From: an uncultured bacterium
GTDB taxonomy: Bacteria > Bdellovibrionota_C > UBA2361 > CALJRW01
Assembly (NCBI GenBank): GCA_937976335.1
Contig: CALJRW010000025.1
Span: forward strand, 7,103 to 71,102
Reading direction: 5' to 3'
Length of the DNA stretch: 64,000 bases
Part shown: positions 1-64,000 of the stretch, in pieces
Position numbering within the stretch: position 1 is the stretch's first letter
How the letters are laid out: each line of letters starts with the position of its first letter
Position numbers and translations under genes: made by a program
The notes under the pieces: generated by a model
Seen by the model: the letters and a program-made list of their open reading frames with translations, nothing else
Databases searched by the model: none
What the model was told of the DNA's origin: nothing

Positions 1-1033
1 AGAGCGCTTTATGCATCGCAGCATAACTTCTATTCGACTTTGGAGCTGTTGCAAGATAAGTAATACATTGTGCAATAGGAATTCGTCCTTCAGGTAAACC
101 TAATGCATTAAATGCGGCAAGTGTTGAAGTCGCTAAAGTTAGAGCTCTAGGGTCAGCATTTCCAACATCTTCACTCGCAAAGATAATCATTCTTCGAATT
201 AAATATCTTGGATCTTCTCCCGACTCGAGCATTCTAAAACCCCAAAAAAGCGCAGCATCTGGGTCACTTCCTCGCATACTTTTAATAAAGGCAGAAATCA
301 TATGATAGTGTTCATCAAGATCGTAGAATAAAGTTTTATTTTGTTCTAAAATTTTAAGTACTTCTTCTTTCGTAAATTGATTTTTCTCTGGCCTTAACTT
401 TCGAAGTTGCTCTATCGTATTTAACATTAGACGAGCATCTCCACCTCCAAATTCGCATAAAAATTTCTTAGAATTTTCATCAAACTTTAACTTCAAATAA
501 TTTTCAGCTCTAATTATGATATTATTTAAAGACTCTGATTCAAGAGATTTTAAAATTACAACTTTGGCTCTTGATAATAGCGCAGAGTTTAAATAAAAAC
601 TTGGATTTTCTGTGGTTGCCCCAAGAAGAACTATCGTGCCTGCTTCAATATGAGGTAGAAATGCATCTTGTTGAGATTTATTAAATCGATGTATTTCATC
701 TACAAATAAAACCGTTGGCTTGTTTTTTATTTTAGCTTCAGCGACAACTGTTTTTATGTCTTTTACTCCTGAAAGCACTGCCGATAACTCTCTAAAGGAA
801 CAGTCAAATAACTTTCCAACAAGTTTTGCTAAAGTTGTTTTTCCACATCCTGGAGGGCCCCAAAGAATCATTGAAGGAGGCAAGCCTTCGCCAGTTTGAA
901 GTAACTTATAAAGCTCAGGATGAGTTTTAGAAACTCCTTCAAGGTCACTTAATTTATTAGGCCTTAGGAGATCGGCTAAAGGTCTGTATTTTTCCTTAGA
1001 AGTTGCTTTTTGAAATAGTTCTAAGTTTGACAT
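1..1033 (-). CDS. rarA: Replication-associated recombination protein A (RarA/MgsA AAA+ ATPase). The gene starts at ~1033 (ATG) and runs off the window edge, so it is 3'-partial.
   Basis: Manual translation of the reverse strand from 1033 gives MSNLELFQKATSKEKYRPLADLLRPNKLSDLEGVSKTHPELYKLLQTGEGLPPSMILWGPPGCGKTTLAKLVGK...VLFVDEIHRFNKSQQDAFLPHIEAGTIVLLGATTENPSF..., with Walker A GPPGCGKTT and Walker B/sensor motifs typical of RarA. It is not in the ORF track because it is truncated by the window edge. Confidence 0.88.
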   Translation of the reverse strand, partial: MSNLELFQKATSKEKYRPLADLLRPNKLSDLEGVSKTHPELYKLLQTGEGLPPSMILWGPPGCGKTTLAKLVGKLFDCSFRELSAVLSGVKDIKTVVAEAKIKNKPTVLFVDEIHRFNKSQQDAFLPHIEAGTIVLLGATTENPSFYLNSALLSRAKVVILKSLESESLNNIIIRAENYLKLKFDENSKKFLCEFGGGDARLMLNTIEQLRKLRPEKNQFTKEEVLKILEQNKTLFYDLDEHYHMISAFIKSMRGSDPDAALFWGFRMLESGEDPRYLIRRMIIFASEDVGNADPRALTLATSTLAAFNALGLPEGRIPIAQCITYLATAPKSNRSYAAMHKAL

Positions 1034-1153
1034 AAAGGAACCTTTTTTTGACTCATTTTCTATATTCTTCGACTAATGACAAAAGATCAAGTTCTGAACT
1101 TTTGTTTAATAGGGCTGTTAAAAAATAGAATTCGTCACGAGAAAAAATAATTT

Positions 1154-2581
1154 TTAATCACCTAAAGCCTGCAAAATCGAACATATAGATCTAAATCCTT
1201 GCTCAAGCTGTCTGATAGAAAAAGATTCATTTGGCGCATGAATTGCGTCACCTGGCTCCCAAAACCCCAAGAGCAATGCGTTATTCTTTGTTAACTCTAC
1301 TAAACTAGCAACTATTGGCACAGAAGCTCCTAACCAACAATAGGCTACATCAGAGTTAAAAGTTTCCCCTAAGACCTTTTCAGCAACTTTTATATATTTA
1401 TTTTCAGATTTAAGCATTACCGCCCCACCCACTGCATCAAAAGAATTAAATTTAATTTTCATAGATTTAGGAAGTTTTCTTTCAAGGTGTGTTTTTATTG
1501 AATTTAATACATTTTTCGGGTCCTGTCCTGCAAAAAGACGACTTGAAAGAGTTGCTTTCGCGCTATTAGAAATTACAGACTTATTTCCTTCTCCAGTATA
1601 ACCAGAACTTATCCCATTAATTTCAATATTTGGTCTCCAGCCCATACGTTCTAAAGCAGAATATTGAATTTCTCCCCCATCTAATGTAGTGCCCGACATA
1701 TGAGATATCTCTTCTTCACTTAATGGAGTTGAGTTCATCTTAGACAGGTCTTCTTTCGAAATTTCTTCCATACCATCATAGAAACCTTCAACTGCAATAC
1801 TTCCATCTTCGTTATATAAACTTGCTAAGAGTTTCCCCAATTCAAGTGCTGGATTTTTTATCAAACCACCAAAAATTCCCGAATGCAGATCGCTTACTGC
1901 TCCAGAGATAGTAAAGTTAAGACTAACTACCCCTTTCATACCCATAGTAATAGTTGGGAAATTTGGTTTCACAACCCCCATATCACAAACCATTAAAACA
2001 TCAGATGCCAATCTTTTACTTATCAGGGGAAGCTTCTCTAAAATGCCTTGGCAACCAGACTCTTCCTCGCCTTCAATTAGAATTTTTAAATTACAGTTTA
2101 GTGCGTCATTTTCAATTAAATATTTTAAAGCTTGAAAGAAATAACTTACTTGTCCCTTATTATCACAAGCACCACGCCCGTATAGCCGACCATCTCTTAT
2201 TTCTGGAGAAAAAGGTTCAGATTCCCACTCTTCATATGGGTCAGCTGGTTGCACATCATAGTGCCCATAAAAAAGCACTGTAGGTTTGTTTTGATCGACT
2301 ACCATTTCCGCATACACCAAGGGCATAGTTTGAGTTTCTATCAGCTCACTTTTTAGTCCAATCTTAGCAAATTGAGTTAACAGCCAATCTGCACATTCAA
2401 GTGAATCTTTTTTAAATTCAGAGTCAGTACTTACACTCTTAAATTTTACAAAATCCTTTAAAAAAGAAATTATTTCATCCTGATTTTCAGAAAAATATTT
2501 TTTTACTTCAGAATCTGATTTTTTCATTGATTTTTCCTTGCGCTTTACTGCAACTACTATTAATTTATAATTGTAATTCAA
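1154..2581 (-). CDS. M20 family metallopeptidase (dipeptidase / ArgE-DapE-CPG2 superfamily)
   Basis: 475-aa ORF. HYDVQPADPYEEW and GRGACDNKG motifs match the M20 zinc-peptidase active-site region. It is one long uninterrupted frame. Confidence 0.75.
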   Translation of the reverse strand: MNYNYKLIVVAVKRKEKSMKKSDSEVKKYFSENQDEIISFLKDFVKFKSVSTDSEFKKDSLECADWLLTQFAKIGLKSELIETQTMPLVYAEMVVDQNKPTVLFYGHYDVQPADPYEEWESEPFSPEIRDGRLYGRGACDNKGQVSYFFQALKYLIENDALNCNLKILIEGEEESGCQGILEKLPLISKRLASDVLMVCDMGVVKPNFPTITMGMKGVVSLNFTISGAVSDLHSGIFGGLIKNPALELGKLLASLYNEDGSIAVEGFYDGMEEISKEDLSKMNSTPLSEEEISHMSGTTLDGGEIQYSALERMGWRPNIEINGISSGYTGEGNKSVISNSAKATLSSRLFAGQDPKNVLNSIKTHLERKLPKSMKIKFNSFDAVGGAVMLKSENKYIKVAEKVLGETFNSDVAYCWLGASVPIVASLVELTKNNALLLGFWEPGDAIHAPNESFSIRQLEQGFRSICSILQALGD

Positions 2582-2609
2582 AGACTAATTAGAACTAAGG
2601 TAAACAGCA

Positions 2610-3218
2610 ATGAATAAAATAACAAAAAAATTAATAATTTCAGTCACTTTTTTTATATTTTTAAGTCTATGCTCTTCTTGCTCAGGTAAAAATGGTAGTT
2701 TTTGGGGATGGGGATCAGGCAAAAAAGGGTCTGGTAAAAATGGTCAATTCTCAGAATCAGATTTAAACTATCAAAGAGAAGCGCGTTTTGGTGATGGAAG
2801 TGGAGAGTACGGGGATGGAACTGGAAGCGGTCAATATGGCTCAAACTTACCATATGCTGAGGGCGATGGTGAAGGATCGGGTGGTCTATTTCGTGATATC
2901 AACTTTGATTACAATTCAAGCCAGATTTCTCCATCTGAAATGCAAGATATAGAATATAATGCAAACGTACTTGAACAATATCCAGATCTAAGGCTTGTCC
3001 TAGAGGGGCATTGTGATGAAAGAGGAACATCTGAATACAACCTGAGTTTAGGAGCACAAAGAGCTAGGTCCGTTTCTGATATTTTAGTTTCTTATGGGGT
3101 TAATAGATCCAGACTTGAAACTATTAGCTATGGAGAAGAATTACCTCTTGAAAGTGGCAACAGTGAAAGAGCCTGGGCTGCTAATAGACGAGTTCATTTT
3201 TCTGGATTTTCAGGATAG
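2610..3218 (+). CDS. pal: Peptidoglycan-associated lipoprotein (OmpA-family C-terminal domain) with a Gly-rich low-complexity linker
   Basis: Lipobox LSLCSSCSG after a signal peptide. The C-terminal section LEGHCDERGTSEYNLSLGAQRARSVSDILVSYGV...RLETISYGEE matches OmpA/Pal peptidoglycan-binding domains. There is a G/S/D-rich spacer (GSGKKGSGKNG...GDGSGEYGDGTGSGQYG). Confidence 0.8.
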   Translation: MNKITKKLIISVTFFIFLSLCSSCSGKNGSFWGWGSGKKGSGKNGQFSESDLNYQREARFGDGSGEYGDGTGSGQYGSNLPYAEGDGEGSGGLFRDINFDYNSSQISPSEMQDIEYNANVLEQYPDLRLVLEGHCDERGTSEYNLSLGAQRARSVSDILVSYGVNRSRLETISYGEELPLESGNSERAWAANRRVHFSGFSG

Positions 3219-3281
3219 ACTCAAAAAACATATTTTGCATTAATTCAAAGATTAGTCTTCACAGAATTAATTTTCACAGAA

Positions 3282-4541
3282 CTAATCTTTTCTGAGACTC
3301 CAACCTATTATATTACCGTCTCTGTCTTTAATTGGCGCGTACCATCTTCCATCTTTTGGAGCTGATTGATAGGGATTGTTTTTCTCATTACTACGATCCT
3401 TAACCGATCTCCATTCACTGTCACTCGCCGTACCACCACGTTGCCCTTTAGCTGACCTCCATTGACTCTCAATAGCTCGATTCTGATTTCCATCTCTACC
3501 ATTCTCAGACCTCCAACCTTCACTGCTAGGACCTACTCTTGGAGTATTGTTTGTAAATTGAGGATTCTTGTTCTTTAAATCTTCTCTACGTATATTAGGG
3601 TTAAAAACAGGGCTAACTCTTGGATCAGGTTCTCCGGCCAGAAACCAATTTATCCATGATGATTGAAAATCTGACATATCTTTAAAGCCATAATGTTTCC
3701 TTATTGTCTTTTCCCAATTTAATGTCTTAAGACCATCTTTCACAAAATGAGAAAAAGGTATTTTCCCCTTAAGCCCTACTAGCATAGCAGCCATCGAACG
3801 ACCTTGAGCATAAATAGCCAACTTATCCTTAGGATAATTTTGCATCTCAATAATCTTATTAAATGGAATAGTTCTTAAATTCTTTGGGTTAAAAACTTCA
3901 TATAGTGCTTCTTGGCGCTCTCTTATACTCCTCGCATCTTGTACATTTGAAGAAACACCTTCATCAATCCAAATTGGGATACCATTTCCATAAAAGATAG
4001 CATTGGCTACATGCATAATTTCATGTGGCAAGACAGATTGAATAACCTCCTTGTTAGTTCCAGATACTTTTTGAGAAATATCAAAAACTCGGCCATCTTT
4101 AAAAATTACTGTAGTTTGTCCTCTAAATTCTTCATCAGTTCTATTAAAAACCTCTATAGGAATCCTCAAATTTTCTGCCCACGCTGGAAGCTTCTCTCCA
4201 AACCATTCCTTAAAATGACTATGCAAGTAATACTCAGCAGCTTGAGCTACTTCATGTGCAAACTCAGGAGATGAAGCCGTTACAATAAAATGATGGCTTC
4301 TTCTGGAATGGGTATTAGCTGTTTTTACATCTTCAGATAATTCACTAGCAATACCAGATTCATATCTAGGACTTCTGAATATATCTTCAGTTCTTCCTTG
4401 TTCTCTTATCTCGTTTACTGAAAAATTACGGCTAGGCAAAGTTCCTTGAGCGTTAGGATTATTCTCATTTAACTTTTGAGTGCGTTCACTATCTAGAACA
4501 GAAACTCCTACACCACCCTGCTTATCACTAAAATCTGGCAT
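3282..4541 (-). CDS. Hypothetical protein with HExxH zinc-metalloprotease motif and C-terminal Trp-containing tandem repeats
   Basis: 419-aa ORF. HEIMHVANAIFYGNG contains HExxH. The C-terminus carries repeated ...SEGWRSENGRDGN / ESQWRSAKGQRGG / DSEWRSVKDRS / DGRWYAPIKDRDGN units. No obvious signal peptide. Confidence 0.55.
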   Translation of the reverse strand: MPDFSDKQGGVGVSVLDSERTQKLNENNPNAQGTLPSRNFSVNEIREQGRTEDIFRSPRYESGIASELSEDVKTANTHSRRSHHFIVTASSPEFAHEVAQAAEYYLHSHFKEWFGEKLPAWAENLRIPIEVFNRTDEEFRGQTTVIFKDGRVFDISQKVSGTNKEVIQSVLPHEIMHVANAIFYGNGIPIWIDEGVSSNVQDARSIRERQEALYEVFNPKNLRTIPFNKIIEMQNYPKDKLAIYAQGRSMAAMLVGLKGKIPFSHFVKDGLKTLNWEKTIRKHYGFKDMSDFQSSWINWFLAGEPDPRVSPVFNPNIRREDLKNKNPQFTNNTPRVGPSSEGWRSENGRDGNQNRAIESQWRSAKGQRGGTASDSEWRSVKDRSNEKNNPYQSAPKDGRWYAPIKDRDGNIIGWSLRKD

Positions 4542-4696
4542 TATAACCTTCTTAAACCACTAATAAACCTATATATATTATTTGATTAGCTTCTCATTAA
4601 CTATTATGATTGAAATTAGGCAATAGGTAGCAAATTTATCTAAGAAATTTAACTCAAGATTGTGAGCATAAATAAAAAGCATTTAGGAGTTCTAAA

Positions 4697-5677
4697 ATGT
4701 TAACACAAGCAAAATTAGCACTAAAAAGCATATGTGCATCTTCTACTAAAATAGCTAAAAAATTTGGTATCGAAGCTACAAGCATTGCAGCTACAGTTAC
4801 TGCTCCTTTTACGGCTGGGATATTACCTCCTTTACCTACAGCTTTAAGCCTCACAGGTGCAACTTTTCTAACTGCTAACCTTTTACCAAGCAAAGCAGAA
4901 GCTCAAAACTTTCGTGATATTCAACAAGGATTAAACATTTTAAATCAAGGTATCTTTACTGGAAGAAATATTTTTGGAAGTGTTGAAAGGGCTCGTAATC
5001 TAAAATTTAATAGGCAAATTGCTGAAGCGGAAGCAAGAGCTTTCACCGCACAAGCAAGACTTCGTGAAGCTCAGGCAAATGCAAGAATTATTGAACTACA
5101 AAGACAAGGATATAATGTAGGAGGTTATCAAGGCGGCTACCAAAGTCCCTATCAAAATCAGCCATATCAACAATATAGAACTACTGTTCCTCAAGTTGCT
5201 CCTCAAGTTTTTTATCCAAATGCAAGAAGTCCTCAGCCAGCAAATTTTAATACATACACTCTACCTCCAGCACCAAATTCATCTCCTTACAACAGAAGTT
5301 CTGAAGCAATTCCCTTAACAGAGTGGACTCCAGTTCCAACGAATAAAAATACAAATACGTATCGAAATCAACCAAATCAAAACTACAACAATAATCAAAG
5401 CTACGCACCTCAAAGCCTAACTCCAAGAGTAAATCAAGCTTCAAATCAAGCACTAGATAATGTGTATAAAATAAAGCTAGCTACTGACGGTAAACCTTAT
5501 ATTACAGAAACTAATTGCTATGTAATTACGAATAGAAATGGAAATTTCAGAATAAGCGCTAGTATTAGCTACGATCATGGAGTTCCGGTCAAAGTACGAG
5601 ATGAAGATACTGGCAAGGTATTAGAAGTTACATATAATAGAAATGACTATACGATGAACGTAAAGGCTAGGAATTAA
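4697..5677 (+). CDS. Hypothetical protein with Q/N/Y/P-rich prion-like low-complexity central region
   Basis: 326-aa ORF with good RBS (AGGAG 8 nt upstream of the ATG). Ala-rich hydrophobic N-terminus, then QGGYQSPYQNQPYQQYRTTVPQVAPQ...NQPNQNYNNNQSYAPQ, then a structured C-terminus (YVITNRNGNFRISASISYDHGVPVKVRDEDTGKVLEV). Confidence 0.6.
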   Translation: MLTQAKLALKSICASSTKIAKKFGIEATSIAATVTAPFTAGILPPLPTALSLTGATFLTANLLPSKAEAQNFRDIQQGLNILNQGIFTGRNIFGSVERARNLKFNRQIAEAEARAFTAQARLREAQANARIIELQRQGYNVGGYQGGYQSPYQNQPYQQYRTTVPQVAPQVFYPNARSPQPANFNTYTLPPAPNSSPYNRSSEAIPLTEWTPVPTNKNTNTYRNQPNQNYNNNQSYAPQSLTPRVNQASNQALDNVYKIKLATDGKPYITETNCYVITNRNGNFRISASISYDHGVPVKVRDEDTGKVLEVTYNRNDYTMNVKARN

Positions 5678-5736
5678 AAAGGCAATTTAAGTGAAATTTT
5701 TTTACGCCTTCTCAAGCATGTCCAAGAAAAACAAAC

Positions 5737-7380
5737 TTACAATTCAGGCGAAACAACTCTATTAAAGGTGTTAAGCTCCCATATAACTTGAAACCTTTCT
5801 AAGGACCAAATACTACCTCTAGTTAATATTAAAATTTTTTCATAAAATTCAGCTAATTGAGTATTCTCTAATAAGTTTTCCTTACTCTTTAAACTTTCTA
5901 TATAAGCAGTTGGAATTTCTTTTGTTATATGTCCAATTCGAAAATTTTTTGGCGCAATTTTTATTCTAGAAAGTAAGGGATCTGCTAAACCAACGTTATC
6001 AACTATATGAATTCCAGGGCCCGAATAAAACCCCAACAAACCAATTACTTGTTCTACAAAATAGATTTGATGTTTACCTAATCGCTTTTCTGTTTTCTTA
6101 TGTGCCCTTCGATGCCTTAGGCCAATCTTTGAAGAATAAGCTTGAATTGGCTTCTTTGTTAAATTAATTCCATATTTTTTAAGGCGTGGCAGAAGTCCAG
6201 TATATTTATAGTAAAAGGCTCTTTCATCTATCACTCCATTTTCAGTAAACATCTGTTGGCCTTTAACATCTTCTTCCCCATAATTAGAGTCTGTAGTTAG
6301 AGGAGAGTACGGATCGAAAACTAATGAGAAAAGTAATATTAGTATCGTAAAGACACTAAGAGCTTTTTCACTATAACCAGCTTTATTATATATCCTTAGA
6401 GAAGTCACAATAAAAACAAAAATTGGGCAACTTAAAAACCTACCACTCATAAAATCACCACCAACTACAATAGTCACATAAAATATATAGATAAAACTTC
6501 CTAATAAAATTAAAGCTTCAATTGTATATTTTTTTAAAACTGCTATAAAAAAAGTAGCTAGCCCTAAAATACAAAATAACGCGCTAGCTGGATCGTTTAA
6601 AAAAGAAACTCTCAGATACTCAATTCCCATAGAAAATTTAACGCTTGAACTTATATCTAAAGAATACAACTTAGCGAAGGCTGTGTTAGGAAAAGGTGTA
6701 CCATAATATATAGTAGAGAAAATAAGCCAACAAAAAGCTGGAGAAATTGATAAAAATAGTTTTCCAAAATAAGCAATATAAGCATTCTGAATCTTTGATA
6801 AATCTCTAATCAATATATAAACAAGTAACGGCAGAGAAAATAATAGCAAATCAATACGATTTACAAAGAGTAAGGAGCTTAGAAAGAATAATTTCAAGGT
6901 ATTTATTCTTACAAAACTTAAGCGTAGAAAAATACCTAGTAGTAAATAACTTAAAGGATTTTCTAAGCCAGAAGTTGAATAGTCTACAAAAGCTTTTGAG
7001 CAGATTAATAGACTAACTAAGACAAAGTTTCGTAAAAATCTTCCATTACTCTCTAAAAACAGTAAGACCGCACTCGAGCTCAAAATCAAACTAAGAATTA
7101 TATTACTTAAGTAAATCTCTTTTGTAAAAAAATAAATAATTGTATTTACTATGAGCCACAATGGATGAGTATAAGACTGAACTCTTTCTTCAACATTCCA
7201 TCGGAGCCCGTAACCATTTATAAAGTTATCTATGGTTCTAAATGAAATATATGCATCATCACAAAGCCATGCACTTTTGATCAAAATGGCTAGAAGAAAA
7301 AGTAGTAATAAAATTTTGCCATATTTATCTAACCTGCTTCTAATGGCATCTAGAAAAGATATAGGCTGAGCTATAATCAT
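5737..7380 (-). CDS. Polytopic membrane protein, putative GT-C fold glycosyltransferase (ArnT/PMT-like)
   Basis: 547-aa ORF with >10 predicted TM helices. The first periplasmic loop has CDDAYISFR, resembling the acidic DD/DE motif of GT-C (GT39/GT83) transferases. It has a large soluble C-terminal domain. Confidence 0.4.
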   Translation of the reverse strand: MIIAQPISFLDAIRSRLDKYGKILLLLFLLAILIKSAWLCDDAYISFRTIDNFINGYGLRWNVEERVQSYTHPLWLIVNTIIYFFTKEIYLSNIILSLILSSSAVLLFLESNGRFLRNFVLVSLLICSKAFVDYSTSGLENPLSYLLLGIFLRLSFVRINTLKLFFLSSLLFVNRIDLLLFSLPLLVYILIRDLSKIQNAYIAYFGKLFLSISPAFCWLIFSTIYYGTPFPNTAFAKLYSLDISSSVKFSMGIEYLRVSFLNDPASALFCILGLATFFIAVLKKYTIEALILLGSFIYIFYVTIVVGGDFMSGRFLSCPIFVFIVTSLRIYNKAGYSEKALSVFTILILLFSLVFDPYSPLTTDSNYGEEDVKGQQMFTENGVIDERAFYYKYTGLLPRLKKYGINLTKKPIQAYSSKIGLRHRRAHKKTEKRLGKHQIYFVEQVIGLLGFYSGPGIHIVDNVGLADPLLSRIKIAPKNFRIGHITKEIPTAYIESLKSKENLLENTQLAEFYEKILILTRGSIWSLERFQVIWELNTFNRVVSPEL

Positions 7381-7528
7381 TTAACTTATTTAACACATTG
7401 TCTTAAGTACTCATACATGACTTAACCCCTCAAAATCATTAAAATATCACATATAAAACTAACCCCCTATAACATCAGTGTTAGAAAATTTGAATAAATC
7501 ACTTTTAAGAGATAGATTTGAACCCTGT

Positions 7529-9472
7529 ATGAGCAATAAATTAATCGATAAAATCTCCCTCCCTGATGAGCTAAGCTCGTTAAATATTTCAGAACTTGAA
7601 CAAGTAACTCTAGAACTAAGAGAGGAATTAATTGATACAATTTCAGATGTTGGAGGACACTTTGCCTCAAGCTTAGGAGCTGCAGAAATTACAGTTGCTC
7701 TACACCACTGCTTCAATACACCTAAAGACAGACTAGTTTGGGACGTTGGTCATCAAGCCTATTTTCATAAAATGCTTACTGGCCGAAGAGAGCGAATGCA
7801 CACCATCAAACAAAAAAATGGCATTTCTGGCTACCTTAAAAGAAAAGAAAGCGAATACGATACTTTTGGTGCTGGCCATGCTGGAACAAGTATTTCTGCT
7901 GGAGTTGGAATGGCCTCTGCTCTAAGAGAAATTGACCCAGATAGAAAAATCGTCTCTATTATTGGAGATGCTTCTATTGCATCAGGCATGGCTTTTGAAG
8001 CCCTAAACCATGCTGGCTCATTAAAGTTAAATAATTTAATAGTTGTACTTAATGACAATGAAATGTCTATAGCTCCAAATGTCGGTGCCATTAGCTGGCT
8101 ATTTTCTAAGGCTGTAACTAGCAATTTATCAAATCATGCTCGCACAGGAATTAAAACTCTTAAAGAAAGAGGAATGATTCCTGAACTAGTATACAAGGCA
8201 ATAGATAAAGCTGAAGAAATGGCTCAAGGTTATATGGTAGGAGCTGCAGTCTTATTTGAAGCATTTGGATTTCGCTATATTGGGCCAGTTGATGGCCATA
8301 ATATGAACGACCTAGTTGTCGCTCTAGAAAGAGCTAAAACTCAAGACGTACCTGTCTTAATACATGCAGCCACTCAAAAAGGTAGAGGTTATAGTCCTGC
8401 TGAAGTCGACCCTGTCAAATGGCATGGCGTAAAACCTTTTAATAAAGATAAAGGAGAATTTCTAGCAGCTTCTAAAACCAAAACCCCTACCCCTCCTAGT
8501 TATTCAAAAGTTTTTTCTGATGCAATAAGAAAAATAACAAGAGATAACAACAAAATCAGGGCCATCACGGCAGCAATGCCTTCTGGAACAGGTCTTGATA
8601 AATTTGCTAAAGAATTTCCTGAAAAATTTTTTGATGTTGGTATTTGCGAACAACATGCCATTACCTTTGCTGCTGGACTTGCATGTGAAGGACTCAAACC
8701 AGTTTGCGCTATTTACTCTACATTCTTGCAAAGAGCTTTTGATCAAATAGTTCATGATGTTTGTATTCAAAACTTACCTGTAGTTTTTTCTATGGATAGA
8801 GCGGGAGCCGTAGGAAATGATGGAGAAACTCATCAAGGAGTTTTTGATATTGCCTATTTAAGAACTCTCCCAAATATAGTTGTTAGTGCTCCTAAAGATG
8901 AGAATGAACTACAACACTTGCTGTATACTGGTATTAATTCTAATAAACCTTTTGCCTTGAGATATCCAAGAGGCTCTGCCGTTGGAGTTGAGATGGATAA
9001 AGAACTTAAAAAAATCGAAATCGGGAAAGGTGAAAAATTAGTTGAAGGCAAAGAAGTTTTAGTAATAGCATATGGAGCTTCTGTTCAAACAGCTTTGAAT
9101 GTTTCTAAAAAGTTTCAATCTGTTTATGGATATAGTTTAAGTGTTATCAATGCTAGGTTTGTTAAACCTCTTGACAAAAAACTGATTGAAGCAGAAATCA
9201 ACAAACACAATGTAATTTGCACTATCGAGGATCATGCTCTAATGGGAGGATTTGGTTCGGCAATCTTAGAATTCGCATCAGAAATGGATCTTTTAAATAA
9301 CAAAAAAGTTTTTAGATTTGGAATCCAAGATAAGTTTGTAGAGCCTGGAAGTCAAAATGAACAATACGAACTGAACGGGTATGATGAAAAGTCTGTTTTT
9401 AATACAATTTCTAAAAATCTTAATCTCAACAAAGTAGTATCTCTTCAAAATAGATTAAAAGTTGCAGGTTAA
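7529..9472 (+). CDS. dxs: 1-deoxy-D-xylulose-5-phosphate synthase
   Basis: Colinear with E. coli DXS from MSNKLIDKISLPDELSSL. Motifs GGHFASSLGAAEITVALH, WDVGHQAY, TPP-binding GDASIASGMAFEALNHAG...LNDNEMSI, ICEQHAITFAAG. The ORF track extends to a GTG at 7478; the ATG at 7529 fits homologues better. Confidence 0.93.
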   Translation: MSNKLIDKISLPDELSSLNISELEQVTLELREELIDTISDVGGHFASSLGAAEITVALHHCFNTPKDRLVWDVGHQAYFHKMLTGRRERMHTIKQKNGISGYLKRKESEYDTFGAGHAGTSISAGVGMASALREIDPDRKIVSIIGDASIASGMAFEALNHAGSLKLNNLIVVLNDNEMSIAPNVGAISWLFSKAVTSNLSNHARTGIKTLKERGMIPELVYKAIDKAEEMAQGYMVGAAVLFEAFGFRYIGPVDGHNMNDLVVALERAKTQDVPVLIHAATQKGRGYSPAEVDPVKWHGVKPFNKDKGEFLAASKTKTPTPPSYSKVFSDAIRKITRDNNKIRAITAAMPSGTGLDKFAKEFPEKFFDVGICEQHAITFAAGLACEGLKPVCAIYSTFLQRAFDQIVHDVCIQNLPVVFSMDRAGAVGNDGETHQGVFDIAYLRTLPNIVVSAPKDENELQHLLYTGINSNKPFALRYPRGSAVGVEMDKELKKIEIGKGEKLVEGKEVLVIAYGASVQTALNVSKKFQSVYGYSLSVINARFVKPLDKKLIEAEINKHNVICTIEDHALMGGFGSAILEFASEMDLLNNKKVFRFGIQDKFVEPGSQNEQYELNGYDEKSVFNTISKNLNLNKVVSLQNRLKVAG

Positions 9473-9476
9473 ATAA

Positions 9477-10637
9477 ATGCATAATAATTATGAATTTTTA
9501 AGTTCATACTCGGCAAACTCAAGCAAAAGACCAACCTTTGCAGAAGTAAATTTAAAAGTCATTCAGGAAAATTATCAAGTCATTAAAAAACATGTTGCTC
9601 CTTCAAAGGTTATGGCAGTGTTAAAGGCCAATGCATATGGCCACGGTATTGTACCGGTCGCAAAGCATTTAGAATCTTTTGGAGCAGACTACTTTGGAAT
9701 TAGCCTACTAGAAGAAGGTATTCTTTTAAGAAAAGCTGGAATTAAAACTCCAATTTTAGTATTTGGCGGAATTAACTACCAACAAATTGATGAATTTATT
9801 AAACATGACCTAACTATCACTGCCACGTCAGATCAAAAACTTTTAAATATAGAAAAAGCTGCAAGAAAACTAAGTAAAAAAGCTAAAGTACATATACAAT
9901 TTGATATTGGTATGAACCGTGTTGGGTTTAGACCTGATAAGATTGTAGAAATTTTTCAACTAGTAAATTCTTTAGAAAATATTAAAGTTGAAGGACTCTA
10001 CTCACACTTTAGTGAATCTGAATCTGAGGATTTAAACGAAACTAGAAAACAGTTAAAAAAGTTTAACTCTGCAATAAACAAGCTAAAAGAAAATAAAATA
10101 TCACTACCACCTATTTTACACATTTCTAATTCAGGCTCAATCTACCAACTACCCGAAGCTAATTTTGATTGCGTTAGATTAGGTTCCGCTCTTTACGGCT
10201 ACGAACCAGCAATGCATCTAAAAAACAAATTAGCTATCAAACCCGCCTTAACCTGGAAATCTAAGATAATATACTTTAAGGTTATACCAGCTGGAGCTAA
10301 AGTAAGTTATGGCTCTACTTGGACCGCAAAAGAAAAAACTAGAATTGTCACTATCCCTGTTGGTTACGGAGATGGCTACCCGCTTGCTCTATCGAATAAA
10401 GGAAAAGTAATTATTAAAAATAAAACTTATGAAATAGTCGGCAAAGTCTGTATGGATCAAATTTTAGTTAATATTAATTGGGATGAAGCTTTTAATGGAG
10501 ATGAAGTCATTTTACTCGGCAGCTCAGAAGCTCATGAAATTAATGCTTGGGATATCGCTAAGAACACTAGCAATAATCCTAGAGAAGTGTTGTGCGCTAT
10601 TAGTGCTCGGGTTCCAAGGGTTTATATTGAGGACTAA
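9477..10637 (+). CDS. alr: Alanine racemase
   Basis: PLP-binding motif VLKANAYGHG near the N-terminus. ~386 aa with typical two-domain length. Immediately follows dxs with a 4-nt gap. Confidence 0.88.
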   Translation: MHNNYEFLSSYSANSSKRPTFAEVNLKVIQENYQVIKKHVAPSKVMAVLKANAYGHGIVPVAKHLESFGADYFGISLLEEGILLRKAGIKTPILVFGGINYQQIDEFIKHDLTITATSDQKLLNIEKAARKLSKKAKVHIQFDIGMNRVGFRPDKIVEIFQLVNSLENIKVEGLYSHFSESESEDLNETRKQLKKFNSAINKLKENKISLPPILHISNSGSIYQLPEANFDCVRLGSALYGYEPAMHLKNKLAIKPALTWKSKIIYFKVIPAGAKVSYGSTWTAKEKTRIVTIPVGYGDGYPLALSNKGKVIIKNKTYEIVGKVCMDQILVNINWDEAFNGDEVILLGSSEAHEINAWDIAKNTSNNPREVLCAISARVPRVYIED

Positions 10638-10770
10638 AATCAAACTCCTAGATTAGGCTTATTGCCCAAAAAAAGTTAAACTTTCAAAAAAATCTTAAAC
10701 ACTTAAAACTATTGCCTTTTTTCTCTCCATTTTAAAGGATCAATCCCCTAACACTTGCAGATTAGTTTAT

Positions 10771-11118
10771 ATGAGCAACACAAAAGATACAGAACACACG
10801 TTAAACGGCGAATTTTCACTTAGTCTATCTTGCTTAAAGGCGCATATAGATTGTCTTTTAGAAGGCATAGGAGGAGTACATGCACAAGTTCTTCTAGATT
10901 CACTCGGAAAGTTAAATACGAAAAACCAAGACATACTTATTCCAGTTTTAATTAAAGTTATAGAAAAAATAGCAAATAGCCAATTAAATCTTGATTCGGA
11001 CAATGATAATTCTCTTCATCAACTTGAAGATGAGCTATTTGAAGATATCTTAAAAGCAATTACTTTAAATTCAGAAGCGAAGCCTACTTTTCAAGTGATA
11101 TGTGGTGGGAAGGAATAA
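10771..11118 (+). CDS. Hypothetical small protein (115 aa)
   Basis: Only the ORF has support. It has a weak RBS, and an overlapping antisense ORF of 78 aa exists. Coding status is uncertain. Confidence 0.3.
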   Translation: MSNTKDTEHTLNGEFSLSLSCLKAHIDCLLEGIGGVHAQVLLDSLGKLNTKNQDILIPVLIKVIEKIANSQLNLDSDNDNSLHQLEDELFEDILKAITLNSEAKPTFQVICGGKE

Positions 11119-11173
11119 GGATCTTTAAAAAAAATAGTGTTTGTCACAAAATAGGTTTTCAAAAAAAGATTAT

Positions 11174-11755
11174 TTAGACATTACTTTTTGGGAAAACTAT
11201 ACTTAACTCTTTAAATATTTCTTTTGCTACTTCAGAAGCAGAAAGCTTTGAAACATACAGCTCCTTAACGTCACAATTTTTAGGTTTGAAAATCTCACTT
11301 TCACGAACATTTTTAACTGCAAATTTAGGGTCTATGGACTTAGGAAATAGTTTTCTTTCAGGAGATTGAATTCTTCTTACTAGCTCATCCTCTTCAATCT
11401 TTAACAAACAAGTAAGAAATCGTGCTTTTCTTTTTTGAGCTAATTCTTTAACATTATTAAAAAGAATTTTATCTGTCTCTTTTCCTTCTCTCAGATCGTT
11501 TGTAAAAATAAAACTCATTTCGGACGGAGACAACTTAGTAATAGTATCAATAACAACATTTCTAATAATTCTTGTGCTCTCCCAAATTTCATCAGGCAAA
11601 CTACCCATTCCATCAGCACCTATTAAATCAAACAGAACATTATTTACTCTATGACTATCTACTATTTTAAATTCTGAAATTTTAGCTAATTCTTTAGCAA
11701 TAGTAAGCTTTCCAGTACCAGGAAAAGCAAGTAAATATATTATCGTATTTTTCAT
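11174..11755 (-). CDS. P-loop NTPase (small kinase-like ATP-binding protein)
   Basis: N-terminal Walker A LAFPGTGKLTIAKEL. 193 aa, in the size range of shikimate/chloramphenicol-phosphotransferase-like kinases. The C-terminal 8 codons lie inside a copy of the short hairpin repeat (11161-11210). Confidence 0.6.
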   Translation of the reverse strand: MKNTIIYLLAFPGTGKLTIAKELAKISEFKIVDSHRVNNVLFDLIGADGMGSLPDEIWESTRIIRNVVIDTITKLSPSEMSFIFTNDLREGKETDKILFNNVKELAQKRKARFLTCLLKIEEDELVRRIQSPERKLFPKSIDPKFAVKNVRESEIFKPKNCDVKELYVSKLSASEVAKEIFKELSIVFPKSNV

Positions 11756-11840
11756 ATAAAAAGCCTCTCAAGAACAGTTAACTTGTTTAGAATTACTTAA
11801 CAAGCTATAATTTTGGTAGTTTTTTTAGGAGTCTTTAGAA

Positions 11841-12950
11841 GTGCAAATATTCTCAGAAATAGTAAAATTAACTAAAAATTTAAGCATTATACTAATATTA
11901 ATTTTAGTAGTTTCTTGCTCAAGCAAAAAAAAGTCTGGCCCTGTCGAAATAATCTCTCAAAGCCTTTCAAATACCGAAACTCCTGAAGAAAAACTTTTTA
12001 ATGCAGCGCAAGACGCATATGAACGAGAAATTTATACACTTGCACAAGATAACTATCAATTACTTCTTGATACATACCCAGATAGCACTTTTAAAACATA
12101 TGCTGAACTAAAACTTGCTGACACTTACTTTAACTTAAGAAACTTTCAAGTTGCATCTCAGAAATATGAAAATTTCAAAAGCGATCATCCCACATCTCCT
12201 GATGTTGCTTATGCCACACTACATGCTGCTAGAAGCTACCAGCTTACTAGTAAAGGAGCTGGAAGAGACTGCTCCCCATTAAAAAAAGCAATTGAAAATT
12301 ATAATTTTGTAATAGAAAAATTTCCAAACTCTCCTTTTGCTGATTCGGCAAGAGTTTACAGAGATAATGCTCAAAAAATCCTAGCTGATTCAGAATTAGA
12401 TGTAATAAATTTTTATGTGAAAGAAAAAAAAGAAGCTGCACAAAATGCAAGAATTGCAGATTACAAAAAACTCTATTCTGACGTAAACAAAACTGGAGAA
12501 TTAAAACATCAAACTTTTGGAACACTGGCTTACAATAACTCTAACTGGAAGCCTAAAAAAATCAATCTACATAAAACAAATAAACAAAAAAGTTCTCTAA
12601 GCAAAAAATCTACTTTTAAAGACAAAACAGAGGTATTAGCTAAAGCTGAAATTGAGCATTTAGCCTGCTCAAATAAAAACCCTAAACTTCTTTTTATCAA
12701 TTTAATGGGTTCTGAGGCTGAAAAAGTTATGAATTCTTATGAGAACGACACTATTTTAAATCCTAATGAGAAAGGAGAGGTTACTCTTAATCTTAATGAC
12801 TCTATTAAATACACTCCAGTAAAGCAGAATTGTTTTGCTAGCAAAGATTTAGAACTATCTAAAAATCACAGCTTAGTTCTAAAAAGCAAAGATCCTGTAA
12901 AACTGATTACAATGAAAAATCCAACCAGACTTGTTTTAGTTGTTCAATAG
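11841..12950 (+). CDS. bamD: TPR-containing outer-membrane lipoprotein, BamD(YfiO)-like, with extended C-terminal region
   Basis: Signal peptide plus lipobox LVVSCSS. TPR-like N-terminal ~230 aa (AQDAYEREIYTLAQDNYQLLLDTYPDSTFKTYAELKLADTYF...AIENYNFVIEKFPNSPFADSARVY) arranged as in BamD. GTG start. Confidence 0.5.
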   Translation: MQIFSEIVKLTKNLSIILILILVVSCSSKKKSGPVEIISQSLSNTETPEEKLFNAAQDAYEREIYTLAQDNYQLLLDTYPDSTFKTYAELKLADTYFNLRNFQVASQKYENFKSDHPTSPDVAYATLHAARSYQLTSKGAGRDCSPLKKAIENYNFVIEKFPNSPFADSARVYRDNAQKILADSELDVINFYVKEKKEAAQNARIADYKKLYSDVNKTGELKHQTFGTLAYNNSNWKPKKINLHKTNKQKSSLSKKSTFKDKTEVLAKAEIEHLACSNKNPKLLFINLMGSEAEKVMNSYENDTILNPNEKGEVTLNLNDSIKYTPVKQNCFASKDLELSKNHSLVLKSKDPVKLITMKNPTRLVLVVQ

Positions 12951-13084
12951 AATGCTGTTTTAATATGGGTATCTTCTTCTAGCTTTGACTAGTAATATAT
13001 CTAAAATTTAAAAGATCTGAACATTTTAAATATATAGTTATTTCAAAAAAAGAGATTTTTTGACTTTCTATATCCCTGAAGGGA

Positions 13085-13190
13085 AAACAAATAGTTATCC
13101 CAAAATCAATAACTTACATGGAAATCGAAGGTTTTCAAGAAAGAATTATTCGTAAATTACTTTTTGGGATAACTATAGTTTCTAACTAGA
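13085..13190. repeat. Hairpin repeat family B copy, plus upstream partner arm forming a long-range inverted repeat
   Basis: AAATAGTTATCCCAAAAT (13090-13107) is the reverse complement of TTTTTGGGATAACTATAG (13163-13180). The downstream arm belongs to the family-B core GTTTTCAAGAAAGAATTATTCGTAAATTACTTTTTGGGATAACTATA. Confidence 0.65.
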
Positions 13191-13444
13191 ATATACAAAA
13201 AATGGAAACAGAATGCTTATATCTTAGAATAGAAAAGGGTATTTTTTATAAAAATTACATCCATAGTAGACACAAAAAGCGACTTATGAAATCAATTTGC
13301 CTTTTGAATATAACTATAAATTCTTTCAAATATTACAGTTTTTCCAATATTATTGCTTGTGGCAGATATAATGTATGATTATTCTAAACATAGTAGCTTT
13401 AGTAATAATGGCTTTGAATACAAATTACATATTTACCTTAAATT

Positions 13445-14362
13445 ATGACCACCTCTATTAGCCCAAAAGACTTTTTTTCTTCTTTAAGCCTAGAAAGCTT
13501 AAAAAAAGAAAAATCCATTGAAAAAATTTCTCTTTTTCTAAGACTAATTCTATTGATTATCTGTGCGATCCTACTTTTTTATATTTTTCAGAGCATTTTT
13601 TCTTATCTTAATGTTGGTACTGAAGCTATTAACAAGATGGAAACTCAAGTTAAAAACAAAGTAAACTTTCTCAGAAACAGTGAAAGTCAGAACAACAAGG
13701 AAATAGACTATTCTATCATAACTAATACTCAGATTATTGAGATTGGCAAAGCAAAAGCAGCAAGCCCTGTCAAACCTGATAAACCAATAAGTAAAATTGC
13801 TCTTAATTTAATTGGCACATTCTTAAGTGGTGGCATAGGCGAGCCATACGCGATCATCGAAGATAGCAAAAAAAGAGAACAAGAAGTTTTCTTAGTCGGT
13901 GATAAAATTTTCGAAGAAGATGCTACAGTTGAAAAAATCTTTTCAGATAGAGTTGAAATCAAGAGAAATGGAGAAGTTGAAATACTCATTTTTGATGAGA
14001 AGAGCTCTTCTGGAGAAAGAGAAGGCGGAACAAATACTGAAGGAGAAACTATTGGAGTTGATGAAAATGAACTAAATAAAGCATTGGACAACTTGCCTCT
14101 CTTACTAACTCAAGCTAGAGCAGTACCATACTTTAAAGATGGCAAATCTATAGGACTTAGGATGTTTGCGATTAAGAGAGGTAGCCTTTATGAAAAAATT
14201 GGGATTAAGAATGGAGATATCCTAAAGAGTATAAATGGCAATAATTTGGGCGACATAACCCAAGCAGTTAAACTATTTGAAAAACTCAAAAAGGAACGTA
14301 AAATAGAGCTTGAATTAGATAGAAATAGAAGCCCTAAAAAGATTTTTTATGAGATTAAATAA
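13445..14362 (+). CDS. gspC: Type II secretion system protein C (N-terminal TM, C-terminal PDZ domain)
   Basis: Single N-terminal TM helix (LFLRLILLIICAILLFYIF). C-terminal PDZ-like segment GLRMFAIKRGSLYEKIGIKNGDILKSINGNNL. It sits immediately upstream of the secretin. Confidence 0.75.
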   Translation: MTTSISPKDFFSSLSLESLKKEKSIEKISLFLRLILLIICAILLFYIFQSIFSYLNVGTEAINKMETQVKNKVNFLRNSESQNNKEIDYSIITNTQIIEIGKAKAASPVKPDKPISKIALNLIGTFLSGGIGEPYAIIEDSKKREQEVFLVGDKIFEEDATVEKIFSDRVEIKRNGEVEILIFDEKSSSGEREGGTNTEGETIGVDENELNKALDNLPLLLTQARAVPYFKDGKSIGLRMFAIKRGSLYEKIGIKNGDILKSINGNNLGDITQAVKLFEKLKKERKIELELDRNRSPKKIFYEIK

Positions 14363-14429
14363 ATTTTTATTTTCCCTCTATTGTTATATAACATTAGAAA
14401 AGGAAAATTTTTGGAGAGTAAGCTAAACC

Positions 14430-17177
14430 GTGAATAAGATTATTTTTGTAATATTAACTTTTTTTACTCTTCTCATTCTACCCACTACTTCGCTTTCACA
14501 AGATGAAGTTGATGAGAAGTCTACTGAAATTAATGTTAAAGATGCCGATATCGCAGCTGTAATTAGAATTTTTAGTAAGAAAACTAAAAGAAATTACTTA
14601 ATGGATGAAAAAGTCAAAGGGAAAGTTTCTATATATCTTCCTGGAAAAGTTTCTGAAGAAGAAGCTGATAGAATTCTTGATGCAGTGTTAGCGATTAAAG
14701 GATTCACAGCTGTACCAATAGGAGACAATCTTTGGAAGATAGTTCCCTCAGGTGAAGCTAAGCAAACAACAATTCCAACTATCAAAAAAACAGATGGTAG
14801 AGGCTCCCCTTCTATAGTAACCAGAGTTCTTAATTTAACTTACGTTGCTGCTGACGAAGTAAAACAACTCATACAGCCTTTGGTCTCAAAAGATGGCCTT
14901 TTAAATGCATACACAGGAACTAATTCCCTCATTCTAATTGACCATGAAGAAAATATTAAAAGACTAGAAGAAATTATTGAATCTTTTGATATTCCTTATA
15001 CAAATAGAGAAATGACAATCATTCCTATTGAGTATGCAGAGGCGCCTGATGTTGCAGATAAGATTAATCAAATACTATCTGAAAATAATGATTCTTCTAG
15101 CCAAAGTGGGAATCAAGGTTTGTTAAATGCTAGAGCGACTTTAAATGCCAATGTCGCTGCGCGTTCAAATAGCCAGGCAGGAAAAGCCAGTGCTGGAGGG
15201 ATTGGAAGTTCTTCTCTGACTGTTAGCGCTCGTTCTAGAGCCCCAAAAATTATCGCTGACGAAAGAACTAATTCAATTATCTTAGTTGCAGATGAAGATA
15301 CGACTGCAAGAATTAGAGCTTTAGTTTCTGAACTAGATAGCCAAATTGATAGATCTGGTAGCAAATTTTATGTATACAGATGTCAGCACGCAGATGCTGA
15401 AGACTTAGCTGATGTTTTGTCAGGCCTGTCTGGTGAAGGAGGATCAGTGGGTAGTAGAAACAACGCATCTTCCTTTGCTGGAAGAGGCTTAAATACACCT
15501 AGTGGTAGAAATAATTCAAATAATAGAAATAGTAGAAGTCAAAATAGATTAAGCAGTCAAAGTAGAACACCAGGAAGATCGAGAACAAGTAATTCTAACA
15601 CTGGCAATTTATCTGCAAATCTTGGTGAAGATATTTCAATTACGGCTGACCCATCTACAAATTCATTAATCATTAATGCTAGTAAAACTGACTATGCTAA
15701 GATTTTAAGTCTTCTAAAAAAGCTTGATATCAAAAGACGTCAAGTGCTTGTTCAAGCTGTTATTTTAGAAGTTGGTGTGAATGATACTGTGGACTACAAT
15801 ACTGAGTTTACAGCATCAGGCGGCGGTTCAGATGGCGGTATATTTGCTGCCAATGGCGGTGGTAGCTTAACACAATTACTTAGCAATCCAACTGCACTAG
15901 ATAGATTCACAGTTGCTGCTGCTAGCCAAGGAGTACTAACCTTGCCAGGGAATTTAGTAATTCCTTCGCAAACTGTGCTTTTACAAGCTGCACAAACTGC
16001 TTCTAACGTTAACGTTTTAAGTGCTCCAAACATTTTAGCTACTGACAACGAAGAAGCAGAAATTGTTGTTGGACAAAACGTTCCATTCTTAGCTAGTACT
16101 GCTTCAAACAGTCAAAACTTAAATAACACCTTTAATCAAATTGACAGACAGGATGTTGGAATAACCTTAAGAATCACACCTCAAATAAGCTCGAGTGATT
16201 TTGTAACCCTTAGAATGTTTACTGAAGTTTCAAGTGTTGTAACTGGTACATCAGGCTCTGATTTAGGCCCAACCACAACAATCAGAACTAGTGATACAAC
16301 AGCAATAGCCAAAGATAGCCAGATGATAGTTGTAGGTGGTTTAATGGCTGATGACATCACGGAAAGCGAAAGTGGAATTCCTTTCATTAAAGATGTTCCT
16401 TTTATCGGACATTTCTTTCAATCAAAAACTGAAGTTCAACGAAGAACTAATTTACTAATCTTCCTAACTCCAACGATAATCAGAGACCAATTTGATCATA
16501 GAGATCTAACGCTCGAGCACAGAGATGTTCTTCAAAAAGACATTGATAATTATAAAATTTATCCTACTAGGAAGGAAAAACTTTATCACAAAGATCTACA
16601 TTCAGTTATTGAAGGGAAACCTTATAGTGGCCCTGTTCCTGGAACTATACTTCCTCCAATAAAGTCTAGAACTAAAAACACTAACTCAATGTCTAAAGAG
16701 AAAGATTCTCTCGCTCTTAATTCTCCGTTAGCAAATTCAGACACCAGACAATTCTCTGTTAAACCAAAACTTCCTGAAGTTCCTAATAAGAACTTCAGAA
16801 GCAATAATGAGATCGATCCTGTAGCTTCAACTCTATTAGGAAAAACTCAAAAAAGTAACTTTGGTAAGTTTGTAGTCCTTGAGACTGATAACCTTAGTTC
16901 AGGGACTCCTTTAACTATCGATCCTGATTCAAAGCTTACTATGATTCAAATTCCTAAAAATGTTCCCAGTGAAGTAAACAGTTTTTTCCGCTCGGGAGAG
17001 ACATATTCATACAACACAGGAGATCATAACAATTTAGGATTAAAGGTTATGGGAATCTTTAACTCTGCAGAAGAAGCTTCTAGTTTTTACTCAGATCTAC
17101 CGAACAATTGGCATACATTATCTTCTTTTGAAAGTCTCAATATTGGAAAATCACCCTGGATAAAAACAAAAAAATAG
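14430..17177 (+). CDS. gspD: Type II secretion system secretin GspD, with internal low-complexity insertion and long C-terminal extension
   Basis: Signal peptide. N0/N1 domains (NVKDADIAAVIRIFSKKTKRNYLMDEKVKGKVSIYL). Secretin core (VLVQAVILEV...NVLSAPNILATDNEEAEIVVGQNVPF...IVVGGLM...LLIFLTPTII). Extra S/N/R-rich tract at aa ~330-400 and ~230 aa after the conserved C-terminus. Confidence 0.9.
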   Translation: MNKIIFVILTFFTLLILPTTSLSQDEVDEKSTEINVKDADIAAVIRIFSKKTKRNYLMDEKVKGKVSIYLPGKVSEEEADRILDAVLAIKGFTAVPIGDNLWKIVPSGEAKQTTIPTIKKTDGRGSPSIVTRVLNLTYVAADEVKQLIQPLVSKDGLLNAYTGTNSLILIDHEENIKRLEEIIESFDIPYTNREMTIIPIEYAEAPDVADKINQILSENNDSSSQSGNQGLLNARATLNANVAARSNSQAGKASAGGIGSSSLTVSARSRAPKIIADERTNSIILVADEDTTARIRALVSELDSQIDRSGSKFYVYRCQHADAEDLADVLSGLSGEGGSVGSRNNASSFAGRGLNTPSGRNNSNNRNSRSQNRLSSQSRTPGRSRTSNSNTGNLSANLGEDISITADPSTNSLIINASKTDYAKILSLLKKLDIKRRQVLVQAVILEVGVNDTVDYNTEFTASGGGSDGGIFAANGGGSLTQLLSNPTALDRFTVAAASQGVLTLPGNLVIPSQTVLLQAAQTASNVNVLSAPNILATDNEEAEIVVGQNVPFLASTASNSQNLNNTFNQIDRQDVGITLRITPQISSSDFVTLRMFTEVSSVVTGTSGSDLGPTTTIRTSDTTAIAKDSQMIVVGGLMADDITESESGIPFIKDVPFIGHFFQSKTEVQRRTNLLIFLTPTIIRDQFDHRDLTLEHRDVLQKDIDNYKIYPTRKEKLYHKDLHSVIEGKPYSGPVPGTILPPIKSRTKNTNSMSKEKDSLALNSPLANSDTRQFSVKPKLPEVPNKNFRSNNEIDPVASTLLGKTQKSNFGKFVVLETDNLSSGTPLTIDPDSKLTMIQIPKNVPSEVNSFFRSGETYSYNTGDHNNLGLKVMGIFNSAEEASSFYSDLPNNWHTLSSFESLNIGKSPWIKTKK

Positions 17178-17186
17178 GTTTTAAAA

Positions 17187-18794
17187 TTGACAGATTCTGA
17201 AAATACAAATATTGAGACGACATTAAAGCTAACAGCCGAATTTCTTGGCTTAGAATTTCTTAAACAATTACCTGAGCCTGTGCCCCCAAGAGACTTAGTT
17301 AGGGGAGACTTTGAAAGAATAGCTGGTTCTTGGGGCAGAAATTTTCAAACTATTCCTATTGGAGAAAATGGTAATTATATACAAGTTGCAACGGCCGATC
17401 CCTTAAATGTTGAAATATTTGATCAACTCAGACTTTGCTACAATAAGCCACTTGAGATTTTAGTAACTGGCCCTGAAGAAATTACTAAAGCCATTAATGC
17501 AATTAGAACTAATTTAATGACCGATCGATCTAACGAACTTACATCTGAAGAAGATGAAGACGAAAAAAATATAAGCGGAGCAGATCTTAAAATTGATGTT
17601 ACTGATGCTGAAGATGACGACGCTCCAATAATAAGATACGTAAATGCAATCATCTTTAAAGCCAGTTCTGAACGAGCATCTGATGTTCATGTAGAACCAT
17701 ATGAAGATACTCTAAATGTAAGATTTAGAATTGATGGAGTCTTATCTGACGTAGCGACTGAGGATAAAACTTTTCAAGCTGCAATTCTGTCTAGAATTAA
17801 AGTCATGGCAAACCTAAATATTGCTGAAAAAAGACTTCCTCAAGATGGAAGAATTGGACTTAAGATTGCAGGAAAGGACGTAGATATCAGAGTTTCTACT
17901 GTGCCCACTCAATTTGGCGAAAGAATTGTTATGCGTCTTTTAGACAAAACAGCAACGGTACTCGATCTAGCGCAAGTTGGCCTTACTGGCAACAATCTTA
18001 AAATGATCAATAAATTGATTCAAAAGCCGAATGGCATAGTCCTAGTAACAGGGCCAACTGGTTCTGGTAAAACAACTACCTTGTATTCTTGCTTAACTCA
18101 AATCAACACTCCAGATAAAAATATCTTAACAGTAGAAGATCCAATAGAATACCAACTTCAAGGAATTGGTCAGATGCAAGTAAATCCTAAAATTGACTTT
18201 ACATTCGCTTCTGGATTAAGAGCTATTTTAAGACAAGATCCTGATGTTGTGATGGTAGGTGAGATTCGTGACACTGAAACTGCAGAGATAGCCATTCAAG
18301 CTTCCCTAACTGGTCATCTTGTTTTCTCAACTCTCCACACCAATGACTCTGCCGGAGCTATTGCGAGACTTCTTGATATGGGTGTTGAACCTTTCTTAGT
18401 TTCATCAAGTCTGCTTGCAGTTATGGCGCAAAGACTAGTTAGAAAGCTTTGCCCTGCTTGCAAAATACCACATACACTCACTGCTGAAGAAATGACAGAA
18501 CTTGGTCTTAGCCAAAATGACATTGGAAATAGTCAGGTATTTAGACCAAAAGAAGGAGGCTGCGAAGCTTGCCAATTTAATGGCTACTCTGGAAGATGCG
18601 GGATTCATGAATTACTTGTAGTGAATGATGAAGTACGGACTAAGATTTTACAAAAAACAGATGCAGGTTCAATTAGAAATGCTGCTTTTTCTGGAGAATT
18701 TAAAACTCTACGAAGAGACGGAGCTGATAAAGTTTTAGAAGGCATTACATCTGTTGAAGAAGTAATTTTGGTTAGCCATGAAGACGGGTCTTAA
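17187..18794 (+). CDS. gspE: Type II secretion ATPase GspE
   Basis: Walker A GPTGSGKTTTLY. Tetracysteine zinc motif CPACK...CEACQFNGYSGRCG. GspE N-terminal domain. TTG start. Confidence 0.92.
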   Translation: MTDSENTNIETTLKLTAEFLGLEFLKQLPEPVPPRDLVRGDFERIAGSWGRNFQTIPIGENGNYIQVATADPLNVEIFDQLRLCYNKPLEILVTGPEEITKAINAIRTNLMTDRSNELTSEEDEDEKNISGADLKIDVTDAEDDDAPIIRYVNAIIFKASSERASDVHVEPYEDTLNVRFRIDGVLSDVATEDKTFQAAILSRIKVMANLNIAEKRLPQDGRIGLKIAGKDVDIRVSTVPTQFGERIVMRLLDKTATVLDLAQVGLTGNNLKMINKLIQKPNGIVLVTGPTGSGKTTTLYSCLTQINTPDKNILTVEDPIEYQLQGIGQMQVNPKIDFTFASGLRAILRQDPDVVMVGEIRDTETAEIAIQASLTGHLVFSTLHTNDSAGAIARLLDMGVEPFLVSSSLLAVMAQRLVRKLCPACKIPHTLTAEEMTELGLSQNDIGNSQVFRPKEGGCEACQFNGYSGRCGIHELLVVNDEVRTKILQKTDAGSIRNAAFSGEFKTLRRDGADKVLEGITSVEEVILVSHEDGS

Positions 18795-18800
18795 AAGAAA

Positions 18801-20027
18801 ATGCCAGTATACGAATATCAAGGGATAGATAAATCAGGGAAAAACACAAAAGGCACTATTGATGCTGAAAGTGAACGTTCCGCAAGACAAAAACTTAGAG
18901 GTCTTAGTATTTACCCAACTTCTGTTAAAGAAGCTTTTGATGTTGCCAATAAAAAATCAAAAGATGTTCTGCAATACTTTCAAAGCAACAAACTCTCTAC
19001 GAAAGATTTATCTATAGCAACTAGACAATTAGCAACTCTTATTGGAGCAGGCCTGCCTCTTGTCACTGCACTTAGCTCTTTATCTAATCAAGCTGAATCT
19101 CCTATTTTAAAAAGAATAGCAACTGATGTGAAAGAAAATGTACAAGAAGGAGAATCGCTTTCTAAATCTCTTGATAAGTTTCCAAAATCTTTTCCTAAGC
19201 TCTACATAAATATGGTTGCTGCAGGAGAAGCAGCTGGAAACTTACATGGTGTTCTTGAAGATCTCGCTGATTATCTTGAAGCTCAAGTCGCATTAAAAAG
19301 TAAAATTCGCTCAGCGTTAATGTATCCTGTTGTTATGATGATTGTTTGCTTTCTAGTAATCGCTCTCCTTTTTATCTTTGTAATTCCAAACATTGTTGAA
19401 ATTTATACCAAACAAGGTGCGATACTTCCACTGCCAACTCAAATTATGATTGGGATTTCTGATTTTCTAAAAAACTATTGGTGGAGCATACCAATTTTTG
19501 CTTTCTTACTAATTTCTCTTATTCGTTGGTATTACAAGACAAGCCAAGGGCGTTCCAATATTGATAGACTATTGATGAAATTACCAGTCTTTGGTCCTAC
19601 ATACTTAAAAATTAATACAGCAAGAGTTGCTCAAACCCTTGGAACCCTACTTAATTCTGGCGTTCAGCTTTTAAAAGCAATGGATATTACGAAAAAAATC
19701 ATTTCGAATATTCACATAGTAGAGGCACTAGAGAATGCTAAAGAAGGAGTTAGGGAAGGAAAAAGTTTAGCTCAAGAACTAAGTAAATCTAACCTTTTTC
19801 CTTCAATGCTAATGCAAATGATTTCAGTAGGAGAACAAAGTGGTGAATTAGAAAGCATGCTCGACAGAGCAGGCACTGCATATGAAAAAGAAGTAAACTC
19901 AACTGTTGAAAGTTTAACATCAATAATGGAGCCAGTATTAATGGTTATAGTTGGTGGAATTGTGTTGTGTATTGTGATTTCTGTTTTATTACCGATGGCT
20001 GATTTGATTGAGGTTATTGGCGGCTAG
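18801..20027 (+). CDS. gspF: Type II secretion inner-membrane platform protein GspF
   Basis: 408 aa with the duplicated GspF/PilC architecture and three TM segments. Follows gspE after 7 nt. Confidence 0.9.
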   Translation: MPVYEYQGIDKSGKNTKGTIDAESERSARQKLRGLSIYPTSVKEAFDVANKKSKDVLQYFQSNKLSTKDLSIATRQLATLIGAGLPLVTALSSLSNQAESPILKRIATDVKENVQEGESLSKSLDKFPKSFPKLYINMVAAGEAAGNLHGVLEDLADYLEAQVALKSKIRSALMYPVVMMIVCFLVIALLFIFVIPNIVEIYTKQGAILPLPTQIMIGISDFLKNYWWSIPIFAFLLISLIRWYYKTSQGRSNIDRLLMKLPVFGPTYLKINTARVAQTLGTLLNSGVQLLKAMDITKKIISNIHIVEALENAKEGVREGKSLAQELSKSNLFPSMLMQMISVGEQSGELESMLDRAGTAYEKEVNSTVESLTSIMEPVLMVIVGGIVLCIVISVLLPMADLIEVIGG

Positions 20028-20201
20028 ATTGAGCATGCTAGGAGAAAAAAAGCTTCCCTCATTTTTTTCTATTTAACCTGACTAAGTAGCTAGAAACACT
20101 ACGATAATACAATTCAACAAGATATATAAACAACACTCCCCATTGGCTGTTTTAACTATTTTTGTTTAAACTAGGGAAATATAGACAAGGAGAACTCACA
20201 A

Positions 20202-20609
20202 ATGAAAAGAATAAATTCTGAATCAGGACTGACTTTAATTGAAATTATGGTTGTACTTATAATCATAGGGGTTATGGTTTCAACTTTTGGGAAAAAGTTG
20301 TTCGGTGCTGGTGATAAAATGAAAGCACAACTTGCGCAAACACAACTTCAAACATTAAAAAGCTATATTGAGCAATATAATCTGCGATACAACAATATTC
20401 CTAACACAATTCGAGATCTTTCTTCATGCACAGAAGCGACGGGACAAGGTTGCATTCCTATTGCTAATGAAGAAGAACTATTAGATCCGTGGGGAGTTGA
20501 ATTTCAATATTCTCGAAATGGTAATAGATATCAAATTAAAACTATGGGAGCAGATTCAACTGCTGGCGGCGATGGAGTTAATTTTGATACCTTTATTGAA
20601 GGGCCATAA
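20202..20609 (+). CDS. gspG: Major pseudopilin GspG
   Basis: Prepilin leader plus GLTLIEIMVVLIIIG (G-F/L cleavage site with E at +5). 135 aa. Confidence 0.88.
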   Translation: MKRINSESGLTLIEIMVVLIIIGVMVSTFGKKLFGAGDKMKAQLAQTQLQTLKSYIEQYNLRYNNIPNTIRDLSSCTEATGQGCIPIANEEELLDPWGVEFQYSRNGNRYQIKTMGADSTAGGDGVNFDTFIEGP

Positions 20610-20634
20610 AATTTTTTTTTAATGGTATTTTCTA

Positions 20635-21216
20635 TTGCGGAAACTAAGCATCAAGAGAGCTAAAGCAGGCTTTACTCTAATTGAACTAGTAGTAGTTCTC
20701 GTAATTATTGGTGCAGTATTTGGCATAATTAATTTAAGTTCTGGTACTATTGAATACTGGCAAAAAGAATCTTTTGTTAGAAAACTATCTGAAATACTAG
20801 AATTCCTTCACCACAACGCAATTGCAGATCAAAAAAACTATCGCATTGAATTCTATATGGGAGATGATAAGCACTATTATAAAATCGGCTTACCCTCAAG
20901 CGAAGGAACAGGCACTTCAGGAATGCCTAACTACCCTTCACTATCTAATGAAGAATATTTACCTAAAGATACTTATATAGTAGATATAAAAACTGCTCGC
21001 GGCATTGAGGAAACTTCAACTAACGATAAAAATCCCTATCTTAACTTTCACAAAAGAGGTTTCTCAGACTTTGGTGTAATTCATCTCGGAATGTATAATA
21101 GACAAGACGAGATTGCCTACGTTACTATCTTAGTAAACCCCTTTACTGGCCTTACTAAAATATATCGAGAATATAGAGATTTTGAATATACATACAAAAA
21201 AAATGAAGAATCCTAG
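20635..21216 (+). CDS. gspH: Minor pseudopilin (GspH-like)
   Basis: KAGFTLIELVVVLVIIG prepilin N-terminus. TTG start. 193 aa. Confidence 0.7.
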   Translation: MRKLSIKRAKAGFTLIELVVVLVIIGAVFGIINLSSGTIEYWQKESFVRKLSEILEFLHHNAIADQKNYRIEFYMGDDKHYYKIGLPSSEGTGTSGMPNYPSLSNEEYLPKDTYIVDIKTARGIEETSTNDKNPYLNFHKRGFSDFGVIHLGMYNRQDEIAYVTILVNPFTGLTKIYREYRDFEYTYKKNEES

Positions 21217-21661
21217 CAAAGCAAATGAATTAGGCTTTACTCTAATTGAAATCACTCTTGCAATTTTAATGCTTGGTGGAGCTTTAACTGTATTTCTTGG
21301 CCTTCAAACGGCAGCTGTTCAAAAAGCTCTTAGAGATAAACAGCAATTTAAAGCCATGCTCCTCGCAAGATCTCTTATGTCAGGTATAGAGCTAAACAAT
21401 AATAATATTGACGAGCAAGAAACTATTAAAAGTGCATATGACAGGCTTGAAGAGTTGAATATACCTGTAGACGAAAAAGAGGAGAATCAATACGATCGAT
21501 TTGAAACGATCCTCAAGGTTGAAAAAATCCTAATACCTCTTCCAATTCCTGATCCTTCAGGACTTCCTCAAGATATCGAAATGAAAAAATTTGTGTTAAC
21601 TCTAACATGGGGAGACAACCCCGAAGATACCTTTGATATAACTTATTTTTCTCCGTTATGA
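21182..21661 (+). CDS. gspI: Minor pseudopilin (GspI-like)
   Basis: ELGFTLIEITLAILMLGG prepilin N-terminus. The true start is probably the ATG at ~21203. Overlaps the previous gene. Confidence 0.7.
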   Translation: MNIHTKKMKNPSKANELGFTLIEITLAILMLGGALTVFLGLQTAAVQKALRDKQQFKAMLLARSLMSGIELNNNNIDEQETIKSAYDRLEELNIPVDEKEENQYDRFETILKVEKILIPLPIPDPSGLPQDIEMKKFVLTLTWGDNPEDTFDITYFSPL

Positions 21662-22350
21662 TGATTAAATTAAAAAAACATATAGAAGATGGAATGACCT
21701 TAATGGAGGTTGTATTAGCAGTAACTATTCTTACATTTATTATTTCCATTGCTTACAGATCTATTGCTAAAATAACGGAATCTAAAACTTTATTAGATGA
21801 AGAGAGAGAACTCTTTGCAGTAGGAAATGCATTATATAATAGATTAAGTAGCGAGTTATCTCAGGTCGGCACCACAGCAAATTTACTTCCTTTTGATGGC
21901 ACAACGGCCTACCCAAGTAACTTTCATCTTCTTGGAAAAAGCAGAAATATTGGAGGTGAACGTGGAGATGTTATTTCATTTATTGCTGACAATGCTGGTC
22001 AATTTATTCCAGATGGAGGAAGCAATGCTGGATTAGTTGTTATAAGATACAGGATGGAAAAAAATCCAGAACAAGAAAATGGTAATGAAAAAACTTTTCT
22101 CTTAATAAGAGATGAAATGCCTCATAATGATAATGTAAAATTAGCTCAACAAAGAATTATGACCTTTCCTATCAGTGACAGAGTAACAACTTTAAAATTT
22201 CAATACTTTGACAATGCCTCTAAAGACTGGCAAGAAGAATGGTCAGAGACGCAGAATTACATCCCAGCACTTGTTAAATTTACAATTGGATTAAGTTCGG
22301 AAAAAGGGAGAGAAGTTCTGTTTTCTACTGTTATTTTTATTGGGACTTGA
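21658..22350 (+). CDS. gspJ: Minor pseudopilin (GspJ-like)
   Basis: GMTLMEVVLAVTILTFI prepilin-like N-terminus. 230 aa. 4-nt overlap with the upstream gene. Confidence 0.65.
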   Translation: MMIKLKKHIEDGMTLMEVVLAVTILTFIISIAYRSIAKITESKTLLDEERELFAVGNALYNRLSSELSQVGTTANLLPFDGTTAYPSNFHLLGKSRNIGGERGDVISFIADNAGQFIPDGGSNAGLVVIRYRMEKNPEQENGNEKTFLLIRDEMPHNDNVKLAQQRIMTFPISDRVTTLKFQYFDNASKDWQEEWSETQNYIPALVKFTIGLSSEKGREVLFSTVIFIGT

Positions 22351-22522
22351 ACTACGCTTTTTAAGCTAACTTAAATTTAAGATAGGCATAGAAGACTAAG
22401 CTAATACTACACGATGAGTATTTTCAAATACTTAAAAACAACAATATTAGTTAACGTAAATACTCAGCAAAACACTCTAATACCTTGCTATCACTCTATT
22501 TTCAGGTTAGATTTTACAATAC

Positions 22523-24079
22523 ATGCAAAAAATTCTTTGTTTAGACATATCTCAAGAACCAGCTCAATTAAATCTAGTTGAAGTTAAAGAGAACTCAATA
22601 AAGGTTATAGAAAAAAAGACTTTTGAATTAGATAAAGAATTCTATTTTGATGCTTACTTAACAAATAATAGAGGATCTGGAGTATTTGATTCTGGAGCTA
22701 TTGACTCTCGAACTATTGACTCTGAAGCTATTGACTCTGGAACTGAGACTAACTCTTCAGAAGAGGCGACTAACAACATTGGAAATGACATAAAGCAAGG
22801 CTCTGTAAAAATAGATCTAAAACTATCTCAACTTGCGGAAGCTTTGAATTCATTTGAAAATTCGTGGAGCAATAGTGTAGTTGTTGTACCCCCTAATGAA
22901 CATATTTCTCTTTCTGTTGAACTTCCCTTTAGTGACGACAAAAGCATTGAAAAAGTAATTAACTTAGAAGTACAGGACTTAGTTCCTTTTAACTTAGATG
23001 ATTTTTTAGTTCAATATTCTAAAATTGAAGAAGATAGTAATAAATTATATGTAAACCTCGTTCCTAAACTTGCAGTAAAATATCTTCTAAAAAAACTTAA
23101 AGTCTTAACACTAGAGCCTGAAGTAGTTACGACACCAAGCGGTTCACTTGGTGCGGCTTTACACCTTGCTCCTAAATATTTTTCTAACAACAGTGCTATT
23201 CTTTACTCAAGTAAGTTATATAATCATCTTGCTATCGTAATTAATGGAAAAATCGTTGGAGAAAAATCACTTACGCTTGTGGATGATAATGAAGTCAACC
23301 TAAAAAATCTCAAAATTTGCCTAACTAGTTTTGAAAAAAAATTTGATACCAGACTTGAAAAAATTTATATTTTAGGCGCTGAAATTCTCGCTTCTGAACT
23401 GCAAGCTAAAATTGGTAGGCCTTGCGCTAACTTTACTACGTCCGAACTCATTAAAGAATCAACAGATGGCGTGACAAGCCTTGCCTCAGTTTTTGCAAAA
23501 GATATAGATCCTCCAAAACTAATCACAAATTTTAGAGCTAGAGAATTCTCGTATAGTCCTTATCTTAAAAATATAATTAAAGGCTTGTTAAAAATACGTT
23601 GGGAAGCTCTGGCTGCATTATTTTTGTTACTTTTGCTACCTTTAATAAACTACTTTTTTACTAGTCTTAATATCTCAAAAATTAATTCCTCAATCAGTAA
23701 AAATGTCAAACAATATGCTGAAATTACTGGTAAGAAACCGCTTAGTTTAGTTGCCGATGAAAATGCTCAATTAAGTCGAGAACTCTCTGCTCTTGGAGCG
23801 CCAACTAGTTCGTCTATTCTTAATTCTTTTATAACAGTAGCTAAAGACATTAAAAAAGCAAAAGAAACTTCTCAGATAAATATTACTAATCTTAGATTTA
23901 AAGGTGACAGAATAAGCGTAGAGGGCACTGCACCTAACTATTCTGATGTTAGTAATTTTGAATCTGTATTAAATCAAGAAAAAAAAGATAAATTATATTG
24001 CAAGGTAAGTCATGATTCTAAATCAGGATCTAAAGGAGCCCAAAGAGGGTTTAAATTTACAATAAAACTGTGTGATTAA
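22523..24079 (+). CDS. gspL: Type II secretion protein GspL-like (cytoplasmic actin-like domain, single TM, periplasmic domain), containing a coding 15-bp tandem repeat
   Basis: N-terminal ILCLDIS... domain ~340 aa. TM WEALAALFLLLLLPLINYFF. Periplasmic C-terminus. The repeat VFDSG/AIDSR/TIDSE/AIDSG is encoded by 15-nt units at 22682-22741. Confidence 0.6.
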   Translation: MQKILCLDISQEPAQLNLVEVKENSIKVIEKKTFELDKEFYFDAYLTNNRGSGVFDSGAIDSRTIDSEAIDSGTETNSSEEATNNIGNDIKQGSVKIDLKLSQLAEALNSFENSWSNSVVVVPPNEHISLSVELPFSDDKSIEKVINLEVQDLVPFNLDDFLVQYSKIEEDSNKLYVNLVPKLAVKYLLKKLKVLTLEPEVVTTPSGSLGAALHLAPKYFSNNSAILYSSKLYNHLAIVINGKIVGEKSLTLVDDNEVNLKNLKICLTSFEKKFDTRLEKIYILGAEILASELQAKIGRPCANFTTSELIKESTDGVTSLASVFAKDIDPPKLITNFRAREFSYSPYLKNIIKGLLKIRWEALAALFLLLLLPLINYFFTSLNISKINSSISKNVKQYAEITGKKPLSLVADENAQLSRELSALGAPTSSSILNSFITVAKDIKKAKETSQINITNLRFKGDRISVEGTAPNYSDVSNFESVLNQEKKDKLYCKVSHDSKSGSKGAQRGFKFTIKLCD

Positions 24080-24091
24080 AGCGTACTTAAT

Positions 24092-24664
24092 ATGAAACAA
24101 GTAAAAGAATTACAAGCAAAATTTGTGAAATGGATGAAATCCTTAACTCAAAAAGAGCATATTTTGTTAGCTGTAGCCTGTGTCTTTGTATTATTTTGGT
24201 TAAGCGGAATTGTATATGAATCAGTAACAGGAAAGTTAGATAAGCACGAAAAAACCTTAAAAACTGAACTGACTAAATTAAAAAGCGTGCCAGAGGTTAT
24301 AGAAACAAATATTAAGCTAAGAAAAAGAAAAGCTGAAGTTGAAGAAAAGTTAAAAGGCGTTGAACTATCTCAAGGAGGCCTGGCGCATTTAGAACAATTG
24401 ATTAAAACAAAAGCCAAAATTAGTGAAAAAGATTTTAGCATTAAACCTAAATCAACAAGAAAAATTAGCGAACGCTTTGAGCAAACCCCCTATTCTGTAA
24501 AGATGGAAGTAACAGAATATAAAAACTTACTGAGCTTTTTAAGAGAATTAGTCAACGGACCTAAGAGAATGGTCTTAAATACACTCAACCTTACAAAATC
24601 AAGAAATGGTCAAAAACTAGCAGTTGATTTGGAAGTTAGCTCACTTAAAAGAATCGGATCCTAA
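24092..24664 (+). CDS. gspM: Type II secretion protein GspM-like
   Basis: 190 aa. N-terminal TM ILLAVACVFVLFWLSGIVY followed by a periplasmic domain. Position directly after gspL. Confidence 0.6.
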   Translation: MKQVKELQAKFVKWMKSLTQKEHILLAVACVFVLFWLSGIVYESVTGKLDKHEKTLKTELTKLKSVPEVIETNIKLRKRKAEVEEKLKGVELSQGGLAHLEQLIKTKAKISEKDFSIKPKSTRKISERFEQTPYSVKMEVTEYKNLLSFLRELVNGPKRMVLNTLNLTKSRNGQKLAVDLEVSSLKRIGS

Positions 24665-24678
24665 TTTTTTAAGTACTT

Positions 24679-25605
24679 ATGATTAAAAAAATATTCTTAA
24701 CATTTTTTATAGTAGGAATAATTGCATTACTCGCATTTGGAAATGTTAAAATCAAAACAATGGGAAAAGATTTAGAAATCCTAGCAGCTAATTATGCTAA
24801 AAAAAATGGATTTCTACTAAGTATCTCAGATTTAGAACCTAAAATCTTAGGTGGTAAATCTAAAAAAGCCACTGTAACTGTTCCTATGAAAGCAGGCTTT
24901 TTTAATCTTGACTTAGATAACCTTGACTTAAATCTTTCTTTATTGAAAATATTTTTTAAAACTCTCAAAGGAGAAATTCACGCTAACTCTTATGAAGGTA
25001 ATTTTTCTTCTAAATTTAATATCTCACCTAAGAAAGTTATTAATATTCAAAAAATAGTACTCAGAGATCTTAAACTTGGAAATCATCCTCAACTTGGAGC
25101 TCTGGGAATAAGAAGAGGGAAATTGAGCCTTTTAGGTGATAAATTGAATTTAAACTTAGATAGAAAATCTGTTAATATCAAAAAATTAAATCTTAATATT
25201 TCAGAGTTTTTTTTAAAAAAAGATCTACAACTTAAACCCCCTCTAATCATGTATCCGATCACTCTACCTAATATTGAAAAATTAAATATTTCTCTCAAAG
25301 GAAATTGCGAGCATAGTTTTTGTAAAGGAGAGTTAAATTCAAATTTAAACTTAGGCAAGATTTACGGAGATCTTAGTTTTGTCTTAGATAAAAATTTAAA
25401 CTTTGATTTAAAAAAACTTGTTTTGAATATAACAGTCAGCTTGACTGATTTAGGAGTAAAAGAGATTGGAACTTATCTTCAATTCATTAGCCCAGCAATC
25501 AACAAGAATATTAAGTTTTCTAACTTAAGCAGTAGCACTAAGAAATTTCGAATTATTAAAGATAATTTAGGTTTTAAATTTCGTGAGATTAAAGGCGAAG
25601 CTTAG
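24679..25605 (+). CDS. Type II secretion protein GspN-like (alternatively a divergent GspK)
   Basis: 308 aa. N-terminal TM FLTFFIVGIIALLAF, remainder periplasmic. It is the last gene of the gsp cluster. Assignment is by position and topology only. Confidence 0.45.
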   Translation: MIKKIFLTFFIVGIIALLAFGNVKIKTMGKDLEILAANYAKKNGFLLSISDLEPKILGGKSKKATVTVPMKAGFFNLDLDNLDLNLSLLKIFFKTLKGEIHANSYEGNFSSKFNISPKKVINIQKIVLRDLKLGNHPQLGALGIRRGKLSLLGDKLNLNLDRKSVNIKKLNLNISEFFLKKDLQLKPPLIMYPITLPNIEKLNISLKGNCEHSFCKGELNSNLNLGKIYGDLSFVLDKNLNFDLKKLVLNITVSLTDLGVKEIGTYLQFISPAINKNIKFSNLSSSTKKFRIIKDNLGFKFREIKGEA

Positions 25606-25757
25606 TTGCAATCCCTTCACCTGTTCTGGCTGCGGCGTTAGCAGTTGCTTTGGGATATTTAAGTATTACAAGGCCCTCTTCCCTAGCAAATAAATGAGCT
25701 TGCAAAGTTCTAAACTAACTAATTTATAAAAAATTCAATAAGTTAAGGTTTGCCTTA

Positions 25758-25808
25758 CGGAAATATACGAAATAACTTGATTTATATTCGTATACTTCCG
25801 TATAGTAT
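25758..25808 (+). promoter_or_regulatory. Imperfect ~20-bp-arm palindrome overlapping the likely -10 region upstream of the fic gene (candidate autoregulatory operator)
   Basis: CGGAAATATACGAAATA ... TATTCGTATACTTCCG followed by TATAGTAT, 16 nt before the ATG at 25824. Confidence 0.45.
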
Positions 25809-25823
25809 GAATAAGAAAAGAAT

Positions 25824-26960
25824 ATGCTCTCATTTAAGATTAAACCAAAAACTATACTACTTCTTCGAGAACTAACAAAAAGACTTACAAAAACTCAAAT
25901 TTTAATTGAATCACTGGAAGCTCAAGAGTTGGAATTCATTAAGCGTAATGCCCTTATTAGTAATATTGGAGCATCTACTAGGATTGAAAATGCAGTGCTC
26001 ACTAACTCTGAAATTGATTGGGTAGATACTGCCTTAACAAGTGACGGAAAAACAACATCTTTTGAAAATCAAAGAGAGGCAATTCAAGACAAGTTATCAA
26101 AAGACAAAGAGCGAAGTATTGATGAAGTTGTAGGTTGTAGAGCAATGCTACAATTAATTAACCAGCAAGCAAACAACCTTTTTCCACTTACAGAGGTGAC
26201 CTTGCGTGGGCTTCACAAGGAGTTACTTAAGTATCACGCCCCTGACAACTACCATAGTGGCGGTTACAAGCAAGTTCCTAATAGTGTTGTTCGCAAGGTG
26301 AAAATGTCAGGTTGTCCTGTAAAAGAATATCCTGTTCTTACAACTTCCCAACCAGGACTCGAAACTGAAGAAGCTATGACAGCTTTAGTTGGCTGGTATA
26401 ATAATACCCTTAAAGTTCATCCTTGGACTATTGCTGTAGCGGTAGAGTTTGTATTTAGGTTCTTAGCTATTCATCCATTTCAGGATGGTAATGGTAGGGT
26501 GGGACGTGGCTTATTTTATTTAACACTATTGCAAAGCCCTGATGATAGCATTTCTAGTACGATTTCTTACTTAGCTATTGATAGATATGTAGAAGTAGAA
26601 AGAGAGGAATATTATGCCGTTCTTAGTAGGTGCTCAGATGGTAAATTTATAGCTGACCCTACTAAGTATGCTTATGAGCATTTTTTAAATTTTATGCTTA
26701 AGGTGATCGATTGCTCGATTGACGATGTTGAGCTTTATAGGGATAAATTTAAGCGTTTAAATAGTCTTACTACCTCACAACGAGTTGTCCTAACTTGTTT
26801 TAAAGAGCAACCTGAGCTTAGATTACAAGCTAAAAATATCGTTGAGTATACCAATCTACCTCGAACAACTATCAACGATGCATTAAAAGCTTTGATAAAA
26901 AATAAATTTATTCAAAAGTATGGGCGAGGTGCTGACGTTAAGTATCAGCTGCTTTTTTGA
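25824..26960 (+). CDS. fic: Fic family protein (AMPylase/Fido domain) with C-terminal winged-helix domain
   Basis: Canonical Fic motif HPFQDGNGRVGR (HPFx[D/E]GNGR). ~200-aa N-terminal region. C-terminal HTH-like LPRTTINDALKALIKNKFI. Confidence 0.88.
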   Translation: MLSFKIKPKTILLLRELTKRLTKTQILIESLEAQELEFIKRNALISNIGASTRIENAVLTNSEIDWVDTALTSDGKTTSFENQREAIQDKLSKDKERSIDEVVGCRAMLQLINQQANNLFPLTEVTLRGLHKELLKYHAPDNYHSGGYKQVPNSVVRKVKMSGCPVKEYPVLTTSQPGLETEEAMTALVGWYNNTLKVHPWTIAVAVEFVFRFLAIHPFQDGNGRVGRGLFYLTLLQSPDDSISSTISYLAIDRYVEVEREEYYAVLSRCSDGKFIADPTKYAYEHFLNFMLKVIDCSIDDVELYRDKFKRLNSLTTSQRVVLTCFKEQPELRLQAKNIVEYTNLPRTTINDALKALIKNKFIQKYGRGADVKYQLLF

Positions 26961-27260
26961 ACTACTCTAGGAAATAAGTTTAGTTAGGAATTATGCCTAG
27001 CAATATATTTCCTGAATCCTGGTCAAGTCTTGGTAAATCCTAGTGCCAGTAACATAATAAGTCTAAATTTTCACAAATTCTACTCACTTTAGCCGAAGTT
27101 TGCTTGAAAAACGAAAAGCTGCTACTTGCTACCCTTCTCAATATGAATGTTTGCAAAATTTTCTACAAAATTACCTTGAGTTCCCCACTTACTTCACAGC
27201 ACTTATTCTCGAAAATGCTAAATAACTAGCCTCTCTGCTTTTATAAGATTTACTACTTGA

Positions 27261-27367
27261 ATATGTGCTTATTACGGCAAAAAATGGCTTTGCCATTATT
27301 TTCTCGCCCAACAAATCATTTAGTTTTCCCGCTTAAAAGCGGAAAAACCAAATGTCGTTGGGTATAT
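27261..27367 (+). repeat. MITE-A, 3'-half copy (truncated)
   Basis: TATGTGCTTATTACGGCAAAAAATGGCTTTGCCATTATTTTCTCGCCCAACAAATCATTTAGTTTTCCCGCTTAAAAGCGGAAAAACCAAATGTCGTTGGGTATA matches the 3' halves of the copies at 38.1, 45.4, 55.1(rc) and 63.8 kb. Confidence 0.8.
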
Positions 27368-27895
27368 CTAGGAGGAAAGCAAAAAAGATTCAATAATAGC
27401 ACTATTCGTAATCCCACGATTCACGGCCATTTTATTTAATTTACTGATAGCCTCAAGACTAAGGGTAAATGATTTAACTTTTTTGTGTTTATTGATGGGT
27501 TTTACTCTTTTGTCAGGAATTTCGAAATTAGCCCAATACTTCATTTTTGAGCATTCAATGCCCTTATATTTAAGTGGTAATTCGCTGCCATTTTTAATCT
27601 TTTCAATAATAGTTTGCAGTTCTTTTGGCATCTCTTCAATTCCAATAAAGTTGTTTTGAAAGTGAAGCAAGGCAGCTGGGAAAACTTCCAAAACTCTAGG
27701 CTCTACATTGCGGGCTACCCATAGAACATCTTTGATTCTTAAAATAACCTTATGTTTTGATTTTATTTTAGGATATTTTAAATAACCCTTTGCTATCAAG
27801 AATCCTAGAGTATTTTCTGCTCGTTCAGAGTTGAGATTTTTTAAGAATAGCTTTTGTAGTTCTTTGGTTTTTTTTATTATTTTATTGTTAGTCAT
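27368..27895 (-). CDS. Hypothetical protein with C-terminal ribbon-helix-helix (CopG/MetJ-like) DNA-binding domain; downstream gene of a two-gene module
   Basis: C-terminal KSFTLSLEAISKLNKMAVNRGITNSAIIESFL has the beta-strand/helix/helix RHH pattern. It starts at the nucleotide immediately after the stop of the upstream 163-aa gene. Confidence 0.55.
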   Translation of the reverse strand: MTNNKIIKKTKELQKLFLKNLNSERAENTLGFLIAKGYLKYPKIKSKHKVILRIKDVLWVARNVEPRVLEVFPAALLHFQNNFIGIEEMPKELQTIIEKIKNGSELPLKYKGIECSKMKYWANFEIPDKRVKPINKHKKVKSFTLSLEAISKLNKMAVNRGITNSAIIESFLLSS

Positions 27896-28387
27896 TTATA
27901 TTATCTCTTCTAATGAAATTTTATACTTTAAAAAGAGCTTTTCAAGCTCTACAGAGAATTCAGCTATAGCCTGTATAAGTAATTGTTTATTTTTTTCAGG
28001 TGCAAATTTAGCTTTTGAAACTAAAGTTGAAAATGAATCAATGACATGTACTGTAATCTTCTTAGAAGAATAATATTTCCAAAACTTAGCTTCTGTTGGA
28101 ATCCATATTTCTTTACTTAGTTCGTCATAGTCGTAGCCATGTGATCTTAGGATTTCTTTGAAATGAAATTTAATTGTAGAATCACCTTCAAGGAGCGCAT
28201 CTAAATCGTTAGTAGCAATTATATTTAACTTTTTATTTATGCTTTCATCTAATAATAGACTTGCTTGGCCGAGAACTTTGATTTGAATTTTCCCAGTTTT
28301 AGGTAGGCCATCTTGACAAAGTTGTTGATCGAGTTTGTTTACTATGCTTTCAAGCTCTTTTAGTATTTTATCTAAATCTTCTTTCAT
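27896..28387 (-). CDS. Hypothetical protein with possible minimal nucleotidyltransferase-like motif; upstream gene of a two-gene module (candidate toxin/abortive-infection component)
   Basis: VLGQASLLLDESINKKLNIIATNDLDALLEG resembles the G[GS]x(n)...DxD core of MNT/AbiEii-type NTases (weak, by eye). It is translationally abutted to the RHH gene. An AT-rich palindrome lies just upstream. Confidence 0.45.
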   Translation of the reverse strand: MKEDLDKILKELESIVNKLDQQLCQDGLPKTGKIQIKVLGQASLLLDESINKKLNIIATNDLDALLEGDSTIKFHFKEILRSHGYDYDELSKEIWIPTEAKFWKYYSSKKITVHVIDSFSTLVSKAKFAPEKNKQLLIQAIAEFSVELEKLFLKYKISLEEII

Positions 28388-28391
28388 AATA

Positions 28392-28432
28392 CTATATTAT
28401 AGTATTATATATTAATATAATATACTAATAAA
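28392..28432 (-). promoter_or_regulatory. AT-rich near-perfect palindrome immediately upstream of the 163-aa gene (candidate operator/promoter)
   Basis: TAGTATTATATATTAATATAATATACTA reads nearly the same on both strands. It lies 5-45 nt upstream of the start codon at 28387 (minus strand). Confidence 0.4.
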
Positions 28433-28562
28433 CTATTCTTTATTAACTTTCTGAAAATATTGAAGAAAAACCTATAAATTCGCAATCTTTGCTGCTTACT
28501 AGGTTCATTATTCTTATTTAGCTAACTGGATTAGCTCTTCTTGCTTATGGATTGTAAATTGG

Positions 28563-28748
28563 TAGCTAACTGCTACCAGCAACATTTTTATTTATTTTAC
28601 TCTACTGCTTTGCGTGAGTAACATTCTTCCGTTGTTCTTAGTTTTAAATTAAGAATTTGTTTATATCGACAAAAATTTTGAAAAGTTTCTTAATTTTTGA
28701 TTTTTTTTAGATTATTTCTGAAATAAATGTTGCTGGCACCAGTTAGTC
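28563..28748 (+). repeat. MITE-C copy 1 (~186 bp, with ~25-bp terminal inverted repeats)
   Basis: Starts TAGCTAACTGCTACCAGCAACATTT and ends AAATGTTGCTGGCACCAGTTAGTC, which are reverse complements. It is >90% identical to 30319-30507. Confidence 0.85.
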
Positions 28749-28922
28749 CACTCCTTTTCGGTGTCAAGAATTGTGACGCAACGTATATTAATTAGGTGCT
28801 AAGATACCTTTTCGGTGTCTTTTTTTATGACGCATATCGTCTCTAATTTTTTTTTGATTAAAAATACATATTTGTTAAAATAATATAAGTTAAAATTTTT
28901 CAAAATTATCTAGATATATCTT

Positions 28923-30245
28923 ATGTCATTGCAGGTTGAATATAAAAAATGCAATATTATTGATGCGACGAAGCTATTTCGAAAAAATGCCGAAATTTCA
29001 TTTAATGTTCCTGGCCGATCGCCAATTGAAATCGTAAAAAATTTAGGTGTTTTACAAGCTGATGTTGCAGAGGCTCTTGGGTTAAAATGTACTGAACGAG
29101 TTAGGCAGCTACTTGACGGAAAAAACGGTAGATTTCCATTGGAAAGAAACATAATTCGTGTGGCAACAGCTATTAAAGAACTTTGTTCTGCAAAAGTTAG
29201 AAATGGAGAGATTCTTTATCGCAAGGAAAAGAGTCAAATAGAGGAAGAAAGAAAAAAAAGTCTTTTTTTTCGTGAAATCTTTGGAAGTAATATTGATTCA
29301 ATTTTAAAACATTTTGAAGGTAAGAGTTTTAAAGAAACTTGCTTAGATCTAATTTCAAGAATTTATTTAAGTAAACGTAAGTTTTTAAGTGATCTTCAAA
29401 AATTTTCATCAGATTTTAGAAGTGATTTTTCTATTTTTACGGCAAGTGATGAAGAAATTATAACAATAGCGAAACTTTTAAAATCAGATCTAAGATTTTT
29501 TCATGAAAATCAAATTCTCTTAAAATCAAGCAAAGAAAAAACTAATGCAATTAAAAAACTTGTTTTAAACTTTTTTCTGGAGCAGGTAGGGTGGATAGGT
29601 GAAGATAATCAAGGCATTGAAAAAGATATGCCTGATGATATATTTCTAGGGTTAGAGTCCGGAGAGATACTTAAGGTTTTGCGTAATTCAGTCGGTCTTA
29701 TTCAACCTGAAATTGGAGAAGCAATAAACTTATCAAAAAAAAGGATAGCGCAAGAGTTACAAGAGCATTATAAGAAACCTTTTTTGGCTTACAGTATCGA
29801 AGATTTTGAAGCGCTAGTAGATAAAACTTTTGAGAAACATGAACTTTCAGAAATTAATTCAGGTTTGCAGTTAGCGATTATATTTGAAAAATACAATTTA
29901 ACTTCACTTAGTAGAAGAGAGAATACAGCCTCTCCCCTTCAGCTTATTGAAAGAAGTATGGTTATTGCAAATATGCTAAGGCCTAAATTGTTTTTCTTAA
30001 AATTTAAAGGCTTGCTTCAAGATAAAATTGAAGAAAGTATTAAAAGAGTAAAAACTGGGAAAGCAGAGAAGACGAAAACATTGGTCCGTCCTTGGTCAGC
30101 TAAACTAGAAAATGAGTTTAAAGAGTGGATTGCTTTGGGAGAGGAGCGTCAAATTAGAGAACGTCAAAAGTATGGCAAGGATTCGATGGTAGATCCAGGG
30201 GAGATAGTTGTTGGGGAGAAATATCAGTTTGCCTTGGAAGACTAA
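28923..30245 (+). CDS. Hypothetical 440-aa protein with two XRE-like helix-turn-helix motifs, flanked by direct MITE-C copies
   Basis: IEIVKNLGVLQADVAEALGLKCTERVRQLLDGKNG and EILKVLRNSVGLIQPEIGEAINLSKKRIAQELQ both fit HTH_3-like patterns. The rest is Lys/Glu-rich helical sequence with no recognisable catalytic motif. Confidence 0.6.
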   Translation: MSLQVEYKKCNIIDATKLFRKNAEISFNVPGRSPIEIVKNLGVLQADVAEALGLKCTERVRQLLDGKNGRFPLERNIIRVATAIKELCSAKVRNGEILYRKEKSQIEEERKKSLFFREIFGSNIDSILKHFEGKSFKETCLDLISRIYLSKRKFLSDLQKFSSDFRSDFSIFTASDEEIITIAKLLKSDLRFFHENQILLKSSKEKTNAIKKLVLNFFLEQVGWIGEDNQGIEKDMPDDIFLGLESGEILKVLRNSVGLIQPEIGEAINLSKKRIAQELQEHYKKPFLAYSIEDFEALVDKTFEKHELSEINSGLQLAIIFEKYNLTSLSRRENTASPLQLIERSMVIANMLRPKLFFLKFKGLLQDKIEESIKRVKTGKAEKTKTLVRPWSAKLENEFKEWIALGEERQIRERQKYGKDSMVDPGEIVVGEKYQFALED

Positions 30246-30318
30246 ATAGCAGATGTCTGTTAAACCTCAAATCGATCTAGAAAGGGCATATAAATTTTTA
30301 AAAAGTTAATTATGCAAA

Positions 30319-30507
30319 GTAGCTAACTGCTGCCAGCAACATTTTTATTTATTTTACTCTACTGCTTTGCGTGAGTAACATTCTTCCGTTGTTCTTAGTT
30401 TTAAATTCAGAATTTGTGTATATCAACAAAAATTCTGAAAAGTTTCTTAATTTTTGATTTTTTTTTTAGATTCTTTCTGAAATAAATGTTGCTGGCACCA
30501 GTTAGTC
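30319..30507 (+). repeat. MITE-C copy 2 (same orientation as copy 1)
   Basis: Near-identical to 28563-28748, including the TIRs TAGCTAACTGCTGCCAGCAACATTT / AAATGTTGCTGGCACCAGTTAGTC. Confidence 0.85.
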
Positions 30508-30519
30508 TACTATAGCTTT

Positions 30520-30846
30520 CTACAAAAAACTAGTCATATGAACAACATTCTGATTAGCTAGAGCTTTAACACCCAATTCAGTAACACTCCAAATTCTTGA
30601 GGTAAAATCTCCTATAGGATGAGGAGAAACATACTTATGACCTTCTAAAATAAATAAAGACCTCTGAACATCATGTTCATCTTTTCCAAGAGCAAGGGCT
30701 AGTTCATCAATTCTATAAGGCCTAGCATTTTTAGCACTAGTAGCCCCTTCAGCCATTTTTGTTAATACAACTACTTGATTTTGGTACCTTTCGTTCTCTT
30801 CTTCCGTTAATTTTGACTTATCTTCAGCTGAATTTTCACCTATCAT
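30520..30846 (-). CDS. Hypothetical small protein (108 aa), possible winged-helix DNA-binding fold
   Basis: YRIDELALALGKDEHDVQRSLFILEGHKYV resembles the recognition helix plus wing of wHTH regulators. Its stop codon abuts MITE-C copy 2. Confidence 0.45.
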   Translation of the reverse strand: MIGENSAEDKSKLTEEENERYQNQVVVLTKMAEGATSAKNARPYRIDELALALGKDEHDVQRSLFILEGHKYVSPHPIGDFTSRIWSVTELGVKALANQNVVHMTSFL

Positions 30847-31021
30847 AATAGTTTATATCCTCTCATTTGTAAGCATATTAGCTTTAACTCAAGAATTATA
30901 TCAAATTAAGGAGTTTAAGCAAATATAGCTGTTTTTACCTACTCACTCTCAAACTATAGTTATAACTTACTAAATCACAATAACTTTAAATCTTTCATAA
31001 CATTAAAGAAGAAAATATTAG

Positions 31022-32533
31022 ATGAAATTTTTTGGCAAATTACAGAATTTAGAAAATCTTGGTCGAAGCTCTAAAGTTAAGATGACCAGAAGGTCTGCCC
31101 TTCTTTTCGGTCTTGCGACTTTTGGTGTTGGCTGTGTTGCAGAAAAAAAGAAATCTCCTTTGAATAAGAACTCCAATAGCCAAGCTAGTGGAAAGTTTAG
31201 AGCTCTAGTAAAACCAATTATTGCTAGAGCAGGCTTGTTAAAATCTCAATTGAAAGATATTTCTTTGAGTGCACTTGAAGAATTCAAAAATCAAGGACAT
31301 AAACTTACACTATTTCCTGTAACAGAACTTTCAAATAGAATTGTTTTATCTTTAAAATTAAATGAAAATTTTAGAAGAATCGATCCATCAGGTAATATTT
31401 ATCTAGAAAAAATCAAAATTCTTATCAAAACATCAAAGCAACTTGGCGAAGATGAGCTATCACAAAAGTTAGAAAAATTGCTTAATCTTGAAAAATATTT
31501 CGATAGAAATATTAAACCGGATATAATAAAAAAGAGAACTAACACCGAAGCTTATCTTAAGAAAGAAGAGCGGTATACCACTGAAAAAAGTAATCTTTTA
31601 ACTGATATCGCTAATAATCATGGTATAAGTATAACTTACCTTGCAGACGCCATACCTATTACAGGAAAATTTATACAAGAAGGAAAAACTGGGCAGTATC
31701 AAGCTTTTATTGTTCATTCTTTAGATAAAGAAGAATATTTAGGTTTAGAAGGATTAAATCTTGATGGTGGGCTTACATCTGTTTTTTTAAATAGCGCCCC
31801 AGCACAAAATGCCTCAAAGTTCTTTAGCTCAGTGATTGCAAACGAATTTTCGCATACATACTTTAGAAGAGTTTGGGAAAAATTTTGCAATTTACATTTA
31901 GAAAGAATTGATTTTTCAAAAATAAAGCTGTTTAGAAAAGCTGGCAAAAAGAAAACACAATTTTTCAAACGTGCTCTTGAACCTCGCACCACAGGCGAGC
32001 TATCTGAGCTATTTTCTGATTCATGGTCAAGTCAAATAAATCCAAGAGAACTTTCAAGAATAGGAATTAACAGCCTTAGTATGCTACTAAATAGTGGAGT
32101 AAGAAGCTCAATCAGTCAAAGTAACTTCTCTCCTGCTACAGTAGATCACGCTAATTATTATTGTGGCGACAGAAATTCTAATTATCGTTTAACACATGTA
32201 GTGTTTTTGCAAACAATGCACGAATGTTTTCTAGCAGATTCTAATTTAAAAGGTTATGAAAATATTTTATCTCTAGTAAATGCTAAAGAAGAAGCGATAG
32301 TTAAAATCTTAAAGCAAATTAATGAAACTCGTAAAAGTAAAAATCCTAATGACAAATCTAAAATACATCTTCTAGATATAGAGTTACATGAAAAGTGCCA
32401 ATTAGAGGATTTTTACTTAGAGATTATAAATAAAATCCCAGAAAGGTATCTACTTGAGTTTCAAAAAGCATTAAAACACTATGAAGATGAATATACTAAT
32501 GTGCTTAGACAACATAAAAATCAACTAAACTAA
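31022..32533 (+). CDS. Putative Tat-exported lipoprotein, function unknown
   Basis: Twin-arginine-like signal MTRRSALLFGLATFGVGC with a lipobox Cys. The real start may be the ATG at ~31082. The remaining ~480 aa are unrecognised. Confidence 0.6.
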   Translation: MKFFGKLQNLENLGRSSKVKMTRRSALLFGLATFGVGCVAEKKKSPLNKNSNSQASGKFRALVKPIIARAGLLKSQLKDISLSALEEFKNQGHKLTLFPVTELSNRIVLSLKLNENFRRIDPSGNIYLEKIKILIKTSKQLGEDELSQKLEKLLNLEKYFDRNIKPDIIKKRTNTEAYLKKEERYTTEKSNLLTDIANNHGISITYLADAIPITGKFIQEGKTGQYQAFIVHSLDKEEYLGLEGLNLDGGLTSVFLNSAPAQNASKFFSSVIANEFSHTYFRRVWEKFCNLHLERIDFSKIKLFRKAGKKKTQFFKRALEPRTTGELSELFSDSWSSQINPRELSRIGINSLSMLLNSGVRSSISQSNFSPATVDHANYYCGDRNSNYRLTHVVFLQTMHECFLADSNLKGYENILSLVNAKEEAIVKILKQINETRKSKNPNDKSKIHLLDIELHEKCQLEDFYLEIINKIPERYLLEFQKALKHYEDEYTNVLRQHKNQLN

Positions 32534-32579
32534 ATTAATTTTCTTTAACTTATTACCATATGATACAGAGCCTAACACC

Positions 32580-34793
32580 TCAAACTCCCCTAGCAATTCT
32601 CTTCTTCCTCCCCTTCATATCTTGATAAATTGGTAATTCAATAACAAATTTTGCTCCTCCCATCTCACTATCAAAGACCTTAATTTCTCCGTTATGCTCA
32701 GAAACAATGGTACTAACTATAGCCAATCCTAAACCTGTACCTGAAGATTCAGTAGTAAAATATGGGTCAAAAATTTGAGACTTATCATTATCAGAAATTC
32801 CATAGCCTGAATCAACTACCTCCATTCTTAACAAATTTTGACTTTCTATTTCAGTTTTTAAGAAAACTTTAGAGTTACAATCTTCTGATTTTTGGCGCTT
32901 ACGTACAGAAATTAATGCATTATCTAGCAAATTAATAAATAAACGTCTAATTTGCTCTCTATCAATCTCTACTTCTTTAACTCGATTATCAGCAATAAAG
33001 TGAAAGCTTACATCAGTATTTGTTTCTGCATATGAATCAATTATTTGAGATAGTAAAATATTTATATCTTCTTTCTTAAATTCAGCTTTAGGCATTCTTG
33101 CAAAGCGAGAGAATTCATTTGCTAATCTATTAATTGACTCAACATGTTCTAAAATTGTTTGGCTTGACTCGATAAAAACTTGATTTGATTTAGTATCTTC
33201 AGCGTTCTTTTCAATTCTTTGTGCACATAGCTTAATTGGTGTAAGAGGATTCTTAATTTCATGAGCAATTCTCCTAGCAACTTCACTCCAAACATTCATT
33301 TCTTGAGCTTTTTTAAGTTCAGTAACATCATCAAATAAAAGTACAGCTCCAACTACTTCTCCTTGTACGTTTGTTAGTTGACCACTTGTGCAAACAACAT
33401 TTCTTGAAATGCCTTCAGCCTTAAATGAAACCTGCTTTTCAAGAACTAAATTTGGTCTTTCTTGATCATCTAGAACTCTTCTAACTAGCTTTTCTACTTG
33501 CGAATATACATCTGAATTAACTATATCCTCAAGATCTTGTCCAAGCGTATTAGATATTTTATTAATAGAAAAAAGCGAAGTTGCTGCGCGATTTGCAGAA
33601 GTGATTTTTTCATTTTTATCTACACTAATTACAGCAATTGCTAAATTAGATAAAATTGTTTCAGTATAAGATCTCCTTCTTTCAACTTCATTTCTAGATT
33701 GTTTTAAATCGGCTGTCATTTGGTTAAAAGATCTTATTAGAACTGAAACTTCATCATCTCCTGTAGGTCGAACATAGTAATCTAAATTTCCCCTAGCAAC
33801 AGCTTGCGTGCCTTCAGCAAGTCTTTGTATAGGAACAGAAATTTCTTTTGCTGTATAGAATCCAAACCAAATTGCTGAAAATAAAAGAAGACCCGTAATC
33901 ATTGCTAGAGTTAGTAGATAACTTGATTTAATTGGACTTTTAAACAACTTAACTTGTTCATATTCTTTGAAAGCATTACTAACAACTCTTAAAGAATCTG
34001 CAATATCTTTAGATAGCAACTTTGTTGTGATTAAAATTAAGCTTTGATCATCAAGCCTAACTCTGGTAAATGCACTTAAGTAATTTTTATTAGGCTTATT
34101 ATCATAACTAACTCCCTCTTTTTGAGAAGCAAGTTTAATAATTTTATTTTCTTCAATTTCTGTTCTTTCAACTTCAGTTCCAAGTGTTAGAAAATTATCT
34201 TTATTTGATTTAAAAATTTGAACCCCAGAAATATCATGATTTAAAATAGCTTTCTCTAAATATTGAGAAAGGATAATTTTTTCTCTATAAACTAATGGTT
34301 TCGTTTCAATCTCTACTTTAATCATTTCAGTAACTTTAGCAGTTTTAACTTTTAGAAGTTCGTAATGATTTCTACCAATACTCATTGCACTATGCACTGC
34401 TGTTTCAACTTGATTACTAAACCAATCATCTAAGGCACGTGAAAGGAGTCCGCTTGCTAGAACAAATACAATAATTGTCGGAACCAAAGTAAGTCCTACA
34501 AAAGCAGTAACTAAACGAAGCCTAAGCTTAGAACCTAAGATTCTACGCCTTCTATCAAAAATAAGCTTAACTACATTTCGTCCTACCAAAAAAGCTAATA
34601 GAATTAGAAGAACTAAGTTAAAATTGACAATTGAGAAAATGAGAAGATTATTACCAACATCCTTATACTCTGGCCTATTCCAATAAATTGCCAAAGAAAC
34701 AAGAAAGGCTATTGAAAAGAAAATTGAAGCTCTAAGAACATAGCCACTCTTCTTCCACCATTTAATAATACTTAGTTTATTGATTCCTAACAC
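32580..34793 (-). CDS. NtrY-like sensor histidine kinase (multi-TM N-terminus, HAMP, PAS, HisKA, HATPase_c)
   Basis: 4 N-terminal TM helices, a HAMP-like region, a PAS-like segment, H-box AHEIKNPLTPI, N/G boxes LDNALISV...DSGYGI...GTGLGLAI. 737 aa. Confidence 0.8.
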   Translation of the reverse strand: MLGINKLSIIKWWKKSGYVLRASIFFSIAFLVSLAIYWNRPEYKDVGNNLLIFSIVNFNLVLLILLAFLVGRNVVKLIFDRRRRILGSKLRLRLVTAFVGLTLVPTIIVFVLASGLLSRALDDWFSNQVETAVHSAMSIGRNHYELLKVKTAKVTEMIKVEIETKPLVYREKIILSQYLEKAILNHDISGVQIFKSNKDNFLTLGTEVERTEIEENKIIKLASQKEGVSYDNKPNKNYLSAFTRVRLDDQSLILITTKLLSKDIADSLRVVSNAFKEYEQVKLFKSPIKSSYLLTLAMITGLLLFSAIWFGFYTAKEISVPIQRLAEGTQAVARGNLDYYVRPTGDDEVSVLIRSFNQMTADLKQSRNEVERRRSYTETILSNLAIAVISVDKNEKITSANRAATSLFSINKISNTLGQDLEDIVNSDVYSQVEKLVRRVLDDQERPNLVLEKQVSFKAEGISRNVVCTSGQLTNVQGEVVGAVLLFDDVTELKKAQEMNVWSEVARRIAHEIKNPLTPIKLCAQRIEKNAEDTKSNQVFIESSQTILEHVESINRLANEFSRFARMPKAEFKKEDINILLSQIIDSYAETNTDVSFHFIADNRVKEVEIDREQIRRLFINLLDNALISVRKRQKSEDCNSKVFLKTEIESQNLLRMEVVDSGYGISDNDKSQIFDPYFTTESSGTGLGLAIVSTIVSEHNGEIKVFDSEMGGAKFVIELPIYQDMKGRKKRIARGV

Positions 34794-34837
34794 TTTGTAA
34801 TATTACACTTTTTTGAGAAGCTTTTCCAATTATAGTT

Positions 34838-34962
34838 TAAACCTGAATTCGGGATAAAAAGCGTTACGAAAAAATTAAGATGCTGAAATATTTGAACGAA
34901 AAAATAAAAATTAGATTGCAGCAGTAGCTTTCTTATCCCAAATTCAGGTTTAAAGCGAAAAA
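34838..34962. repeat. Inverted-repeat-bounded 125-bp element (hairpin/MITE-like)
   Basis: GTTTAAACCTGAATTCGGGATAA ... TTATCCCAAATTCAGGTTTAAAGC: ~22-nt arms that are reverse complements, enclosing ~75 nt of AT-rich sequence. The arm motif CCTGAATTCAGG also occurs at 63902-63913. Confidence 0.7.
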
Positions 34963-34964
34963 CT

Positions 34965-35549
34965 CTAGCTATCTCCCAAATTAAAATCCAACCATCCAGT
35001 ATTAAATCCTTGAACCCTAACCAAACCAAGCGACAATACTTTAGATATTCCTTTTGTTATATCACTCCTATCTCCCTTACAATCAGCCATAACTCGAACA
35101 CTAAGATAGTATTTAGAAATATCTGGTTTTGGAAATTTAGAGTTAAGTGATTTTAGAGGGTATTTCTTAACTGAACGCATTGCATTAAGTGCTTCTTCTT
35201 TTTCTTGTAACTGCAGTTCAATAGGTTCTTTCTTATCTCTTAAACGATCGGTGATAAATTTATAAGAGTCACTTACAGAATCAAATTCTAATTGATGTAT
35301 TTCTTTTCTAACGTCCTCACAACTATCAAACCAAGCTGTTCTTCTCCTACACAATTCAAGCTCGTATCTATACTGATGTACAAATCCACTATTTAAACAT
35401 TGATTTATCAATTCATCATTACCGAAAAGGTTAATGTCAATTTTTTTAGTGCTTCTTTTCTTTGACCAATTTACTAAAACTTTTGGATCAGAGTATGATA
35501 TTGCAGGCAATAAAAGTATAAGAAGTAATATAATTTTAGTTTTATTCAT
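34965..35549 (-). CDS. Secreted hypothetical protein (possibly DUF4390-like periplasmic partner of NtrY-type kinases)
   Basis: Signal peptide [20 protein letters not shown]. 194 aa. It lies immediately upstream of, and co-directional with, the NtrY-like kinase. The family assignment is an inference from synteny. Confidence 0.45.
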   Translation of the reverse strand: MNKTKIILLLILLLPAISYSDPKVLVNWSKKRSTKKIDINLFGNDELINQCLNSGFVHQYRYELELCRRRTAWFDSCEDVRKEIHQLEFDSVSDSYKFITDRLRDKKEPIELQLQEKEEALNAMRSVKKYPLKSLNSKFPKPDISKYYLSVRVMADCKGDRSDITKGISKVLSLGLVRVQGFNTGWLDFNLGDS

Positions 35550-36613
35550 TAAAAAATACTCGTCTGATTGTTTGCTTTATACTCAAAACCCATATGCTCA
35601 TAGGCACGCTTTGTTGCTTCACGTCCTCTTCTTGTTCTTGCGATAAAGCCTTCTTGAATAAGAAAAGGTTCGTAAAAGTCTTCTACCGTATCTCGCTCTT
35701 CACCTAAGGCAACTGAAATAGTATCTACACCTACAGGGCCACCATCAAATTTTTCGATGATTAACTCCAAAACTGCTCTATCCATTTTAGTTAGACCACT
35801 ATCATCGATATCTAGCAACTTAAGTGCACTTCTAGCAACCTCTTTTGAAGCAACTCCATCTGCTTTTTGATCAGCATAATCTCTAACTCGCTTAAGCAAT
35901 CTGTTAGCTATTCTTGGTGTTCCTCTTGAACGTCGTGCAATTTCATATGCAGCATCTTTTTCTAACTCAAGTTCTAAAATTTCAGCAGATCTAGTTATCA
36001 CTTTTACCAAATTTTCTGTACTATAATATTCAAGACGATACGTTAACCCAAACCTATCTCTTAGAGGTGAAGTCAACAAACCGCTTCTAGTCGTTGCTCC
36101 AACAAGCGTAAAAGGCTTAAGGTTTATTTTAATAGTTTTTGCAGCAGGCCCTTGGCCTATTAAAATATCAATTTCAAAATCCTCCATTGCTGGATATAAA
36201 ACCTCTTCTACAATACGAGGCAAACGGTGAATTTCATCAATAAACAAAATATCATGTGGTTCTAATGCGGTTAAGATAGCGGCTAAATCTCCAGGTCTTT
36301 CAACAATTGGTCCGGAAGTAGATTTAAACCCAACATTTAACTCTTTTGATAAAACTCTTGCTAAAGAAGTTTTCCCAAGGCCAGGAGGTCCATGAAATAA
36401 AACATGATCTAAAGCCTCTCCTCTTTTTTGAGAAGCTCCACAAGAAATTAATAAATTCTCACAAATGCTTTCTTGACCAATATATTCCTTAAAATTACTA
36501 GGTCGTAGATTTTTAACTATATATTCATCTTCAACTTGCTCATTAGCATCAACTAAGCCCATCCAGCTTTGAACATCATCATTGGGTAAGGTTTTACTTG
36601 AACTATCGCTCAT
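35549..36613 (-). CDS. ruvB: Holliday junction branch migration helicase RuvB
   Basis: Walker [12 protein letters not shown], Walker [11 protein letters not shown], sensor and arginine-finger regions, C-terminal wH. 354 aa. Confidence 0.95.
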
Positions 36614-36622
36614 ATTTTAATC

Positions 36623-37210
36623 CTATACGTATTTTAAAGCTTCTTTCACAATTTCTCCTGTATCTAGTTTAGAAGAATTCTTAACATTAGAAACAGCAAC
36701 TTCTGCATCTTTTCTTGCAAATCCTAAAGCAACTAAGGCACTCACAGCTTCCTGCCTATCGGGAATGATGGATTTCTCAATAGCAAGACCATCATAATGT
36801 AAATTTGCAAATTGAGTAACTTGATCTTTTAACTCAAGCACTATTCTTTCAGCTGTTTTCTTTCCAATTCCTTTAATTTGTTGAAGTGCTTGAACATTCT
36901 CATTTCCGATAATACGTAAAAGTTCAATTTTATTGATTTTTGATATGACCTCAGAAGCGCTCTTTGCTCCTAAGCCCTTTACTTTGGTTAAGAGAAGAAA
37001 TACGCGCTTTTCTAACTTGTCTGAGAATCCATACAAGTTAATTGCATCTTCTCTAACGTCAGTATAAATAATTACAGTTACTTCTTTTTTAGCATCTAAA
37101 TTTGATACGGTTTCTCCAGAACAAAGAATTTCATATCCAACACCATTAACATCAAGTGTAATTGTATTGACATCAATTTCTTGAACCTTTCCTCTTAGAG
37201 ATGAAATCAC
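36623..37210 (-). CDS. ruvA: Holliday junction DNA-binding protein RuvA
   Basis: MISSLRGKV...VNGVGYEI N-terminal OB domain. Two HhH motifs (LLTKVKGLGAKSASEVI, IKGIGKKTAERIVLEL). C-terminal domain III. Confidence 0.93.
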   Translation of the reverse strand: MISSLRGKVQEIDVNTITLDVNGVGYEILCSGETVSNLDAKKEVTVIIYTDVREDAINLYGFSDKLEKRVFLLLTKVKGLGAKSASEVISKINKIELLRIIGNENVQALQQIKGIGKKTAERIVLELKDQVTQFANLHYDGLAIEKSIIPDRQEAVSALVALGFARKDAEVAVSNVKNSSKLDTGEIVKEALKYV

Positions 37211-37953
37211 TGACTAGCCACCTCCATATCTTCATCTGATATATCAAAATTAGCAGAAACACTTTGAACGTCATCCAAATCTTCTAAAACTTCAAGTAGC
37301 TTAATTAATGTAACAGCTTCAGAACCTTCAACTTTTACTAAATTTTTAGGCACAGACTGTATTTCGGCCTCGAACGTTTTTCCTAATTTTTCTAGAGTAT
37401 CTCTAATTGATCCAAAATCATTTACCTCAGAAGTAACTTGCCAAACATCTGTTTCATCTGAAATGTCATCAATGCTATAATCTAGTAAGCTCTCAAAAAG
37501 CTCATCTTCAGTAGCTTGATCTTTAGCTAAAGTAAAAATTCCTTTATCTTCAAATTGAAAAGCTACAGAATTTGCAGCCCCAAGACTACCACCATTTTTA
37601 GTTAAGGCATGCCTAACTTCAGCAACTGTTCTATTCCTATTATCCGTTAGAGTTTTAATTAAAATTGCAACTCCAGCTGGGCCATAACCTTCGTAGTTTA
37701 TTTCTAAATAATCAGCCCCACCATCATCTTCAGACCCTCTCTTAATAGCTCTATCAATGTTATCATTAGGAACACTATTCGATTTAGCAGTCTGAACAGC
37801 AGTCTTCAATCTTGGATTACCGTCTAAGTCAGGACCTCCAGCTTTTGAGGCAACTTGAATCTCTTTTAGTATCTTAGTGAAGAGCTTTCCACGCTTTGCA
37901 TCATTTGCTCCTTTTTTCCTCTTTATTTTCGACCATTTATTGTGACCTGCCAT
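37207..37953 (-). CDS. yebC: YebC/PmpR family DNA-binding transcriptional regulator
   Basis: MAGHNKWSKIKRKKGANDAKRGKLFTKI is the signature N-terminus of the YebC family. 248 aa. Overlaps the ruvA start by 4 nt. Confidence 0.92.
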   Translation of the reverse strand: MAGHNKWSKIKRKKGANDAKRGKLFTKILKEIQVASKAGGPDLDGNPRLKTAVQTAKSNSVPNDNIDRAIKRGSEDDGGADYLEINYEGYGPAGVAILIKTLTDNRNRTVAEVRHALTKNGGSLGAANSVAFQFEDKGIFTLAKDQATEDELFESLLDYSIDDISDETDVWQVTSEVNDFGSIRDTLEKLGKTFEAEIQSVPKNLVKVEGSEAVTLIKLLEVLEDLDDVQSVSANFDISDEDMEVASQ

Positions 37954-38065
37954 TTAGCTCCTATTGGGTGATATTCAACTAACTAAAACTATTACATATT
38001 TTGAAAAAATGCAATTTTAATTACAATGCTAGGAAATAAAATTTATTTTGAAAAATATTAGTTAC

Positions 38066-38252
38066 ATAGTGCTAGACATTCGGTTTTTCCGTTTTTTTTT
38101 CTTGCAATTTTTGCATAGCATAAATTCAGTTTTATTTGTTCGAGCAGTATATGTGTTTATTACGGCAAAAAATGGCTCCGCCATTATTTTGCTCGCCCAA
38201 CAAATCATTTAGTTTTCCCGCTTGAAAGTGGAAAAACCAAATGACGACAGAT
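38066..38252 (+). repeat. MITE-A copy (full-length, ~190 bp)
   Basis: Begins ...TAGTGCTAGACATTCGGTTTTTCCG and ends CGCTTGAAAGTGGAAAAACCAAATGACGACAGATATA. The internal sequence TTGCAATTTTTGCATAGCATAAATTCAGTTTTATTTGTTCGAGCAGTATATGTG...TTACGGCAAAAAATGGCTCCGCCATTATTTTGCTCGCCCAACAAATCATTTAGTTTTCCCGCTTGAAAG is shared with the other copies. Confidence 0.85.
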
Positions 38253-38387
38253 ATATAAATTTTATAAGCTTTCCCTTACACTTTAATGTTTCTTATTAAG
38301 TCGATTACATTTTTTAGAAAAAAAGTACTAAATTTATACCTTGGATTTATCGAAGAAAGTATTTATTAAAATTTAAGAAATTCGAAA

Positions 38388-39950
38388 TTAGTCATAATCA
38401 GGAAAATCAGCATAACTATCTACTCTTTCTTGAAGTTCTTTTAATTTCTCTTTTGCATCTATTGGATAGCTTGTATCAAATAAAGCAATTTGTACTTTTG
38501 GGAATTTTTCACTTAACCAACTTACAAGTTCATATTCAGTATTTAGATCCTCTTTCATGTCACCAGTTTTTTCGAGACTGTAGCAGATAATTATGGTTGA
38601 ATAGAGATCTTCTTCTGGATACATAATTTCGAGCATTTTTTCTAACATTTCTCTAGTTTGCTCTAAATCTCCAAAAGGTAATTTGATATCATAACTTGCA
38701 TTTGGGGTATCATTATAAAGGGCTAAAACTAATTTTTGAGTGACTTCATGAGCTCTATTTTTTGGCTCTTTATTAAAACGTGAGTTTTTGAAATTTAAGT
38801 TTGTAAATTTTTTAATACCTTCTTTCCCATATTGGAAAACAAGAGCATCTATAACACCTGGCGAGAGCTCACAATTTACAAACCCAAACTTTTTTGTATC
38901 CATAAATGCAAGAGCTCTAAGCGCTTTTTCATCGTCTACTAAAGCTCCTTCTAAAAATAAATAAGAAAGTTCTTCTGGAAGTAGAAGTAGAATCTCGTTC
39001 ATGTTTATTCTTTCTTTGTTAGGAGTTCCGTGCCTCATTTCTGTAGAATAAGAAAGTGAAAAGTAATTTAATTTACTAAAATTTAAGGTTTTTAAAATTT
39101 CTACTATATCATTCCCACTTATATTAGGCTCGTAAGGAAGGGTTTTAAGCTCTAACGACTGTAAATTTTCTATTTCACTAAGTGATTTAGCAATAATAAC
39201 ATCATCATCGCTACCATTTAAAATAGCTGTAAAAGAATAAACTTTCATTTCATTTATTACTTCAATAATAGCAGATATTGCTTTTGGCTTATCTTTTAGA
39301 CCTTCTAGCTCTATCAATCGATTAAGATCTATTGTAGGGTTGCTCCATCTTACGTCTTCATCTATCGGTATAATACCTAAATCAATGAGTGAAAAAGTTA
39401 AACTTAGATCTTCAATTCCTTCTTTCTCTAGTGCTTTAGTGATTTTTTGGTAAGCTGAATTAAGCCGCTCCAACTTTTTATCACTGTAATCACAAGTTCT
39501 GTCATCTAGCTCTACATGTTTTTTAATTTCTTCTATTGCAATATCAAGATCTTCTCTTTCTCTAAAAATATCTGCATATAGGATTAGAAGATCTCTTCTT
39601 AGCGTGAATGTATTTTCTGAACTACCGCTTTTTTTAATAAAGTTATATTTCTCTAAGTTTGCAATTATTTTTTTGCTGCTAAGTGATTTCAAACTTAAGT
39701 CATTTTCTCTAGAACTAAATAATGGAGCAAAGCTTTGGTTCCCATTTAATTCTAATTTAAGTACTTCAGTGCTTACATCTAGACTTCTTGAACTATTACC
39801 TGCTACGTCTAAATTTCCAAGATATAGGTCCGCAGCTTCAGTTAAGGATTCAGCGTTTTTATCTACTACTGCATCTTTTACTGAAATTTTACCTTCAGTG
39901 TTAATGCTTACGACTTGATCGGGTCTCGCATCTTGTAATTCGTCTCTCAT
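38388..39950 (-). CDS. Hypothetical 520-aa protein with leucine-rich-repeat-like segments
   Basis: Repeated L-x-x-L-x-L-x-x-N/L-like units (e.g. LNFSKLNYFSLSYS, LLLLPEELSYLFLEGALVDDEKALRALAF, LELKTLPYEPNISGNDIVEILKTL). No signal peptide. No catalytic motif recognised. Confidence 0.55.
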   Translation of the reverse strand: MRDELQDARPDQVVSINTEGKISVKDAVVDKNAESLTEAADLYLGNLDVAGNSSRSLDVSTEVLKLELNGNQSFAPLFSSRENDLSLKSLSSKKIIANLEKYNFIKKSGSSENTFTLRRDLLILYADIFREREDLDIAIEEIKKHVELDDRTCDYSDKKLERLNSAYQKITKALEKEGIEDLSLTFSLIDLGIIPIDEDVRWSNPTIDLNRLIELEGLKDKPKAISAIIEVINEMKVYSFTAILNGSDDDVIIAKSLSEIENLQSLELKTLPYEPNISGNDIVEILKTLNFSKLNYFSLSYSTEMRHGTPNKERINMNEILLLLPEELSYLFLEGALVDDEKALRALAFMDTKKFGFVNCELSPGVIDALVFQYGKEGIKKFTNLNFKNSRFNKEPKNRAHEVTQKLVLALYNDTPNASYDIKLPFGDLEQTREMLEKMLEIMYPEEDLYSTIIICYSLEKTGDMKEDLNTEYELVSWLSEKFPKVQIALFDTSYPIDAKEKLKELQERVDSYADFPDYD

Positions 39951-40194
39951 GGTTTATTTATCTCAAATTTATCAAATTAGCATTTCTTACGTAAAGTTAT
40001 GAAGTATTTTAGAAATTTGTTGCTTTTGGAGCAGTAAATTATCAGTTTTCTTTCATTACCTCACTTAATAGCCTAATATTATTAGCTATTTACGTAGTGA
40101 GTGAGTTAATTTTGATTCTTAGTTTTTATCACTACTGTCCCAAACGGCATTCACTTATGCGTATCTGCTTTTAATCATTAAAGAATCGCGAAAT

Positions 40195-40375
40195 TTTAAA
40201 GACTAAGTTTTAGTCTTTTTAGGATTCATGTTAGAGCTGCCGTAAGCTTTGTGCCAGGCAGAGCTCACTTTAAGCCTGATGAGATACCTACAGACTTAAA
40301 TCTACCTAAAAGTAAGTGGACAGCTTCTCTTGGAAACTAACTGATGCCAGTTACTTCCACCACAACAAAGATAAC
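40195..40375. ncRNA. Candidate structured non-coding element (GC-richer segment with two compensatory stems) in a 480-bp divergent intergenic region
   Basis: GAGCTGCC-N15-GGCAGAGCTC and AAGTAAGTGG-N~40-CCAGTTACTT pairings. Local GC ~45-48%, against ~30% nearby. No ORF. Confidence 0.25.
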
Positions 40376-40435
40376 AGTAAACAAAACAAAACTTTTGTCG
40401 ATTACTTTATTGAACAGTTTTAAAAGGCAAAATTT

Positions 40436-41125
40436 ATGATAATCAGAACAAACTTAAACCAAATAAACCAAATAGCTAAATTCAATCCATCTCGTAGCAT
40501 GCCTAGAATGCAATTTAAGAATGGCTTACCTAATATTAAAAAAGAGAATATATCTAAAACTTTAAGCTCTTTAAATCCAAAAGAAGCTAAAGCTTTACTA
40601 AATGACAAAAAAGCACTTAAAAAATTCACAAATGATTTAGCTAAAAAACATGGTATTCCAAAAGAAAAGATAAAAGAATTAGAAAATTTCGTTCTAAAAT
40701 TACTAAAACAAATTGGTGAACAATCTGCAGGTGCAACTTCTGAAACAAAAACAAGTAAAAATAAAAAAACAACAGAAACAGGCGCTGCATCTAAAACTTC
40801 AGGAGGGGGACATACTGGAGGAACTTCTAACCAATTCTTGTGGAAACCACAATCTGAATCAAATGGAAACTTAGTGGTTCTTCTACCTGCAAATATGTCA
40901 GGAAATGTTAAATCATTAGAAGTTCTTTCACCTGACGGCAGCACAGTTTTAGCTAGCGGTCAGCAAGCAGGAATTGCAAATGGCGGTAGAGAACATTTTC
41001 GATTTAATAAACCTGGAGCAAGTTTCCCAGATGGCGCACTCGTTAAAATTCAAATGAAAGACGGCAGTAGCAAAACAGTGAAAATTGGAGATTCTGCAGG
41101 GAGAAATGAGAAAAACAGTTTATAA
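40436..41125 (+). CDS. Hypothetical protein (229 aa), Lys-rich N-terminus and beta-rich C-terminal domain
   Basis: The ORF has a protein-like composition. The overlapping antisense ORF (40420-40944) is hydrophobic junk. No motif recognised. Confidence 0.45.
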   Translation: MIIRTNLNQINQIAKFNPSRSMPRMQFKNGLPNIKKENISKTLSSLNPKEAKALLNDKKALKKFTNDLAKKHGIPKEKIKELENFVLKLLKQIGEQSAGATSETKTSKNKKTTETGAASKTSGGGHTGGTSNQFLWKPQSESNGNLVVLLPANMSGNVKSLEVLSPDGSTVLASGQQAGIANGGREHFRFNKPGASFPDGALVKIQMKDGSSKTVKIGDSAGRNEKNSL

Positions 41126-41184
41126 CAGCATTTTTTGACAAAACCTCAGTATAAACCCAAAATGATGCTCAACAATTAAAACAC

Positions 41185-41276
41185 TAGAAACTCTATATCT
41201 CTAGAACTCTGTGTCACTATGAAAAACACACTTGATTCCTTAGTGACGCAGAGGTCTAGAGATGTAGAGTTTCTAG
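41185..41276. repeat. Long imperfect inverted repeat (~36-nt arms, ~20-nt loop) upstream of mrcA
   Basis: CTAGAAACTCTATATCTCTAGAACTCTGTGTCACTA ... TAGTGACGCAGAGGTCTAGAGATGTAGAGTTTCTAG; the arms are reverse complements with 3-4 mismatches. Confidence 0.7.
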
Positions 41277-41303
41277 ATGAGCTCCTGAAGGCTATCTAAA
41301 AGA

Positions 41304-43703
41304 ATGTCAAAAAAGAAAAAAGTAGTTAAAAAAAGAAAACGAAAAAAATCTAAAAAAAATTCTTCAAAATTACTATTAAGTAGCATTTTTAAAATATGTA
41401 TATTTTTATTCCTAATTTTCGTAATAAGTATTTTTGGACTTTACCTTTATGTTGATAATAAAGTCGTCAAAGAATTTCTAGAAACTAAAATTTCACGAGG
41501 TGGCAATATATTAACTGCTGAAAGAAAGCTTTATAGCGATTCTGGATTAACACTTAATAAGTTTATTGATATTTTAAAAAGAAGAAATTATCGAGAAAAT
41601 TTAGTTAAGAATATAAAGCCAGGTGAATACTTTAAAAATAAAGATTCAGTTATTTTTAAAGTTCTTTCTTTTGATAATCCAACTAAAGCTGAAAAGACTT
41701 TTATATTTACAAACTCAAATTTTTATAATTCTAATTTTAAAAAAATTGGCCAAGTAAATTTAAGCTCTACAACTTTAGAAACTAACGCTACCTCCGCTCA
41801 AAGATTAGACGACTTTGTTAGTCTTGATAAAATTCCAAAATCAGTAACGAAAGCAATTATCTTAACCGAAGATAAAAGATTTTTCGACCATCTTGGAATT
41901 GATTTTAAAGGCATATTTAGAGCTCTTTTTGAAAACATCATTGCTGGCCGTGTTGTCCAAGGCGGCAGCACTATTACTCAACAACTTGCTAAAAACACTC
42001 TGCTCTACCCAAAAAGAACTATCAAAAGAAAAGTTCTAGAAATATTTGCAGCAATATCTCTTGAAAGAAGATTATCAAAATTTAAAATATTGGAAAGATA
42101 TTTAAATGAAGTATACTTGGGACAAAAAGGCAATTATGCAATTCATGGAGTAGGCTTAGCAAGTAAATATTTTTTTCAAAAACCTTTAAAAGATTTAAAT
42201 CTTTCAGAATCTGCAATGCTTGCTGGCTTAATTAAAGCTCCATCTTATTATTCACCTGTTCGTCATTTAGATAGAGCAACACAAAGAAGAAATGAAGTTT
42301 TAAATATAATGCTTAGCTCAAAGGCAATTTCAAATAAGGAATTAAAAAAAGCAAAATCTCATTCACTTTCTATTAAAGCTAGTAAATTACAAAAACAAAG
42401 TGCTCCCTTTTTCAACATTCAGCTTAGAAAAAAATTAAGAGAATTTGATTCGCTTGAAAGACTAGATGTGCATACAACTTTAGATCTAGAACTACAAATT
42501 TGCGCTGATAATGCAATAAATACTGCTTTAAAAGTTTTAGAGAAAACTCACGCAAACATTAAAGCAAATACACTTCAAGCGGGATTAATTTCAATAGAAC
42601 CACATAGTGGATATATAAGAGCGTGGTCTGGGGGTAGAGATTATAGTAAGAATCAATTCGATCATGTACTGTCTGCAAAAAGACAAATTGGTTCAACAGT
42701 TAAACCCTTTGTTTATTTAACTGCTCTTGATAAATCTCTAAATAACTATAAGGCTGCAACCCCTACTACAATAGTAAGAGATGCACCCTTTGAAGTAAGA
42801 GTTCCTAGCCAAGATCCTTGGCGACCTGAGAATTTTGATAAAGAATATCGAGGAGATGTAACCATCAGATATGCACTAGAAAAATCTCTTAACGTACCTG
42901 CTGCTTACTTAGGTCAAAAGGTAGGAATTAAAAACATAGCTAAAGTTCTCGAAAAATTTCGTATTGGAGAAAAAATACCAGAAGTACCTTCTCTTGTCCT
43001 GGGAGCTCTTGATACCAATCTGCTTCAACTCACAAGCGCCTACTCAACACTTGCTAACTCTGGAATCTACCTAAAACCTAAATTATTTCAAAAAATAACA
43101 GACTCTAAATCAAGAGTAATTTTTGATTCTGGATTTCAAGAAGAAAAAATTGTTAATGATGGAGAAATATATGTTCTAACAAACATGCTTCAAGGAGTGC
43201 TTGAAAGAGGAACAGGTAAAATAATTAGAAACTCTAAGATTACTAGACCACTTGCTGGAAAAACAGGAACATCAAACGAAATGCGTGATTCATGGTTTAT
43301 AACTTATAGCCCAAATCTTGCTACAGGCGTTTGGCTTGGGAGAGATGATAATTCTCCTACCGGATTAACAGGTGGAGGTGGTGCTGGGAAAGTTATGGTT
43401 GAGTACCTAAAATGTATTAATCCTTATATACCTAAAGCTGATTTTGTTAAACCAAAAAATGTAGAAATAGTTGAAATTGACTATAAAACTGGCTCTCTTG
43501 CTAGTAGTAATTGTCCTCCAGAAAATGTAATTAGTGAAGTTTTTGTTGCAAATTCTCAACCAAATGATATTTGTAGAGCACACGATTTTATTGACCCAAA
43601 TAAAGCTAAAGTAAGTAAAAAGAAAAGAATTCCTAGACAAGAAAACATTCAAAAACCTAAGCAAAGGAAGAGAAGTTTTTGGAATAGGTTGTTTGGGGGG
43701 TAA
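41304..43703 (+). CDS. mrcA: Bifunctional class A penicillin-binding protein 1A (glycosyltransferase + transpeptidase)
   Basis: GT51 motifs EDKRFFDHLGID and GGSTITQQLAKN. Transpeptidase motifs STVKPF (SxxK), SLN and KTGT. N-terminal TM anchor. 799 aa with a Lys-rich tail. Confidence 0.92.
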   Translation: MSKKKKVVKKRKRKKSKKNSSKLLLSSIFKICIFLFLIFVISIFGLYLYVDNKVVKEFLETKISRGGNILTAERKLYSDSGLTLNKFIDILKRRNYRENLVKNIKPGEYFKNKDSVIFKVLSFDNPTKAEKTFIFTNSNFYNSNFKKIGQVNLSSTTLETNATSAQRLDDFVSLDKIPKSVTKAIILTEDKRFFDHLGIDFKGIFRALFENIIAGRVVQGGSTITQQLAKNTLLYPKRTIKRKVLEIFAAISLERRLSKFKILERYLNEVYLGQKGNYAIHGVGLASKYFFQKPLKDLNLSESAMLAGLIKAPSYYSPVRHLDRATQRRNEVLNIMLSSKAISNKELKKAKSHSLSIKASKLQKQSAPFFNIQLRKKLREFDSLERLDVHTTLDLELQICADNAINTALKVLEKTHANIKANTLQAGLISIEPHSGYIRAWSGGRDYSKNQFDHVLSAKRQIGSTVKPFVYLTALDKSLNNYKAATPTTIVRDAPFEVRVPSQDPWRPENFDKEYRGDVTIRYALEKSLNVPAAYLGQKVGIKNIAKVLEKFRIGEKIPEVPSLVLGALDTNLLQLTSAYSTLANSGIYLKPKLFQKITDSKSRVIFDSGFQEEKIVNDGEIYVLTNMLQGVLERGTGKIIRNSKITRPLAGKTGTSNEMRDSWFITYSPNLATGVWLGRDDNSPTGLTGGGGAGKVMVEYLKCINPYIPKADFVKPKNVEIVEIDYKTGSLASSNCPPENVISEVFVANSQPNDICRAHDFIDPNKAKVSKKKRIPRQENIQKPKQRKRSFWNRLFGG

Positions 43704-43811
43704 TTTTTTACAAATCATAAAAAATACTTAGTGCCATTGTTAAACTACTAGTGTATCTTAATAGTCGAGTTCGCTCTGAGAAAAAAGAATTTTGAATCAA
43801 TTTCGGAAAAA

Positions 43812-44462
43812 ATGAATAAGCAAAAAAAAGCTACAATTTATCTAAACGGAGATCTAGAATCCTATAAGAACTTTGATTTTCCTAAAAACTCTCGTCTAAC
43901 TGTCTCTGCCGATGGGGCCTATAACTTTCTTTCTCAAAAAAATATAAAAATAGATTTCATAATTGGAGATTTTGATTCCATAGATCAAGAACTTTTATCT
44001 AAAATAAAAAAATCAACACCTGAGAAATTAATACATAAAGAATCTCAATATTTAAGTGACTTTGAAAAAACTGTTGATTTTCTAATTCAAAAAGAAGTTA
44101 AAGAAATTACAGTTTTTGGCGCTTTAGGAAAAAGAAAAGATCATGAGTTGATAAATTTACATTTGCCTTTTAATGAAAAGTATCACGATATAAATTTTTC
44201 ATTTGTATCGCCTTCTGAATTACTAATTCCTTTAGTTGGCTCAAGCAATTTTAGAATGGACAAGCATCATGTAGGTAAAACTTTTTCTCTGCTACCTATT
44301 AGCGAAAGCGTAGAAATAATAAAATTAAGTGGTGCTAAGTGGGAGTTACGTGATGAAATCCTTACACATGGCAGTCCTCTAGGCTTATCAAATATTGTTA
44401 CAAGCGAAGAGTTTGAAATTACAGTTGGAGTTGGAAAGGTTTTTTTAATTGTGAACTATTAA
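43812..44462 (+). CDS. Thiamine pyrophosphokinase
   Basis: SADGAYNFL...IIGDFDSI is the TPK catalytic-domain signature. A C-terminal thiamin-binding beta domain is present. 216 aa. Confidence 0.75.
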   Translation: MNKQKKATIYLNGDLESYKNFDFPKNSRLTVSADGAYNFLSQKNIKIDFIIGDFDSIDQELLSKIKKSTPEKLIHKESQYLSDFEKTVDFLIQKEVKEITVFGALGKRKDHELINLHLPFNEKYHDINFSFVSPSELLIPLVGSSNFRMDKHHVGKTFSLLPISESVEIIKLSGAKWELRDEILTHGSPLGLSNIVTSEEFEITVGVGKVFLIVNY

Positions 44463-44485
44463 CAATTAAAATTTTGAGTCAAAGC

Positions 44486-45277
44486 CTAATATTCAGTCAA
44501 AATCTCAGCCCCATCCCTAGTAACCAATACCGTATGCTCCCATTGCGCCGATAACTTTCCATCTAAAGTCCTTACCGTCCATTCATCAATTTTTGAAAGT
44601 ACTGTTCTCCAAGTTCCCATATTGATCATAGGCTCGATAGTAAAAGTCATTCCAGAACGCATTGTTGGGCCAGTTCCTTTTTTACCAACATGAAGCACTT
44701 GAGGTGGCTCATGAAAAGAACTTCCTATTCCGTGTCCAGTATATTCACGAACAATACCATAACGGTGATCTTGCTTAGAAATATATTTTTCAATTGCTGC
44801 ACCAATATCTCCAAACTTTGCTCCAGGCTTAACAATTTTTATTGCAGCATTTAAACTTTGTTTAGCAACATCAACTAAAGTTTGAACTTCTTTAGAAGCA
44901 GTCTCTCTACCACCAACAAAATACATTCTGCTACTATCGCCAAAAAAACCATCTTTGATTGAGGTGACATCAACATTTAAGATATCTCCTTCTTTTAAAA
45001 TTACAGATTTACTTGGAATTCCGTGACAAACTACTTCATTTGGAGAGGTACAAACAGATTTAGGAAAGCCTTTATAATTTAAAGTCGCTGGAGTTGCTCC
45101 TAAATCAAGTGTCATTTTATGAACAAAGGTGTTGATATCTTCTGTATTTATCCCTGGTTTAACGATATCTCCTACTGCGGTAAGAATTTGAGATGTAATC
45201 TTACACGCGGCTTTAAGTAGCTCTATTTCTTCAGGAGTTTTGATTTTGATTTTTGACATTAGCTTTCTATGTAACAC
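44486..45277 (-). CDS. map: Methionine aminopeptidase type I
   Basis: Metal ligands in conserved context (FFGDSSRMYFVGG, HGIGSSFHEPP, TFTIEPMIN, WEHTVLVT). 263 aa. Confidence 0.93.
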   Translation of the reverse strand: MLHRKLMSKIKIKTPEEIELLKAACKITSQILTAVGDIVKPGINTEDINTFVHKMTLDLGATPATLNYKGFPKSVCTSPNEVVCHGIPSKSVILKEGDILNVDVTSIKDGFFGDSSRMYFVGGRETASKEVQTLVDVAKQSLNAAIKIVKPGAKFGDIGAAIEKYISKQDHRYGIVREYTGHGIGSSFHEPPQVLHVGKKGTGPTMRSGMTFTIEPMINMGTWRTVLSKIDEWTVRTLDGKLSAQWEHTVLVTRDGAEILTEY

Positions 45278-45340
45278 ATTGAGATGATAGGCTCAATTAG
45301 CAGATAATTTTGATAAACTACAGTTTTTCTGTATATACTA

Positions 45341-45532
45341 AAACATATTAGGTTTTACTGTTTTTTTCTTAAAATTTATGCATAGCATAAATTCAGATTT
45401 ATTTGTTCGAGCAGTATATGTGCTTATTGCGGCAAAAAATGGCTCCACCATTATTTTGCTCGCCCAACAAATCATTTACTTTTCCCGCTTGAAAGCGGTA
45501 AAACCAAATGTCGTTGGGTATAATTGATTGTA
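45341..45532 (+). repeat. MITE-A copy (full-length)
   Basis: GTATATACTAAAACATATTAGGTTTTACTG ... AGCGGTAAAACCAAATGTCGTTGGGTATA. Terminal segments are mutually reverse complementary (~27 nt). Confidence 0.85.
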
Positions 45533-45554
45533 AGAAAATTGTAGAGGTATCACA

Positions 45555-46346
45555 ATGTCGATAGATGGATTATTACAACAAGAAGATGCTAATCAGCGTA
45601 CAGCGCTCACAGGCACTCCTGAAACGCAATCAGTTCTTGACTTCTTTGCTAGTAAAATTGCTGGACCAGCTCAACGAACTGTAACAAAAATGTTTATTGC
45701 TAGGGAGTTACTTAGTGACTTTAATGAGCCCCATATGGCTGTTTCAAATTGCAGATTAATCAATGATCTAAAATCAGATAAAGCGAATCCAAATAGTGCT
45801 CAGTTACTTCTATCTACTAGCCTAAGTGTCTATAAAACAATTCGAGAACTAATTGATCAAAGCTCTGTCCAAGGCACTGACTACCTAAGAGGATATGTAA
45901 ATGATGCGGTAGAGAGACTAGAACGCGATCTTGCATGTGACATCACAACTACAAGTGATGAGACAACAGTTAAAGGTATGTCTAAAGAACGTATTAAAGC
46001 TATACCAACTACTAAAGACTTCCCAGCTATTGATTCACCCTTTGTTTTGAAAGCATACGAGTTTGTATTAGTTGGTTCTAATATGGGTGCTCGTAAAACT
46101 AGCATTCGTTTTAAAACTCACTTTGGTCTTGACGGATCAGAAAACGGAGGTGCAGAGTTTCTTCATATATATATGACGCCCGCTGCTATGGCTACTGCTT
46201 TTCAAAGAGTTATTAAATCTATCCCAAGATTAATAGTCGATGGAGATTGTAAACAAAAATTATCTCAAGCAGCTGTGAAAATAATGAAGGGATTTGAAAA
46301 AGGGTTCTTAAATGCGTCAAGTAATATGCCTTGGCTGTCAATATAA
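45555..46346 (+). CDS. Hypothetical protein, heme-oxygenase-like fold suspected
   Basis: YEFVLVGSNMGARK resembles the Y-x-LEGS-x-LGG helix of HemO/PigA/HO-1 heme oxygenases. 263 aa, all-helical composition. Local GC appears somewhat higher than in neighbouring genes. Confidence 0.4.
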   Translation: MSIDGLLQQEDANQRTALTGTPETQSVLDFFASKIAGPAQRTVTKMFIARELLSDFNEPHMAVSNCRLINDLKSDKANPNSAQLLLSTSLSVYKTIRELIDQSSVQGTDYLRGYVNDAVERLERDLACDITTTSDETTVKGMSKERIKAIPTTKDFPAIDSPFVLKAYEFVLVGSNMGARKTSIRFKTHFGLDGSENGGAEFLHIYMTPAAMATAFQRVIKSIPRLIVDGDCKQKLSQAAVKIMKGFEKGFLNASSNMPWLSI

Positions 46347-46438
46347 GTACTAACTATTCGTTATGGCTTTCATTTTCAGCCATTCTATAGCACTTTACGC
46401 GTATTGACTTTTCCACTACTTATAATAAAATTCAAAAA

Positions 46439-48040
46439 GTGAAAATCGGCCAAAAAATTAATCCTAGTTTAAATGAATATAAAGAAAATTTATCTAGCTA
46501 CAAAAACATTCTTGAAAGACATAAAAAGTTATTTACTGAGATTGTAAATCCTAACAGTCCTTCAATTGAAAAACATAAAAAACGTGGCAAACTCTTTGCT
46601 AGAGATAGAGTTAGTAAGTTAATCGATCCTAAAACTAACTTTCTTGAAATTGGAACATTTGCTGGATTAAACCTTTATGATGGCGTTAGAGGTGGTGGCA
46701 GCACCATTGGCGGAATCGGAACTGTTTCTGGCAAAAAATGTCTTATAGTTGCTAATGATGCAACTGTAAAAGGTGGAACTTATTTCCCAATTACTGTTAA
46801 AAAACATTTACGCGCCCAAGAGATTGCTATTGAAAACAAACTTCCATGCATTTACTTAGTTGACTCAGGTGGCGCTTTCTTACCTCTTCAATCTGAGGTT
46901 TTTCCAGATAGAGATGATTTTGGAAGAATTTTTTACAATCAAGCAAGAATGAGTCAAATGAATATTCCGCAAATTGCTGTTGTGATGGGCTCATGCACTG
47001 CAGGTGGTGCGTATGTTCCTGCGATGAGTGACATTTCAATAATAGTAAAAAACCAAGGAACCATCTTTCTTGGTGGGCCACCTCTAGTAAAGGCAGCAAC
47101 AGGTGCTGAAATTACCGCTGAGGAATTAGGAGGAGCCGATCTTCATTGCAGTCACTCGGGAGTTTGCGATTACATGGCTGAAAACGATATAGATGCGCTG
47201 AATATCACTAAAAAAGTTGTCTCTAACTTAGGTCCAAGACCAAAATCATTTAGAGACAAAATCGATTCAGTAGATCCTCTCTTTTCTGCTGATGACTTAT
47301 ATAGATTAATACCATCAGACAGTAGAAAACCTTATCCAACACGAGAAATACTAGCAAGAATTCTTGACGGAAGTGAGTTAGATGAATTTAAAACTAACTA
47401 TGGAAAAACTATCATTTGTGGCTTTGCAAGAATTAAAGGAAATTTAGTAGGAGTTATTGCAAACAATGGCATTTTATTTTCTGAATCTGCACTTAAGACA
47501 ACTCATTTCATACAACTATGTAATAGAAGAAGAATTCCTTTAGTATTTTTCCAAAATATAGTTGGCTTTATGGTTGGAAAAGAATACGAGAAAAGAGGAA
47601 TAACAAAAGACGGAGCTAAAATGGTAACTGCTGTTGCTTGCGCAAGCGTTCCTAAATTCACAGTAGTCATAGGAGGCTCCTATGGGGCAGGAAACTACGC
47701 AATGGCTGGACGAGCATATCAACCAAGATTTTTATATATGTGGCCAAATGCAAAAATTTCAGTAATGGGAGCAGAACAAGCAGCAAGTGTATTAGTGCAA
47801 GTAAAAGAAGATTCAGCTAAAAGAAATGGCAAAAAAATTAATGAAGATGAACTAAATGAATATAAAAGTGAAATAATAAACACCTACACTAAACAATCCG
47901 ATGCATATTACTCGAGCTCTAGACTTTGGGATGATGGCATTATCATTCCTACCGACACTAGAGAAATACTTGGAATGTCACTTGACGCAACATACAATTC
48001 AAAAGAAAATGTTGCTGACTTTGGAATTTTTAGAACTTAA
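46439..48040 (+). CDS. Acyl-CoA carboxylase carboxyltransferase (beta) subunit (methylcrotonyl-/propionyl-CoA carboxylase family)
   Basis: Duplicated crotonase-like CT domain with [25 protein letters not shown] and [13 protein letters not shown] motifs. 533 aa. GTG start. Confidence 0.85.
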
Positions 48041-48045
48041 GAATT

Positions 48046-49401
48046 ATGACTTTAGAAAACGAAATTTATCAATTTGGCGAAAAAATTTTCAACTCAATAG
48101 GTCAAAATGCACCATCTGGCTTTGGCAAAAAAGGATTAGCTAGTAAGTTAATGCAATGGTCTATGACCAAACCTAGTTTAAAAACCAACCTCTTTAGATT
48201 AGTGGATGTTTTGCCAGCTTTAACAAATTCGGATGTTGTTGCAAAGCATGTCCATGAATATCTGGGAGAAGATCTAACAGAGCTTGGTCCAATGTTTAAG
48301 TTTGGAATGAAGTTAGCACCAGGATTGCCTTCAGTTACAAATATAGCAGTTAAAAAGTCAGTAAAAGAAATGGCTCAAATGTTTATAGTTGGAGAAACTC
48401 CTGAAATTGCCTTACCAAAATTAAAAAACCTAAAAAAAAATAAACTTGCCTTTACAGTAGATCTTTTAGGTGAATATTCAGTTAGTGAAGAAGAAGCTGA
48501 AATTTATCTTAAAAGATACTTACATGCTATAAAAGTTTTTGGAGAAGATACTGAGCTACAAGACACTAATAAACCAATCTTTAAAGGCCACCCTGGCTGC
48601 ATCTTCCCTAGTAATGTTTCTGTAAAACTAACTGCCCTTTATTCTCAATGCACTCCACTTAACTTTGCGAAAAGTGTTGAAGTATTAAGTAAAAGGCTTA
48701 GCACTATACTAAAGCTAGCAATGAAAAATAAGATTGGAGTTTACATTGATGCGGAAGATAGTGAACATAATCCAATTATTTATGAAACTATAAAGAAAGT
48801 TTATGGCAGTGAAGAATTTTTAGATTTTCCTTTTCCGGGACTTGTTATACAAGCATACGCAAAAGATAGCCTTGAACTAACTAAAGATATTCTTGATTTT
48901 GCAAAAAGAAGAGGAAAACCAGTAGCAATAAGATTAGTAAAAGGCGCCTACTGGGATTCTGAAACTGCTTCATCTGAACTGCATGGCTGGGAAAACCCCT
49001 TATTTATTAAAAAAGAAAAAACCGATGCAAACTATGAAAAAATAACAAAACTTTTGCTTGAAAATGTAGATATTTGTTTGCCTGCTATTGGTTCTCACAA
49101 TATCAGATCTCTATCTCATGCGTGTTGCTACGCTGAAAAAATTGGAGTGAGCAAAGATAAATTTGAACTTCAAATGCTCTACGGAATGGCAGACCCAATA
49201 GCTAAAGCTTTTGTTGGAGAAGGATATTTGGCTCGAATGTATGTGCCTCTTGGAGAAATGATCCCTGGCATGGGCTACCTTGTAAGAAGGTTACTTGAGA
49301 ACACTTCTAATGAATCTTTTCTTAGAAACACTTTTCACGACCAAAATGAAATTAAAAGTTTGTTAAAAAATCCTAGCGAGAATAATAATGAAATTGTTTA
49401 A
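48046..49401 (+). CDS. Proline dehydrogenase (stand-alone PutA-type FAD domain)
   Basis: TIM-barrel PRODH motifs (YIDAEDSEH, VIQAYAKDS, LVKGAYWDSE, LYGMADP, RMYVPLGE..YLVRRLLEN). 451 aa. Confidence 0.85.
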   Translation: MTLENEIYQFGEKIFNSIGQNAPSGFGKKGLASKLMQWSMTKPSLKTNLFRLVDVLPALTNSDVVAKHVHEYLGEDLTELGPMFKFGMKLAPGLPSVTNIAVKKSVKEMAQMFIVGETPEIALPKLKNLKKNKLAFTVDLLGEYSVSEEEAEIYLKRYLHAIKVFGEDTELQDTNKPIFKGHPGCIFPSNVSVKLTALYSQCTPLNFAKSVEVLSKRLSTILKLAMKNKIGVYIDAEDSEHNPIIYETIKKVYGSEEFLDFPFPGLVIQAYAKDSLELTKDILDFAKRRGKPVAIRLVKGAYWDSETASSELHGWENPLFIKKEKTDANYEKITKLLLENVDICLPAIGSHNIRSLSHACCYAEKIGVSKDKFELQMLYGMADPIAKAFVGEGYLARMYVPLGEMIPGMGYLVRRLLENTSNESFLRNTFHDQNEIKSLLKNPSENNNEIV

Positions 49402-50971
49402 TAATATAAGTCCAACAGATTTTTCTATTGCCTCTGAAAGAGAAAAATTTCAAAAAGCGATAGACACACTAAATCTTAAAATCTCTAAATCTTCATTTGA
49501 AGTGCATCCTATCATTAACGGCAGTGAAGAAAGTGTTGAAAAATCAATATCAAGAGAAAACCCGAATGATACATCTGAAAAAATTTGCCAAGTGCATCTT
49601 TCCGGAACAAAGGAATTAGAAAAAAGTATTGAGAAACTCAAGCAAGGCTTTTTGAGCTGGAAAAATGTAAATCTTAGCAATAGAGCAAATACACTAAGAA
49701 AAGTTGCAGACATAATGAATAAAAAAAGATTTGAACTATCTGCCATTATGACAAAAGAATCTGGCAAACCTTGGAAAGAAGCCGATGCTGACGTTGTGGA
49801 AGCTATAGATTTCTGTAATTACTATGCTTATCTTGCTGAAATAACTTTAGACCCTATTAACACTCAAATAAAAAAAGCTGAGCTGAACGAGTTAGTATAC
49901 ATACCTAGAGGCTTAGTTGCTGTTATTTCACCATGGAACTTCCCTCTAGCTATTCCCTGTGGAATGGTAGTTGCAGCCCTAGTGTCAGGAAATAGTGTAA
50001 TTTTTAAACCTGCAGAACAAAGCTCACTAATTGCAAAAGAATTTGTAAGTATTCTTCTTGAAGCTGGAATCCCTGAAAATGTTATTTCTTTTCTTCCCGG
50101 CTTAGGCTCTGAAATTGGAAATGCCATTGTAAAGCATCCAAGCATAGATATGATTACCTTTACTGGCTCCAAAGAAGTCGGATTAGATATAATATACGAA
50201 TCATCAGTAGTCAGACCAAACCAAAGAAATATTAAAAAAGTTATAGCTGAAATGGGTGGGAAAAATTGTATTATCGTTGATGAAGGAGCTGATATTGACG
50301 AAGCTGTTAAAGGAATACTCTATTCTGCTTTTGGATTCTCTGGCCAAAAATGCTCGGCTTGTTCGAGAGTTATAGGTGTTGGAGACATATATGAGAGACT
50401 AGTTGATAGACTAACAAGTGCAGCAAGCGATCTAATTGTTGGAAGGGCCGAAAACTCAGCATCTTTTCTTGGACCAGTTATTGATAAAGATAGTTTTGAA
50501 AGATTAAATAAATTTATAGAAAATTGTAATAAAGAATATGAAATTGGATATTCAACGATTGCTCCCTTAGGCGGTTACTTTATTGGGCCACATATTTATA
50601 AAAACGTTCCTGCTAATTCCAAACTTTGGCAAGAAGAGCTTTTTGGGCCAATTCTTGCCTCTCTTAAGTGCAATAGCTTTGCTGAAGCTATAGATGTTGC
50701 AAACGACTCCCCATATGCGCTCACAGGAGGCATATATTCAAGAAGCCCTAAGAGTATAAAATATGCTCGAGCGAACTTAGAAGTTGGCAATTTATATATT
50801 AACCGCCCTTGCACTGGAGCAATTGTGCAGCGCCAACCTTTCGGGGGCTATAAGCTCTCTGGAATTGGCGAAAAAGCGGGTGGCCCAAATTATCTCAAAC
50901 AATTTGTCTATGAAAGAGCTATTTCTGAAAATACTACAAGAAAAGGCTTTGTTCCTGGCTTAGCTGATTAG
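49388..50971 (+). CDS. Delta-1-pyrroline-5-carboxylate dehydrogenase (aldehyde dehydrogenase superfamily)
   Basis: ALDH motifs FTGSKEVG, EMGGKNCIIV (catalytic Glu) and GQKCSACSRV (catalytic Cys). Overlaps the PRODH gene by 14 nt. Confidence 0.88.
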   Translation: MKLFNNISPTDFSIASEREKFQKAIDTLNLKISKSSFEVHPIINGSEESVEKSISRENPNDTSEKICQVHLSGTKELEKSIEKLKQGFLSWKNVNLSNRANTLRKVADIMNKKRFELSAIMTKESGKPWKEADADVVEAIDFCNYYAYLAEITLDPINTQIKKAELNELVYIPRGLVAVISPWNFPLAIPCGMVVAALVSGNSVIFKPAEQSSLIAKEFVSILLEAGIPENVISFLPGLGSEIGNAIVKHPSIDMITFTGSKEVGLDIIYESSVVRPNQRNIKKVIAEMGGKNCIIVDEGADIDEAVKGILYSAFGFSGQKCSACSRVIGVGDIYERLVDRLTSAASDLIVGRAENSASFLGPVIDKDSFERLNKFIENCNKEYEIGYSTIAPLGGYFIGPHIYKNVPANSKLWQEELFGPILASLKCNSFAEAIDVANDSPYALTGGIYSRSPKSIKYARANLEVGNLYINRPCTGAIVQRQPFGGYKLSGIGEKAGGPNYLKQFVYERAISENTTRKGFVPGLAD

Positions 50972-51084
50972 CTTACATCATTAGTAAACTTTTTTAAAAA
51001 ATTGTCGATATTTTTGTCAGAACCTGAGTTCTGTCAAAACCTAAGTTTTGTTAAAAAACGTAACGATAATAAGGAGCTTCCAAA

Positions 51085-52389
51085 ATGAAAAGCTTAAATT
51101 TACTAACACTATTAATATTTGCAATATCCTCACAGTGCTTTTCTATAACATTAGAAACATGGGACGTACTTAGCTCTGATGGACGTACTTATCCTTACAA
51201 ATATGTAGATCTATCTTCTTCAATTGCAGAATATCCAAGTTTTTTAAAAACTAGAAACGACGCCGGCGATTTCTCAATTGGGGGAACTAGGTCCTTTAAA
51301 GGATATTTTGAATCAAATAGCTCGTCATCAGATCCAAATAGATTTCTCAATCTTGATATTGAACTCTTAAAAAATGGGGACAGAGGCTACTTATCACAGA
51401 GTGCAGGCTTACTAGCACATCAAAAAACTAAATTAAGCTTTGTTTACGATGGCGATAACTATCCAGGACTTACAAACTTTACTGGCTTAGGTTGTCTAAA
51501 TCTTTTTTCAGACAACTCAAATCAAATCGAAGCATTAGTTCACTCAGACAAGGATAATCTTACGATGAGAATAACTATCTTTGACGCTCGCGACCCTAGT
51601 GGTTCAACTTTTGTTTCATACGCCAATACCAAAAATTTTAATTCTCTTAATAGCATAAATTATGTCTTTCCTTTTTCTTCCTTCACTGGAACTGGAAATA
51701 TTAATGTTTTATCATGTGTAGGAGCCATTTTTATAGAAATTGACACACCTTTTGAATGGGGACACGATTGGGAAATAGAAAAGCTAACAACAAACGGATC
51801 ATGCACTCAAGTGCCACAAAAAGGAGAGTTAGTAGCTGACGATTGTGGCATCTGCAAAGGCAATAATTCAGATAAAGATCGATGTGGAGTATGCTATGGC
51901 AATGGATTAAGTTGCTGTAAAAATATCAAGCAAGAAGACGTACAACAAGAAATTGACAAAAGAGGGTATGACGGAGCAAAAGAAATTCAAAAACTATCTA
52001 ATCTAATAAAAAAAGTTGCAAGAGTACAAAAAAATAAAAAAATCCAGAAAAAACTTTTAAAACTAGCTTCTTATACTAAAAAAGAAAGCAAATTAGCAGC
52101 TTATGCAGCATGGCTTGCCATTTGGGCTTTTGAATCAGATACCTTAAATTGTGAAGATATTGACGGAACTTGCGTTACAACTGTCTTCTCAGAAGAAGAA
52201 GCAAATTATCTGACTGCCGTTGAACGTCTTAGTCAAGCAAAAAAATCAGCATATAAGGCAATTAAAAAATATGCTTCTAGAGCAATTAAGAAAAAAGCTA
52301 AAAAAATAGTCAAAAAGTTCAATGCTAATGAATCAGAAACTATTTTCTTATTTAACTCACTTATCAAAACTACAGAAGTTTGTAGTTAG
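51085..52389 (+). CDS. Secreted Cys-rich hypothetical protein with Lys/Ala-rich C-terminal tail
   Basis: Signal peptide MKSLNLLTLLIFAISSQCFS. Cys cluster DDCGICKGNNSDKDRCGVCYGNGLSCC. C-terminal KKAKKIVKK-type basic helix. Confidence 0.6.
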   Translation: MKSLNLLTLLIFAISSQCFSITLETWDVLSSDGRTYPYKYVDLSSSIAEYPSFLKTRNDAGDFSIGGTRSFKGYFESNSSSSDPNRFLNLDIELLKNGDRGYLSQSAGLLAHQKTKLSFVYDGDNYPGLTNFTGLGCLNLFSDNSNQIEALVHSDKDNLTMRITIFDARDPSGSTFVSYANTKNFNSLNSINYVFPFSSFTGTGNINVLSCVGAIFIEIDTPFEWGHDWEIEKLTTNGSCTQVPQKGELVADDCGICKGNNSDKDRCGVCYGNGLSCCKNIKQEDVQQEIDKRGYDGAKEIQKLSNLIKKVARVQKNKKIQKKLLKLASYTKKESKLAAYAAWLAIWAFESDTLNCEDIDGTCVTTVFSEEEANYLTAVERLSQAKKSAYKAIKKYASRAIKKKAKKIVKKFNANESETIFLFNSLIKTTEVCS

Positions 52390-52512
52390 AATTTCTTTAG
52401 TGAGCCTGTTAAAAAACATCCATATTTCTCACTAAAGAAATTCTACTACTCCACCGATTGATTAAAGTACTACGAATTTTTCGTAAATGTATTATGTTAA
52501 CTTATTAATATT

Positions 52513-54192
52513 ATGAACTTTTTTAAATCTGAAAAAAGAAAGAGAATATCAAAAAGTGCAGATTCTCATTTAATTGAAAATTTTTGCCAAATTGCCTTAG
52601 AGCACTCTAATAGCGATAAACTTCCATTTGAGATACTAATGGCTCTAAAAAAACACATTAATGCAAGTGACGTTTTTTACGTAAAAGAGAATGATGGGAT
52701 ATTCAGTTTAACACTAAATGTCACTGATCATCAATTTAATCTCTGGCTAAATTCAAACTCTTACAAGCAAATTCTAGAAAAAACCAATGAGAAAAAAAAT
52801 ATAATAGACGTTAATTTATTAAACGACAAAGAAAAAACAGTTTTTAACAAGCTTCATGTAGATCATTTATTTACTATCTCCTTAAACAGTAAAACTAAAA
52901 ACCCAAGTTATTTAATAATTTGTTTTGAAGAATATGATAATGCACTATTTGCAGAAAAAGAATTTAAAAATGATCTTTTTAAAAACACTATTGAACTAGC
53001 TCTACTTTCTGCTGAAAAAAGTTTAAAAATAAACCATACTAAACTTTTTGCTAAAAGAGCAGAAGAGGAAAATGTTAAAAAATCTAAGTTCATTGCTAAC
53101 ATGAGTCATGAACTAAGAACTCCCCTTACTGCAATCTTAGGTTACTCACAAGTATTGAGAGACGGTGCTTATGGTAATTTAAATGAAAAACAAATTAATG
53201 CTATCAATGCAGTCATTAAATCAAGCCAGCATTTAAAACAATTAATGGATGAAGTTCTAAGCATGGCTCGAGTTGAATCGGGCAAAGAAGTTGCAAAACC
53301 TGACGAAGTAATCATTTCAAATTTAATTGAACAAGTTAGAAATTTAATGCACCAACAAGTCATTACAAAAGGTGTAGTTTTAGAAATGCCGACTCTTAGT
53401 GAGCAAGTAAAAAATTCTAAAATATTTGCAGATCCGAAACATGCAAAACAAATATTAATTAATATTCTTTCAAATGCTATTAAATATACTCCAGAAGGAG
53501 GAACAATTACGCTTGAAGCAACTACAACAATGAAAGAAGCTAGTATCATAATAAGCGATACTGGAATTGGAATTTCTTCTGACAAACTTGAAACTCTTTT
53601 TGGTCGTTACGAAAGAGTTGACGATCCTTATTCCAATATTCAAGAAGGAACTGGAATTGGGCTTAATATTTCAAATAAACTTGCTAAATTGAACAATTCC
53701 ACTATCGAAGTAAAAAGCATAAAGAATGAAGGATCATGTTTTACAGTAACTTTTCCTTTAGTCAAAAAGGGCTTTAAAAGTGCAGCAATTGAATTTACAA
53801 GTGAGAATAAAAGTATAAACTTAGAGGGCACAAAAGTTTTAGTAATTGACGATAATGTCGACACCTGTACGGTCCTTGAGCACATTATTAAAGGTTCTGG
53901 TGGAGAAGTTCTTACTGTAAATTCAGTACATGATGCAAAAAAAATATTTAACGAAAACACACTTGATATGATTCTAACTGATCTTGCAATGCCTGGGGAA
54001 AATGGCATTGATTTTATTAACTTTGCAAGAAATTCTGATTCTAAAAATTCAAAAACACCTATTATGGTTTTAAGCGCTTGTGCATTTGAAAAAGATAAGA
54101 CTAATGCAATTGAAGCTGGAGCAAACTGCTTTTTACCAAAACCGTTTAAACCTCAGGAGATTCTTCGTATGGTTAGGAAATTGGTTAAATAA
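52513..54192 (+). CDS. Hybrid sensor histidine kinase/response regulator (cytoplasmic; HisKA-HATPase_c-REC)
   Basis: H-box MSHELRTPLTAILGYSQ. N/G boxes NILSNAIKYT, DTGIGIS, GTGIGLNIS. C-terminal receiver with D (ILTDLAMPGENG) and K (LPKPF). No TM segment. Confidence 0.85.
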   Translation: MNFFKSEKRKRISKSADSHLIENFCQIALEHSNSDKLPFEILMALKKHINASDVFYVKENDGIFSLTLNVTDHQFNLWLNSNSYKQILEKTNEKKNIIDVNLLNDKEKTVFNKLHVDHLFTISLNSKTKNPSYLIICFEEYDNALFAEKEFKNDLFKNTIELALLSAEKSLKINHTKLFAKRAEEENVKKSKFIANMSHELRTPLTAILGYSQVLRDGAYGNLNEKQINAINAVIKSSQHLKQLMDEVLSMARVESGKEVAKPDEVIISNLIEQVRNLMHQQVITKGVVLEMPTLSEQVKNSKIFADPKHAKQILINILSNAIKYTPEGGTITLEATTTMKEASIIISDTGIGISSDKLETLFGRYERVDDPYSNIQEGTGIGLNISNKLAKLNNSTIEVKSIKNEGSCFTVTFPLVKKGFKSAAIEFTSENKSINLEGTKVLVIDDNVDTCTVLEHIIKGSGGEVLTVNSVHDAKKIFNENTLDMILTDLAMPGENGIDFINFARNSDSKNSKTPIMVLSACAFEKDKTNAIEAGANCFLPKPFKPQEILRMVRKLVK

Positions 54193-54212
54193 GAAGAACT
54201 TGACCTAGACTA

Positions 54213-54950
54213 CTAAAACGTAAAATTTTGTAAATCTTCACCAATAATTATCCTACCTTTAAAACCCTTATTTTTCGCAGCAGATTGCAGTTTAGGCAAA
54301 TTAAGCTCAGCATAAATATGGGAACAACAAAGAGTGCCAACTTGAGTTTCGCTTGCAAGCTTAACTATTTCTTCAGGCGTAGGGTGACCTGCATCAATAA
54401 CAGCAAAATCTTTGTCTTTTAAAAAATCAACTTCATTTTGATGGAAGTAAGAATCTCCCGTAAGGGCAATTTGATTACCATTAAGGGTAAAAGATACTCC
54501 GTGATTACTAGCGGGCGGTAAAGAGGCAAAGGAAAAAGTTTTTCCGGCAATTTCATAACTTCCTTCTTTAATCTCATGAATTTTAATCTGTTGATGACTT
54601 ATAAGTGCTTCACTACCATAAAAATCAAGCATCTTATTAATAAAGTCTTGTAGCCCTTCTGGGCCCCAAATATGAAGGACTCGATTTTCTTCTCTAGGTT
54701 CTTGCCTAGACCACGCTCCTGATTGTAAAAAAGGTACTAAATCAGATACATGATCAGGATGAAAATGGGATATAATTATATTATTTATTTCATTATTTTT
54801 GATTTCTAATTCTGCCAATCTATCAAAAATACCATGCCCCATGTCAAAGACAATTTTTTCATTTTTTGTTGTAATTAAAACACTAGATGCTCTTCTATTA
54901 GCATTTAACTCACAAGTTCCGGTACCTAAAAGTGTAATTGATTCCATCAT
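54213..54950 (-). CDS. MBL-fold metallo-hydrolase
   Basis: HFHPDH motif (HxHxDH), downstream His/Asp ligands (TGDSYF, DAGHP). 245 aa. Confidence 0.8.
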   Translation of the reverse strand: MMESITLLGTGTCELNANRRASSVLITTKNEKIVFDMGHGIFDRLAELEIKNNEINNIIISHFHPDHVSDLVPFLQSGAWSRQEPREENRVLHIWGPEGLQDFINKMLDFYGSEALISHQQIKIHEIKEGSYEIAGKTFSFASLPPASNHGVSFTLNGNQIALTGDSYFHQNEVDFLKDKDFAVIDAGHPTPEEIVKLASETQVGTLCCSHIYAELNLPKLQSAAKNKGFKGRIIIGEDLQNFTF

Positions 54951-55030
54951 AACTAATTATAAAAGATAAGTTATCTTTAAGCAATAATAGTAAAATCAAT
55001 GTAGTCTTTATATACGATAGCCCAGTAAGA

Positions 55031-55232
55031 TATACTCAATGACATTTGGTTTTTCCGCTTTTAAGCGGGAAAACTAAATGATTTGTTGGGCGAGCAAAAT
55101 AATGGCGGAGCCATTTTTTGCCGTAATAAGCACTTATACTGCTCGAACAAAAAAAACTGAATTTATGCTATGCATAAATTTCAAGAAAAAAAACGGTAAA
55201 ACCAAATGTCGAGCAGTATATACTCAACGACA
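55031..55232 (-). repeat. MITE-A copy (full-length, inverted orientation relative to the other copies)
   Basis: The reverse complement of 55031-55232 reads TCGTTGAGTATATACTGCTCGACATTTGGTTTTACCG...GCTTAAAAGCGGAAAAACCAAATGTCATTGAGTAT, colinear with the other copies. The small + strand ORF 55078-55293 lies inside it and is rejected. Confidence 0.85.
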
Positions 55233-55343
55233 CTTACAACTTAAAAGCAGTTTTCTATTAATTATATCTCCTAGGTCGTTAAAATTTAATTAATAAGTCA
55301 AACTACGCTAGACTTTTATATTTACTCAAAATAAAGTAGTAAA

Positions 55344-56375
55344 ATGCAAAAAACTACTCGATTTGCTTTTATCTTATTTGGAATACTAACTACACTTCTA
55401 CTGCTTGAAGTTATTTTCAGGATAAGCAATTTAAATCATCAGCAAATAAAAAGCGATCGCCCAAGCTTTTACTACAAACACTGGGCCTCTCCCAGTATGA
55501 GAGATTTTATATACGATATTCAAAAACCTAAAAATACCTTCAGAGCTGCAATTATTGGCGATTCATTTACCTTTGGAAGCAGTATACAATTTGACGATAC
55601 TTACCCGAAACGAATAGAAAGAATGTTAAATCTTTCTCAAAATGAAATTTGGTCAGAATTTATGAATTTTGGCATTCCTGAGTATTCGCTCAAAGATAAA
55701 AAAGAATTAATATCTAAAGCCTTGAAGTATAACCCTGATTTACTTATCTTACAAATCAACCTTAATGACTTTTATTTAAATACAGACAATAAATCTACTC
55801 TTAAAGATAAAAATAAATTCTTAAAAGTAAACAAAACTGAAAATTTTTTAACTAAGAATTTCACTTTAGTTAACATAGCATCAAAAATATTAGATACTTA
55901 CAAAGCTCAAGCTACATACAAGAAGTTTTATTTAGATTTAGTAAGCAATGAAACTTCTTGGACGAACTTTAAAAACACTATAGCTTCAATACAAAAAAAT
56001 TGCGTTGAACAAAATAGACACTTTGCCGTTATCATGTTTCCTCTTTTTGGCTTTCCAATTGATAAAAATTATCCTTTTCTAAAAACTCATCTAAAAATTA
56101 AAAATTTCCTTACGAGCCAAAATATAAAAAACTTAGATCTTTTAGAAAAATTTAAAAATCTCTCTATCAAAGCGCTAAGAGTAAACTCTAATACTAACTT
56201 TCTTCCAAATGAAAGGGCTCATAGAATAGCTGCAGAAGAAGTATATCTCTGGCTTGAAAAAAATAAGCTCATTCTTCAAAAAATTAAATTGAAAGAAAAA
56301 TTTACTCAAAGAGTTAATATTAAGCCAAACAAGAATTTTCCTTCAAATATGCATTTCTCAAATTTAGAAAATTAA
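55344..56375 (+). CDS. SGNH/GDSL-family hydrolase (esterase/lipase-like)
   Basis: N-terminal TM/signal. Block I AIIGDSFTFGSS (GDSxxxG). 343 aa. Confidence 0.65.
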   Translation: MQKTTRFAFILFGILTTLLLLEVIFRISNLNHQQIKSDRPSFYYKHWASPSMRDFIYDIQKPKNTFRAAIIGDSFTFGSSIQFDDTYPKRIERMLNLSQNEIWSEFMNFGIPEYSLKDKKELISKALKYNPDLLILQINLNDFYLNTDNKSTLKDKNKFLKVNKTENFLTKNFTLVNIASKILDTYKAQATYKKFYLDLVSNETSWTNFKNTIASIQKNCVEQNRHFAVIMFPLFGFPIDKNYPFLKTHLKIKNFLTSQNIKNLDLLEKFKNLSIKALRVNSNTNFLPNERAHRIAAEEVYLWLEKNKLILQKIKLKEKFTQRVNIKPNKNFPSNMHFSNLEN

Positions 56376-56424
56376 ATTAGTAAAAGGTATTGGTAAAACA
56401 GATTCTAAGCTTTATAGTATTTGA

Positions 56425-57021
56425 ATGCAGGAATTTCTTCTTACACAAAAAGGTTTATGGCTATACTTAACTGCATTTTTTGCTCTACTAGGCGGCGCTT
56501 TTGGTCTGCCAATTCCTGAAGATTTACCACTAATTGGCTCTGGAATTGCAATACACAAAGGCTATGCAAATCCAATTTTAATTTTTTTAGTCTGCTATGT
56601 AGCTGTAGTCTTAGGTGATTTAATTCTATTTATGATGGGCAGAAGATTAGGGTCTGCTCTTTTTATGAAACGTTGGTTTCGTACAAGAATACCTCCTAAA
56701 AAAATTAGAAAACTCCAAAATAGCTTAGAAAAGAGAAGCTTTATTACTATTTTTATTGCTAGACATCTTTTTTATATAAGAAGCTTTACATTTCTGACTT
56801 GTGGAGCTGTAAAAATGAACTTAACTCAATTTATCATTAATGATTGCATTGCAGCCCTAATTAGCATTCCTATCATGATGAGTGTTGGATATTTGTTTTC
56901 CGAACACTACGAAGAAATTCTAAAAACTATAAAAGGTGCTGAATGGGTAATTGGCTTAGTTATAATTTTGGTAATTTTTGGTCTATATTTTTTTAAAAAA
57001 TATCGAAAGTCTAAAGTATAG
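56425..57021 (+). CDS. DedA/SNARE-associated family membrane protein
   Basis: 198 aa, 4-5 TM. The LIGSGIAI...GDLILFMMGRRLG pattern is typical of DedA (TVP38) proteins. Confidence 0.7.
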   Translation: MQEFLLTQKGLWLYLTAFFALLGGAFGLPIPEDLPLIGSGIAIHKGYANPILIFLVCYVAVVLGDLILFMMGRRLGSALFMKRWFRTRIPPKKIRKLQNSLEKRSFITIFIARHLFYIRSFTFLTCGAVKMNLTQFIINDCIAALISIPIMMSVGYLFSEHYEEILKTIKGAEWVIGLVIILVIFGLYFFKKYRKSKV

Positions 57022-57143
57022 TTTTTTTTATTTCTCTTATTTAAAGATTTCGTGTTTGAAAAATACTGGAATTGCTAATCTAAAGTTTTTAACGTTTCCT
57101 ATCTGCTTACTCTTTAACTACTTTTCTCAATTAATTTTCTCAA

Positions 57144-57506
57144 TTATTTTTTCAGGGATAGAACATAAGCATAAATGTTTGCAATATCTTCATCTGTCAC
57201 ATCAGCTTGTGCAGGCATAAGAGCATTCAAACCAACTGCGGCCCCACCCTCTTTTACTAACTTAGTAAATTTAGCTAAATCTGTAGCAAACTTAAATTCA
57301 TCTTTTTGAAAATTTCTTGGTTTCATTCCTTCAGGTAAAGCAGCTCCAACTGGACCATCTCCTGCTCCAGTTTCACCGTGACAGGTAACACATAGCTTTA
57401 CATATGAATCCTTACCTTTGGCTTTATCAGCCTCTGCTGACAAAGAACTGCTAGAAAATGTTAATAATAAAAGGGCCACTATTTTCAGTATTTTTTTCAT
57501 AAACAA
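57144..57506 (-). CDS. Small soluble c-type cytochrome (class I)
   Basis: Signal peptide. Heme-binding CVTCHG (CxxCH). Distal Met region NALMPAQ. 120 aa. Confidence 0.85.
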   Translation of the reverse strand: MFMKKILKIVALLLLTFSSSSLSAEADKAKGKDSYVKLCVTCHGETGAGDGPVGAALPEGMKPRNFQKDEFKFATDLAKFTKLVKEGGAAVGLNALMPAQADVTDEDIANIYAYVLSLKK

Positions 57507-57617
57507 AACCTAAACTATAGAAATAAATAGATCAAGAGCTAGGAAGAATGAATATTTTGTAATTTAGAACCAAAATATAATGTCTTGCATCTAACATTTA
57601 AGAAGACTAAAAAATTA

Positions 57618-57806
57618 GTCTTTATGGGTTTGTCGGAAAATAGAATTCGTCGCGAGAAAAAAGATTTTTGAGTTAAAGGTTGAAAAAATGAAAATAAAAA
57701 ACGCAGGCGTATCAGTAGGATACCTTGAGTATTTTTCTTTTCATTTTTTTAATCTTTAGCCAAAAAGCTTTTTTTGTAGCAGAATTCTATTTTCCGACAG
57801 ACCCTT
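57618..57806. repeat. Inverted-repeat-bounded ~190-bp element (MITE-like) with nested internal palindrome
   Basis: GGGTTTGTCGGAAAATAGAATTC ... GAATTCTATTTTCCGACAGACCC (23-nt arms, 1 mismatch). Internal GAAAAAATGAAAATAAAAA / TTTTTCTTTTCATTTTTTT. The 5' arm region AATAGAATTCGTCGCGAGAAAAAA recurs at 1125-1148. Confidence 0.75.
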
Positions 57807-57846
57807 TATGTCGGATTTATGAAGGTTAAAAAATCGAGAGGCGTTA

Positions 57847-58254
57847 ATGGACAAATATACATATCAAGAAGAAAGCGAGAAAGATGTAGAAAAATTTTTA
57901 TCAACTGCTATGGACTTAGATTTTGCAGGTCTTATCTGGGAACCTGAGATTGGGGATGAAGTTGCTCAAAGAAATGCACCTCAAAACATATCCATTTTAA
58001 TTGATCCTGAGGGAATGGCACTAGCTGAACTACGTTCAACATACGTATGGCTTCCAAATACAGAACAAATCATTGCTCAACTTGAAGCTAAGCAGGCTGT
58101 TCTTTTTCACGCTGGATTAGAGCTAGAAGATTCAACTACATGTTATAAAACTTTTATACAGACACCAATTGGCCCTATCCAATCAAAAGCTACAACCTTA
58201 AGAACTGCAATGGCGCTTTCATTGTTACAGGTTATTGCTGGCGGGGTGCATTAG
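57847..58254 (+). CDS. Hypothetical protein (135 aa)
   Basis: The ORF has a balanced, acidic composition. No motif recognised. RBS GAGAGG 7 nt upstream. Confidence 0.5.
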   Translation: MDKYTYQEESEKDVEKFLSTAMDLDFAGLIWEPEIGDEVAQRNAPQNISILIDPEGMALAELRSTYVWLPNTEQIIAQLEAKQAVLFHAGLELEDSTTCYKTFIQTPIGPIQSKATTLRTAMALSLLQVIAGGVH

Positions 58255-58365
58255 AATAAGAGTCCTTAGCTATTATTTACTAGAGTTAAAATTAGAAAGT
58301 TTGATCTGAAAAAATTTAATTTTAAATCTATATCAAAAAAAATTAAAATTAAATTATAAATTCAT

Positions 58366-58400
58366 TGACTAGAAAAAATAACACGTGTAGTATTACAATT
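58366..58400 (+). promoter_or_regulatory. Candidate sigma70-type promoter followed by a ~250-nt leader upstream of the 58648 operon
   Basis: TTGACT - 17 nt - TAGTAT. The downstream leader contains a GC-rich segment GGCGGCTCATACACGGCGCCATCGCGCTTAACGCGC that stands out from the AT-rich surroundings. Confidence 0.35.
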
Positions 58401-58647
58401 AATGAGCAATTTATCTTTAACAATTATAACTTTTTTAGCTAAACCTTTAGCATATACACAAGCTTATAGATTGGCGGCTCATACACGGCGCCATCGCGCT
58501 TAACGCGCATAATATTTTTCTATCAACACAATCGTAATTTATTTTTTTTCTGTGCAAGTTCGTATTGTTTAGCTTGTACTTGTTCAGAATTTCACAAAAC
58601 GCTTAAGAAAAAAAGTATTCGTAGGCGTTTAACTTAAGGAGAAAAAC

Positions 58648-59769
58648 ATGCCCGGAGATATTAATTATTTTATGGCAAAGTTGACTGCGGAACAAATGAC
58701 TCCTAACAAGTCAAATAAAATCAGTCTTAGTCAATTAGCAATTGAACTTTATAAAACTAACAATCCAGATCTTTCAGACAGAATCAAGCAATCGAACACA
58801 GAAAGCCTCGATTCTCTCTGGCAAAAAAAAGGAACTGGTTCAAGGCTAGTACTAGCAGAAGTAAATGAGCAAATACTCAAAACAAAAGAAAAAGTAAGTG
58901 TTTTAGGTGGAATTTGCTCAATTGCAAAAGGGGATGAGCCTTTTTTAAGAGAGAAAAAAGGTCAGTGGGATATTAATGACTTAAATAACTGGATAAAAAG
59001 TTGGTACCCAAGACTTGATCAAGTAATTGATTGTGTCGGCGTACCACCAAAAGGCACTGGCAAGGTTTTATATGTCTGTGAAGATTCTATCTGGGGACTT
59101 AAATTAGCTAAATGGCTTGATATTCCTCAAGAAGAAACTATAGCCCTACTTAAGAAAGTTCATGAAGAGCAAGGAGAAGCCTGCATATTAAATTGGTTTC
59201 AAGCTCAAGGATATAGAGGAGAAGTTAAAGTTGTCTATACTTCAGATTTAGAAAAAAGTTTGGAAGTTGGCCTTTCAAGTTGGGAAAGAATTATGAAAAC
59301 TAAATTCAGGAAAAAAGATCGTCCTGGAGCTAAGGTTGAACTAATGTACACGCCTTTTTGGTTAGACATACTCGGTGAAACAGAGCCAGCTATTATATAT
59401 GAACCAGTTGATCACATTCAATTTGATTCCTATAGATATCCAGAAACTTCTAACTGGGAAGCAACTAATGCTTTCGGTGATCCAAATGGTTACTGTGATA
59501 ATTTAGGCTATTTAGGATTTTTTCCTTCTTGGTCATCCGAAGGAGCAACTAGGAATTTAAGTTTGGAAAAAGTTCCAAATTTAGCTAACTGGGATTCATT
59601 TGAAATTGCTACTCCAGATCTTAGCTTCTATATTTCCTCTCTCTTAACTGAAGAGTATATAGACTATCAGTATAGAGAAACAAAAAATGCAATAGAACTC
59701 AGGAAGTACATAGGAAACGTAATGAGAAAAATTTACTCCAATGGAGGTACAAGAAATGAAAAAAGTTAA
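58648..59769 (+). CDS. Hypothetical 373-aa protein, first gene of a two-gene operon with DUF917
   Basis: Good RBS (AAGGAG). Conserved-looking Cys/Trp-rich core (VIDCVGVPPKGTGKVLYVCEDSIWGLKLAKWLDIP, YTPFWLDILGETEPAIIYEP). No known motif recognised. Confidence 0.6.
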   Translation: MPGDINYFMAKLTAEQMTPNKSNKISLSQLAIELYKTNNPDLSDRIKQSNTESLDSLWQKKGTGSRLVLAEVNEQILKTKEKVSVLGGICSIAKGDEPFLREKKGQWDINDLNNWIKSWYPRLDQVIDCVGVPPKGTGKVLYVCEDSIWGLKLAKWLDIPQEETIALLKKVHEEQGEACILNWFQAQGYRGEVKVVYTSDLEKSLEVGLSSWERIMKTKFRKKDRPGAKVELMYTPFWLDILGETEPAIIYEPVDHIQFDSYRYPETSNWEATNAFGDPNGYCDNLGYLGFFPSWSSEGATRNLSLEKVPNLANWDSFEIATPDLSFYISSLLTEEYIDYQYRETKNAIELRKYIGNVMRKIYSNGGTRNEKS

Positions 59770-60775
59770 TATTAACGACCTTGTTGTTGGTAGCACTTTC
59801 TTTGGAACAGGGGGAGGAGGGTCCCCTATTTTTGCTCATAAATACCTAAAAAAACTTATTCTAGAGGGCGATTTACCTGATTTAAAAGCTATTGAAGATT
59901 TTCCTAAAAACTCTCTTTTTGTTTCTGGCTTTGGAGTAGGCAATTTAGCTCAAAACGATTCAACAAAATCTTTAATTAAAAAGTGTGTTAATGAACTACA
60001 AGAGTATTTAAAGCAAAAGATAACCGGAGTGATCCCAGTTGAAATTGGACCACTTAGTATCAATGATGCTTTTGAACTTGCAGCTTGCATTGAAGTACCA
60101 GTAGTTGATGCAGATGTAGTCGGTGGACGTAGCGCACCTGAGGTATTTCTAGAAACAATTACTCTGTTTAACATACCGAGAACCCCTTCCGTTGTTGCTA
60201 ATACTAAGGGAGATACTGCTCTACTAATTGAAACTATGTCTTACAAACAAGAAGAAAAATTTTATAGAGATTTCTCTAAACTTAATAACTGCACTGCTTA
60301 CGTACTTGGCTATCCTTTATCAAAAAAGCAGATCCAAAAAACTTGTGAACAAAAAACTGTTACTACAGCTATTAAAATTGGCAATCTCTTAAATCAAAAT
60401 CAGATGCAAGAAGCTTTAGAACTTATAAATGGTATTAAACTGTATGAAGGTGTGGTTACTAATATAAAAGAAATAGATAACTCAGGTTTTACAGAAAAGT
60501 ATATTTATCTAGAAGGAGACACCTTTAAAGCAAAACTTTACATAAAAAATGAAAACTTAGTTTTTTGGTTAAACGAAGAACCAATATTAACATGCCCTGA
60601 TTTAATAATACTATGTAGCTCAGATGGAAAAGCAATATACAATACTGACATTAAATTAGGAGAAAATATATCTGTAATTGGAGCACCTGCTAGAAAATTG
60701 TGGAGAACTGAGGCAGGGCTCAAGCTATTTAGTCCTAAAAAATTTGGGTTTAGCTTTGATCCAGTATTACTCTAG
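59741..60775 (+). CDS. DUF917-family protein (hydantoinase-like fold, function unknown)
   Basis: N-terminal NINDLVVGSTFFGTGGGGSP glycine-rich loop followed by IPVEIGP...VVDADVVGGRSAPE, the characteristic DUF917 pattern. Overlaps the upstream gene by 29 nt. Confidence 0.55.
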   Translation: MEVQEMKKVNINDLVVGSTFFGTGGGGSPIFAHKYLKKLILEGDLPDLKAIEDFPKNSLFVSGFGVGNLAQNDSTKSLIKKCVNELQEYLKQKITGVIPVEIGPLSINDAFELAACIEVPVVDADVVGGRSAPEVFLETITLFNIPRTPSVVANTKGDTALLIETMSYKQEEKFYRDFSKLNNCTAYVLGYPLSKKQIQKTCEQKTVTTAIKIGNLLNQNQMQEALELINGIKLYEGVVTNIKEIDNSGFTEKYIYLEGDTFKAKLYIKNENLVFWLNEEPILTCPDLIILCSSDGKAIYNTDIKLGENISVIGAPARKLWRTEAGLKLFSPKKFGFSFDPVLL

Positions 60776-60826
60776 TTAAAAGTTCTTTTCGAAGGTGATT
60801 TTAAGAAGCAATCATTAAGCCTAACA

Positions 60827-61597
60827 CTACCAATACTTCTCTAAATGCAAATTACCAGGATCTCTCTTCTTGTGTTCCTTAAATCCAGCCTCAGCGAATC
60901 TCACTTCTAAATCCTCAATCATAGCAGGATTACCACAAAGCATAATGTGATCAGTTTTGGGATTAACTTCTATTTCGTCAAAAAATTCTTGAACATAACC
61001 CTTTCTCCCTTCCCAAGTATCATCTGGCCTACTAACTGTTTTAAGATATTTAAAATGACTATATTCTTTTTCTAAGTTTTCTAATTCTTCGTCATATGCA
61101 AAATCTTGCTTATATCTCACTCCATTTATAAGTGTAACTTTATTCATTTTAGATAAAACTCGCCCTTCTCTTAGCATTGAAATAAAAGGAGCGATTCCAG
61201 TACCTGTTGAAACAAAATAGACATTTGAAGCATCTGGAACACCATCAAGATTAAAAGCACCAATTGGCTTTCTTCCTATAAAGAGCCTTTCTTCTTTTTC
61301 CAAGAGAGATAATCTCGGAGATAAAACTCCATCATTAACAACAGCAACGTAAAATTCATAAAAATCTTTTTGATTTGGCGCAGATCCGATAGAGTAGCTT
61401 CTTTTTATAATTTTATCATCTTTGGGTGGATTTTCTTCTTCACCAAGACGTTCCGGCCATTGGTAATCTCCTGGAACCCCTAGAGCAATATACTGGCCAG
61501 GTAGAAAATCAGGAATCTCTGTATCTGGCTTGACCTTTAAAATAAATAGATTTTCAGTTATTAATATCTTATCAACTATTTTTGCATTTAATGACAT
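60827..61597 (-). CDS. fpr: Ferredoxin-NADP(+) reductase (bacterial Fpr-type)
   Basis: FAD-binding RSYSIGSAP. NADP-binding GTGIAPFISM. C-terminal LEKYW-type aromatic terminus. 256 aa. Confidence 0.85.
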   Translation of the reverse strand: MSLNAKIVDKILITENLFILKVKPDTEIPDFLPGQYIALGVPGDYQWPERLGEEENPPKDDKIIKRSYSIGSAPNQKDFYEFYVAVVNDGVLSPRLSLLEKEERLFIGRKPIGAFNLDGVPDASNVYFVSTGTGIAPFISMLREGRVLSKMNKVTLINGVRYKQDFAYDEELENLEKEYSHFKYLKTVSRPDDTWEGRKGYVQEFFDEIEVNPKTDHIMLCGNPAMIEDLEVRFAEAGFKEHKKRDPGNLHLEKYW

Positions 61598-61616
61598 AAG
61601 GTTAAGGTATTAAGAA

Positions 61617-62099
61617 TTGGATAAGAAAGTCAATAATTTGAAAATTGCACTCATAGATCCCCAAATTCCCCAAAACACTGGATCTATTGCTAGAACCTGT
61701 GCGGCTACAGAGAGCGCTCTATATGTTCTTGGAAATCCTGCCTTTGAAATTAGTGATAAGAAGGCAAGACGTGCTGGACTTGATTACTGGCCTTACGTGA
61801 ATCTTAATCAGTATAAGTCCTGGGAGGAATATCTTGAGAAAACAAGTAGTGAAAATTTCTGGTATTTTTCAAAATTTGGTAAAATTGACTATTGGGATGT
61901 TAAATATACTTTAAATGACACGCTTGTATTTGGAAGTGAGACCAAAGGGCTCGGTGAAGAATTTTTAGCTAATGTTCCAAATAACAATATAGTTAAGATA
62001 CCTATGTCTTCTCCAAATGTAAGAAGTTTAAATTTAAGTAATGCTGTTTCAATTGGCTTATATGAAGCTTTGAGGCAAAACATGAGCCATAGTCAGTAA
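61617..62099 (+). CDS. trmL: tRNA (cytidine/uridine-2'-O)-methyltransferase TrmL (SpoU/TrmH family)
   Basis: Colinear with E. coli TrmL: IALIDPQIPQNTGSIARTC, ARRAGLDYW, LVFGSETKGL, SLNLSNAVSIGLYEALRQ. TTG start. Confidence 0.88.
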   Translation: MDKKVNNLKIALIDPQIPQNTGSIARTCAATESALYVLGNPAFEISDKKARRAGLDYWPYVNLNQYKSWEEYLEKTSSENFWYFSKFGKIDYWDVKYTLNDTLVFGSETKGLGEEFLANVPNNNIVKIPMSSPNVRSLNLSNAVSIGLYEALRQNMSHSQ

Positions 62100-62163
62100 T
62101 TCTTTAAGTTTTTTCTAAGCTCAAAAACTCACATACTCTTGAACTCTACATCAATAGACATTA

Positions 62164-63030
62164 CTAAACTCTAATCACATTCTTCTTAACTGGCAAAACA
62201 AAAATAATTAGAACAAGAGAAATAGCAATTAAAGAAATTGGTTGGCTTAAAAGAAAAATTCTATTTATGACCGCAAGATCAGGTTTAAAATTTTCAGAAA
62301 CATGACAAAATAAGTTAACCGATCTCTGAATAATTATCCATCCGAAATGAAGTCCCATACAAATTGAGAGTGAGTTGGTTTTTATTTTTGCATAACATAA
62401 TGTCATTCCTAAAAGAAATAAACCAAGAAATGGAATTAAGAAGTCTGGATTAAATAGACCATTAAAAATTGAAAATACATAATGAAAACCTGAGAGAGGG
62501 CTAAAACTTATGTAAGTAAAAATTTTATTAGGAGCGATAAAATGAACAACTGCAAAAACTAGACTAACAACTAGAGAAGCAGTGAAAACTGTCATCTTTG
62601 TTCTTAACTTTTCAAACAAGACTCCTCTAAAAAAAGACTCTTCAATAAGAGATACAACAGTAGCTGTCATAAGTATTTTTAAAGCTCTTTTACAGAAATA
62701 AGAAAAGCTAAAGGTATTGACTATAATTACTTTTGTGTAAAATAAATATGGTAAAAAAATTAACGAACTGAAAATACTTAAGATTAGTCCATAAAAAAAG
62801 TATTTTTTTATTTTGTTTTTTTCTTTAGATTTAAAATCAGAAAACGTAAAATCTTTTCTTAATACATAAAGAGCAATTAAAACACCTAAAATTAAAACTC
62901 GATCAAAAATCCTACTAAATGGCCAAGGCAAGGTTTCGGTAAAAAAAAGAATTATTTCACAAGCAAAGGGTGTAAGCAAAACACCTGTAATAAGGGTAAT
63001 TAATACTAAAAGACCAATAGATCTTAACAT
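62164..63030 (-). CDS. CPBP (CAAX protease) family intramembrane metalloprotease
   Basis: Motif 1 EESFFRGVLF (EExxxR). Motif 2 FAVVH. 6-8 TM helices. 288 aa. Confidence 0.8.
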   Translation of the reverse strand: MLRSIGLLVLITLITGVLLTPFACEIILFFTETLPWPFSRIFDRVLILGVLIALYVLRKDFTFSDFKSKEKNKIKKYFFYGLILSIFSSLIFLPYLFYTKVIIVNTFSFSYFCKRALKILMTATVVSLIEESFFRGVLFEKLRTKMTVFTASLVVSLVFAVVHFIAPNKIFTYISFSPLSGFHYVFSIFNGLFNPDFLIPFLGLFLLGMTLCYAKIKTNSLSICMGLHFGWIIIQRSVNLFCHVSENFKPDLAVINRIFLLSQPISLIAISLVLIIFVLPVKKNVIRV

Positions 63031-63074
63031 TTTAGACTGTTCCTTTTTAAATCCTAGATGATAATATCAAATTT

Positions 63075-63521
63075 ATGGTATTCTTAGATCTTATACAAGC
63101 TAATGAAATTATGCCTTTGTTAATAGCTACCGGATTAGGCAGTCTCATTGGCTTAGAGCGTGAAATTGCAGGAAAAGACCCAAGCCTTAGAACATTTTCT
63201 CTTATCTGTCTTGGCAGTTGCTTATTCACTATAATGTCTACAGAAGCAGCCTTAGGGGTGCCAAATGCTGATCCTGGACGAATAGGCGCACAACTAGTCT
63301 CAGGTATTGGCTTTCTTGGAGCTGGTGCTATTTTTAGATCCAAGGATGGGGTTGCAGGACTTACCACAGCAGCCTTGATATGGATGACGGCAGCTATTGG
63401 TATGAGTGTTGGATTTGGAAAGTATAAAACCGCAATTACGAGTACTATAATTGCTTTAGCCATTCTTACTAGTCTTAGTTTAGTGCATAAAATTTTTCGT
63501 GCTTTACGATCTGATAAATGA
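63075..63521 (+). CDS. mgtC: MgtC/SapB family membrane protein
   Basis: ATGLGSLIGLEREIAGK...GAQLVSGIGFLGAGAIFR...GLTTAALIWMTAAIGMSVG is the conserved MgtC N-terminal domain. 148 aa. Confidence 0.82.
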   Translation: MVFLDLIQANEIMPLLIATGLGSLIGLEREIAGKDPSLRTFSLICLGSCLFTIMSTEAALGVPNADPGRIGAQLVSGIGFLGAGAIFRSKDGVAGLTTAALIWMTAAIGMSVGFGKYKTAITSTIIALAILTSLSLVHKIFRALRSDK

Positions 63522-63522
63522 A

Positions 63523-63832
63523 TATACTGCGCGACATTAGGTTTTACCGTTTTTTTTCTTGCAATTTGTGCAGAGCATAAATTCAGTTTTATTTGTTTGA
63601 GCAGTATATACTAAAACACATTAGGTTTTTCCGCTTTTTTGTCAAAGACTAAAGCCTAAACTTTGTGTTTTAGTATATGTGCTTATATTGGTTCGATTTG
63701 GCTAAAGCCAAAGTCTCACTCATCACCAAACTTTTTGAGTTTTTAGGAAAAACTCAAAATCGGTGACTATATGTGCTTATTAAGGCAAAAAATAGCTTCG
63801 CCATTGTTTTGCTCGCCCAACAAATCATCTAT
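63523..63832 (+). repeat. MITE-A composite copy: one unit interrupted by a nested ~150-bp insertion, 3' end truncated
   Basis: 5' part AATATACTGCGCGACATTAGGTTTTACCG...GTTTGAGCAGTATATA. The insert begins again with CTAAAACACATTAGGTTTTTCCG and contains the IR TATATACTAAAACACA / TGTGTTTTAGTATATG. The original unit then resumes with GTGCTTATTAAGGCAAAAAATAGCTTCGCCATTGTTTTGCTCGCCCAACAAATCATC. Confidence 0.75.
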
Positions 63833-63839
63833 AGAAAGT

Positions 63840-63915
63840 ACAAAAAGTAATTTCCGAAAAAAAGAATTATTCGGAAATTACTTTTTGGGATAAATATAAA
63901 CCTGAATTCAGGTTA
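63840..63915. repeat. Hairpin repeat family B copy (perfect 17-bp inverted repeat) adjacent to a CCTGAATTCAGG palindrome
   Basis: AAAAAGTAATTTCCGAA aaaaagaattat TTCGGAAATTACTTTTT GGGATAAATATA. Related copies at 11161-11210 and 13131-13190 share AGAATTATTCG-AAATTACTTTTTGGGATAACTATA. Confidence 0.75.
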
Positions 63916-64000
63916 TAAATTACGAAGTCGTACTTAAACCGCCAACTTAAACCTATTCTTAATATCCTCATTAACTTTAGAACGTGACTTTCTTCGTTGA

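Follow-up and report, generated by a model that had tools for sequence, protein, structure and literature searches.

The window analysed here, a stretch of 64,000 nucleotides from an uncultured bacterium, carries at 4697-5677 a gene for a 326-residue protein in which a proline-punctuated low-complexity region separates a helical N-terminal half from a small C-terminal domain. As the preliminary description of this DNA had it, the gene lies between one encoding a protein with a metalloprotease (zincin) motif and one encoding a GT-C-like membrane protein. The features of the region are the following.

3219 to 7477, no strand assigned: lineage-specific three-gene block occupying the slot that has a Pal-like OmpA gene on one side and dxs on the other, as compared with the slot in relatives
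3282 to 4541, reverse strand: gene for a 419-residue Peptidase_MA-like (zincin-motif) protein, member of the block
4582 to 4610, forward strand: candidate sigma-70-type promoter, TTGATT-17-TATGAT, 9 of 12 consensus matches
4685 to 4689, forward strand: ribosome-binding site AGGAG, 7 nt 5' of the ATG, read from the sequence
4697 to 5677, forward strand: coding sequence of the 326-residue orphan protein, ATG start, stop codon included
4697 to 4771, forward strand: basic segment, residues 1-25 (five K/R, no D/E), predicted amphipathic helix (2-22, low confidence)
4772 to 4891, forward strand: uncharged Ala/Thr/Leu/Pro-rich, weakly hydrophobic segment, residues 26-65, with PPLP at its centre, followed by AEA-Q
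4892 to 5107, forward strand: long predicted alpha-helix, residues 66-137, rich in R/A/Q/E, its second half containing Ala-rich heptads
5108 to 5446, forward strand: Pro-punctuated Q/N/Y/T/S-rich low-complexity region, residues 138-250, predicted disordered from composition, statistics and the AlphaFold model
5108 to 5176, forward strand: run of [G/P]YQ motifs, residues 138-160, GYNVGGYQGGYQSPYQNQPYQQY, degenerate and resembling the Sup35 oligopeptide repeats
5447 to 5674, forward strand: small beta-rich C-terminal domain, residues 251-326, four to five strands, pLDDT 50-63 (AlphaFold)
5737 to 7380, reverse strand: gene for a 547-residue GT-C-like membrane protein, member of the block

The open reading frame is a real gene, because a canonical AGGAG precedes the ATG by 7 nt, bearing out the strong ribosome-binding site of the preliminary description, codon usage in the annotated frame is of the coding type, and at this base composition an open frame of 326 codons would arise by chance with a probability of only 1e-11 per start, or approximately 1e-6 for the whole window. 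The codon log-odds of the annotated frame are positive in all three segments (0.47, 0.26 and 0.21 bits per codon) and, over the whole frame, negative in all five other frames, one antisense frame being marginally positive (0.05) over residues 1-137. The promoter at 4582-4610 is to be taken as a candidate only, since the region holds no more sites of this kind than expected from shuffling; it sits in a divergent intergenic region of 155 bp that is common to the 419-residue protein gene. The sole other copy of the gene is 100% identical in DNA and apparently derives from the same sample.

The 326-residue protein is a strict orphan, with no relative detectable in the databases searched. No above-threshold match was found in Pfam, NCBIfam, PHROGs or PADLOC, and none in the PDB sequences (best hit, actinohivin, E 0.16 over 25 residues), while tblastn against phage and plasmid collections was equally negative. 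Both a word-indexed search of 5.8e9 clustered sequences and an exhaustive phmmer search of 1.84e9 cluster representatives returned the protein itself alone, and phmmer with the full protein and each of its segments against the six-frame open reading frames of the window and of 18 loci gave no paralogue or homologous neighbour. Orthologues without the Q/N tract had been named in the preliminary description as a second outcome that would speak against its view, but the databases searched contain no orthologue for such a comparison. The nearest dxs to that of this lineage is only 64% identical. The slot between the Pal-like OmpA gene and dxs is variable: it is empty in five of the seven informative distant Oligoflexia-like relatives and occupied by unrelated genes in the other two, the proteins encoded there being secreted and lineage-specific, one of them with collagen repeats. 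The orphan status, along with the position in a variable slot, fits an accessory protein that evolves rapidly rather than a conserved component of a machine. A mobile element or defence island was considered for the three-gene block and rejected: it shows no GC anomaly, flanking repeats or tRNA, and no match to phage or defence families.

The relation with the GT-C neighbour was also considered. The two genes are convergent and thus do not form an operon. The homologues of the GT-C protein retrieved in the genome-collection and metagenome scans are only 32-46% identical and are spread over many phyla, and at none of the 31 homologue loci from other phyla that were inspected is there a neighbour similar to the 326- or the 419-residue protein, so that a pairing of the GT-C protein with the 326-residue protein as its substrate is not supported.

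The N-terminal region was described in the preliminary account as Ala-rich and hydrophobic. It is indeed Ala/Leu/Thr-rich (Ala, 20%), but its hydrophobicity falls within the range of the soluble enzymes of the window. The maximum Kyte-Doolittle mean over 19 residues is 1.27 (at least 1.97 in the signal-peptide and transmembrane proteins of the window), and over stretches of 10 residues within the first 40 the highest mean is 1.32 (at least 2.1 in the same proteins), values that group the protein with dxs, alr and GspE and not with the approximately 19 signal-peptide or membrane proteins. A Hessa-type sum comes to +6.1 kcal/mol, whereas in the signal-peptide and membrane proteins encoded in the window it does not exceed 2.7. 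With this internal calibration on window proteins, and with hydrophobicity scales that are crude, the signal-peptide and membrane-helix check suggested in the preliminary description detected neither a canonical Sec signal peptide nor a transmembrane helix. A type IV pilin or Flp N-terminal signal was rejected by eye (FG-IE, lacking Glu at +5), as was a lipoprotein signal (no lipobox at the N-terminus). Lacking a canonical signal peptide and a transmembrane helix, the protein is most likely cytoplasmic, or else exported by a non-Sec route, although residues 26-65, with PPLP at their centre, may form a re-entrant hairpin or a weak membrane anchor.

The structure models are of low confidence because no alignment can be built: AlphaFold2 run without one gave a mean pLDDT of 48.5 for the full-length protein and 49.2 for the C-terminal 88 residues. 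The full-length model contains helices at 2-22, 27-39, 46-60 and 66-136, with pLDDT values of 66-80 for residues 100-140, and strands at 269-323. The sub-threshold match of residues 66-137 to the ATP synthase b-subunit helix (E 0.032) reflects helical composition only. The beta-rich C-terminal domain of the preliminary description is probable: some six alternating hydrophobic/polar strands, separated by the turns DGK, NRNGN, DHG, DTGK and NRND, can be read from the sequence of residues 251-326, but strands are modelled only with the low pLDDT of 50-63. A Foldseek search of the PDB with this low-confidence C-terminal model retrieved no matching fold (best E 1.2, meaningless), and no match to TonB_C, TolA_C, SPOR or ZipA_C was found at the C-terminus in Pfam, NCBIfam, PDB sequences or the fold search with the same model. 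The domain may have a binding role.

The low-complexity region is the most distinctive part of the protein. Both peptide strings quoted in the preliminary description are present, and so is the bias towards Q, N, Y and P that was claimed for the middle of the protein, over about 110-120 residues rather than about 150. In residues 138-245 there are 17 Pro (16%), 16 Asn (15%), 13 Gln (12%) and 12 Tyr (11%), with 9% Thr and 7% Ser; the best 80-residue window contains 44 Q/N/Y/P, a count that in none of the 54 other putative genes exceeds 24. For the {Q,N,Y,P} set, over residues 135-257, the minimum binomial probability is 1.2e-16 if all amino acids are given the same background frequency, and 2.2e-22 if the proteome of the window itself serves as background. 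As the bias is significant against its own proteome, the 33% GC of the genome does not explain it, and AT bias as its sole cause was rejected. Other disordered loops encoded in this AT-rich genome are visibly moved towards Asn by AT bias. A recent expansion by microsatellite slippage was also rejected, as no tandem DNA repeats were found under the tract, synonymous codons are mixed and the GC content (0.38) is above the genome mean. The region carries hardly any charge (fraction of charged residues, 0.07, over residues 138-250) and contains 12 Tyr and 5 Arg in approximately 110 residues. Its 17 prolines are 1-12 residues apart, and the longest Pro-free stretch counts 13 residues. FoldIndex is negative across residues ~91-250 and the AlphaFold model has no secondary structure at 142-260 (pLDDT, 30-45), both suggesting that the region is intrinsically disordered.

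The composition had been likened to that of yeast-type prion domains, and scores below prion-like thresholds had been named in the preliminary description as the outcome that would speak against this view; such scores were obtained for the Q+N count, for the PrionScan-type score and, with its standard averaging, for the PAPA-type score. The criteria and tables were taken from PMC8409284, PMC3654983 and PMC6947906, and the scores are re-implementations from the published per-residue tables rather than the full PLAAC and PAPA algorithms, with Sup35 as the control. In yeast-type prion-like domains, 30 or more of 80 consecutive residues are expected to be Q and/or N (as quoted in PMC8409284); the best 80-residue window here contains 23. 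The PrionScan-type score, which served as a proxy for PLAAC since its table shares with it the training domains of Alberti et al., is 32.7 bits for residues 140-199 (Table 1 log-odds, without the scattered-proline penalty), below the cutoff of at least 50 bits of log-odds in a 60-residue window (PMC3654983) and well below the 74.5 bits of Sup35. For PAPA, the prion propensity has to reach 0.05 where FoldIndex is negative (PMC6947906); the PAPA-type score, from the Toombs odds ratios with the standard 41 x 41 averaging, is 0.016, as compared with 0.092 for Sup35. The sub-threshold scores are due to the prolines scattered every 1-12 residues. The Toombs odds ratio of proline (0.30) is among the most prion-inhibiting, only Lys (0.21) and Asp (0.28) being lower, and scattered prolines are a hallmark of non-prion Q/N-rich proteins (PMC3654983, its Table 1 for the ratios). 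An exception is the 23-residue GGYQ/PYQ patch at 138-160, which holds the only Pro-free stretch of at least 12 residues of the region, with a Tyr every 3-5 residues over 139-160: within the tract it alone looks locally prion-like, and the single 41-residue window 132-172 reaches 0.084 on the PAPA scale, against the threshold of 0.05.

The preliminary description also held that such proteins are rare in bacteria, which is overstated, as an average bacterial proteome contains, according to surveys, approximately four disordered proteins rich in N/Q and approximately 11 that are predicted by PAPA/PLAAC (PMC6400439). Membership of the former group, the NQID set of Harrison 2019, requires disorder and an N/Q bias whose P, from fLPS with an equal background, does not exceed 1e-10 (PMC6400439). 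The minimum binomial probability for {N,Q} in the present protein, obtained with a simple binomial scan in place of fLPS, is 5.8e-11 over residues 70-255, marginally past that limit.

Comparison with known systems helps placing the protein. As in the N domain of Sup35, the tract is polar, nearly uncharged, Q/N/Y/G-rich and predicted to be disordered, and the [G/P]YQ run recalls the PQGGYQQYN repeats; in contrast with Sup35, which passes the composition scores, the tract is sub-threshold, its Q+N content (~27%) is roughly half that of the Sup35 control, and it has 16% scattered proline and no oligopeptide repeat array. Bacterial prion-like domains with experimental support are the N-terminal insertion of Clostridium botulinum Rho and the linker of Campylobacter hominis SSB (PMC8409284, PMC6400439). 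They share with the present protein an N/Q-rich disordered segment on folded modules and a sporadic evolutionary distribution, but belong to conserved, recognizable hosts and pass PLAAC-type prediction, whereas here the host is an orphan without known domains and the tract is below thresholds. The functional amyloids CsgA (curli) and FapC are also Q/N-rich, but they carry a Sec signal peptide, contain imperfect tandem repeats that fold into a beta-solenoid and have secretion operons of their own, none of which is present here. The surface-adhesion, spore-coat or functional-amyloid role envisaged in the preliminary description thus finds no support: neither a Sec signal nor a transmembrane helix, neither imperfect tandem repeats (nor tandem repeats at the DNA level) nor a Pfam or NCBIfam match was found in the 326-residue protein.

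Disordered linkers rich in Pro, Gln or Gly are well known in bacteria, as in SSB, ZipA and FtsN and in the Pro-rich spacer of TonB. Like them, the tract is a Pro-punctuated disordered spacer of low or patterned charge that would connect a module at the N-terminus with a small binding domain at the C-terminus, so that by analogy the architecture of the 326-residue protein would functionally most resemble that of these linker proteins. There is, however, no sequence or family relationship with them, the tract is Tyr- and Asn-rich as theirs generally are not, and the transmembrane anchor of ZipA, FtsN and TonB was not detected. With the SYGQ domains of the FUS family the tract has in common the Tyr content (~11%), short G/S/Q/N spacers between the tyrosines and a near-zero charge; it differs in being much shorter, richer in Pro and poorer in Gly and Ser, bacterial, and devoid of an RNA-binding module. 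The Tyr density (12 in approximately 100 residues) is near that of FUS-type domains, so that self-association could be the main function and not a side effect.

The explanation that we prefer, with middling confidence, is that of a lineage-specific, three-module orphan, probably cytoplasmic or exported by a non-Sec route, whose low-complexity middle is a disordered flexible linker unlikely to form amyloid. The N-terminal half would be helical, starting with a basic amphipathic helix that is followed by a weakly hydrophobic segment of Ala, Thr and Pro and then by a helix of ~70 residues, the uncharged, Pro-punctuated Q/N/Y/T/S-rich linker of ~110 residues would join it to the beta domain of ~75 residues at the C-terminus, and the regularly spaced tyrosines might contribute weak self-association. 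Were this association the actual function, the Tyr/Arg-studded uncharged region would drive reversible phase separation or higher-order assembly, akin to FUS-type SYGQ domains or to the bacterial SSB linker, and its clients would be recruited through the helical and beta modules. The tyrosines and arginines, the low charge, the predicted disorder and the probable cytoplasmic location are in line with such a condensate scaffold. Prolines disfavour amyloid and not liquid-like association, as in elastin- and resilin-like sequences, so that their scattering is compatible with it as well. However, these arguments are all compositional, the tract is short beside known drivers and no RNA-, DNA- or client-binding domain was recognized in the family searches, which leaves this explanation rather improbable. 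A true prion or amyloid, in which the Q/N/Y-rich region would turn into a self-templating cross-beta structure nucleated by the GGYQ/PYQ patch, is very unlikely because prolines break the region every 1-12 residues; the likeness of the patch to the Sup35 repeats, its single window above the PAPA threshold, the N+Q bias just past the limit of Harrison (PMC6400439) and the precedents of Rho and SSB (PMC8409284) are to be set against values that stay below threshold on all three measures, with PrionScan even when the proline penalty is spared and with PAPA after double averaging, whereas the Sup35 control passes them all.

It is improbable, too, that the product is a structural protein of the envelope or a secreted one, with residues 26-65 as the anchor or with non-Sec export, and with the P/S/T/N-rich tract either serving as an extended spacer or being glycosylated by the GT-C protein, by analogy with the Pro/Thr-rich O-mannosylated mycobacterial proteins or with spacers of the TonB, TolA and FtsN type. 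The succession of a basic N-terminus (25 residues without an acidic one), an uncharged segment of 40 residues with AEA-Q after it, a helix, a Pro-rich spacer and a small C-terminal domain does mimic that of bitopic tethers, the neighbours encode a GT-C-like protein and a Pal-like OmpA lipoprotein, and relatives keep secreted proteins, including the collagen-repeat one, in the same slot. Yet the hydrophobicity is far under that of every signal peptide and transmembrane segment of the window, the putative anchor has PPLP at its centre, the convergent orientation and the 31 homologue loci argue against a link with the GT-C protein, and no sorting signal of the T9SS, LPXTG or PEP-CTERM type was matched in the family searches. 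Finally, the strict orphan status, the variable slot and the low-complexity content would suit a functionless or barely functional young gene, arisen de novo or highly degraded and open by chance. The length of the frame at 33% GC, the gene-like codon usage of all three segments, the canonical ribosome-binding site and a predicted secondary structure that is modular rather than random make this decidedly unlikely.

As it stands, the finding matters little, as Q/N-rich disordered segments number a few per bacterial proteome and the tract fails the prion-specific criteria. It also shows that a composition judged by eye to be 'Q/N/Y-rich' is insufficient, as scattered prolines can abolish the predicted prion propensity. 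With no relative among approximately 15 billion predicted proteins and a variable slot as its location, the gene cleanly illustrates how a lineage of a poorly sampled clade can have gene content of its own. If the Tyr-rich tract does drive assembly in vivo, it would be a non-homologous addition to the few prokaryotic prion-like or condensate scaffolds. There is only a slim chance that a Sup35-like [G/P]YQ tyrosine-sticker tract has evolved independently and drives a reversible condensate or a self-templating cytoplasmic assembly; were it so, the protein would be a new lineage-specific bacterial scaffold without homologues, from an unsampled AT-rich Oligoflexia-like lineage.

The open reading frame of the Q/N/Y/P-rich protein (here, the target) and its immediate surroundings comprise the following features:

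4685-4689, forward strand: ribosome-binding site AGGAG, seven bases 5' of the start codon
4697..5677, forward strand: target open reading frame, ATG start, 326 aa
3282-4541, reverse strand: gene of a 419-aa divergent Peptidase_MA-like zincin with a HEIMH...E motif
5737-7380, reverse strand: gene of a 547-aa multi-TM protein that matches arabinofuranosyltransferase-type GT-C enzymes below threshold

Translation of the frame returned both peptide strings quoted in the preliminary description. With codon log-odds derived from the window's other long genes, the annotated frame scored positively throughout (N-terminal part, 0.47; low-complexity part, 0.26; C-terminal part, 0.21 bits/codon), and the other five frames were negative across the entire ORF; by segment, a single antisense frame was marginally above zero, at 0.05, over aa 1-137. 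With stops making up 7.4% of codons in the local composition, the chance of 326 codons remaining open is 1e-11 per start and approximately 1e-6 for the window. Tandem Repeats Finder, run on 4600-5750 down to a score of 30, found no repeats. In the tract the synonymous codons are mixed and the GC content (0.38) is higher than the genome mean, and recent slippage expansion as its origin was therefore ruled out. A second assembly (Logan contig, ERR9287621) matches the window over 8746 bases with 100% identity, but it apparently derives from the same source and thus carries no information on polymorphism.

The compositional bias is confirmed. Residues 138-245 contain 16% P, 15% N, 12% Q, 11% Y, 9% T and 7% S, only 8 of 113 residues of the tract being charged (fraction, 0.07), and the best 80-residue segment holds 44 Q/N/Y/P residues, the runner-up among the 55 putative genes of the window reaching 24. 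A binomial scan of aa 135-257 gave P = 1.2e-16 with all residues taken as equally frequent and 2.2e-22 when the proteome of the window served as background, so that the bias is real rather than a by-product of a 33% GC genome; the tract spans approximately 110-120 residues, less than the approximately 150 initially proposed. The window is far more AT-rich than the nearest sampled relatives (39-59% GC). Its second highest PrionScan-type score, 28 bits, belongs to a disordered N/S/R-rich loop (aa approximately 335-395) in the N-domain region of the GspD secretin (14430-17177, forward strand), which in GC-richer relatives (GC 53-59%) aligns with a G/S/R-rich loop; here the AT mutational bias of the genome visibly affects low-complexity sequence.

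As judged from sequence searches, the target is a strict orphan: a word-indexed search of 5.8e9 clustered proteins and an exhaustive phmmer search of 1.84e9 representatives returned only the protein itself, tblastn against phage and plasmid collections gave no match, and neither the window nor any of the fetched loci contained a paralogue. The host is Gram-negative, the window encoding BamD, a Pal-like OmpA lipoprotein, PBP1A and a T2SS cluster. At 90% identity its dxs product clusters with no other sequence, and no known sequence exceeds 64% identity to it, the named best matches being Oligoflexia or 'Deltaproteobacteria' MAGs. A scan of species-representative genomes did not return the window's own genome, even with exact peptides of it as patterns. 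The 64 kb contain no tRNA and no Rfam family.

In the seven informative relatives, distant ones with dxs 61-63% identical, the common order is M20 peptidase (reverse), Pal-like OmpA (forward) and dxs (forward), continuing on longer contigs to BamD and then GspC-D-E-F; the space between OmpA and dxs is a slot within an otherwise conserved block of MgsA, M20 peptidase, OmpA, dxs, BamD and GspCDEF. In five of the seven relatives (loci L015, L016, L017, L020 and L021) dxs directly follows OmpA, while the slot of L014 holds a single unrelated 145-aa secreted orphan, and that of L018 two genes, for a secreted protein with collagen repeats and for a Cys-rich protein. In the window the slot (3219-7477) contains three unrelated genes on alternating strands, those of the 419-aa protein, the target and the 547-aa protein, and in this block neither a GC anomaly nor a flanking repeat, tRNA, phage match or defence match was found. 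The target thus lies in a slot of variable content, and none of the sampled relatives has it. The short gap that separates the stop of the Pal-like gene from the 3' end of the gene of the 419-aa protein contains a tandem 15-nt duplication (3251-3280, ATTAGTCTTCACAGA / ATTAATTTTCACAGA). Directly 3' of dxs the window has an alanine racemase gene (9477-10637, forward strand), missing there in all relatives examined, which instead have two small ORFs lacking annotation, often with pantoate ligase. In L020, a Hint/PT-HINT domain protein (343-1377, reverse strand) adjoins the conserved MgsA-M20-OmpA-dxs block.

Among 5.8e9 proteins the 419-aa protein has a single, distant homologue (P0003, 37% identity), which matches PF13485 at E 3.7e-4, and it represents a divergent Peptidase_MA-like family essentially without sampled members. 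At its N-terminus it has an 80-residue polar extension where P0003 has a signal peptide, and its C-terminal tail carries short W-containing repeats (EGWRSENG, SQWRSAKG, SEWRSVKD, GRWYAPIKD). The 547-aa protein has no Pfam match and scores 66 bits (cutoff, 1050) with the terminal beta-(1->2)-arabinofuranosyltransferase model. With homologues at 32-46% identity in Myxococcota, Chloroflexota, Gemmatimonadota, Latescibacterota, Acidobacteriota, Planctomycetia and one Woesearchaeota MAG, it looks like a member of an uncharacterised, horizontally mobile GT-C-like family. Since no gene like the target or the zincin adjoins the GT-C homologue at any of 31 loci, and the three slot genes are separate transcription units (the first pair divergent, the next convergent), the neighbourhood yields no functional link for the target.

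Prion-likeness was estimated with PrionScan-type and PAPA-type scores, computed from the published per-residue tables (log-odds of PrionScan, and the odds ratios of Toombs et al. on which PAPA is based; Espinosa Angarica et al. 2013, Table 1, PMC3654983), with Sup35 NM as the positive control. The best 60-residue PrionScan-type segment (aa 140-199) gave 32.7 bits before any proline-pattern penalty (cutoff, 50 bits, PMC3654983; Sup35 NM, 74.5 bits), the PAPA-type score with standard 41x41 averaging was 0.016 (threshold, 0.05, PMC6947906; Sup35 NM, 0.092), and Q+N reached 23 in 80 residues (criterion, 30, PMC8409284). All three values fall below threshold, the outcome that the preliminary description had itself set against its proposal of a prion-like composition. 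The low scores are due to proline, whose odds ratio in the Toombs data is 0.30 (PMC3654983): the tract has 17 prolines at gaps of 1-12 residues, with a longest Pro-free run of 13 residues, and scattered prolines have been described as characteristic of Q/N-rich proteins that are not prions (PMC3654983). A short patch with local prion-likeness remains, in that one 41-residue window (aa 132-172) reaches 0.084 on the PAPA scale and includes GYNVGGYQGGYQSPYQNQPYQQY, which resembles the Sup35 repeats; in a simple binomial test, N+Q over aa 70-255 (P 5.8e-11) is marginally past the Harrison 2019 cutoff of 1e-10 (PMC6400439). A true prion or amyloid domain is rated very improbable. By taking into account that a bacterial proteome contains approximately 4.3 N/Q-rich disordered proteins and 11 PAPA/PLAAC predictions (PMC6400439), and that PrionScan flags approximately 0.3% of bacterial proteins (PMC8409284), Q/N-rich tracts of this type are uncommon in bacteria, yet not remarkable. 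Condensate formation or assembly driven by tyrosine stickers appears fairly unlikely.

The N-terminus was calibrated on the window's own proteins by maximal 19-residue and 10-residue Kyte-Doolittle means. Exported and membrane proteins (GspC, GspD, GspF, pseudopilins, PBP1A, NtrY, BamD, the Pal-like lipoprotein and the GT-C protein) reach at least 1.97, and at least 2.1 over 10 residues where the segment is N-terminal; cytoplasmic enzymes (dxs, alr, GspE, M20 peptidase) stay at or below 1.65. At 1.27 and 1.32, respectively, the target thus has no canonical Sec signal peptide or TM helix by this calibration, so that the surface, adhesin or curli-like role initially suggested loses its basis. 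The first interpretation as a whole is only partly supported. A 40-residue uncharged Ala/Thr/Leu/Pro stretch with a central PPLP might at best provide a membrane-associating element of a weak or re-entrant type. An envelope or secreted spacer, possibly glycosylated, is unlikely, and a young ORF without function is considered quite improbable.

AlphaFold2, run without an alignment and of low confidence (mean pLDDT, 48.5), predicted helices at 2-22, 27-39 and 46-60 and a long one at 66-136 (pLDDT 66-80 at aa 100-140), nothing at aa 142-260 (pLDDT 30-45) and strands at aa 269-323 (pLDDT 50-63). The C-terminus modelled separately gave five strands (pLDDT 49), and a PDB fold search with this model matched no fold (best E, 1.2); by sequence reading, the last 75 residues consist of approximately six strands, in which hydrophobic and polar residues alternate strictly, with Gly/Asn/Asp turns between them. 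There is about an even chance that the target is a lineage-specific modular protein, in which the Pro-punctuated, uncharged polar tract would be a disordered flexible linker joining the helical N-terminal half to a small beta C-terminal domain, probably in the cytoplasm. The target, without relatives, is new in sequence, while its kind, bacterial proteins with low-complexity disordered segments, is already known and fairly common.

Follow-up and report, generated by a model that had tools for sequence, protein, structure and literature searches.

The gene cluster at positions 13445–25605 of the analysed window, a 64-kb stretch of DNA, is a real and complete type II protein-secretion (T2SS) locus of an uncultured, predatory-type member of the Bdellovibrionota, and it represents a lineage-typical form of a known system. 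Throughout the lineage, the gspK gene that canonically separates gspJ from gspL has been lost from this position, and the secretin GspD keeps S-domain-like helices followed by a disordered tether and then by a globular C-terminal domain (CTD). Overall, the cluster is probably best explained as a lineage-normal T2SS locus with K lost from the canonical place and with a tethered secretin CTD for which an anchoring role is presumed. An initial reading of the DNA, made from the sequence only, had called the secretin atypical and the cluster devoid of a recognizable GspK. Neither feature is atypical here, as the absence of K and the secretin tail recur in some 70 related loci and over 110 secretin homologues and are not peculiar to this genome.

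Eleven intact ORFs, all on the plus strand, follow each other in the order gspC-D-E-F-G-H-I-J-L-M-N, and both their positions and their family matches bear out the sequence-only reading, which had described a co-directional gspC–N series with small gaps or overlaps. The intergenic gaps measure 67 nt (C-D), 9 nt (D-E), 6 nt (E-F), 174 nt (F-G), 25 nt (G-H), 172 nt (J-L), 12 nt (L-M) and 14 nt (M-N), and H/I and I/J overlap. The genes fall into three modules, bamD-gspC-D-E-F, gspG-H-I-J and gspL-M-N. The first begins with a gene for the outer-membrane assembly lipoprotein BamD (11841–12950, plus strand; TIGR03302 3e-39, Pfam YfiO 7e-21) directly 5′ of gspC; this synteny is kept in most related loci. 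A promoter and terminator scan returned sites no more numerous than in shuffled controls.

The core components were recognized with confidence. GspC (13445–14362), the component that connects the inner-membrane platform with the secretin, has an HR domain and a C-terminal PDZ domain (Pfam T2SSC 1.2e-17, 64.5 bits with a cut-off of 27; PDZ_6 4e-5) and is of the delta type, its match to NCBIfam GspC_delta (1.2e-40) being under the cut-off of that model. The ATPase GspE (17187–18794) carries an N-terminal MshEN-type domain (TIGR02533 2.9e-201, 669.3 bits with a cut-off of 630.25; Pfam T2SSE 1.5e-146, MshEN 2e-9), and the inner-membrane platform protein GspF (18801–20027) matched TIGR02120 at 1.1e-136 (456.3 bits, cut-off 424). 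None of the window's mid-size ORFs, those of suitable length, was recognized as a prepilin peptidase (GspO/PilD), as the sequence-only reading had also noted for gspO. Judging from family membership, the system should function like any other T2SS: GspE would power GspF, GspL and GspM and thereby the polymerization of a short GspG pseudopilus primed by GspH-I-J, and this pseudopilus would push folded periplasmic proteins through the GspD secretin.

The assignments of GspH, I, J, L, M and N are probable ones: their scores are all under the curated cut-offs, and they were made with additional evidence from profiles, topology, relatives and gene position. The gene that follows gspJ (22523–24079, 518 aa) most probably encodes GspL: a cytoplasmic domain like that of PilM precedes a transmembrane helix (aa ~365–385), and the periplasmic part is PilN-like. 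Its family profile matched the PilM structures 3jc8 (2.9e-9) and 2ych (3.3e-8) and, weakly, the EpsL structure 4pht; the Pfam matches were PilN (3e-4), PilM_2 (9e-4) and T2SS_L_SYNERG (6e-6), with T2SSL weak. The PilM match and the topology thus agree with the earlier statement that this gene is GspL-like and not GspK. A fusion of K and L within the 518 aa was considered and rejected, since the N-terminal part is a cytoplasmic, PilM-like domain and the transmembrane helix leaves no more than about 130 aa behind it. A search of genome contigs with a single GspL sequence as the query returned no match. The next gene, probably gspM (24092–24664), lies in the canonical position, and its matches to Pfam T2SSM (3e-4) and XpsM (0.014) stay under cut-off; among its relatives, one has a weak T2SSM Pfam match and another is named PilO by IMG. 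The last gene (24679–25605) is a probable gspN of the Leptospira/delta type (TIGR04411 T2SS_GspN_Lepto 4.9e-9, 36 bits with a cut-off of 50); it was also examined as a GspK candidate and rejected, as it matches the GspN_Lepto model and the GspK HMM does not match it. As judged by the GspC_delta and GspN_Lepto models, the cluster belongs to the "delta/Leptospira" flavour of T2SS.

Four pseudopilins are encoded between gspF and gspL, and these are the only ORFs with a prepilin motif in the whole 64 kb; the Glu+5, which a GspK lacks, is kept in all of them. The major pseudopilin GspG (20202–20609, G/LTLIE) matched Pfam T2SSG (2.2e-13, 50.6 bits with a cut-off of 21) and N_methyl (2.6e-5, 24 bits with a cut-off of 21.2), and TIGR01710 under its cut-off. 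The GspH-like minor pseudopilin (20635–21216, G/FTLIE) belongs to a family in which 36 of 37 members match TIGR01708 GspH and ComGD; its nearest relatives out of the clade are named GspH, with about 90% query coverage, and one of them carries Pfam PF12019. For the GspI-like protein (21182–21661, G/FTLIE; the public gene call starts at 21203), XpsI was matched by all 37 family members, PilV by 24 and GspI by 10. GspJ (21658–22350, G/MTLME) matched Pfam T2SSJ (3.9e-5) and TIGR01711 (1.3e-6), its family profile matched the EpsJ chains 2ret_B and 3cfi_B at 1e-5, and a relative is publicly named as PulJ/GspJ family. Moreover, the window H, I and J matched the H, I and J genes of outgroup clusters in the same order (phmmer).

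GspK was not detected by Pfam or NCBIfam on any protein of the cluster. A GspK HMM, built from 120 delta-type GspK sequences and run with filters off against the six-frame translation of the window, had its best match in GspI, where it was confined to the N-terminal helix (E = 0.063). The J-L spacer (22351–22522, unstranded), where gspK lies in the sister clusters, is non-coding and AT-rich, without an ORF and, in the six-frame HMM search, without a GspK remnant. For the cluster and the 64-kb window, the absence of a recognizable GspK proposed in the sequence-only reading was therefore confirmed.

The same picture emerged from 76 related loci (the ingroup), found in MAGs labelled Bdellovibrionota, Oligoflexia, Bdellovibrionales or "delta". 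The nearest GspD homologues come from MAGs with the same labels and share about 50% identity at 96–100% coverage. The order bamD-gspCDEF/GHIJ/LMN is the same across the related loci. A recognizable gspJ is present in 42 of the 76; it is directly followed by gspL in 21, it ends the operon in 19, and two loci are truncated. Where gspL follows directly, the J-L gap is 18–303 nt in 19 loci and about 1.1–1.2 kb in the other two. The GspK HMMs found no gspK within ±10 kb of any of the 76 loci, the 42 with gspJ included. Among the window and 84 loci, the GspK HMMs matched only the Myxococcota-type outgroup clusters L081–L084, with outgroup GspK genes reaching 1e-181. In L081–L083, the gene between J and L also matched Pfam T2SSK_1st (1e-24, 1e-21 and 2e-18, respectively), which means that the models are able to detect a GspK of the delta type. 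In L084, the GspK HMMs matched an overlapping ORF at the J-L position (1.6e-132 and 5.7e-127), and the Pfam scan of the other ORF there was empty.

It might be argued that the gap reflects decay of the locus or a mis-assembled contig, given that the source is a metagenome assembly and the J-L spacer is AT-rich and non-coding. However, none of the eleven ORFs is broken, run ERR9287621 has the identical sequence across J-L in an independent Logan assembly, and the same J-L junction recurs in about 21 independent genomes, so that this explanation is effectively refuted.

The absence of gspK is claimed here for the locus only, the search having covered the window and ±10 kb around the related loci. 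For the genome, the notion of a missing GspK meets contrary evidence: a KO survey lists K02460 (gspK) in 100% of the genomes in all four Bdellovibrionota groups covered, whereas gspH, gspI and gspJ were called less often in the same table (PMC8067016, Supplementary file 6; the text cites Table S5). These K02460 calls point to either an orphan gene or a KO misassignment. A short GspK hidden among H, I or J might have explained them, and this was rejected. Only the N-terminal helix showed similarity when the three were aligned with the GspK profile by hhalign: the likeness of GspI was confined to this helix, and GspH gave a probability of 0.4%. Furthermore, the out-of-clade relatives of the H family are GspH, and the public annotation of one relative uses the names PilV/PulG, PulJ and "type II secretion system protein" and in no case GspK.

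As a consequence of the loss, the pseudopilus tip may consist of GspI-GspJ(-GspH) alone, or K may be supplied in trans, for instance by an orphan gspK or by a K-type minor pilin of a type IVa pilus. A machine truly devoid of K, in which the genomes encode no GspK-type subunit and the T2SS would have adapted to the lack of it, with a heterodimer of GspI and GspJ, placed above GspH, as the cap and primer of the pseudopilus, is consistent with the lack of GspK in the window and around the 76 related clusters. It also agrees with the Glu+5 being present in all four pseudopilins. Besides, the best 120 homologues of a delta-type GspK include no protein with a Bdellovibrionota label and no protein whose amino-acid composition shows the low-GC bias typical of these genomes. 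GspI-GspJ is the nucleating core, and pseudopili can still be assembled by K-deficient mutants. Nevertheless, this scenario remains somewhat unlikely in view of K02460 in every Bdellovibrionota genome of the KO survey and of a recent report that PilI-J-K synteny and the C-terminal beta-strand provided by K are near-universal and functionally required (bioRxiv 10.64898/2026.02.14.705861); the search behind it covered the window and the locus flanks.

A GspK acting in trans, either from an orphan gspK or as a K/PilX-type minor pilin of a type IVa pilus operon shared with the T2SS, is a possibility that we entertain tentatively. The universal K02460 calls, in spite of the rarer calls of gspH, gspI and gspJ, speak for it; since neither NCBI nor IMG gives the name GspK to an H, I or J protein of a relative, the K02460 call must, on this account, refer to another gene. 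The cluster is already modular as well, with LMN located elsewhere in 19 of 42 loci and gspO outside the window. Prepilin peptidases are often shared between systems, and in Pseudomonas aeruginosa type IV pili and the minor pseudopilins of the T2SS are known to cross-prime. On the other hand, the sequences examined (the window and the flanks of the related loci) showed no gene of this kind, no Bdellovibrionota-labelled protein is among the best 120 GspK homologues, and a 100% KO rate in partly incomplete MAGs looks like promiscuous assignment.

The secretin itself (GspD, 14430–17177, plus strand, 915 aa) is of regular build in its core, with N0, three Secretin_N domains and the secretin domain (aa 520–685) identified by Pfam, and with TIGR02517 matching aa 34–694 at 1.5e-151 (505.8 bits, cut-off 351.35). 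The S/N/R-rich stretch that had been described as an insertion is real, yet it is not atypical: it is the usual loop of the N3 domain, equally long in relatives and outgroups. It lies between anchors at aa 333–402 (15426–15635, plus strand), a region containing 16 S, 13 N, 10 G and 9 R, within the third Secretin_N domain, whose match to a Pfam profile of 69 positions is stretched over aa 315–438. The loop is 69 aa long here, with a median of 72 in the ingroup and a range of 44–72 in the outgroups. All 120 homologues compared possess it, with its sequence partly conserved; in its conserved R...RxxGxxR motif, R373 is invariant and R379, G382 and R385 are conserved at ≥90%.

Behind the secretin domain, 230 residues follow aa 686, which agrees with the extension of about 230 aa noted in the sequence-only reading, and they fall into three parts. 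The first (16485–16604, plus strand, aa ~686–725) is an S-domain-like helical segment with 32–57% identity to the query per 20-aa block among the homologues. AF2 predicted helices at aa 690–708 and 715–724, with a block-mean pLDDT of 78–85 for aa 690–709 and about 64–69 for aa 710–729. The second part (16605–16865, plus strand, aa ~726–812) is a variable, disordered linker of about 85 aa, with an occupancy of 0.53–0.71 and an identity of 14–18% across homologues; its AF2 pLDDT is 38–54, and no secondary structure was predicted. The third part, the CTD, is a conserved globular domain of about 100 aa (16866–17165, plus strand, aa ~813–912) with the motifs LPF, FFxxGxxYxY, GxFxSxxEA and WYTLSPxEIMNLGxGPW. 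It was modelled confidently (AF2 pLDDT 93) and found only at the C-termini of GspD, with no Pfam match and no relative in the PDB. The extension is conserved in relatives. A confident GspK assignment for 24679–25605 or another nearby ORF, and a conserved extension with a known function in relatives, had been named in the sequence-only reading as the observations that would speak against it; of these, only the conservation of the extension was found.

The position of the CTD is occupied in sister-lineage secretins by the peptidoglycan-binding AMIN domain (PF11741), which was detected above gathering score in the GspD tails of the outgroup loci L077, L081 and L083 (2e-7 to 2.5e-10); the tails of L078 and L084 have the same AMIN-like sequence. 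A diverged AMIN was considered as the identity of the CTD and rejected, for there is neither profile similarity (hhalign probability 0.2%) nor fold similarity. Because AMIN occupies this position in the sister secretins and is similarly tethered, we infer by analogy that the CTD would act as a periplasmic anchoring or positioning module, its target being the cell wall or another envelope partner.

The CTD appears to be neither a substitute for a pilotin nor a surface-displayed part, both of which had been suggested for the extension. Nothing points to surface display, and a replacement of the S-domain is contradicted by the helices still predicted directly after the secretin domain, with the linker and a separate domain behind them. 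The related proposal, that the CTD is a built-in pilotin or self-targeting device which replaces a lipoprotein pilotin and guides or stabilizes the secretin in the outer membrane, draws on the Pfam and NCBIfam scans, which recognized no pilotin-like gene in the cluster, on the placement of the CTD after the S-domain region, where pilotins bind in other secretins, and on the adjoining bamD. It is nonetheless improbable. A disordered tether of about 85 aa separates the domain from the S-domain-like helices, which fits a module reaching outwards better than a barrel-bound chaperone; the CTD lacks a lipobox and does not resemble any pilotin of solved structure; and AMIN, a cell-wall binder, sits at the same place in the sister secretins.

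The loss of K and the gain of the CTD each fall on one phylogenetic split, so that finding them together gives no information on whether they are functionally linked. The boldest combined picture is a mostly uncultured Bdellovibrionota clade with a truly GspK-less T2SS, where GspI-GspJ alone would license initiation, and also with a secretin positioned by an undescribed tethered C-terminal fold in place of AMIN; we regard it as rather unlikely. In the current view, a GspK/PilK-type subunit caps the tip complex of nearly all type IV filaments and is required by the mechanism. A large clade in which gspK is gone from the T2SS operon, next to sister operons which retain it, offers a natural test of this view: either the T2SS of the clade works without K, or K is borrowed from another system. 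The CTD, in turn, is a compact, confidently modelled family without known relative and tied to a single protein position, and hence a tractable target for studying how predatory bacteria, presumed to rely heavily on type II secretion, place their secretins with respect to the cell wall. For annotation, Bdellovibrionota clusters without GspK should not be classed as incomplete systems on that account.

Among known systems, the canonical Gsp/Pul/Eps T2SS of Proteobacteria resembles the present cluster in the N0–N3 and secretin domains, in GspE, GspF and a GspC with PDZ, in GspG, in the putative minor pseudopilins H/I/J and the putative GspL/M, and in the same gene order. The present cluster differs in having no gspK between J and L, gspO outside the locus and bamD linked upstream, as well as a GspL with a full PilM-like cytoplasmic domain (518 aa), a GspN of the Leptospira/delta type and a GspD tail of about 230 aa with a tethered extra domain. 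The Leptospira T2SS, the source of TIGR04411, shares the type of GspN and the overall flavour of the cluster, but gspK is reported there (PMC13066512). PilQ of type IVa pili is likewise a secretin whose accessory domain is directed at peptidoglycan and attached by a flexible linker, which resembles the role proposed for the CTD; its AMIN domains, however, are N-terminal, whereas the CTD is C-terminal and without detectable likeness to AMIN in sequence or fold. The Myxococcota-type ("delta") clusters L081–L084 have the order C-D-E-F-G-H-I-J-(K)-L-M-N, a GspD that is 37–39% identical with a similarly long N3 loop and, in several cases, a C-terminal domain on a linker behind the secretin domain. 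They differ from the present locus in that gspK is kept (recognized by Pfam T2SSK_1st in L081–L083 and by the custom GspK HMM in L084) and in that the tail domain of the secretin is AMIN (PF11741) rather than the CTD of the present GspD.

The cluster for a type II secretion system (T2SS) occupies 13445-25605 of the window on the + strand, as 11 co-directional ORFs with small gaps or overlaps. GspD (TIGR02517, 505.8 bits against a cut-off of 351), GspE (TIGR02533, 669 bits against 630) and GspF (TIGR02120, 456 bits against 424) were assigned with curated models above their cut-offs, as were GspC by Pfam T2SSC (1e-17) plus a PDZ domain and GspG by Pfam T2SSG (2e-13). The H, I, J, L, M and N proteins scored under the curated cut-offs, yet their assignments were consistent. 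The prepilin motif with Glu+5, a residue absent from the GspK type, is present in all three proteins of 193, 159 and 230 aa, and orthologue alignments of 37-39 sequences each were built for them from related loci. GspH/ComGD was matched by 36 of the 37 members of the 193-aa family (GspH), whose closest relatives outside the clade are named GspH at ~90% query coverage, one of them with Pfam PF12019. All 37 members of the 159-aa family (GspI) matched XpsI, 24 matched PilV and 10 GspI, while the profile of the 230-aa family (GspJ) matched EpsJ crystal structures at 1e-5. The next gene had been read from the sequence as GspL-like, with which its family profile (PilM structures 3jc8, 2.9e-9, and 2ych, 3.3e-8; EpsL weakly), a transmembrane helix at ~aa 365-385 of 518 and a PilN-like C-terminus agree. 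The two genes 3' of gspL gave weak GspM and GspN_Lepto matches, respectively.

Two further features of these proteins were observed. A low-complexity D/S/T/E-rich segment with short 'xIDS' repeats (GAIDSRTIDSEAIDSG...) lies in a family-variable region of GspL (aa ~50-95; window ~22670-22810). GspE (gene 17187-18794) has an N-terminal MshEN-type domain at aa 21-106 (Pfam PF05157, 2e-9), a class that binds c-di-GMP in some homologues.

The search for GspK covered the window and ±10 kb around the related loci. None of the cluster proteins matched the Pfam or NCBIfam GspK models, the J-L spacer (22351-22522) is non-coding, and only four prepilin-motif ORFs occur in the whole 64 kb; ten other suitably sized ORFs in the window were unrelated proteins or had no Pfam match. 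GspK of the same T2SS flavour served as the positive control, and a genome scan with the GspD alignment gave 80 loci. Four of these, Myxococcota-type outgroups (L081-L084), carry one additional gene in the J-L interval, and Pfam T2SSK_1st matched three of the four genes (1e-24, 1e-21 and 2e-18). In the fourth, L084, the submitted ORF had no Pfam match, and an overlapping ORF was matched at 1.6e-132 and 5.7e-127 by GspK HMMs built from the outgroup J-L genes and from 120 further homologues. Among the window and 84 loci, matches to these HMMs were confined to L081-L084. The larger HMM was applied with filters off to six-frame translations of the window and all 84 loci, and its best match in the window was the N-terminal helix of GspI (E = 0.063). 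When the profiles of the H, I and J families were aligned with the GspK profile, similarity was confined to the shared N-terminal helix. The HMM check proposed by the sequence-only reading, run on the cluster proteins and the whole window, found no GspK; its central observation, a T2SS cluster without a recognizable GspK and with an odd GspD, was confirmed. Its interpretation was partly right: K is missing at the locus, but the cluster is the form standard in its lineage.

The closest GspD homologues number in the hundreds (880-1000 aa, ~50% identity), and their named sources are Bdellovibrionota, Oligoflexia or Bdellovibrionales, with no cultured genus among the best 80 loci. The gene order in the relatives is bamD-gspC-D-E-F-G-H-I-J, then L-M-N. 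Among the 42 ingroup loci having gspJ, gspL lies directly 3' of it in 21, the operon stops after gspJ with L-M-N elsewhere in 19, and two are truncated. Between J and L lie 18-303 nt in 19 of these 21 loci, and ~1.1 kb in the other two, which contain a small inserted ORF. Not one of the 42 has gspK within ±10 kb. Since the outgroups keep K, the ingroup has none, and H, I and J of the window match the outgroup genes in unchanged order, the simplest history is a deletion of gspK in an ancestor of this clade.

An important question is whether a K-type subunit is truly missing from the tip of this machine. In a comparison of 132 Bdellovibrionota genomes the T2SS was called 'almost complete' (PMC8067016), and the accompanying KO table assigns K02460 (gspK) to 100% of the genomes in each of the four Bdellovibrionota groups, with gspH, gspI, gspJ and gspL called less often (PMC8067016, supplementary file 6). 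In a relative annotated by NCBI and IMG no cluster gene is named GspK, and therefore the K02460 call, if real, implies a gene elsewhere, the candidates being an orphan gspK or a K/PilX-type minor pilin of a type IVa pilus. A 100% occurrence in partly incomplete MAGs could also reflect promiscuous assignment. None of the best 120 homologues of the delta-type (Myxococcota-type) GspK is Bdellovibrionota-labelled or has a low-GC amino-acid composition. One diverged ingroup locus, L054, has three more prepilin-motif genes (41-1400, - strand), coding for 307, 136 and 155 aa; Glu+5 is present in at least the 307-aa product. These genes lie on the strand opposite to gspC, ~9 kb upstream of it, and resemble a minor-pilin set of a type IV pilus, cut by the locus end. 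In type IV pili and T2SS alike, pilI-J-K synteny is described as conserved 'almost invariably', and a C-terminal beta-strand from GspK as needed for tip-complex assembly (bioRxiv 10.64898/2026.02.14.705861); a truly K-less clade would be notable for both reasons, and the point is worth pursuing. Our literature search found no paper on K absence in the T2SS of this clade or on the C-terminal GspD domain described below.

The two longest intergenic gaps in the cluster, F|G (174 nt, 20028-20201) and J|L (172 nt, 22351-22522), are the points where relatives carry inserted genes or split the cluster, and this coincidence suggests that CDEF, GHIJ and LMN are three units of transcription or mobility; a promoter scan was uninformative, giving no more sites than shuffled controls. 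Directly upstream of gspC lies bamD (YfiO, 11841-12950), which codes for a factor of outer-membrane-protein assembly, as in most related Bdellovibrionota loci (L002-L080), a linkage to the secretin operon that may or may not be functional. At least seven relatives have a conserved ~220-aa protein encoded 3' of gspN that combines a long coiled coil with a transmembrane helix at its N-terminus (L004 12503-13159, - strand; L009 21386-22045, L011 21297-21959, L022 21492-22148, L034 21597-22265, L037 15661-16323 and L065 17519-18178). In L004 this gene travels with the L-M-N block upon inversion, and its product could be an unrecognized fourth member of that module. No homologue occurs in the window's 64 kb, where three other genes (25824-28387) hold the position: a protein that joins a Fic domain to a C-terminal winged-helix domain (25824-26960) and two opposite-strand ORFs of no known family, one with a faint Mrr-like nuclease match. 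The GC content nearby falls to ~0.30, and the segment may be a small inserted islet.

In GspD (gspD 14430-17177, + strand; 915 aa), the S/N/R-rich stretch at aa 333-402, previously read as a low-complexity insertion, is a loop within the third Secretin_N domain (N3). It is found at the same place in 120/120 homologues with a conserved R...RxxGxxR motif, and its length (69 aa; ingroup median 72) is similar in Myxococcota-type outgroups (44-72); it is ordinary for this GspD family. A second low-complexity loop, missed by that reading, lies in N2 (aa 217-271, window 15078-15242), with an ingroup median of 50 aa versus 16-33 aa in outgroups.

The ~230-aa GspD tail is real, but it is kept in relatives rather than genome-specific. 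Residues 686-740 are conserved, 741-815 variable with low occupancy, and the final ~100 aa conserved and present in 114 of 120 homologues. The AlphaFold2 prediction for aa 600-915, a check also suggested from the sequence, agrees with this three-part tail: S-domain-like helices at aa 690-724 (block-mean pLDDT 78-85, dropping to ~64), ~85 unstructured residues (pLDDT 38-54), then a compact domain (pLDDT 89-97). The retained helices, the long tether and the lack of a lipobox or pilotin-like fold weaken both roles previously considered for the extension, replacement of the S-domain/pilotin and surface display. Modelled alone with 52 sequences, the C-terminal domain (CTD) reached pLDDT 93 and pTM 0.85; it had no Pfam match even at E = 10 and no PDB sequence relative. 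Its profile retrieved 71 clusters from 1.84 billion representative proteins, all but three either collinear with GspD or C-terminal fragments of it. Over the loci, the CTD HMM matched 70 ingroup secretins and no outgroup one. Five ingroup secretins fell under the threshold: L053-L056 have weak, diverged or shortened versions, and L058 a CTD-like tail by eye only (E = 0.8).

AMIN domains are cell-wall binders better known from the PilQ N-terminus. Myxococcota- and Binatia-type T2SS secretins carry AMIN at the C-terminus after a similar linker, confirmed by Pfam PF11741 above the gathering score in L077, L081 and L083 (2e-7 to 2.5e-10), with the same AMIN-like sequence in L078 and L084. A diverged AMIN was rejected as the identity of the CTD (hhalign probability 0.2%), which has no detectable relation to it. 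Because AMIN holds the same position in outgroup secretins, we infer by analogy that the CTD may be a periplasmic module on a tether, for anchoring or positioning; the binding partner of this orphan secretin domain is worth pursuing. The cluster is the standard T2SS locus form of a Bdellovibrionota clade whose members are mostly uncultured. It is a variant of a system already known, with the CTD sitting where Myxococcota-type secretins, in contrast, have AMIN.

Follow-up and report, generated by a model that had tools for sequence, protein, structure and literature searches.

This locus raises the question of whether five open reading frames (ORFs) lying between 25.6 and 30.9 kb of the window (the whole 64,000-nt stretch of bacterial DNA analysed here) form one system, or whether a smaller unit among them is the functional entity. 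Codon statistics support in-frame coding for each of the five at the positions first reported, the 440-aa ORF included, and none matches a housekeeping family, as the preliminary description of this DNA had claimed. The features are as follows.

25756-25771 and 25787-25802, no strand: inverted repeat 5' of fic, 16-nt arms (94% complementary), 15-nt spacer
25824-26960, plus strand: fic, a 378-aa Fic protein of SoFic architecture (PADLOC, Pfam and PDB matches)
27260-27366, no strand: fragment of the MITE-A family; more complete copies lie at 38094-38255, 45361-45522 and 63768-63831
27368-27895, minus strand: gene B, 175 aa, a helical domain of about 125 aa, a linker and a ribbon-helix-helix (RHH)-like tail; proposed antitoxin and autorepressor
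27896-28387, minus strand: gene A, 163 aa, minimal nucleotidyltransferase (NTase)-fold protein; proposed MenT-like toxin
27918-27945, minus strand: TTGAAA-16-TAAAAT, resembling a promoter (10 of 12), within the 3'-terminal part of A; the B ATG follows about 22 nt later
28386-28446, minus strand: A/B leader, nested palindromes overlapping promoter-like hexamers; proposed operator
28562-28752, plus strand: MITE-C copy 1, about 190 bp, with 22-nt terminal inverted repeats at 28566-28587 and 28725-28746
28923-30245, plus strand: 440-aa orphan ORF with normal coding statistics
30319-30511, plus strand: MITE-C copy 2, in the same orientation and 96-97% identical to copy 1
30520-30846, minus strand: 108-aa singleton ORF with normal coding statistics

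In its broadest interpretation, the entire 25.6-30.9 kb would be a single defence or mobile island in which Fic, the A/B pair and a 440-aa regulator cooperate and the 440-aa gene has been mobilized by the MITE pair as a composite element. SoFic-like Fic proteins are counted among anti-phage systems, the 440-aa gene is bracketed by MITE copies, and codon adaptation is below average for both Fic and B. We compared the neighbourhoods of about 57 non-redundant A/B loci. Within 5 kb of the pair, Fic genes and tyrosine integrases each occur in 4 of 57 loci, so that the pair stands without a Fic gene in the other 53, and relatives of the 440-aa or 108-aa proteins, both of them orphans or singletons, accompany it in none. 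Beyond A and B, the 57 loci share no conserved gene in the 5 kb to either side; the neighbours are diverse and mostly ordinary genes, with few defence matches (PADLOC), which also speaks against the defence-island setting initially proposed. Furthermore, the GC content of the patch is not deviant and no transposase is found among the profile matches to its ORFs. We therefore regard a cooperating island as highly improbable; fic, the 440-aa gene and the 108-aa ORF have no connection with the pair beyond their place in a variable stretch rich in MITEs, and are not parts of one system. No close relative was found with which to compare 27.3-30.9 kb.

The fic gene is an ordinary Fic gene. Its product matches the PADLOC SoFic model over residues 5-369 (1.2e-31), Pfam Fic (3.5e-12) and Fido/Fic/SoFic chains in the PDB. 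The translation carries the active-site motif HPFQDGNGRVGR, in agreement with HxFx(D/E)GNGRxxR, and an N-terminal inhibitory-type motif, S51-x-x-x-E55-N56, in agreement with (S/T)xxxE(G/N), while residues 313-376 give weak MarR/TrmB-type winged-helix (wHTH) matches in Pfam. All features of SoFic, a class II Fic AMPylase with a C-terminal wHTH that acts as a single-gene anti-phage system, are thus present, but the score lies far under the NCBIfam SoFic equivalog cut-off (41.9 versus 550 bits), and for this reason the protein is classed, from its sequence, as an architecture-level member rather than an orthologue. A small downstream antitoxin (AS1) has been reported for E. coli Sofic, whereas none is recognisable beside fic here. 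The palindrome noted upstream of fic is the inverted repeat listed above; it ends 22 nt ahead of the ATG, is overlapped by a promoter-like site (25777-25806), and may be an operator to which Fic itself binds through its C-terminal winged helix.

The direct MITE-C copies flanking the 440-aa ORF are equally real: with zero chance matches expected, they share the identity and terminal inverted repeats given above, and these two copies, both in the patch, are the ones seen. In length, terminal repeats and multiplicity the two resemble a MITE, an element also expected to be flanked by target-site duplications. Only their bracketing suggests that the 440-aa gene was carried by a composite element. 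Neither the flanks of the pair nor those of either copy show an evident target-site duplication, and no second copy or homologue of the gene was found; an exhaustive HMMER search of 1.84 billion representatives returned only the protein itself. The two XRE-like helix-turn-helix motifs ascribed to this protein were not recovered: it has no Pfam match at E≤1, the sole trace being TIGR03070 at E=0.11 (residues 247-276), and it contains no internal repeat. Similarly, the wHTH suggested for the 108-aa ORF is reflected only in a best match to HVO_A0114 at E=0.018, with no PDB match and no significant family or structure match.

What remains is the pair of abutting minus-strand genes, for which the stop codon of A (27896-27898) directly touches the ATG of B at 27895. 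The A family comprises 109 protein clusters and has no model in Pfam, NCBIfam or PADLOC. Its spread is patchy: 52 loci turned up among the scanned genomes of 185,579 species, mainly in Bdellovibrionota and mostly in predatory Bdellovibrio-like bacteria, and no pair was found on plasmids or phages. B follows A on the same strand in every locus with room downstream, and in 44 of 52 loci the distance from the A stop to the B start is between -8 and +12 nt, including 14 overlaps of the ATGA type. The question raised earlier, whether the pair co-occurs elsewhere, is therefore answered in a strong form, by an obligate association in the same order (NTase, then RHH protein) in unrelated contexts across the roughly 57 loci. 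Distance matrices of A and B are correlated (Mantel r=0.76, p≤0.0005), to which shared species phylogeny could contribute, and two metagenome-assembled genomes (MAGs) each hold two A/B copies that are only about 38% identical.

The weak GQAS...DLD pattern first noticed in the 163-aa protein proved to be the conserved core of the family. In 80 sequences, G40, Q41, T59, D61 and D63 are invariant, as are S124-K125-A126 and K132, with N133 and D117 nearly so. This arrangement corresponds to the Pol-beta NTase core, with hG[GS] between beta1 and alpha2 and DxD on beta2, except that G-Q takes the place of G-S. The reading first put forward would have fallen had A lacked an NTase fold and had A and B been housekeeping genes kept in this order across the clade; instead, the fold is found, and the two genes are neither housekeeping genes nor held in a conserved setting. 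Significant profile links to DUF1814/AbiEii or to any other NTase family are absent: the A protein of the window has no DUF1814/AbiEii match at E≤1 in Pfam, PADLOC or NCBIfam, and among the 80 members this family is missing from the Pfam families listed (best 25 of 38), from NCBIfam and from the PADLOC AbiE models. The invariant Thr59 lies two residues before the first Asp (family consensus T-R-D-L-D). In MenT toxins the phospho-acceptors, T39 of MenT1 and S78 of MenT3, precede the first catalytic Asp by the same distance, a position that Thr59 matches. MenT enzymes also have C-terminal motifs III/IV, with a catalytic Lys (for example K137/K189) and an Asp (D152/D211); we infer that the S124-K125-A126/K132 region of A is probably equivalent to these motifs. 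The motif-IV Asp may have been replaced.

Decay of the pair is informative about the roles of its two members. A is absent in one locus (L008), cut to residues 95-163 in a second (L063) and frameshifted or deleted in two more (L061 and L062), whereas in all four B is complete, its conserved core included; the palindrome still precedes the orphan B of L008. The reverse, an intact A with B lost or broken, was seen in no locus. The four loci are a small sample, all from MAGs in which frameshifts could be assembly errors. Since loss or damage affects A and never B, the pattern points to A as the toxin and B as the antitoxin and autorepressor. The roles could also be the reverse, as in the type VII MntA/HepT system, with A a protective NTase that modifies and inactivates a growth-inhibiting B. 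In mntA-hepT the NTase gene comes first and the partner second, the order seen here, and the N-terminal domain of B is strongly conserved with invariant charged residues (D56, E65, R67, E70, D128 and R130), as would be expected of an active protein. HEPN/MNT pairs also share with A/B a minimal NTase, a partner of similar size and tight coupling. However, neither a HEPN fold nor an Rx4-6H motif was found in B, B differs in bearing a probable RHH, and it is the NTase rather than the partner that decay marks as dispensable and harmful. We consider reversed roles very unlikely.

The conserved domain of B, about 125 aa long, is helical and well folded, has no recognisable known fold and is about as conserved as A; simple antitoxins do not usually look like this, and the domain could have an activity of its own. 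The RHH segment originally described at the end of the protein is consistent with three observations. AlphaFold2 (AF2) places an extended strand at about 141-146 and helices at 147-160 and 164-174. Several independent RHH models match the tail, all below threshold: NikA-like (4/19), RHH_1, CopG_antitoxin, a PHROG CopG-like repressor and BrnA, the NCBIfam BrnA match to residues 132-172 having an E value of 0.13, far under the cut-off. Finally, operator and ribbon co-vary. Of 54 loci, 31 carry the motif GTA-NN-TAC at -80 to +40 of the A start, where the background rate would predict 0.012 occurrences per 121 nt (P~1e-45), and the motif is frequently part of a longer palindrome such as TTGTATTTACAA; the palindromes of the other A/B loci, GTATTTAC, are proposed as the operator. 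A DNA-facing ribbon residue of the B tail is Asn in 4 of 5 loci of the GTGCA type and in 0 of 30 of the GTA type. This comparative evidence supports binding of the operator by the putative C-terminal RHH of B, and thereby repression of the operon.

The window itself carries a variant of this arrangement. In its B protein residue 144 is Thr, against Arg in at least 90% of the family, and the operator of the window lacks the family consensus, having GTAT/ATAC half-sites with a spacing unlike that of GTA-NN-TAC. A palindrome at the promoter is present as described, although not as a single perfect AT palindrome: the leader holds a nest, in which a perfect 11+11 palindrome (28386-28396 and 28398-28408, 1-nt spacer) touches the start codon and a second of 14+14 (86%) spans 28400-28427. 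A separate promoter for B at 27918-27945 is possible but weakly indicated, as promoter-like sites in the region are no more numerous than expected by chance. Downstream, the MITE-A fragment contributes a 17-bp terminator-like hairpin on the minus strand (27317-27354), 14 nt past the stop codon of B.

How does the pair compare with known systems? In MenT/AbiE operons the toxin gene lies downstream of the antitoxin gene, whereas A precedes B in every locus, in keeping with the earlier remark that the layout departs from those of AbiE/MenAT and MNT/HEPN. Relative to MenT1-4 and AbiEii, A is much shorter (163 aa versus about 190-300 aa), has G-Q for their G-S motif and lacks a DUF1814 (PF08843) match. 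Relative to MenA and AbiEi, B is neither COG5340/AbiEi, COG4861 nor MenA1-like, and shows no N-terminal wHTH with AbiEi C-terminal domain of the AbiEi/MenA3 (COG5340) kind; it combines a new domain with a probable C-terminal RHH. The toxin-first type II system BrnT/BrnA has the organization proposed here, an upstream toxin and a downstream antitoxin with a C-terminal RHH, but BrnT is a RelE-fold RNase rather than an NTase and the N-terminal domain of BrnA is unrelated to that of B.

A further alternative involves no toxin at all. A could be a small-molecule or otherwise benign NTase like the similarly sized resistance enzymes ANT(2'')-Ia (AadB) or Lnu; B would be dedicated to it, either regulating it or binding its substrate, and the two would make up an accessory cassette for metabolism or resistance. 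A is only 11-12% identical to these enzymes, with no significant profile match. The loci show a combination typical of toxin-antitoxin (TA) modules: the two genes are strictly coupled, stop and start codons overlapping; a genome may hold several divergent copies; A alone decays, and repeatedly so; the spread is patchy among non-conserved neighbours; and autoregulatory-type palindromes lie at the start codon. The MenT-like position of the invariant Thr argues in the same direction. ANT and Lnu enzymes act alone and are not known to need an obligate, translationally coupled partner. We consider a cassette of this kind unlikely.

Taken together, the generic features of type II-like TA systems are all present: two small genes coupled on one strand, an operator of palindromic form, a patchy spread of mobile character, and antitoxins, but no toxins, that occur as orphans. 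We thus favour, with a probability of roughly 60%, the reading of A and B as a self-contained, horizontally mobile TA-like operon of an unannotated family. More specifically, A would be a minimal NTase of the MenT/AbiEii type that adds nucleotides to RNA 3' ends, most plausibly at tRNA acceptor stems, blocking translation. B, translated in coupling with A, would neutralize it through the N-terminal domain, either by binding or by inducing auto-phosphorylation of Thr59, as MenA antitoxins induce auto-phosphorylation of MenT, and a dimer of its C-terminal RHH would bind the palindromic operator over the promoter and start codon to repress the operon. A bolder version, which we consider unlikely, is that the 125-aa domain is a new fold with its own mechanism for controlling a MenT-like minimal NTase, which could be Thr59 auto-phosphorylation or a DarG-like enzymatic reversal of the modification made by A. 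In that case the pair would define a TA class of new mechanism whose main hosts are predatory Bdellovibrionota, and it might serve the life cycle of these bacteria and not addiction alone.

Lacking a Pfam, NCBIfam or PADLOC entry, the A/B family is at present missed by annotation and by tools that search for defence systems. Concrete hypotheses follow from the comparison of loci: D61, D63 and K125 as catalytic residues, T59 as phospho-acceptor, GTATTTAC as operator and ribbon position 2 as the specificity residue. Were the pair to prove non-toxic, it would still be a conserved, unannotated enzyme-regulator cassette. The translation shut-down caused by NTase toxins such as MenT and AbiEii has only recently been understood and is of interest for tuberculosis persistence and phage defence. 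The A/B family would extend this class with a much smaller enzyme in reversed gene order, would add an antidote made of an unknown, highly conserved domain and an RHH, and would bring in a host range dominated by predators, whose toxin-antitoxin biology is almost unstudied.

The patch holds the five open reading frames (ORFs) of the preliminary description, all recovered by ORF calling at the positions it had mapped, together with palindromes and copies of two short repeat families, MITE-A and MITE-C:

25756-25771 / 25787-25802, palindrome of fic, 94%
25824-26960, plus strand, fic, 378 aa
27260-27366, MITE-A fragment (fuller copies at 38094-38255, 45361-45522 and 63768-63831)
27368-27895, minus strand, gene B, 175 aa
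27896-28387, minus strand, gene A, 163 aa, its stop codon directly abutting the ATG of B
28386-28408, A/B leader palindrome, perfect 11+11, touching the start codon
28400-28427, A/B leader palindrome, 14+14
28562-28752, MITE-C copy 1, same orientation as copy 2, 22-nt terminal inverted repeats
28923-30245, plus strand, 440-aa ORF
30319-30511, MITE-C copy 2, same orientation as copy 1, 22-nt terminal inverted repeats
30520-30846, minus strand, 108-aa ORF

A log-likelihood score of codon usage, with 25 long window ORFs as its training set, places all five ORFs clearly in frame, at 0.20–0.37 bits per codon as against −0.8 to −1.4 in other frames. Gene A is typical for the window; fic and B score near the bottom of the host range (0.20–0.21 bits per codon versus 0.33 ± 0.05 for the window's long genes), and the GC3 of B is higher (0.29 versus 0.22 ± 0.03), which together weakly hint at a foreign origin. 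No deviation was found in the GC content of the patch. Searches of Pfam, NCBIfam, PADLOC and PHROGs with all ORFs and with whole families gave significant matches for the Fic protein alone.

Gene A, the proposed toxin, likely has a nucleotidyltransferase (NTase) fold. Its AlphaFold2 model, based on an 80-sequence alignment, is confident (pLDDT 94.4, pTM 0.87), with an alpha-beta-alpha-beta-alpha-beta-beta topology followed by a helical lobe. The comparison list for this model comprises ANT(2'')-Ia AadB (score 6.8), the MenT1 toxin (5.3), TM1012 (5.2), an H. pylori NTase (5.0), MenT4 (4.1), LnuA (4.1) and TglT/MenT3 (4.0), with GlnE domains further down. Invariant residues occupy positions that an NTase requires, namely G40-Q41 at the beta1/alpha2 junction and D61-x-D63 on beta2, and the helical lobe holds invariant S124-K125-A126 and K132. 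The family consensus T59-R-D61-L-D63 reproduces T39-R40-D41-x-D43 of MenT1, where phosphorylation falls on the Thr, Mg2+ is bound by the DxD and the nucleotide by a Lys (K137). Foldseek against the full PDB returned no significant match (best E=0.034), the top matches again being TUTases and a CCA-adding enzyme, and nothing meaningful came from searching PDB sequences with profiles of A and B. No sequence profile ties A to DUF1814/AbiEii or another NTase family; stray matches of the A family to DUF6036, Lnu(P), CCA-NTase, ANT(6) and GlnE are all sub-threshold. By analogy with MenT1, we infer that a MenT-like activity is plausible.

The model of gene B, the proposed antitoxin and autorepressor, is also confident (pLDDT 91.5) and consists of a helical domain of ~125 aa, a less confident linker, and an extended segment with helices 147-160 and 164-174. 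The helical domain contains the most conserved stretch of the family, DVLWVAxNVEPRVLEVFPAAxLHF, and the tail gives repeated sub-threshold matches to independent ribbon-helix-helix (RHH) models: NikA-like (4 of the 19 members), RHH_1, CopG_antitoxin, a PHROG CopG-like repressor and BrnA. Comparative evidence for the predicted DNA binding by B is stronger than these profile matches. The element GTA-NN-TAC occurs at −80 to +40 of the A start in 31 of 54 loci, compared to a background of 0.012 per equivalent stretch (P~1e-45); it is mostly GTATTTAC and often lengthened to palindromes such as ATATTGTATTTACAATAT, and a candidate operator TTGTATTTACAA accompanies B of the type found in L030, a locus fetched from another genome. 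In 4/5 loci with a second operator class, GTGCA-NN-TGCAC, position 2 of the ribbon in B, which faces outward, is Asn, as it is in none of 30 GTA-NN-TAC loci. Such covariation is the pattern predicted for a ribbon-reading repressor, with a statistical weight limited by the shared ancestry of the GTGCA loci. In the window's B, Thr144 replaces an Arg present in at least 90% of relatives, and the window has a variant operator whose GTAT/ATAC half-sites are spaced differently from GTA-NN-TAC. What had been described as one perfect AT palindrome at the A/B promoter is indeed palindromic but is made of nested palindromes. A sigma-70-like match (10/12; 27918-27945, minus strand) inside the 3' end of A, just before the B start, is among the best in a region where the count of such sites is not above chance; it would allow transcription of B without A, as in some toxin-first toxin-antitoxin operons.

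Single-sequence searches of 5.8 billion proteins returned 5 clusters for A and 19 for B, and a profile search enlarged the A family to 109 clusters, none of which has a Pfam domain or functional name. A genome scan using one genome per species returned 52 loci. By record title, 38 of these are Bdellovibrionota (Bdellovibrionales, Bacteriovoracaceae, Halobacteriovorax marinus, Oligoflexia and Pseudobdellovibrionaceae), the remainder being a few Desulfobacterales, Myxococcales, Dadabacteria, Acidobacteriota and unclassified MAGs. Among ORFs called from every fetched locus and scored against HMMs for A and for B, B lies on the same strand after every A with room downstream, and starts at −8 to +12 nt from the stop of A in 44/52 non-redundant loci, with ATGA-type overlaps at 14 of those 44 junctions. 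No third conserved gene was found within ±5 kb across 57 loci. Distance matrices of A and B are correlated (Mantel r=0.76, p≤0.0005), and two MAGs each have two A/B copies that share only ~38% identity. The coupling, the absent third gene, the distribution, the Mantel correlation and the divergent double copies therefore describe A/B as an autonomous, horizontally moving two-gene module with co-evolving partners.

Just two kinds of neighbour recur beside the pair, Fic proteins in 4 loci (window included) and tyrosine integrases in another 4, a proximity that points to the sharing of variable regions and not to a functional connection. Within 5 kb, Fic is located at 2257-3414 in L015, 9562-10848 in L025 and 10059-11174 in L038 (three of the fetched loci), as well as in the window. 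Other nearest neighbours are diverse ordinary genes with few PADLOC matches, and a defence-island reading for the pair was rejected on this survey. Phage or plasmid carriage was rejected as well: one viral contig has a single A/B pair, at the contig end, and B was not found in annotated plasmids, annotated phages or IMG/VR. In 6/56 loci A/B is found no more than ~500 nt from a gene for a tRNA or tmRNA, for a rough expectation of about 1 (L017 7367-7453, L019 3930-4006, L032 8992-9067, L034 1138-1490, L039 7607-7682 and L045 9545-9629); in L032 a tRNA-His abuts the stop of B. This proximity could mark island integration sites and is curious given the action of MenT-type toxins on tRNA.

A damaged or missing A beside an intact B was found in four loci:

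L008, A entirely absent; B retains an upstream palindrome
L063, A reduced to residues 95-163
L061, A frameshifted
L062, A with an internal deletion and a frameshift

The B proteins of such loci keep the conserved core (23/23 and 16-18/23 reference positions, within the family's normal range). No locus was found with an intact A and a missing or broken B; the sole weak-scoring B, in L053, is full-length and divergent and is partnered with a divergent A. Decay of A only is the pattern classically left when a toxin is lost and its antitoxin kept, seen here in small numbers and in MAG loci whose frameshifts may be assembly errors. A reversed, MNT/HEPN-like reading has a common gene order in its favour and is disfavoured because only A decays while B persists; HEPN/MNT proper was ruled out, the HEPN partner being absent, since B is without HEPN features and survives loss of A. 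In L008 (616-2305), the orphan B, with its palindrome ATAGTGCATTTGCACTAT, is divergent next to a SIR2_2-domain gene.

The evidence does not support reading the whole 5 kb as a single module or a defence island. The Fic gene is ordinary. Its product matches the PADLOC SoFic model full-length (1.2e-31), Pfam Fic (3.5e-12) and solved Fic and SoFic chains, has weak winged-helix matches at the C-terminus, and carries a HPFQDGNGRVGR motif and an S51-x-x-x-E55-N56 inhibitory-type motif. Because the SoFic match is full-length and yet below the NCBIfam SoFic equivalog cut-off, the protein is a member of the SoFic architecture class, not an orthologue. The palindrome reported for fic is real. SoFic-type proteins figure among the listed anti-phage systems made of a single gene, and a small downstream antitoxin, AS1, is reported for E. 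coli Sofic (PMC12249575). In the window, ~400 bp separate the fic stop from gene B (26961-27367), and the ~300 bp from fic to the MITE-A fragment (26961-27256) hold nothing but TTG-start ORFs of about 41 aa.

For the 440-aa protein, an exhaustive HMMER search over 1.84 billion representative proteins returned itself alone; four libraries gave no domain match, the PDB gave no relative, and the sequence has no internal repeat or duplication. Of the two HTH motifs attributed to it, only the second has even a trace match (TIGR03070, E=0.11, residues 247-276). Two MITE-C copies (96-97% identical; matches expected by chance, 0) do bracket this ORF, as proposed for composite-element cargo, but no target-site duplication or second copy supports mobilisation. 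The interval from MITE-C copy 1 to the 440-aa gene contains a 28-nt direct repeat (CCTTTTCGGTGTC...ATGACGCA; 28753-28780 and 28807-28834, 79% identical, 54-nt start-to-start spacing), beside a terminator-like hairpin at 28801-28821; these repeats could be regulator binding sites. The MITE-A fragment supplies a 17-bp terminator-like hairpin, 14 nt past the stop of B, on which an Rfam scan of the region gave its single, sub-threshold and meaningless match. More short interspersed repeat families are present in the window at 38085-38255, 45331-45522, 63520-63901, 11153-11204 and 13129-13180. A PDB search with the 108-aa protein gave nothing, and this ORF and the neighbouring 503-aa ORF are singletons without matches. 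The latter, just beyond the patch (31022-32533), has no match in Pfam, NCBIfam, PADLOC or PHROGs, and its N-terminus (...GLATFGVGC) looks like a lipoprotein or signal sequence. Every window protein is a singleton at 90% identity, and the flanking histidine kinase, used to scan metagenomes, brought up no close relative, only generic kinase-domain matches at 26% identity.

Among known systems, MenAT/AbiE is closest in working; for A/B too, the prediction is an NTase toxin whose active site reads S/T-x-D-x-D, an antidote that binds DNA, and an operon that regulates itself. Unlike in MenAT/AbiE, A has no DUF1814 profile match, the toxin lies upstream rather than downstream, and B is unrelated to AbiEi/MenA. 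BrnTA has the toxin-first, C-terminal-RHH layout in common with A/B, whereas its toxin differs. No prior description of the family was found in the searchable literature. The central intuition of the preliminary description, a toxin-antitoxin-type pair of an NTase-like and an RHH protein, was right, and we give a probability of roughly 0.6 to A/B being a toxin-antitoxin module. On the MenAT/AbiE-like working, the missing membership features and the literature search, we rate A/B as a putative toxin-antitoxin-like family built on an NTase, hitherto unannotated, whose antidote domain is novel.

Follow-up and report, generated by a model that had tools for sequence, protein, structure and literature searches.

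The window analysed here, the whole 64-kb stretch of DNA, derives from an uncultured, low-GC bacterium whose distant relatives include Bdellovibrio-like (Bdellovibrionales/'Deltaproteobacteria') MAGs. Between its genes lie five copies of a non-coding repeat of ~190 bp, rich in hairpins and with inverted ends, all within about 37 kb. No copy occurs in 1–27 kb of the window, a region largely taken up by a tightly packed T2SS operon. A repeat search of the window, together with blastn of each copy against it, recovered exactly the five loci listed in the initial annotation and no others. When the copies are delimited by their terminal inverted repeats (TIRs), two boundaries shift from those first proposed: copy C covers 45334–45522 rather than 45341–45532, and copy D 55031–55220 rather than 55031–55232. 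Copy E as a whole spans 63523–63831. The features are listed below, with L and R denoting the left and right modules.

27261–27366, plus strand: copy A, R module only, with hairpin 1 (GGCAAAAAATGGCTTTGCCATTATTTT), the long hairpin 2 and the right TIR (...CGGAAAAACCAAATGTCGTTGGGTATA)
38065–38255, plus strand: copy B, full L+R, decayed tips (CATAGTGCTAG... and ...GACGACAGATATA)
45334–45522, plus strand: copy C, full L+R, left tip TATACTAAAACA of the subfamily-2 type
55031–55220, minus strand: copy D, full L+R, inverted, best-preserved TIRs (22/27)
55219–55233, plus strand: solo TIR tip TATACTCAACGACAC, abutting the left end of copy D
63523–63607, plus strand: copy E, L module, beginning 1 nt past the TGA stop of an MgtC-family gene (63075–63521)
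63607–63771, plus strand: nested element assigned to subfamily 2, 165 nt, at the L|R TATA junction of copy E
63770–63831, plus strand: copy E, R module, truncated past ...CCCAACAAATCATCTA, without hairpin 2 and the right TIR

Ends and surroundings of the copies

Full-length elements measure 189–191 bp, and pairwise identity between copies is 86–95%. Their 27-nt terminal motif reads TATAC-N6-ACATTWGGTTTTWCCG; searched as TATACNNNNNNACATTWGGTTTTWCCG with up to three mismatches, it was matched at nine ends, against 0.00 expected from 100 shuffles. The arms are AT-rich, 26–27 nt long and not self-palindromic, and the TIRs of the full element hold a conserved 16-nt core. The ends had been described as reverse complements of each other. 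They are indeed inverted repeats, but left and right ends within a single copy match at only 18–22 of 27 positions, and the TIRs are therefore imperfect. A systematic difference lies in the 6 nt that follow TATAC, which are TGCTCG at left ends and CCAACG at right ends. The interior motifs reported earlier also exist in the element, although TTGCAATTTTTGCATAGCATAAATTCAG is exact only in copy B; ATGGCTCCGCCAT is present in copies B and D, and the small interior hairpin, CCGCTT-GA-AAGCGG, is one base shorter than claimed.

All copies are intergenic. Three lie in 5′ regions, two of these between divergent genes, and two lie at gene 3′ ends, the latter starting or ending no more than 1 nt from a stop codon (copy E as listed; copy A ends 1 nt from the stop of a minus-strand ORF, 27368–27895). 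Copy B is flanked by the stop of an ORF (38388–39950, minus strand) and the start of yebC (minus strand). Copy C sits between the divergent gene map (44486–45277, minus strand) and an ORF (45555–46346, plus strand); its right end and flank read GGGTATAAT, 32 nt ahead of the ATG. The 'heme-oxygenase-like' label given to the gene at 45555 found no Pfam or NCBIfam support. Copy D separates a divergent MBL-fold gene (54213–54950, minus strand) from a GDSL/SGNH-like gene (55344–56375, plus strand). The solo tip at 55219 shares a TA with it (…GAGCAGTA-TA-TACTCAACGAC…) and is identical in type to the other end of copy D, at 55031. Copies are found in both orientations relative to adjacent genes, and the 4:1 ratio of orientations in the window is uninformative as to mechanism. 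An unrelated palindromic repeat begins at 63830, directly after copy E.

In an independent Logan short-read assembly of run ERR9287621, one contig begins inside the L module of copy B and a second spans from inside copy C to inside copy D. Because this assembly breaks inside the repeats, they are not an assembly artefact.

Modular architecture and the nested insertion

The element is bipartite, with an L module of ~87 nt and an R module of ~105 nt joined at GTATA|TGTGC. Its modularity exceeds that of a simple MITE: copy A consists of an R module only, with its left boundary precisely on the L|R junction (GAATA|TGTGCTTATTAC), and copy C is, by virtue of its subfamily-2 left tip, a chimera of two subfamilies. 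R-type modules have no TIRs of their own. At all 13 module-flank and module-module junctions the sequence is ...ATA|T or ...ATA|A.

The unit nested in copy E was recognized at the outset, and its presence was confirmed, but it is larger than described: its 165 nt comprise a 71-nt palindrome and an R-like module of ~98 nt. The former, X1 (63607–63677), is L-like (TATACTAAAACACA/TGTGTTTTAGTATA) and has perfect 14-nt tips; the latter, X2 (63674–63771), starts with TATGTGCTTAT, holds two hairpins and ends with GGTGACTATA. L and X1 are 78% identical (z 5.8), and R and X2 75% (z 6.8). By this significant similarity and the shared architecture, the insert is a complete but diverged element that belongs to a second subfamily. 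Excising 63607–63771 restores GAGCAGTATATGTGCTTATT, the junction seen in copies B and C. TATAT, TATA or TA stands on both sides of the insert, a duplication inseparable from the elements' own TATA termini. Every copy, like the insert, is flanked by TA or TATA, although TA is frequent in these 33%-GC spacers and such repeats are indistinguishable from the TATA termini.

Each end folds back onto a partner inside its own module. The fold-back stems co-vary between the subfamilies (TGCTCGA/TCGAGCA versus TAAAACA/TGTTTTA, and CCCAAC/GTTGGG versus TCACC/GGTGA), both of which retain four separate hairpins.

Candidate mechanisms

Prokaryotic MITEs are defined for working purposes as elements under 500 bp with TIRs of 4–30 bp that are AT-rich, intergenic, dispersed, without coding capacity, flanked by direct repeats and able to form stable stem-loops, and element-in-element clusters are known among them (PMC10969869). 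The present repeat is 189–191 bp long, has stops in all six frames, carries its 27-nt motif at nine ends and is dispersed as AT-rich intergenic copies over five loci and one further contig. The initial view of a small, TIR-bounded, dispersed and wholly intergenic element was borne out, with non-coding character in addition. One precise element-in-element insertion, at 63607–63771, together with the duplicated TA/TATA(T), would fit a MITE-like element targeting TA or TATA. We consider it probable that the family consists of such non-autonomous, TIR-bounded mobile elements, each ~190 bp long and composed of L and R modules.

In the proposed mechanism, the ends would be bound at their conserved inner portion (ACATTWGGTTTTWCCG) by a transposase whose gene would lie elsewhere in the genome, and the enzyme would cut at the terminal TA/TATA. 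Insertion would take place at AT-rich intergenic sites with TA or TATA, duplicating TA (possibly TATA or TATAT), and the flanking TA would represent a true target duplication. An enzyme of the IS630/Tc1-mariner type would suit such a target. Every element starts and ends with TATA and carries another at its L|R junction; resident copies would therefore offer fresh targets, which would account for the nesting in copy E, the tip abutting copy D and the stacked modules.

Several observations count against a MITE. Copy A, an R module bounded exactly at the L|R junction, is not what a one-piece MITE predicts. The 6–7 nt beside the termini differ between ends, which is unusual for tips cut by a transposase, and each tip pairs with a partner in its own module through stems that co-vary between subfamilies. 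The 64-kb window contains no transposase of any kind and no parent IS with these ends; the IS200/IS605 or IS5 parent suggested earlier gains no support there. Nor is the suggestion of recent activity supported: copies differ by 5–14%, the tips of copy B have decayed and copy E is without its right end.

It is possible, though unlikely, that an HUH/Y1 enzyme, and not a DDE transposase, moves the hairpin modules in single-stranded form, in the manner of IS200/IS605 PATEs or REP/RAYT systems. Cleavage would take place after TATA, and a module inserted 3′ of TATA would itself end in TATA; the target would thus be regenerated, and head-to-tail stacks could form without true target duplication. Junctions of the form ...(G)TATA|T throughout agree with this, as do the modules found alone (A), stacked (E, as L|X1|X2|R) or abutted (D), the co-varying fold-back hairpin at each element end, the R-type modules without TIRs and a lack of any unambiguous target-site duplication. 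However, the window ORFs include no Y1/HUH transposase (Y1_Tnp-type Pfam), TnpB or RAYT, the arms are not GC-rich REP-like palindromes, and the full element has 27-nt TIRs with their conserved core, whereas IS200/IS605-type elements are typically without such TIRs.

Also unlikely is that, instead of classical DDE-type MITEs, these are a family of self-stacking fold-back hairpin modules, mobilised in single-stranded form by an HUH-type or other enzyme cutting after TATA, in which each module would end in the target motif and so provide a built-in 'landing pad' for nesting and concatenation. Their terminus-adjacent stems would be under structural selection because they co-vary between the two subfamilies. 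If true, the family would represent a novel REPIN-like system, directed at an AT-rich target and hosted by a low-GC, deep-branching relative of Bdellovibrio-like MAGs.

Structured small-RNA genes or cis-regulatory RNA modules (terminators, attenuators or mRNA-stabilising hairpins), duplicated rather than transposed and under RNA-structure selection, are improbable. The proposed folding prediction did return very stable structures for copy D (−68.1 kcal/mol on the plus strand, z −9.2; −57.7 kcal/mol on the minus strand, z −6.3), but palindromic DNA folds strongly automatically. The four hairpins retained in both subfamilies and the two copies directly past stop codons are also consistent with an RNA function, as is hairpin 1, which was flagged as terminator-like and, given its A-tract and T-tract, resembles a bidirectional terminator of low strength. 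Several tip changes in copies D and B stay G-U compatible on one strand only, yet compensatory double changes among the five copies number zero, and the paired fraction equals that of the shuffle control. Rfam 15 gave no match at gathering score in the whole window, and a relaxed scan of copy D only sub-threshold chance hits. Copies lie in both orientations with respect to neighbouring genes, and the precise nested insertion favours DNA mobility. There is also no conserved promoter: the TTGCAA-N-CATAAAT segment once thought promoter-like has a spacer of 11–13 nt, not 16–18, its hexamer reads TTAAAA in copy C and TTGAAA in copy D, and a sigma-70 scan found no promoter-like hexamer pair inside any element. 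The sole sigma-70 matches combine the terminal TATACT as −10 with a flanking −35, and are no more numerous than in shuffles.

Very improbable are invertons, ~190-bp promoter or terminator segments flipped at 27-nt inverted repeats by a site-specific recombinase that would switch adjacent genes. Inverted-repeat ends, three copies in 5′ regions (two between divergent genes) and one oppositely oriented copy would suit them, but two copies lie at gene 3′ ends, one is a half element and another is without one inverted repeat, the element contains no promoter consensus, the window has no recombinase gene, and at each of the three ends covered by Logan contigs the orientation is that of the window.

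An origin as leftovers of a duplicated gene fragment, or as a small-protein gene family, is effectively refuted: the sole recurrent ORF, ATG-initiated (MICWASKIMAEPFF...), is open in copies C, B and D (45, 48 and 71 aa, respectively), with a similar ORF called in another copy (P0121), but it shows 12 nonsynonymous versus 2 synonymous differences without third-position bias, is frameshifted in copy A and interrupted in copy E, varies at its C-terminus because poly-A length differs, and has no protein relatives among 5.8 billion sequences except P0121.

The repeats are best read as a new, yet fairly ordinary, family of miniature transposon-like elements. By analogy with other bacterial MITEs, its likeliest effect on neighbouring genes would be passive, through hairpins in 5′ or 3′ UTRs.

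Distribution and comparison with known systems

The further copy, in which P0121 is called, lies on a separate 20-kb contig. Beyond the window, the earlier idea of a major genome component has this one extra copy alone to draw on. No relative was found in 185,579 species genomes, JGI metagenomes, viral contigs, plasmids, phages or Rfam, and the TIR pattern gave no match in the genome, metagenome or viral collections. The host has been encountered in a single sample, and the RuvB closest to its own shares about 70% identity or less. The syntenic yebC locus of a distant relative (68% RuvB identity, too distant to serve as an empty site) has no such repeat.

REP/BIME, REPIN-RAYT and IS200/IS605-derived PATEs are also hairpin-forming extragenic repeats that build mosaics; they are mobilised without target duplication and insert beside a short fixed motif. 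In REPs, by contrast, the palindromes are short and GC-rich, have a conserved GTAG-type 5′ motif and come with a linked RAYT gene; here the arms are AT-rich, 26–27 nt long and not palindromic, and the window has no Y1 transposase gene. In the neisserial intergenic mosaic elements (NIME), RS units are bounded by dRS3 repeats, giving arrays of short repeat units with a constant boundary motif. The two systems share different short units with a constant short boundary, GTATA|T in the present family, but the NIME boundary is a 20-nt inverted repeat rather than a mere TATA, and NIME form long arrays whereas the units here are mostly single.

The pneumococcal BOX, RUP and SPRITE elements are also small, intergenic and modular (BOX consists of A-B-C modules), a likeness of layout, with no sequence relationship expected. 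RUP is considered a TA-targeting MITE of the IS630 type. Unlike the present modules, those of BOX are not each TATA-bounded, and the parent IS of RUP is known. As summarized in PMC10969869, citing PMC3049150, BOX, RUP and SPRITE elements cluster and insert into one another.

The Correia elements (CREE/NEMIS) belong to Neisseria, a lineage unrelated to the present host, and carry demonstrated outward promoters and an IHF site, to which nothing comparable was detected here; the present family, for its part, has a two-module layout whose internal TATA junction can take up insertions. Of the TIR sequences themselves, presumably the leading TATA alone is common to both. In a number of respects Correia elements resemble the family as proposed here: no parent transposase is known for Correia elements, which are ~100–200 bp long with ~26–27-nt TIRs starting TATA, use a TA target so that the duplication is inseparable from the terminus, lie between genes, often promoter-proximal or 3′ of genes, and give transcripts that fold into long hairpins (in part from PMC10969869).

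Loci, ends and modules of the repeat family

A window-wide repeat search combined with blastn of each copy recovered five loci of a ~190-bp repeat, exactly those listed in the initial annotation and no others, with pairwise identities of 86-95% in alignment. All five are intergenic, as had been claimed, and the earlier limits of copies C and D were wrong by about 10 nt. The loci below have limits set by the terminal inverted repeats (TIRs), and L and R denote the left and right modules of the element.

Copies of the repeat family in the window
Copy A, 27261-27366: R half only; between convergent genes, with a stop codon 1 nt away
Copy B, 38065-38255: tips decayed; between co-directional genes, upstream of yebC-ruvA-ruvB
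Copy C, 45334-45522: left tip of the other type, TATACTAAAACA; between divergent genes
Copy D, 55031-55220, inverted: between divergent genes
Copy E, 63523-63831: carries a 165-nt insert, own R truncated; starts 1 nt past the stop of an MgtC-family gene

The element ends take the general form TATAC-N6-ACATTWGGTTTTWCCG, and a degenerate motif, TATACNNNNNNACATTWGGTTTTWCCG, searched with up to three mismatches, matched nine ends, whereas shuffles predict 0.00. Inverted repeats are thus present, but the ends are not the exact reverse complements first described: within one copy they agree at only 18-22 of 27 positions, making the TIRs imperfect, and the six bases 3' of TATAC are systematically unlike (TGCTCG at the left end vs CCAACG at the right).

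The element is bipartite, consisting of module L (~87 nt) and module R (~105 nt) joined at GAGCAGTATA|TGTGC. Module L, with a closing pair of 12-nt inverted tips of its own, is laid out as TATACTGCTCGACATTWGGTTTTACCG-T8-...AATTTATGC-ATA-GCATAAATT...TTGTTCGAGCAGTATA. Module R starts with TGTGCTTATTACGGC and contains two hairpins, the first being GCAAAAAATGGC-TCC-GCCATTATTTTGC and the second a ~26-bp stem (CCCAAC..CATTTAGTTTTCCCGCTT-GAAA-AGCGGAAAAACCAAATG..GTTGGG) followed by TATA; modules of the R type are themselves without TIRs. Copy A comprises R without L, its left boundary falling exactly on the L/R junction, and a solo tip of 13-15 nt (55219-55233) precedes copy D, with a TA common to the tip and the end of D. 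All junctions (13/13) read ...ATA|T or ...ATA|A.

The nested insert and neighboring repeats

The 165-nt insert in copy E (63607-63771) sits precisely on the L/R junction. Both of its sides carry TATAT/TATA/TA, and its removal restores GAGCAGTATATGTGCTTATT, as in copies B and C. Its left part, X1, is a 71-nt palindrome resembling L (78% identity over aligned pairs, z 5.8), and its right part, X2, resembles R (75% identity, z 6.8); given this shared bipartite layout, the insert represents a diverged element of a second subfamily, copies A-E forming the first. The second unit reported earlier within copy E is therefore real, but it extends beyond the 71-nt palindrome to include the R-like X2. Within its module, each terminal tip pairs with an inverted partner; the resulting stems co-vary from one subfamily to the other, both at the left tip (TGCTCGA/TCGAGCA vs TAAAACA/TGTTTTA) and at the right (CCCAAC/GTTGGG vs TCACC/GGTGA).

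The R module of E is truncated at 63831, at the start of a different palindromic repeat. This third family (11150-11212, 13089-13178 and 63830-63898) has arms of ~TATAGTTATCCCAAAAAGTAATTTCCGAA and also ends in ...CTATA/ATATA. The R module of E is cut short by the member at 63830, which directly adjoins it, so that at least four different small repeats are clustered within 63523-63920. Just past the 63.9-kb cluster lies a palindrome, AAACCTGAATTCAGGTT (63900-63918), related to the inverted-repeat motif TTTAAACCTGAATTYGGGATAA found downstream of a DUF4390 gene (34836-34860 and 34930-34954, separated by a 69-nt spacer); one Logan contig, L001, terminates in the region of this type of motif.

Other repeats were also observed in the window. 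A second, unrelated TIR-bounded repeat of ~190 bp, with ends GTAGCTAACTGCTACCAGCAACATTT / AAATGTTGCTGGCACCAGTTAGTC, occurs as two direct copies of ~97% identity located 1757 nt apart (28560-28752 and 30319-30511). They bracket a 440-aa ORF (28923-30245) lacking Pfam and NCBIfam matches, and the arrangement may represent a composite unit or an unrecognized mobile gene. Upstream of an ORF at 57847-58254 is a large imperfect palindrome (57612-57818; 57-nt arms, 72% complementarity, nested 49-nt arms), an arm of which (..GGAAAATAGAATTCGTCGCGAGAAAAAAG..) is found again at 1106-1154 and 43745-43793.

Coding potential, expression and distribution

As a coding sequence the element was rejected: all frames contain stops, and the recurrent ORF, frameshifted in copy A, shows 12 nonsynonymous vs 2 synonymous differences. 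The promoter-like segment proposed earlier fared no better, with TTGCAA not conserved and spaced just 11-13 nt from CATAAAT/TAAATT; together with a sigma-70 scan that detected no promoter-like hexamer pair inside any element, this leaves a built-in promoter without support. In the sole sigma-70 matches the -10 is the terminal TATACT and the -35 lies in the flank, and shuffles yield no fewer. Folding is predicted to be very stable (z -6 to -9), although any palindrome gives comparable stability, so this is no proof of a structured RNA. Among the five copies of the first subfamily there were no compensatory double changes and pairing equaled the shuffle control, rendering the test uninformative; from these predictions, the element is not demonstrably a structured RNA.

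No copies occur at 1-27 kb, much of which is filled by a tightly packed T2SS operon. Within this cluster, a 518-aa PilM/PilN-like ORF (22523-24079) contains three or more units of a 15-nt TTGAYTCTSRARCTA-like tandem repeat (22686-22744). No transposase, recombinase, RAYT or TnpB was detectable in the window by Pfam (~50 ORFs) or NCBIfam (10 unassigned ORFs). In a relative (contig P0024), yebC and a class-A PBP gene are divergent neighbors with about 90 nt between them; in the window they lie ~3.3 kb apart. The intervening 37954-41303, which may be an inserted segment, holds copy B, two family-less ORFs (38388-39950 and 40436-41125) and a hairpin with 41-nt arms (41184-41276; 88% complementary, 11-nt loop) just upstream of the PBP1-type gene (41304-43703). 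The MBL-fold gene adjoining copy D (54213-54950, minus strand) is assigned PF23023 (Anti-Pycsar_Apyc1) in the Logan annotation; our Pfam scan returned only Lactamase_B and Lactamase_B_2.

Beyond the window, neither the conserved 22-mer nor the degenerate TIR gave an exact-pattern match in 185,579 species genomes, nor did TIR and hairpin-2 patterns in JGI metagenomes, both collections evidently lacking the window's own genome. The TIR pattern had no match among IMG/VR viral contigs, blastn at its 'distant' setting yielded none in plasmids and phages, and Rfam returned nothing meaningful at gathering or relaxed thresholds. The longest ORF of the element was also used as a peptide probe for copies translated by gene callers. 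It retrieved one called 'protein' (P0121) on a separate 20,002-nt NCBI/ENA contig; with 88% identity over the element, it represents a further copy beyond the window that presumably belongs to the same MAG. A concatenated probe of four other reading frames had no matches. Searches with exact proteins for empty sites or variant strains recovered only Logan contigs of run ERR9287621, broken in the repeats (those with yebC and MgtC had no matches). L001 begins within the L module of B, and L002 spans exactly from within the right hairpin of C to within D; thus, the repeats are genuinely present in the reads and interrupt short-read assembly. Among relatives with retrievable DNA, the closest (L003, 68% RuvB identity) has neither the TIR nor any repeat, but it is too far removed to stand in for an empty site.

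The host is a deep-branching bacterium of low GC (~33%), present in a single sequencing run (ERR9287621). Among 5.8 billion proteins, none exceeds about 70% identity to its RuvB, the named matches being MAGs labelled Bdellovibrionales, Deltaproteobacteria or Proteobacteria, and about a quarter of the ORFs >100 aa in the window have no Pfam or NCBIfam family. The lineage is poorly sampled.

Origin of the element and comparison with known repeats

A MITE-like, non-autonomous TIR element targeting TA or TATA is the best explanation for the family; the initial annotation's MITE reading is thus broadly right, albeit incompletely proven. A TA target would suggest an IS630/Tc1-mariner-like transposase. 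With TATA at both termini and at the L/R junction, resident copies would attract new insertions, a proposal that would explain why an element is nested in E, why a tip abuts D and why modules are stacked. The suggestion of recent activity is harder to sustain, as the copies are 5-14% divergent and some are damaged, which speaks against very recent movement. The claim that the family would be a major component of the genome likewise finds no support here.

Three features would not be expected from a simple 27-nt-TIR model: the junction-cut, R-only copy, the TIR-less R modules and the co-varying tip stems. One possible cause is a fold-back origin of mini-elements. Another is the main rival, in which an HUH-type enzyme that cuts after TATA mobilizes hairpin modules in single-stranded form, a scenario we consider unlikely. 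Less probable still are an sRNA family, invertons or a gene remnant.

TA targets, hairpin transcripts, promoter-proximal sites and nested clusters are all well documented for bacterial MITEs, and the family neither opens nor closes a major question. If confirmed genome-wide, it would be a MITE-like family not described before, from a low-GC uncultured relative of Bdellovibrio-like bacteria whose lineage is poorly sampled, and could serve to mark genome plasticity there; it would also explain the fragmentation of this organism's short-read MAGs and provide a small test case for nesting and mosaic formation by palindromic elements. Its size, non-coding nature, TIRs and dispersed intergenic copies fit the working definition of prokaryotic MITEs, and element-in-element clusters are known from pneumococcus (PMC10969869).
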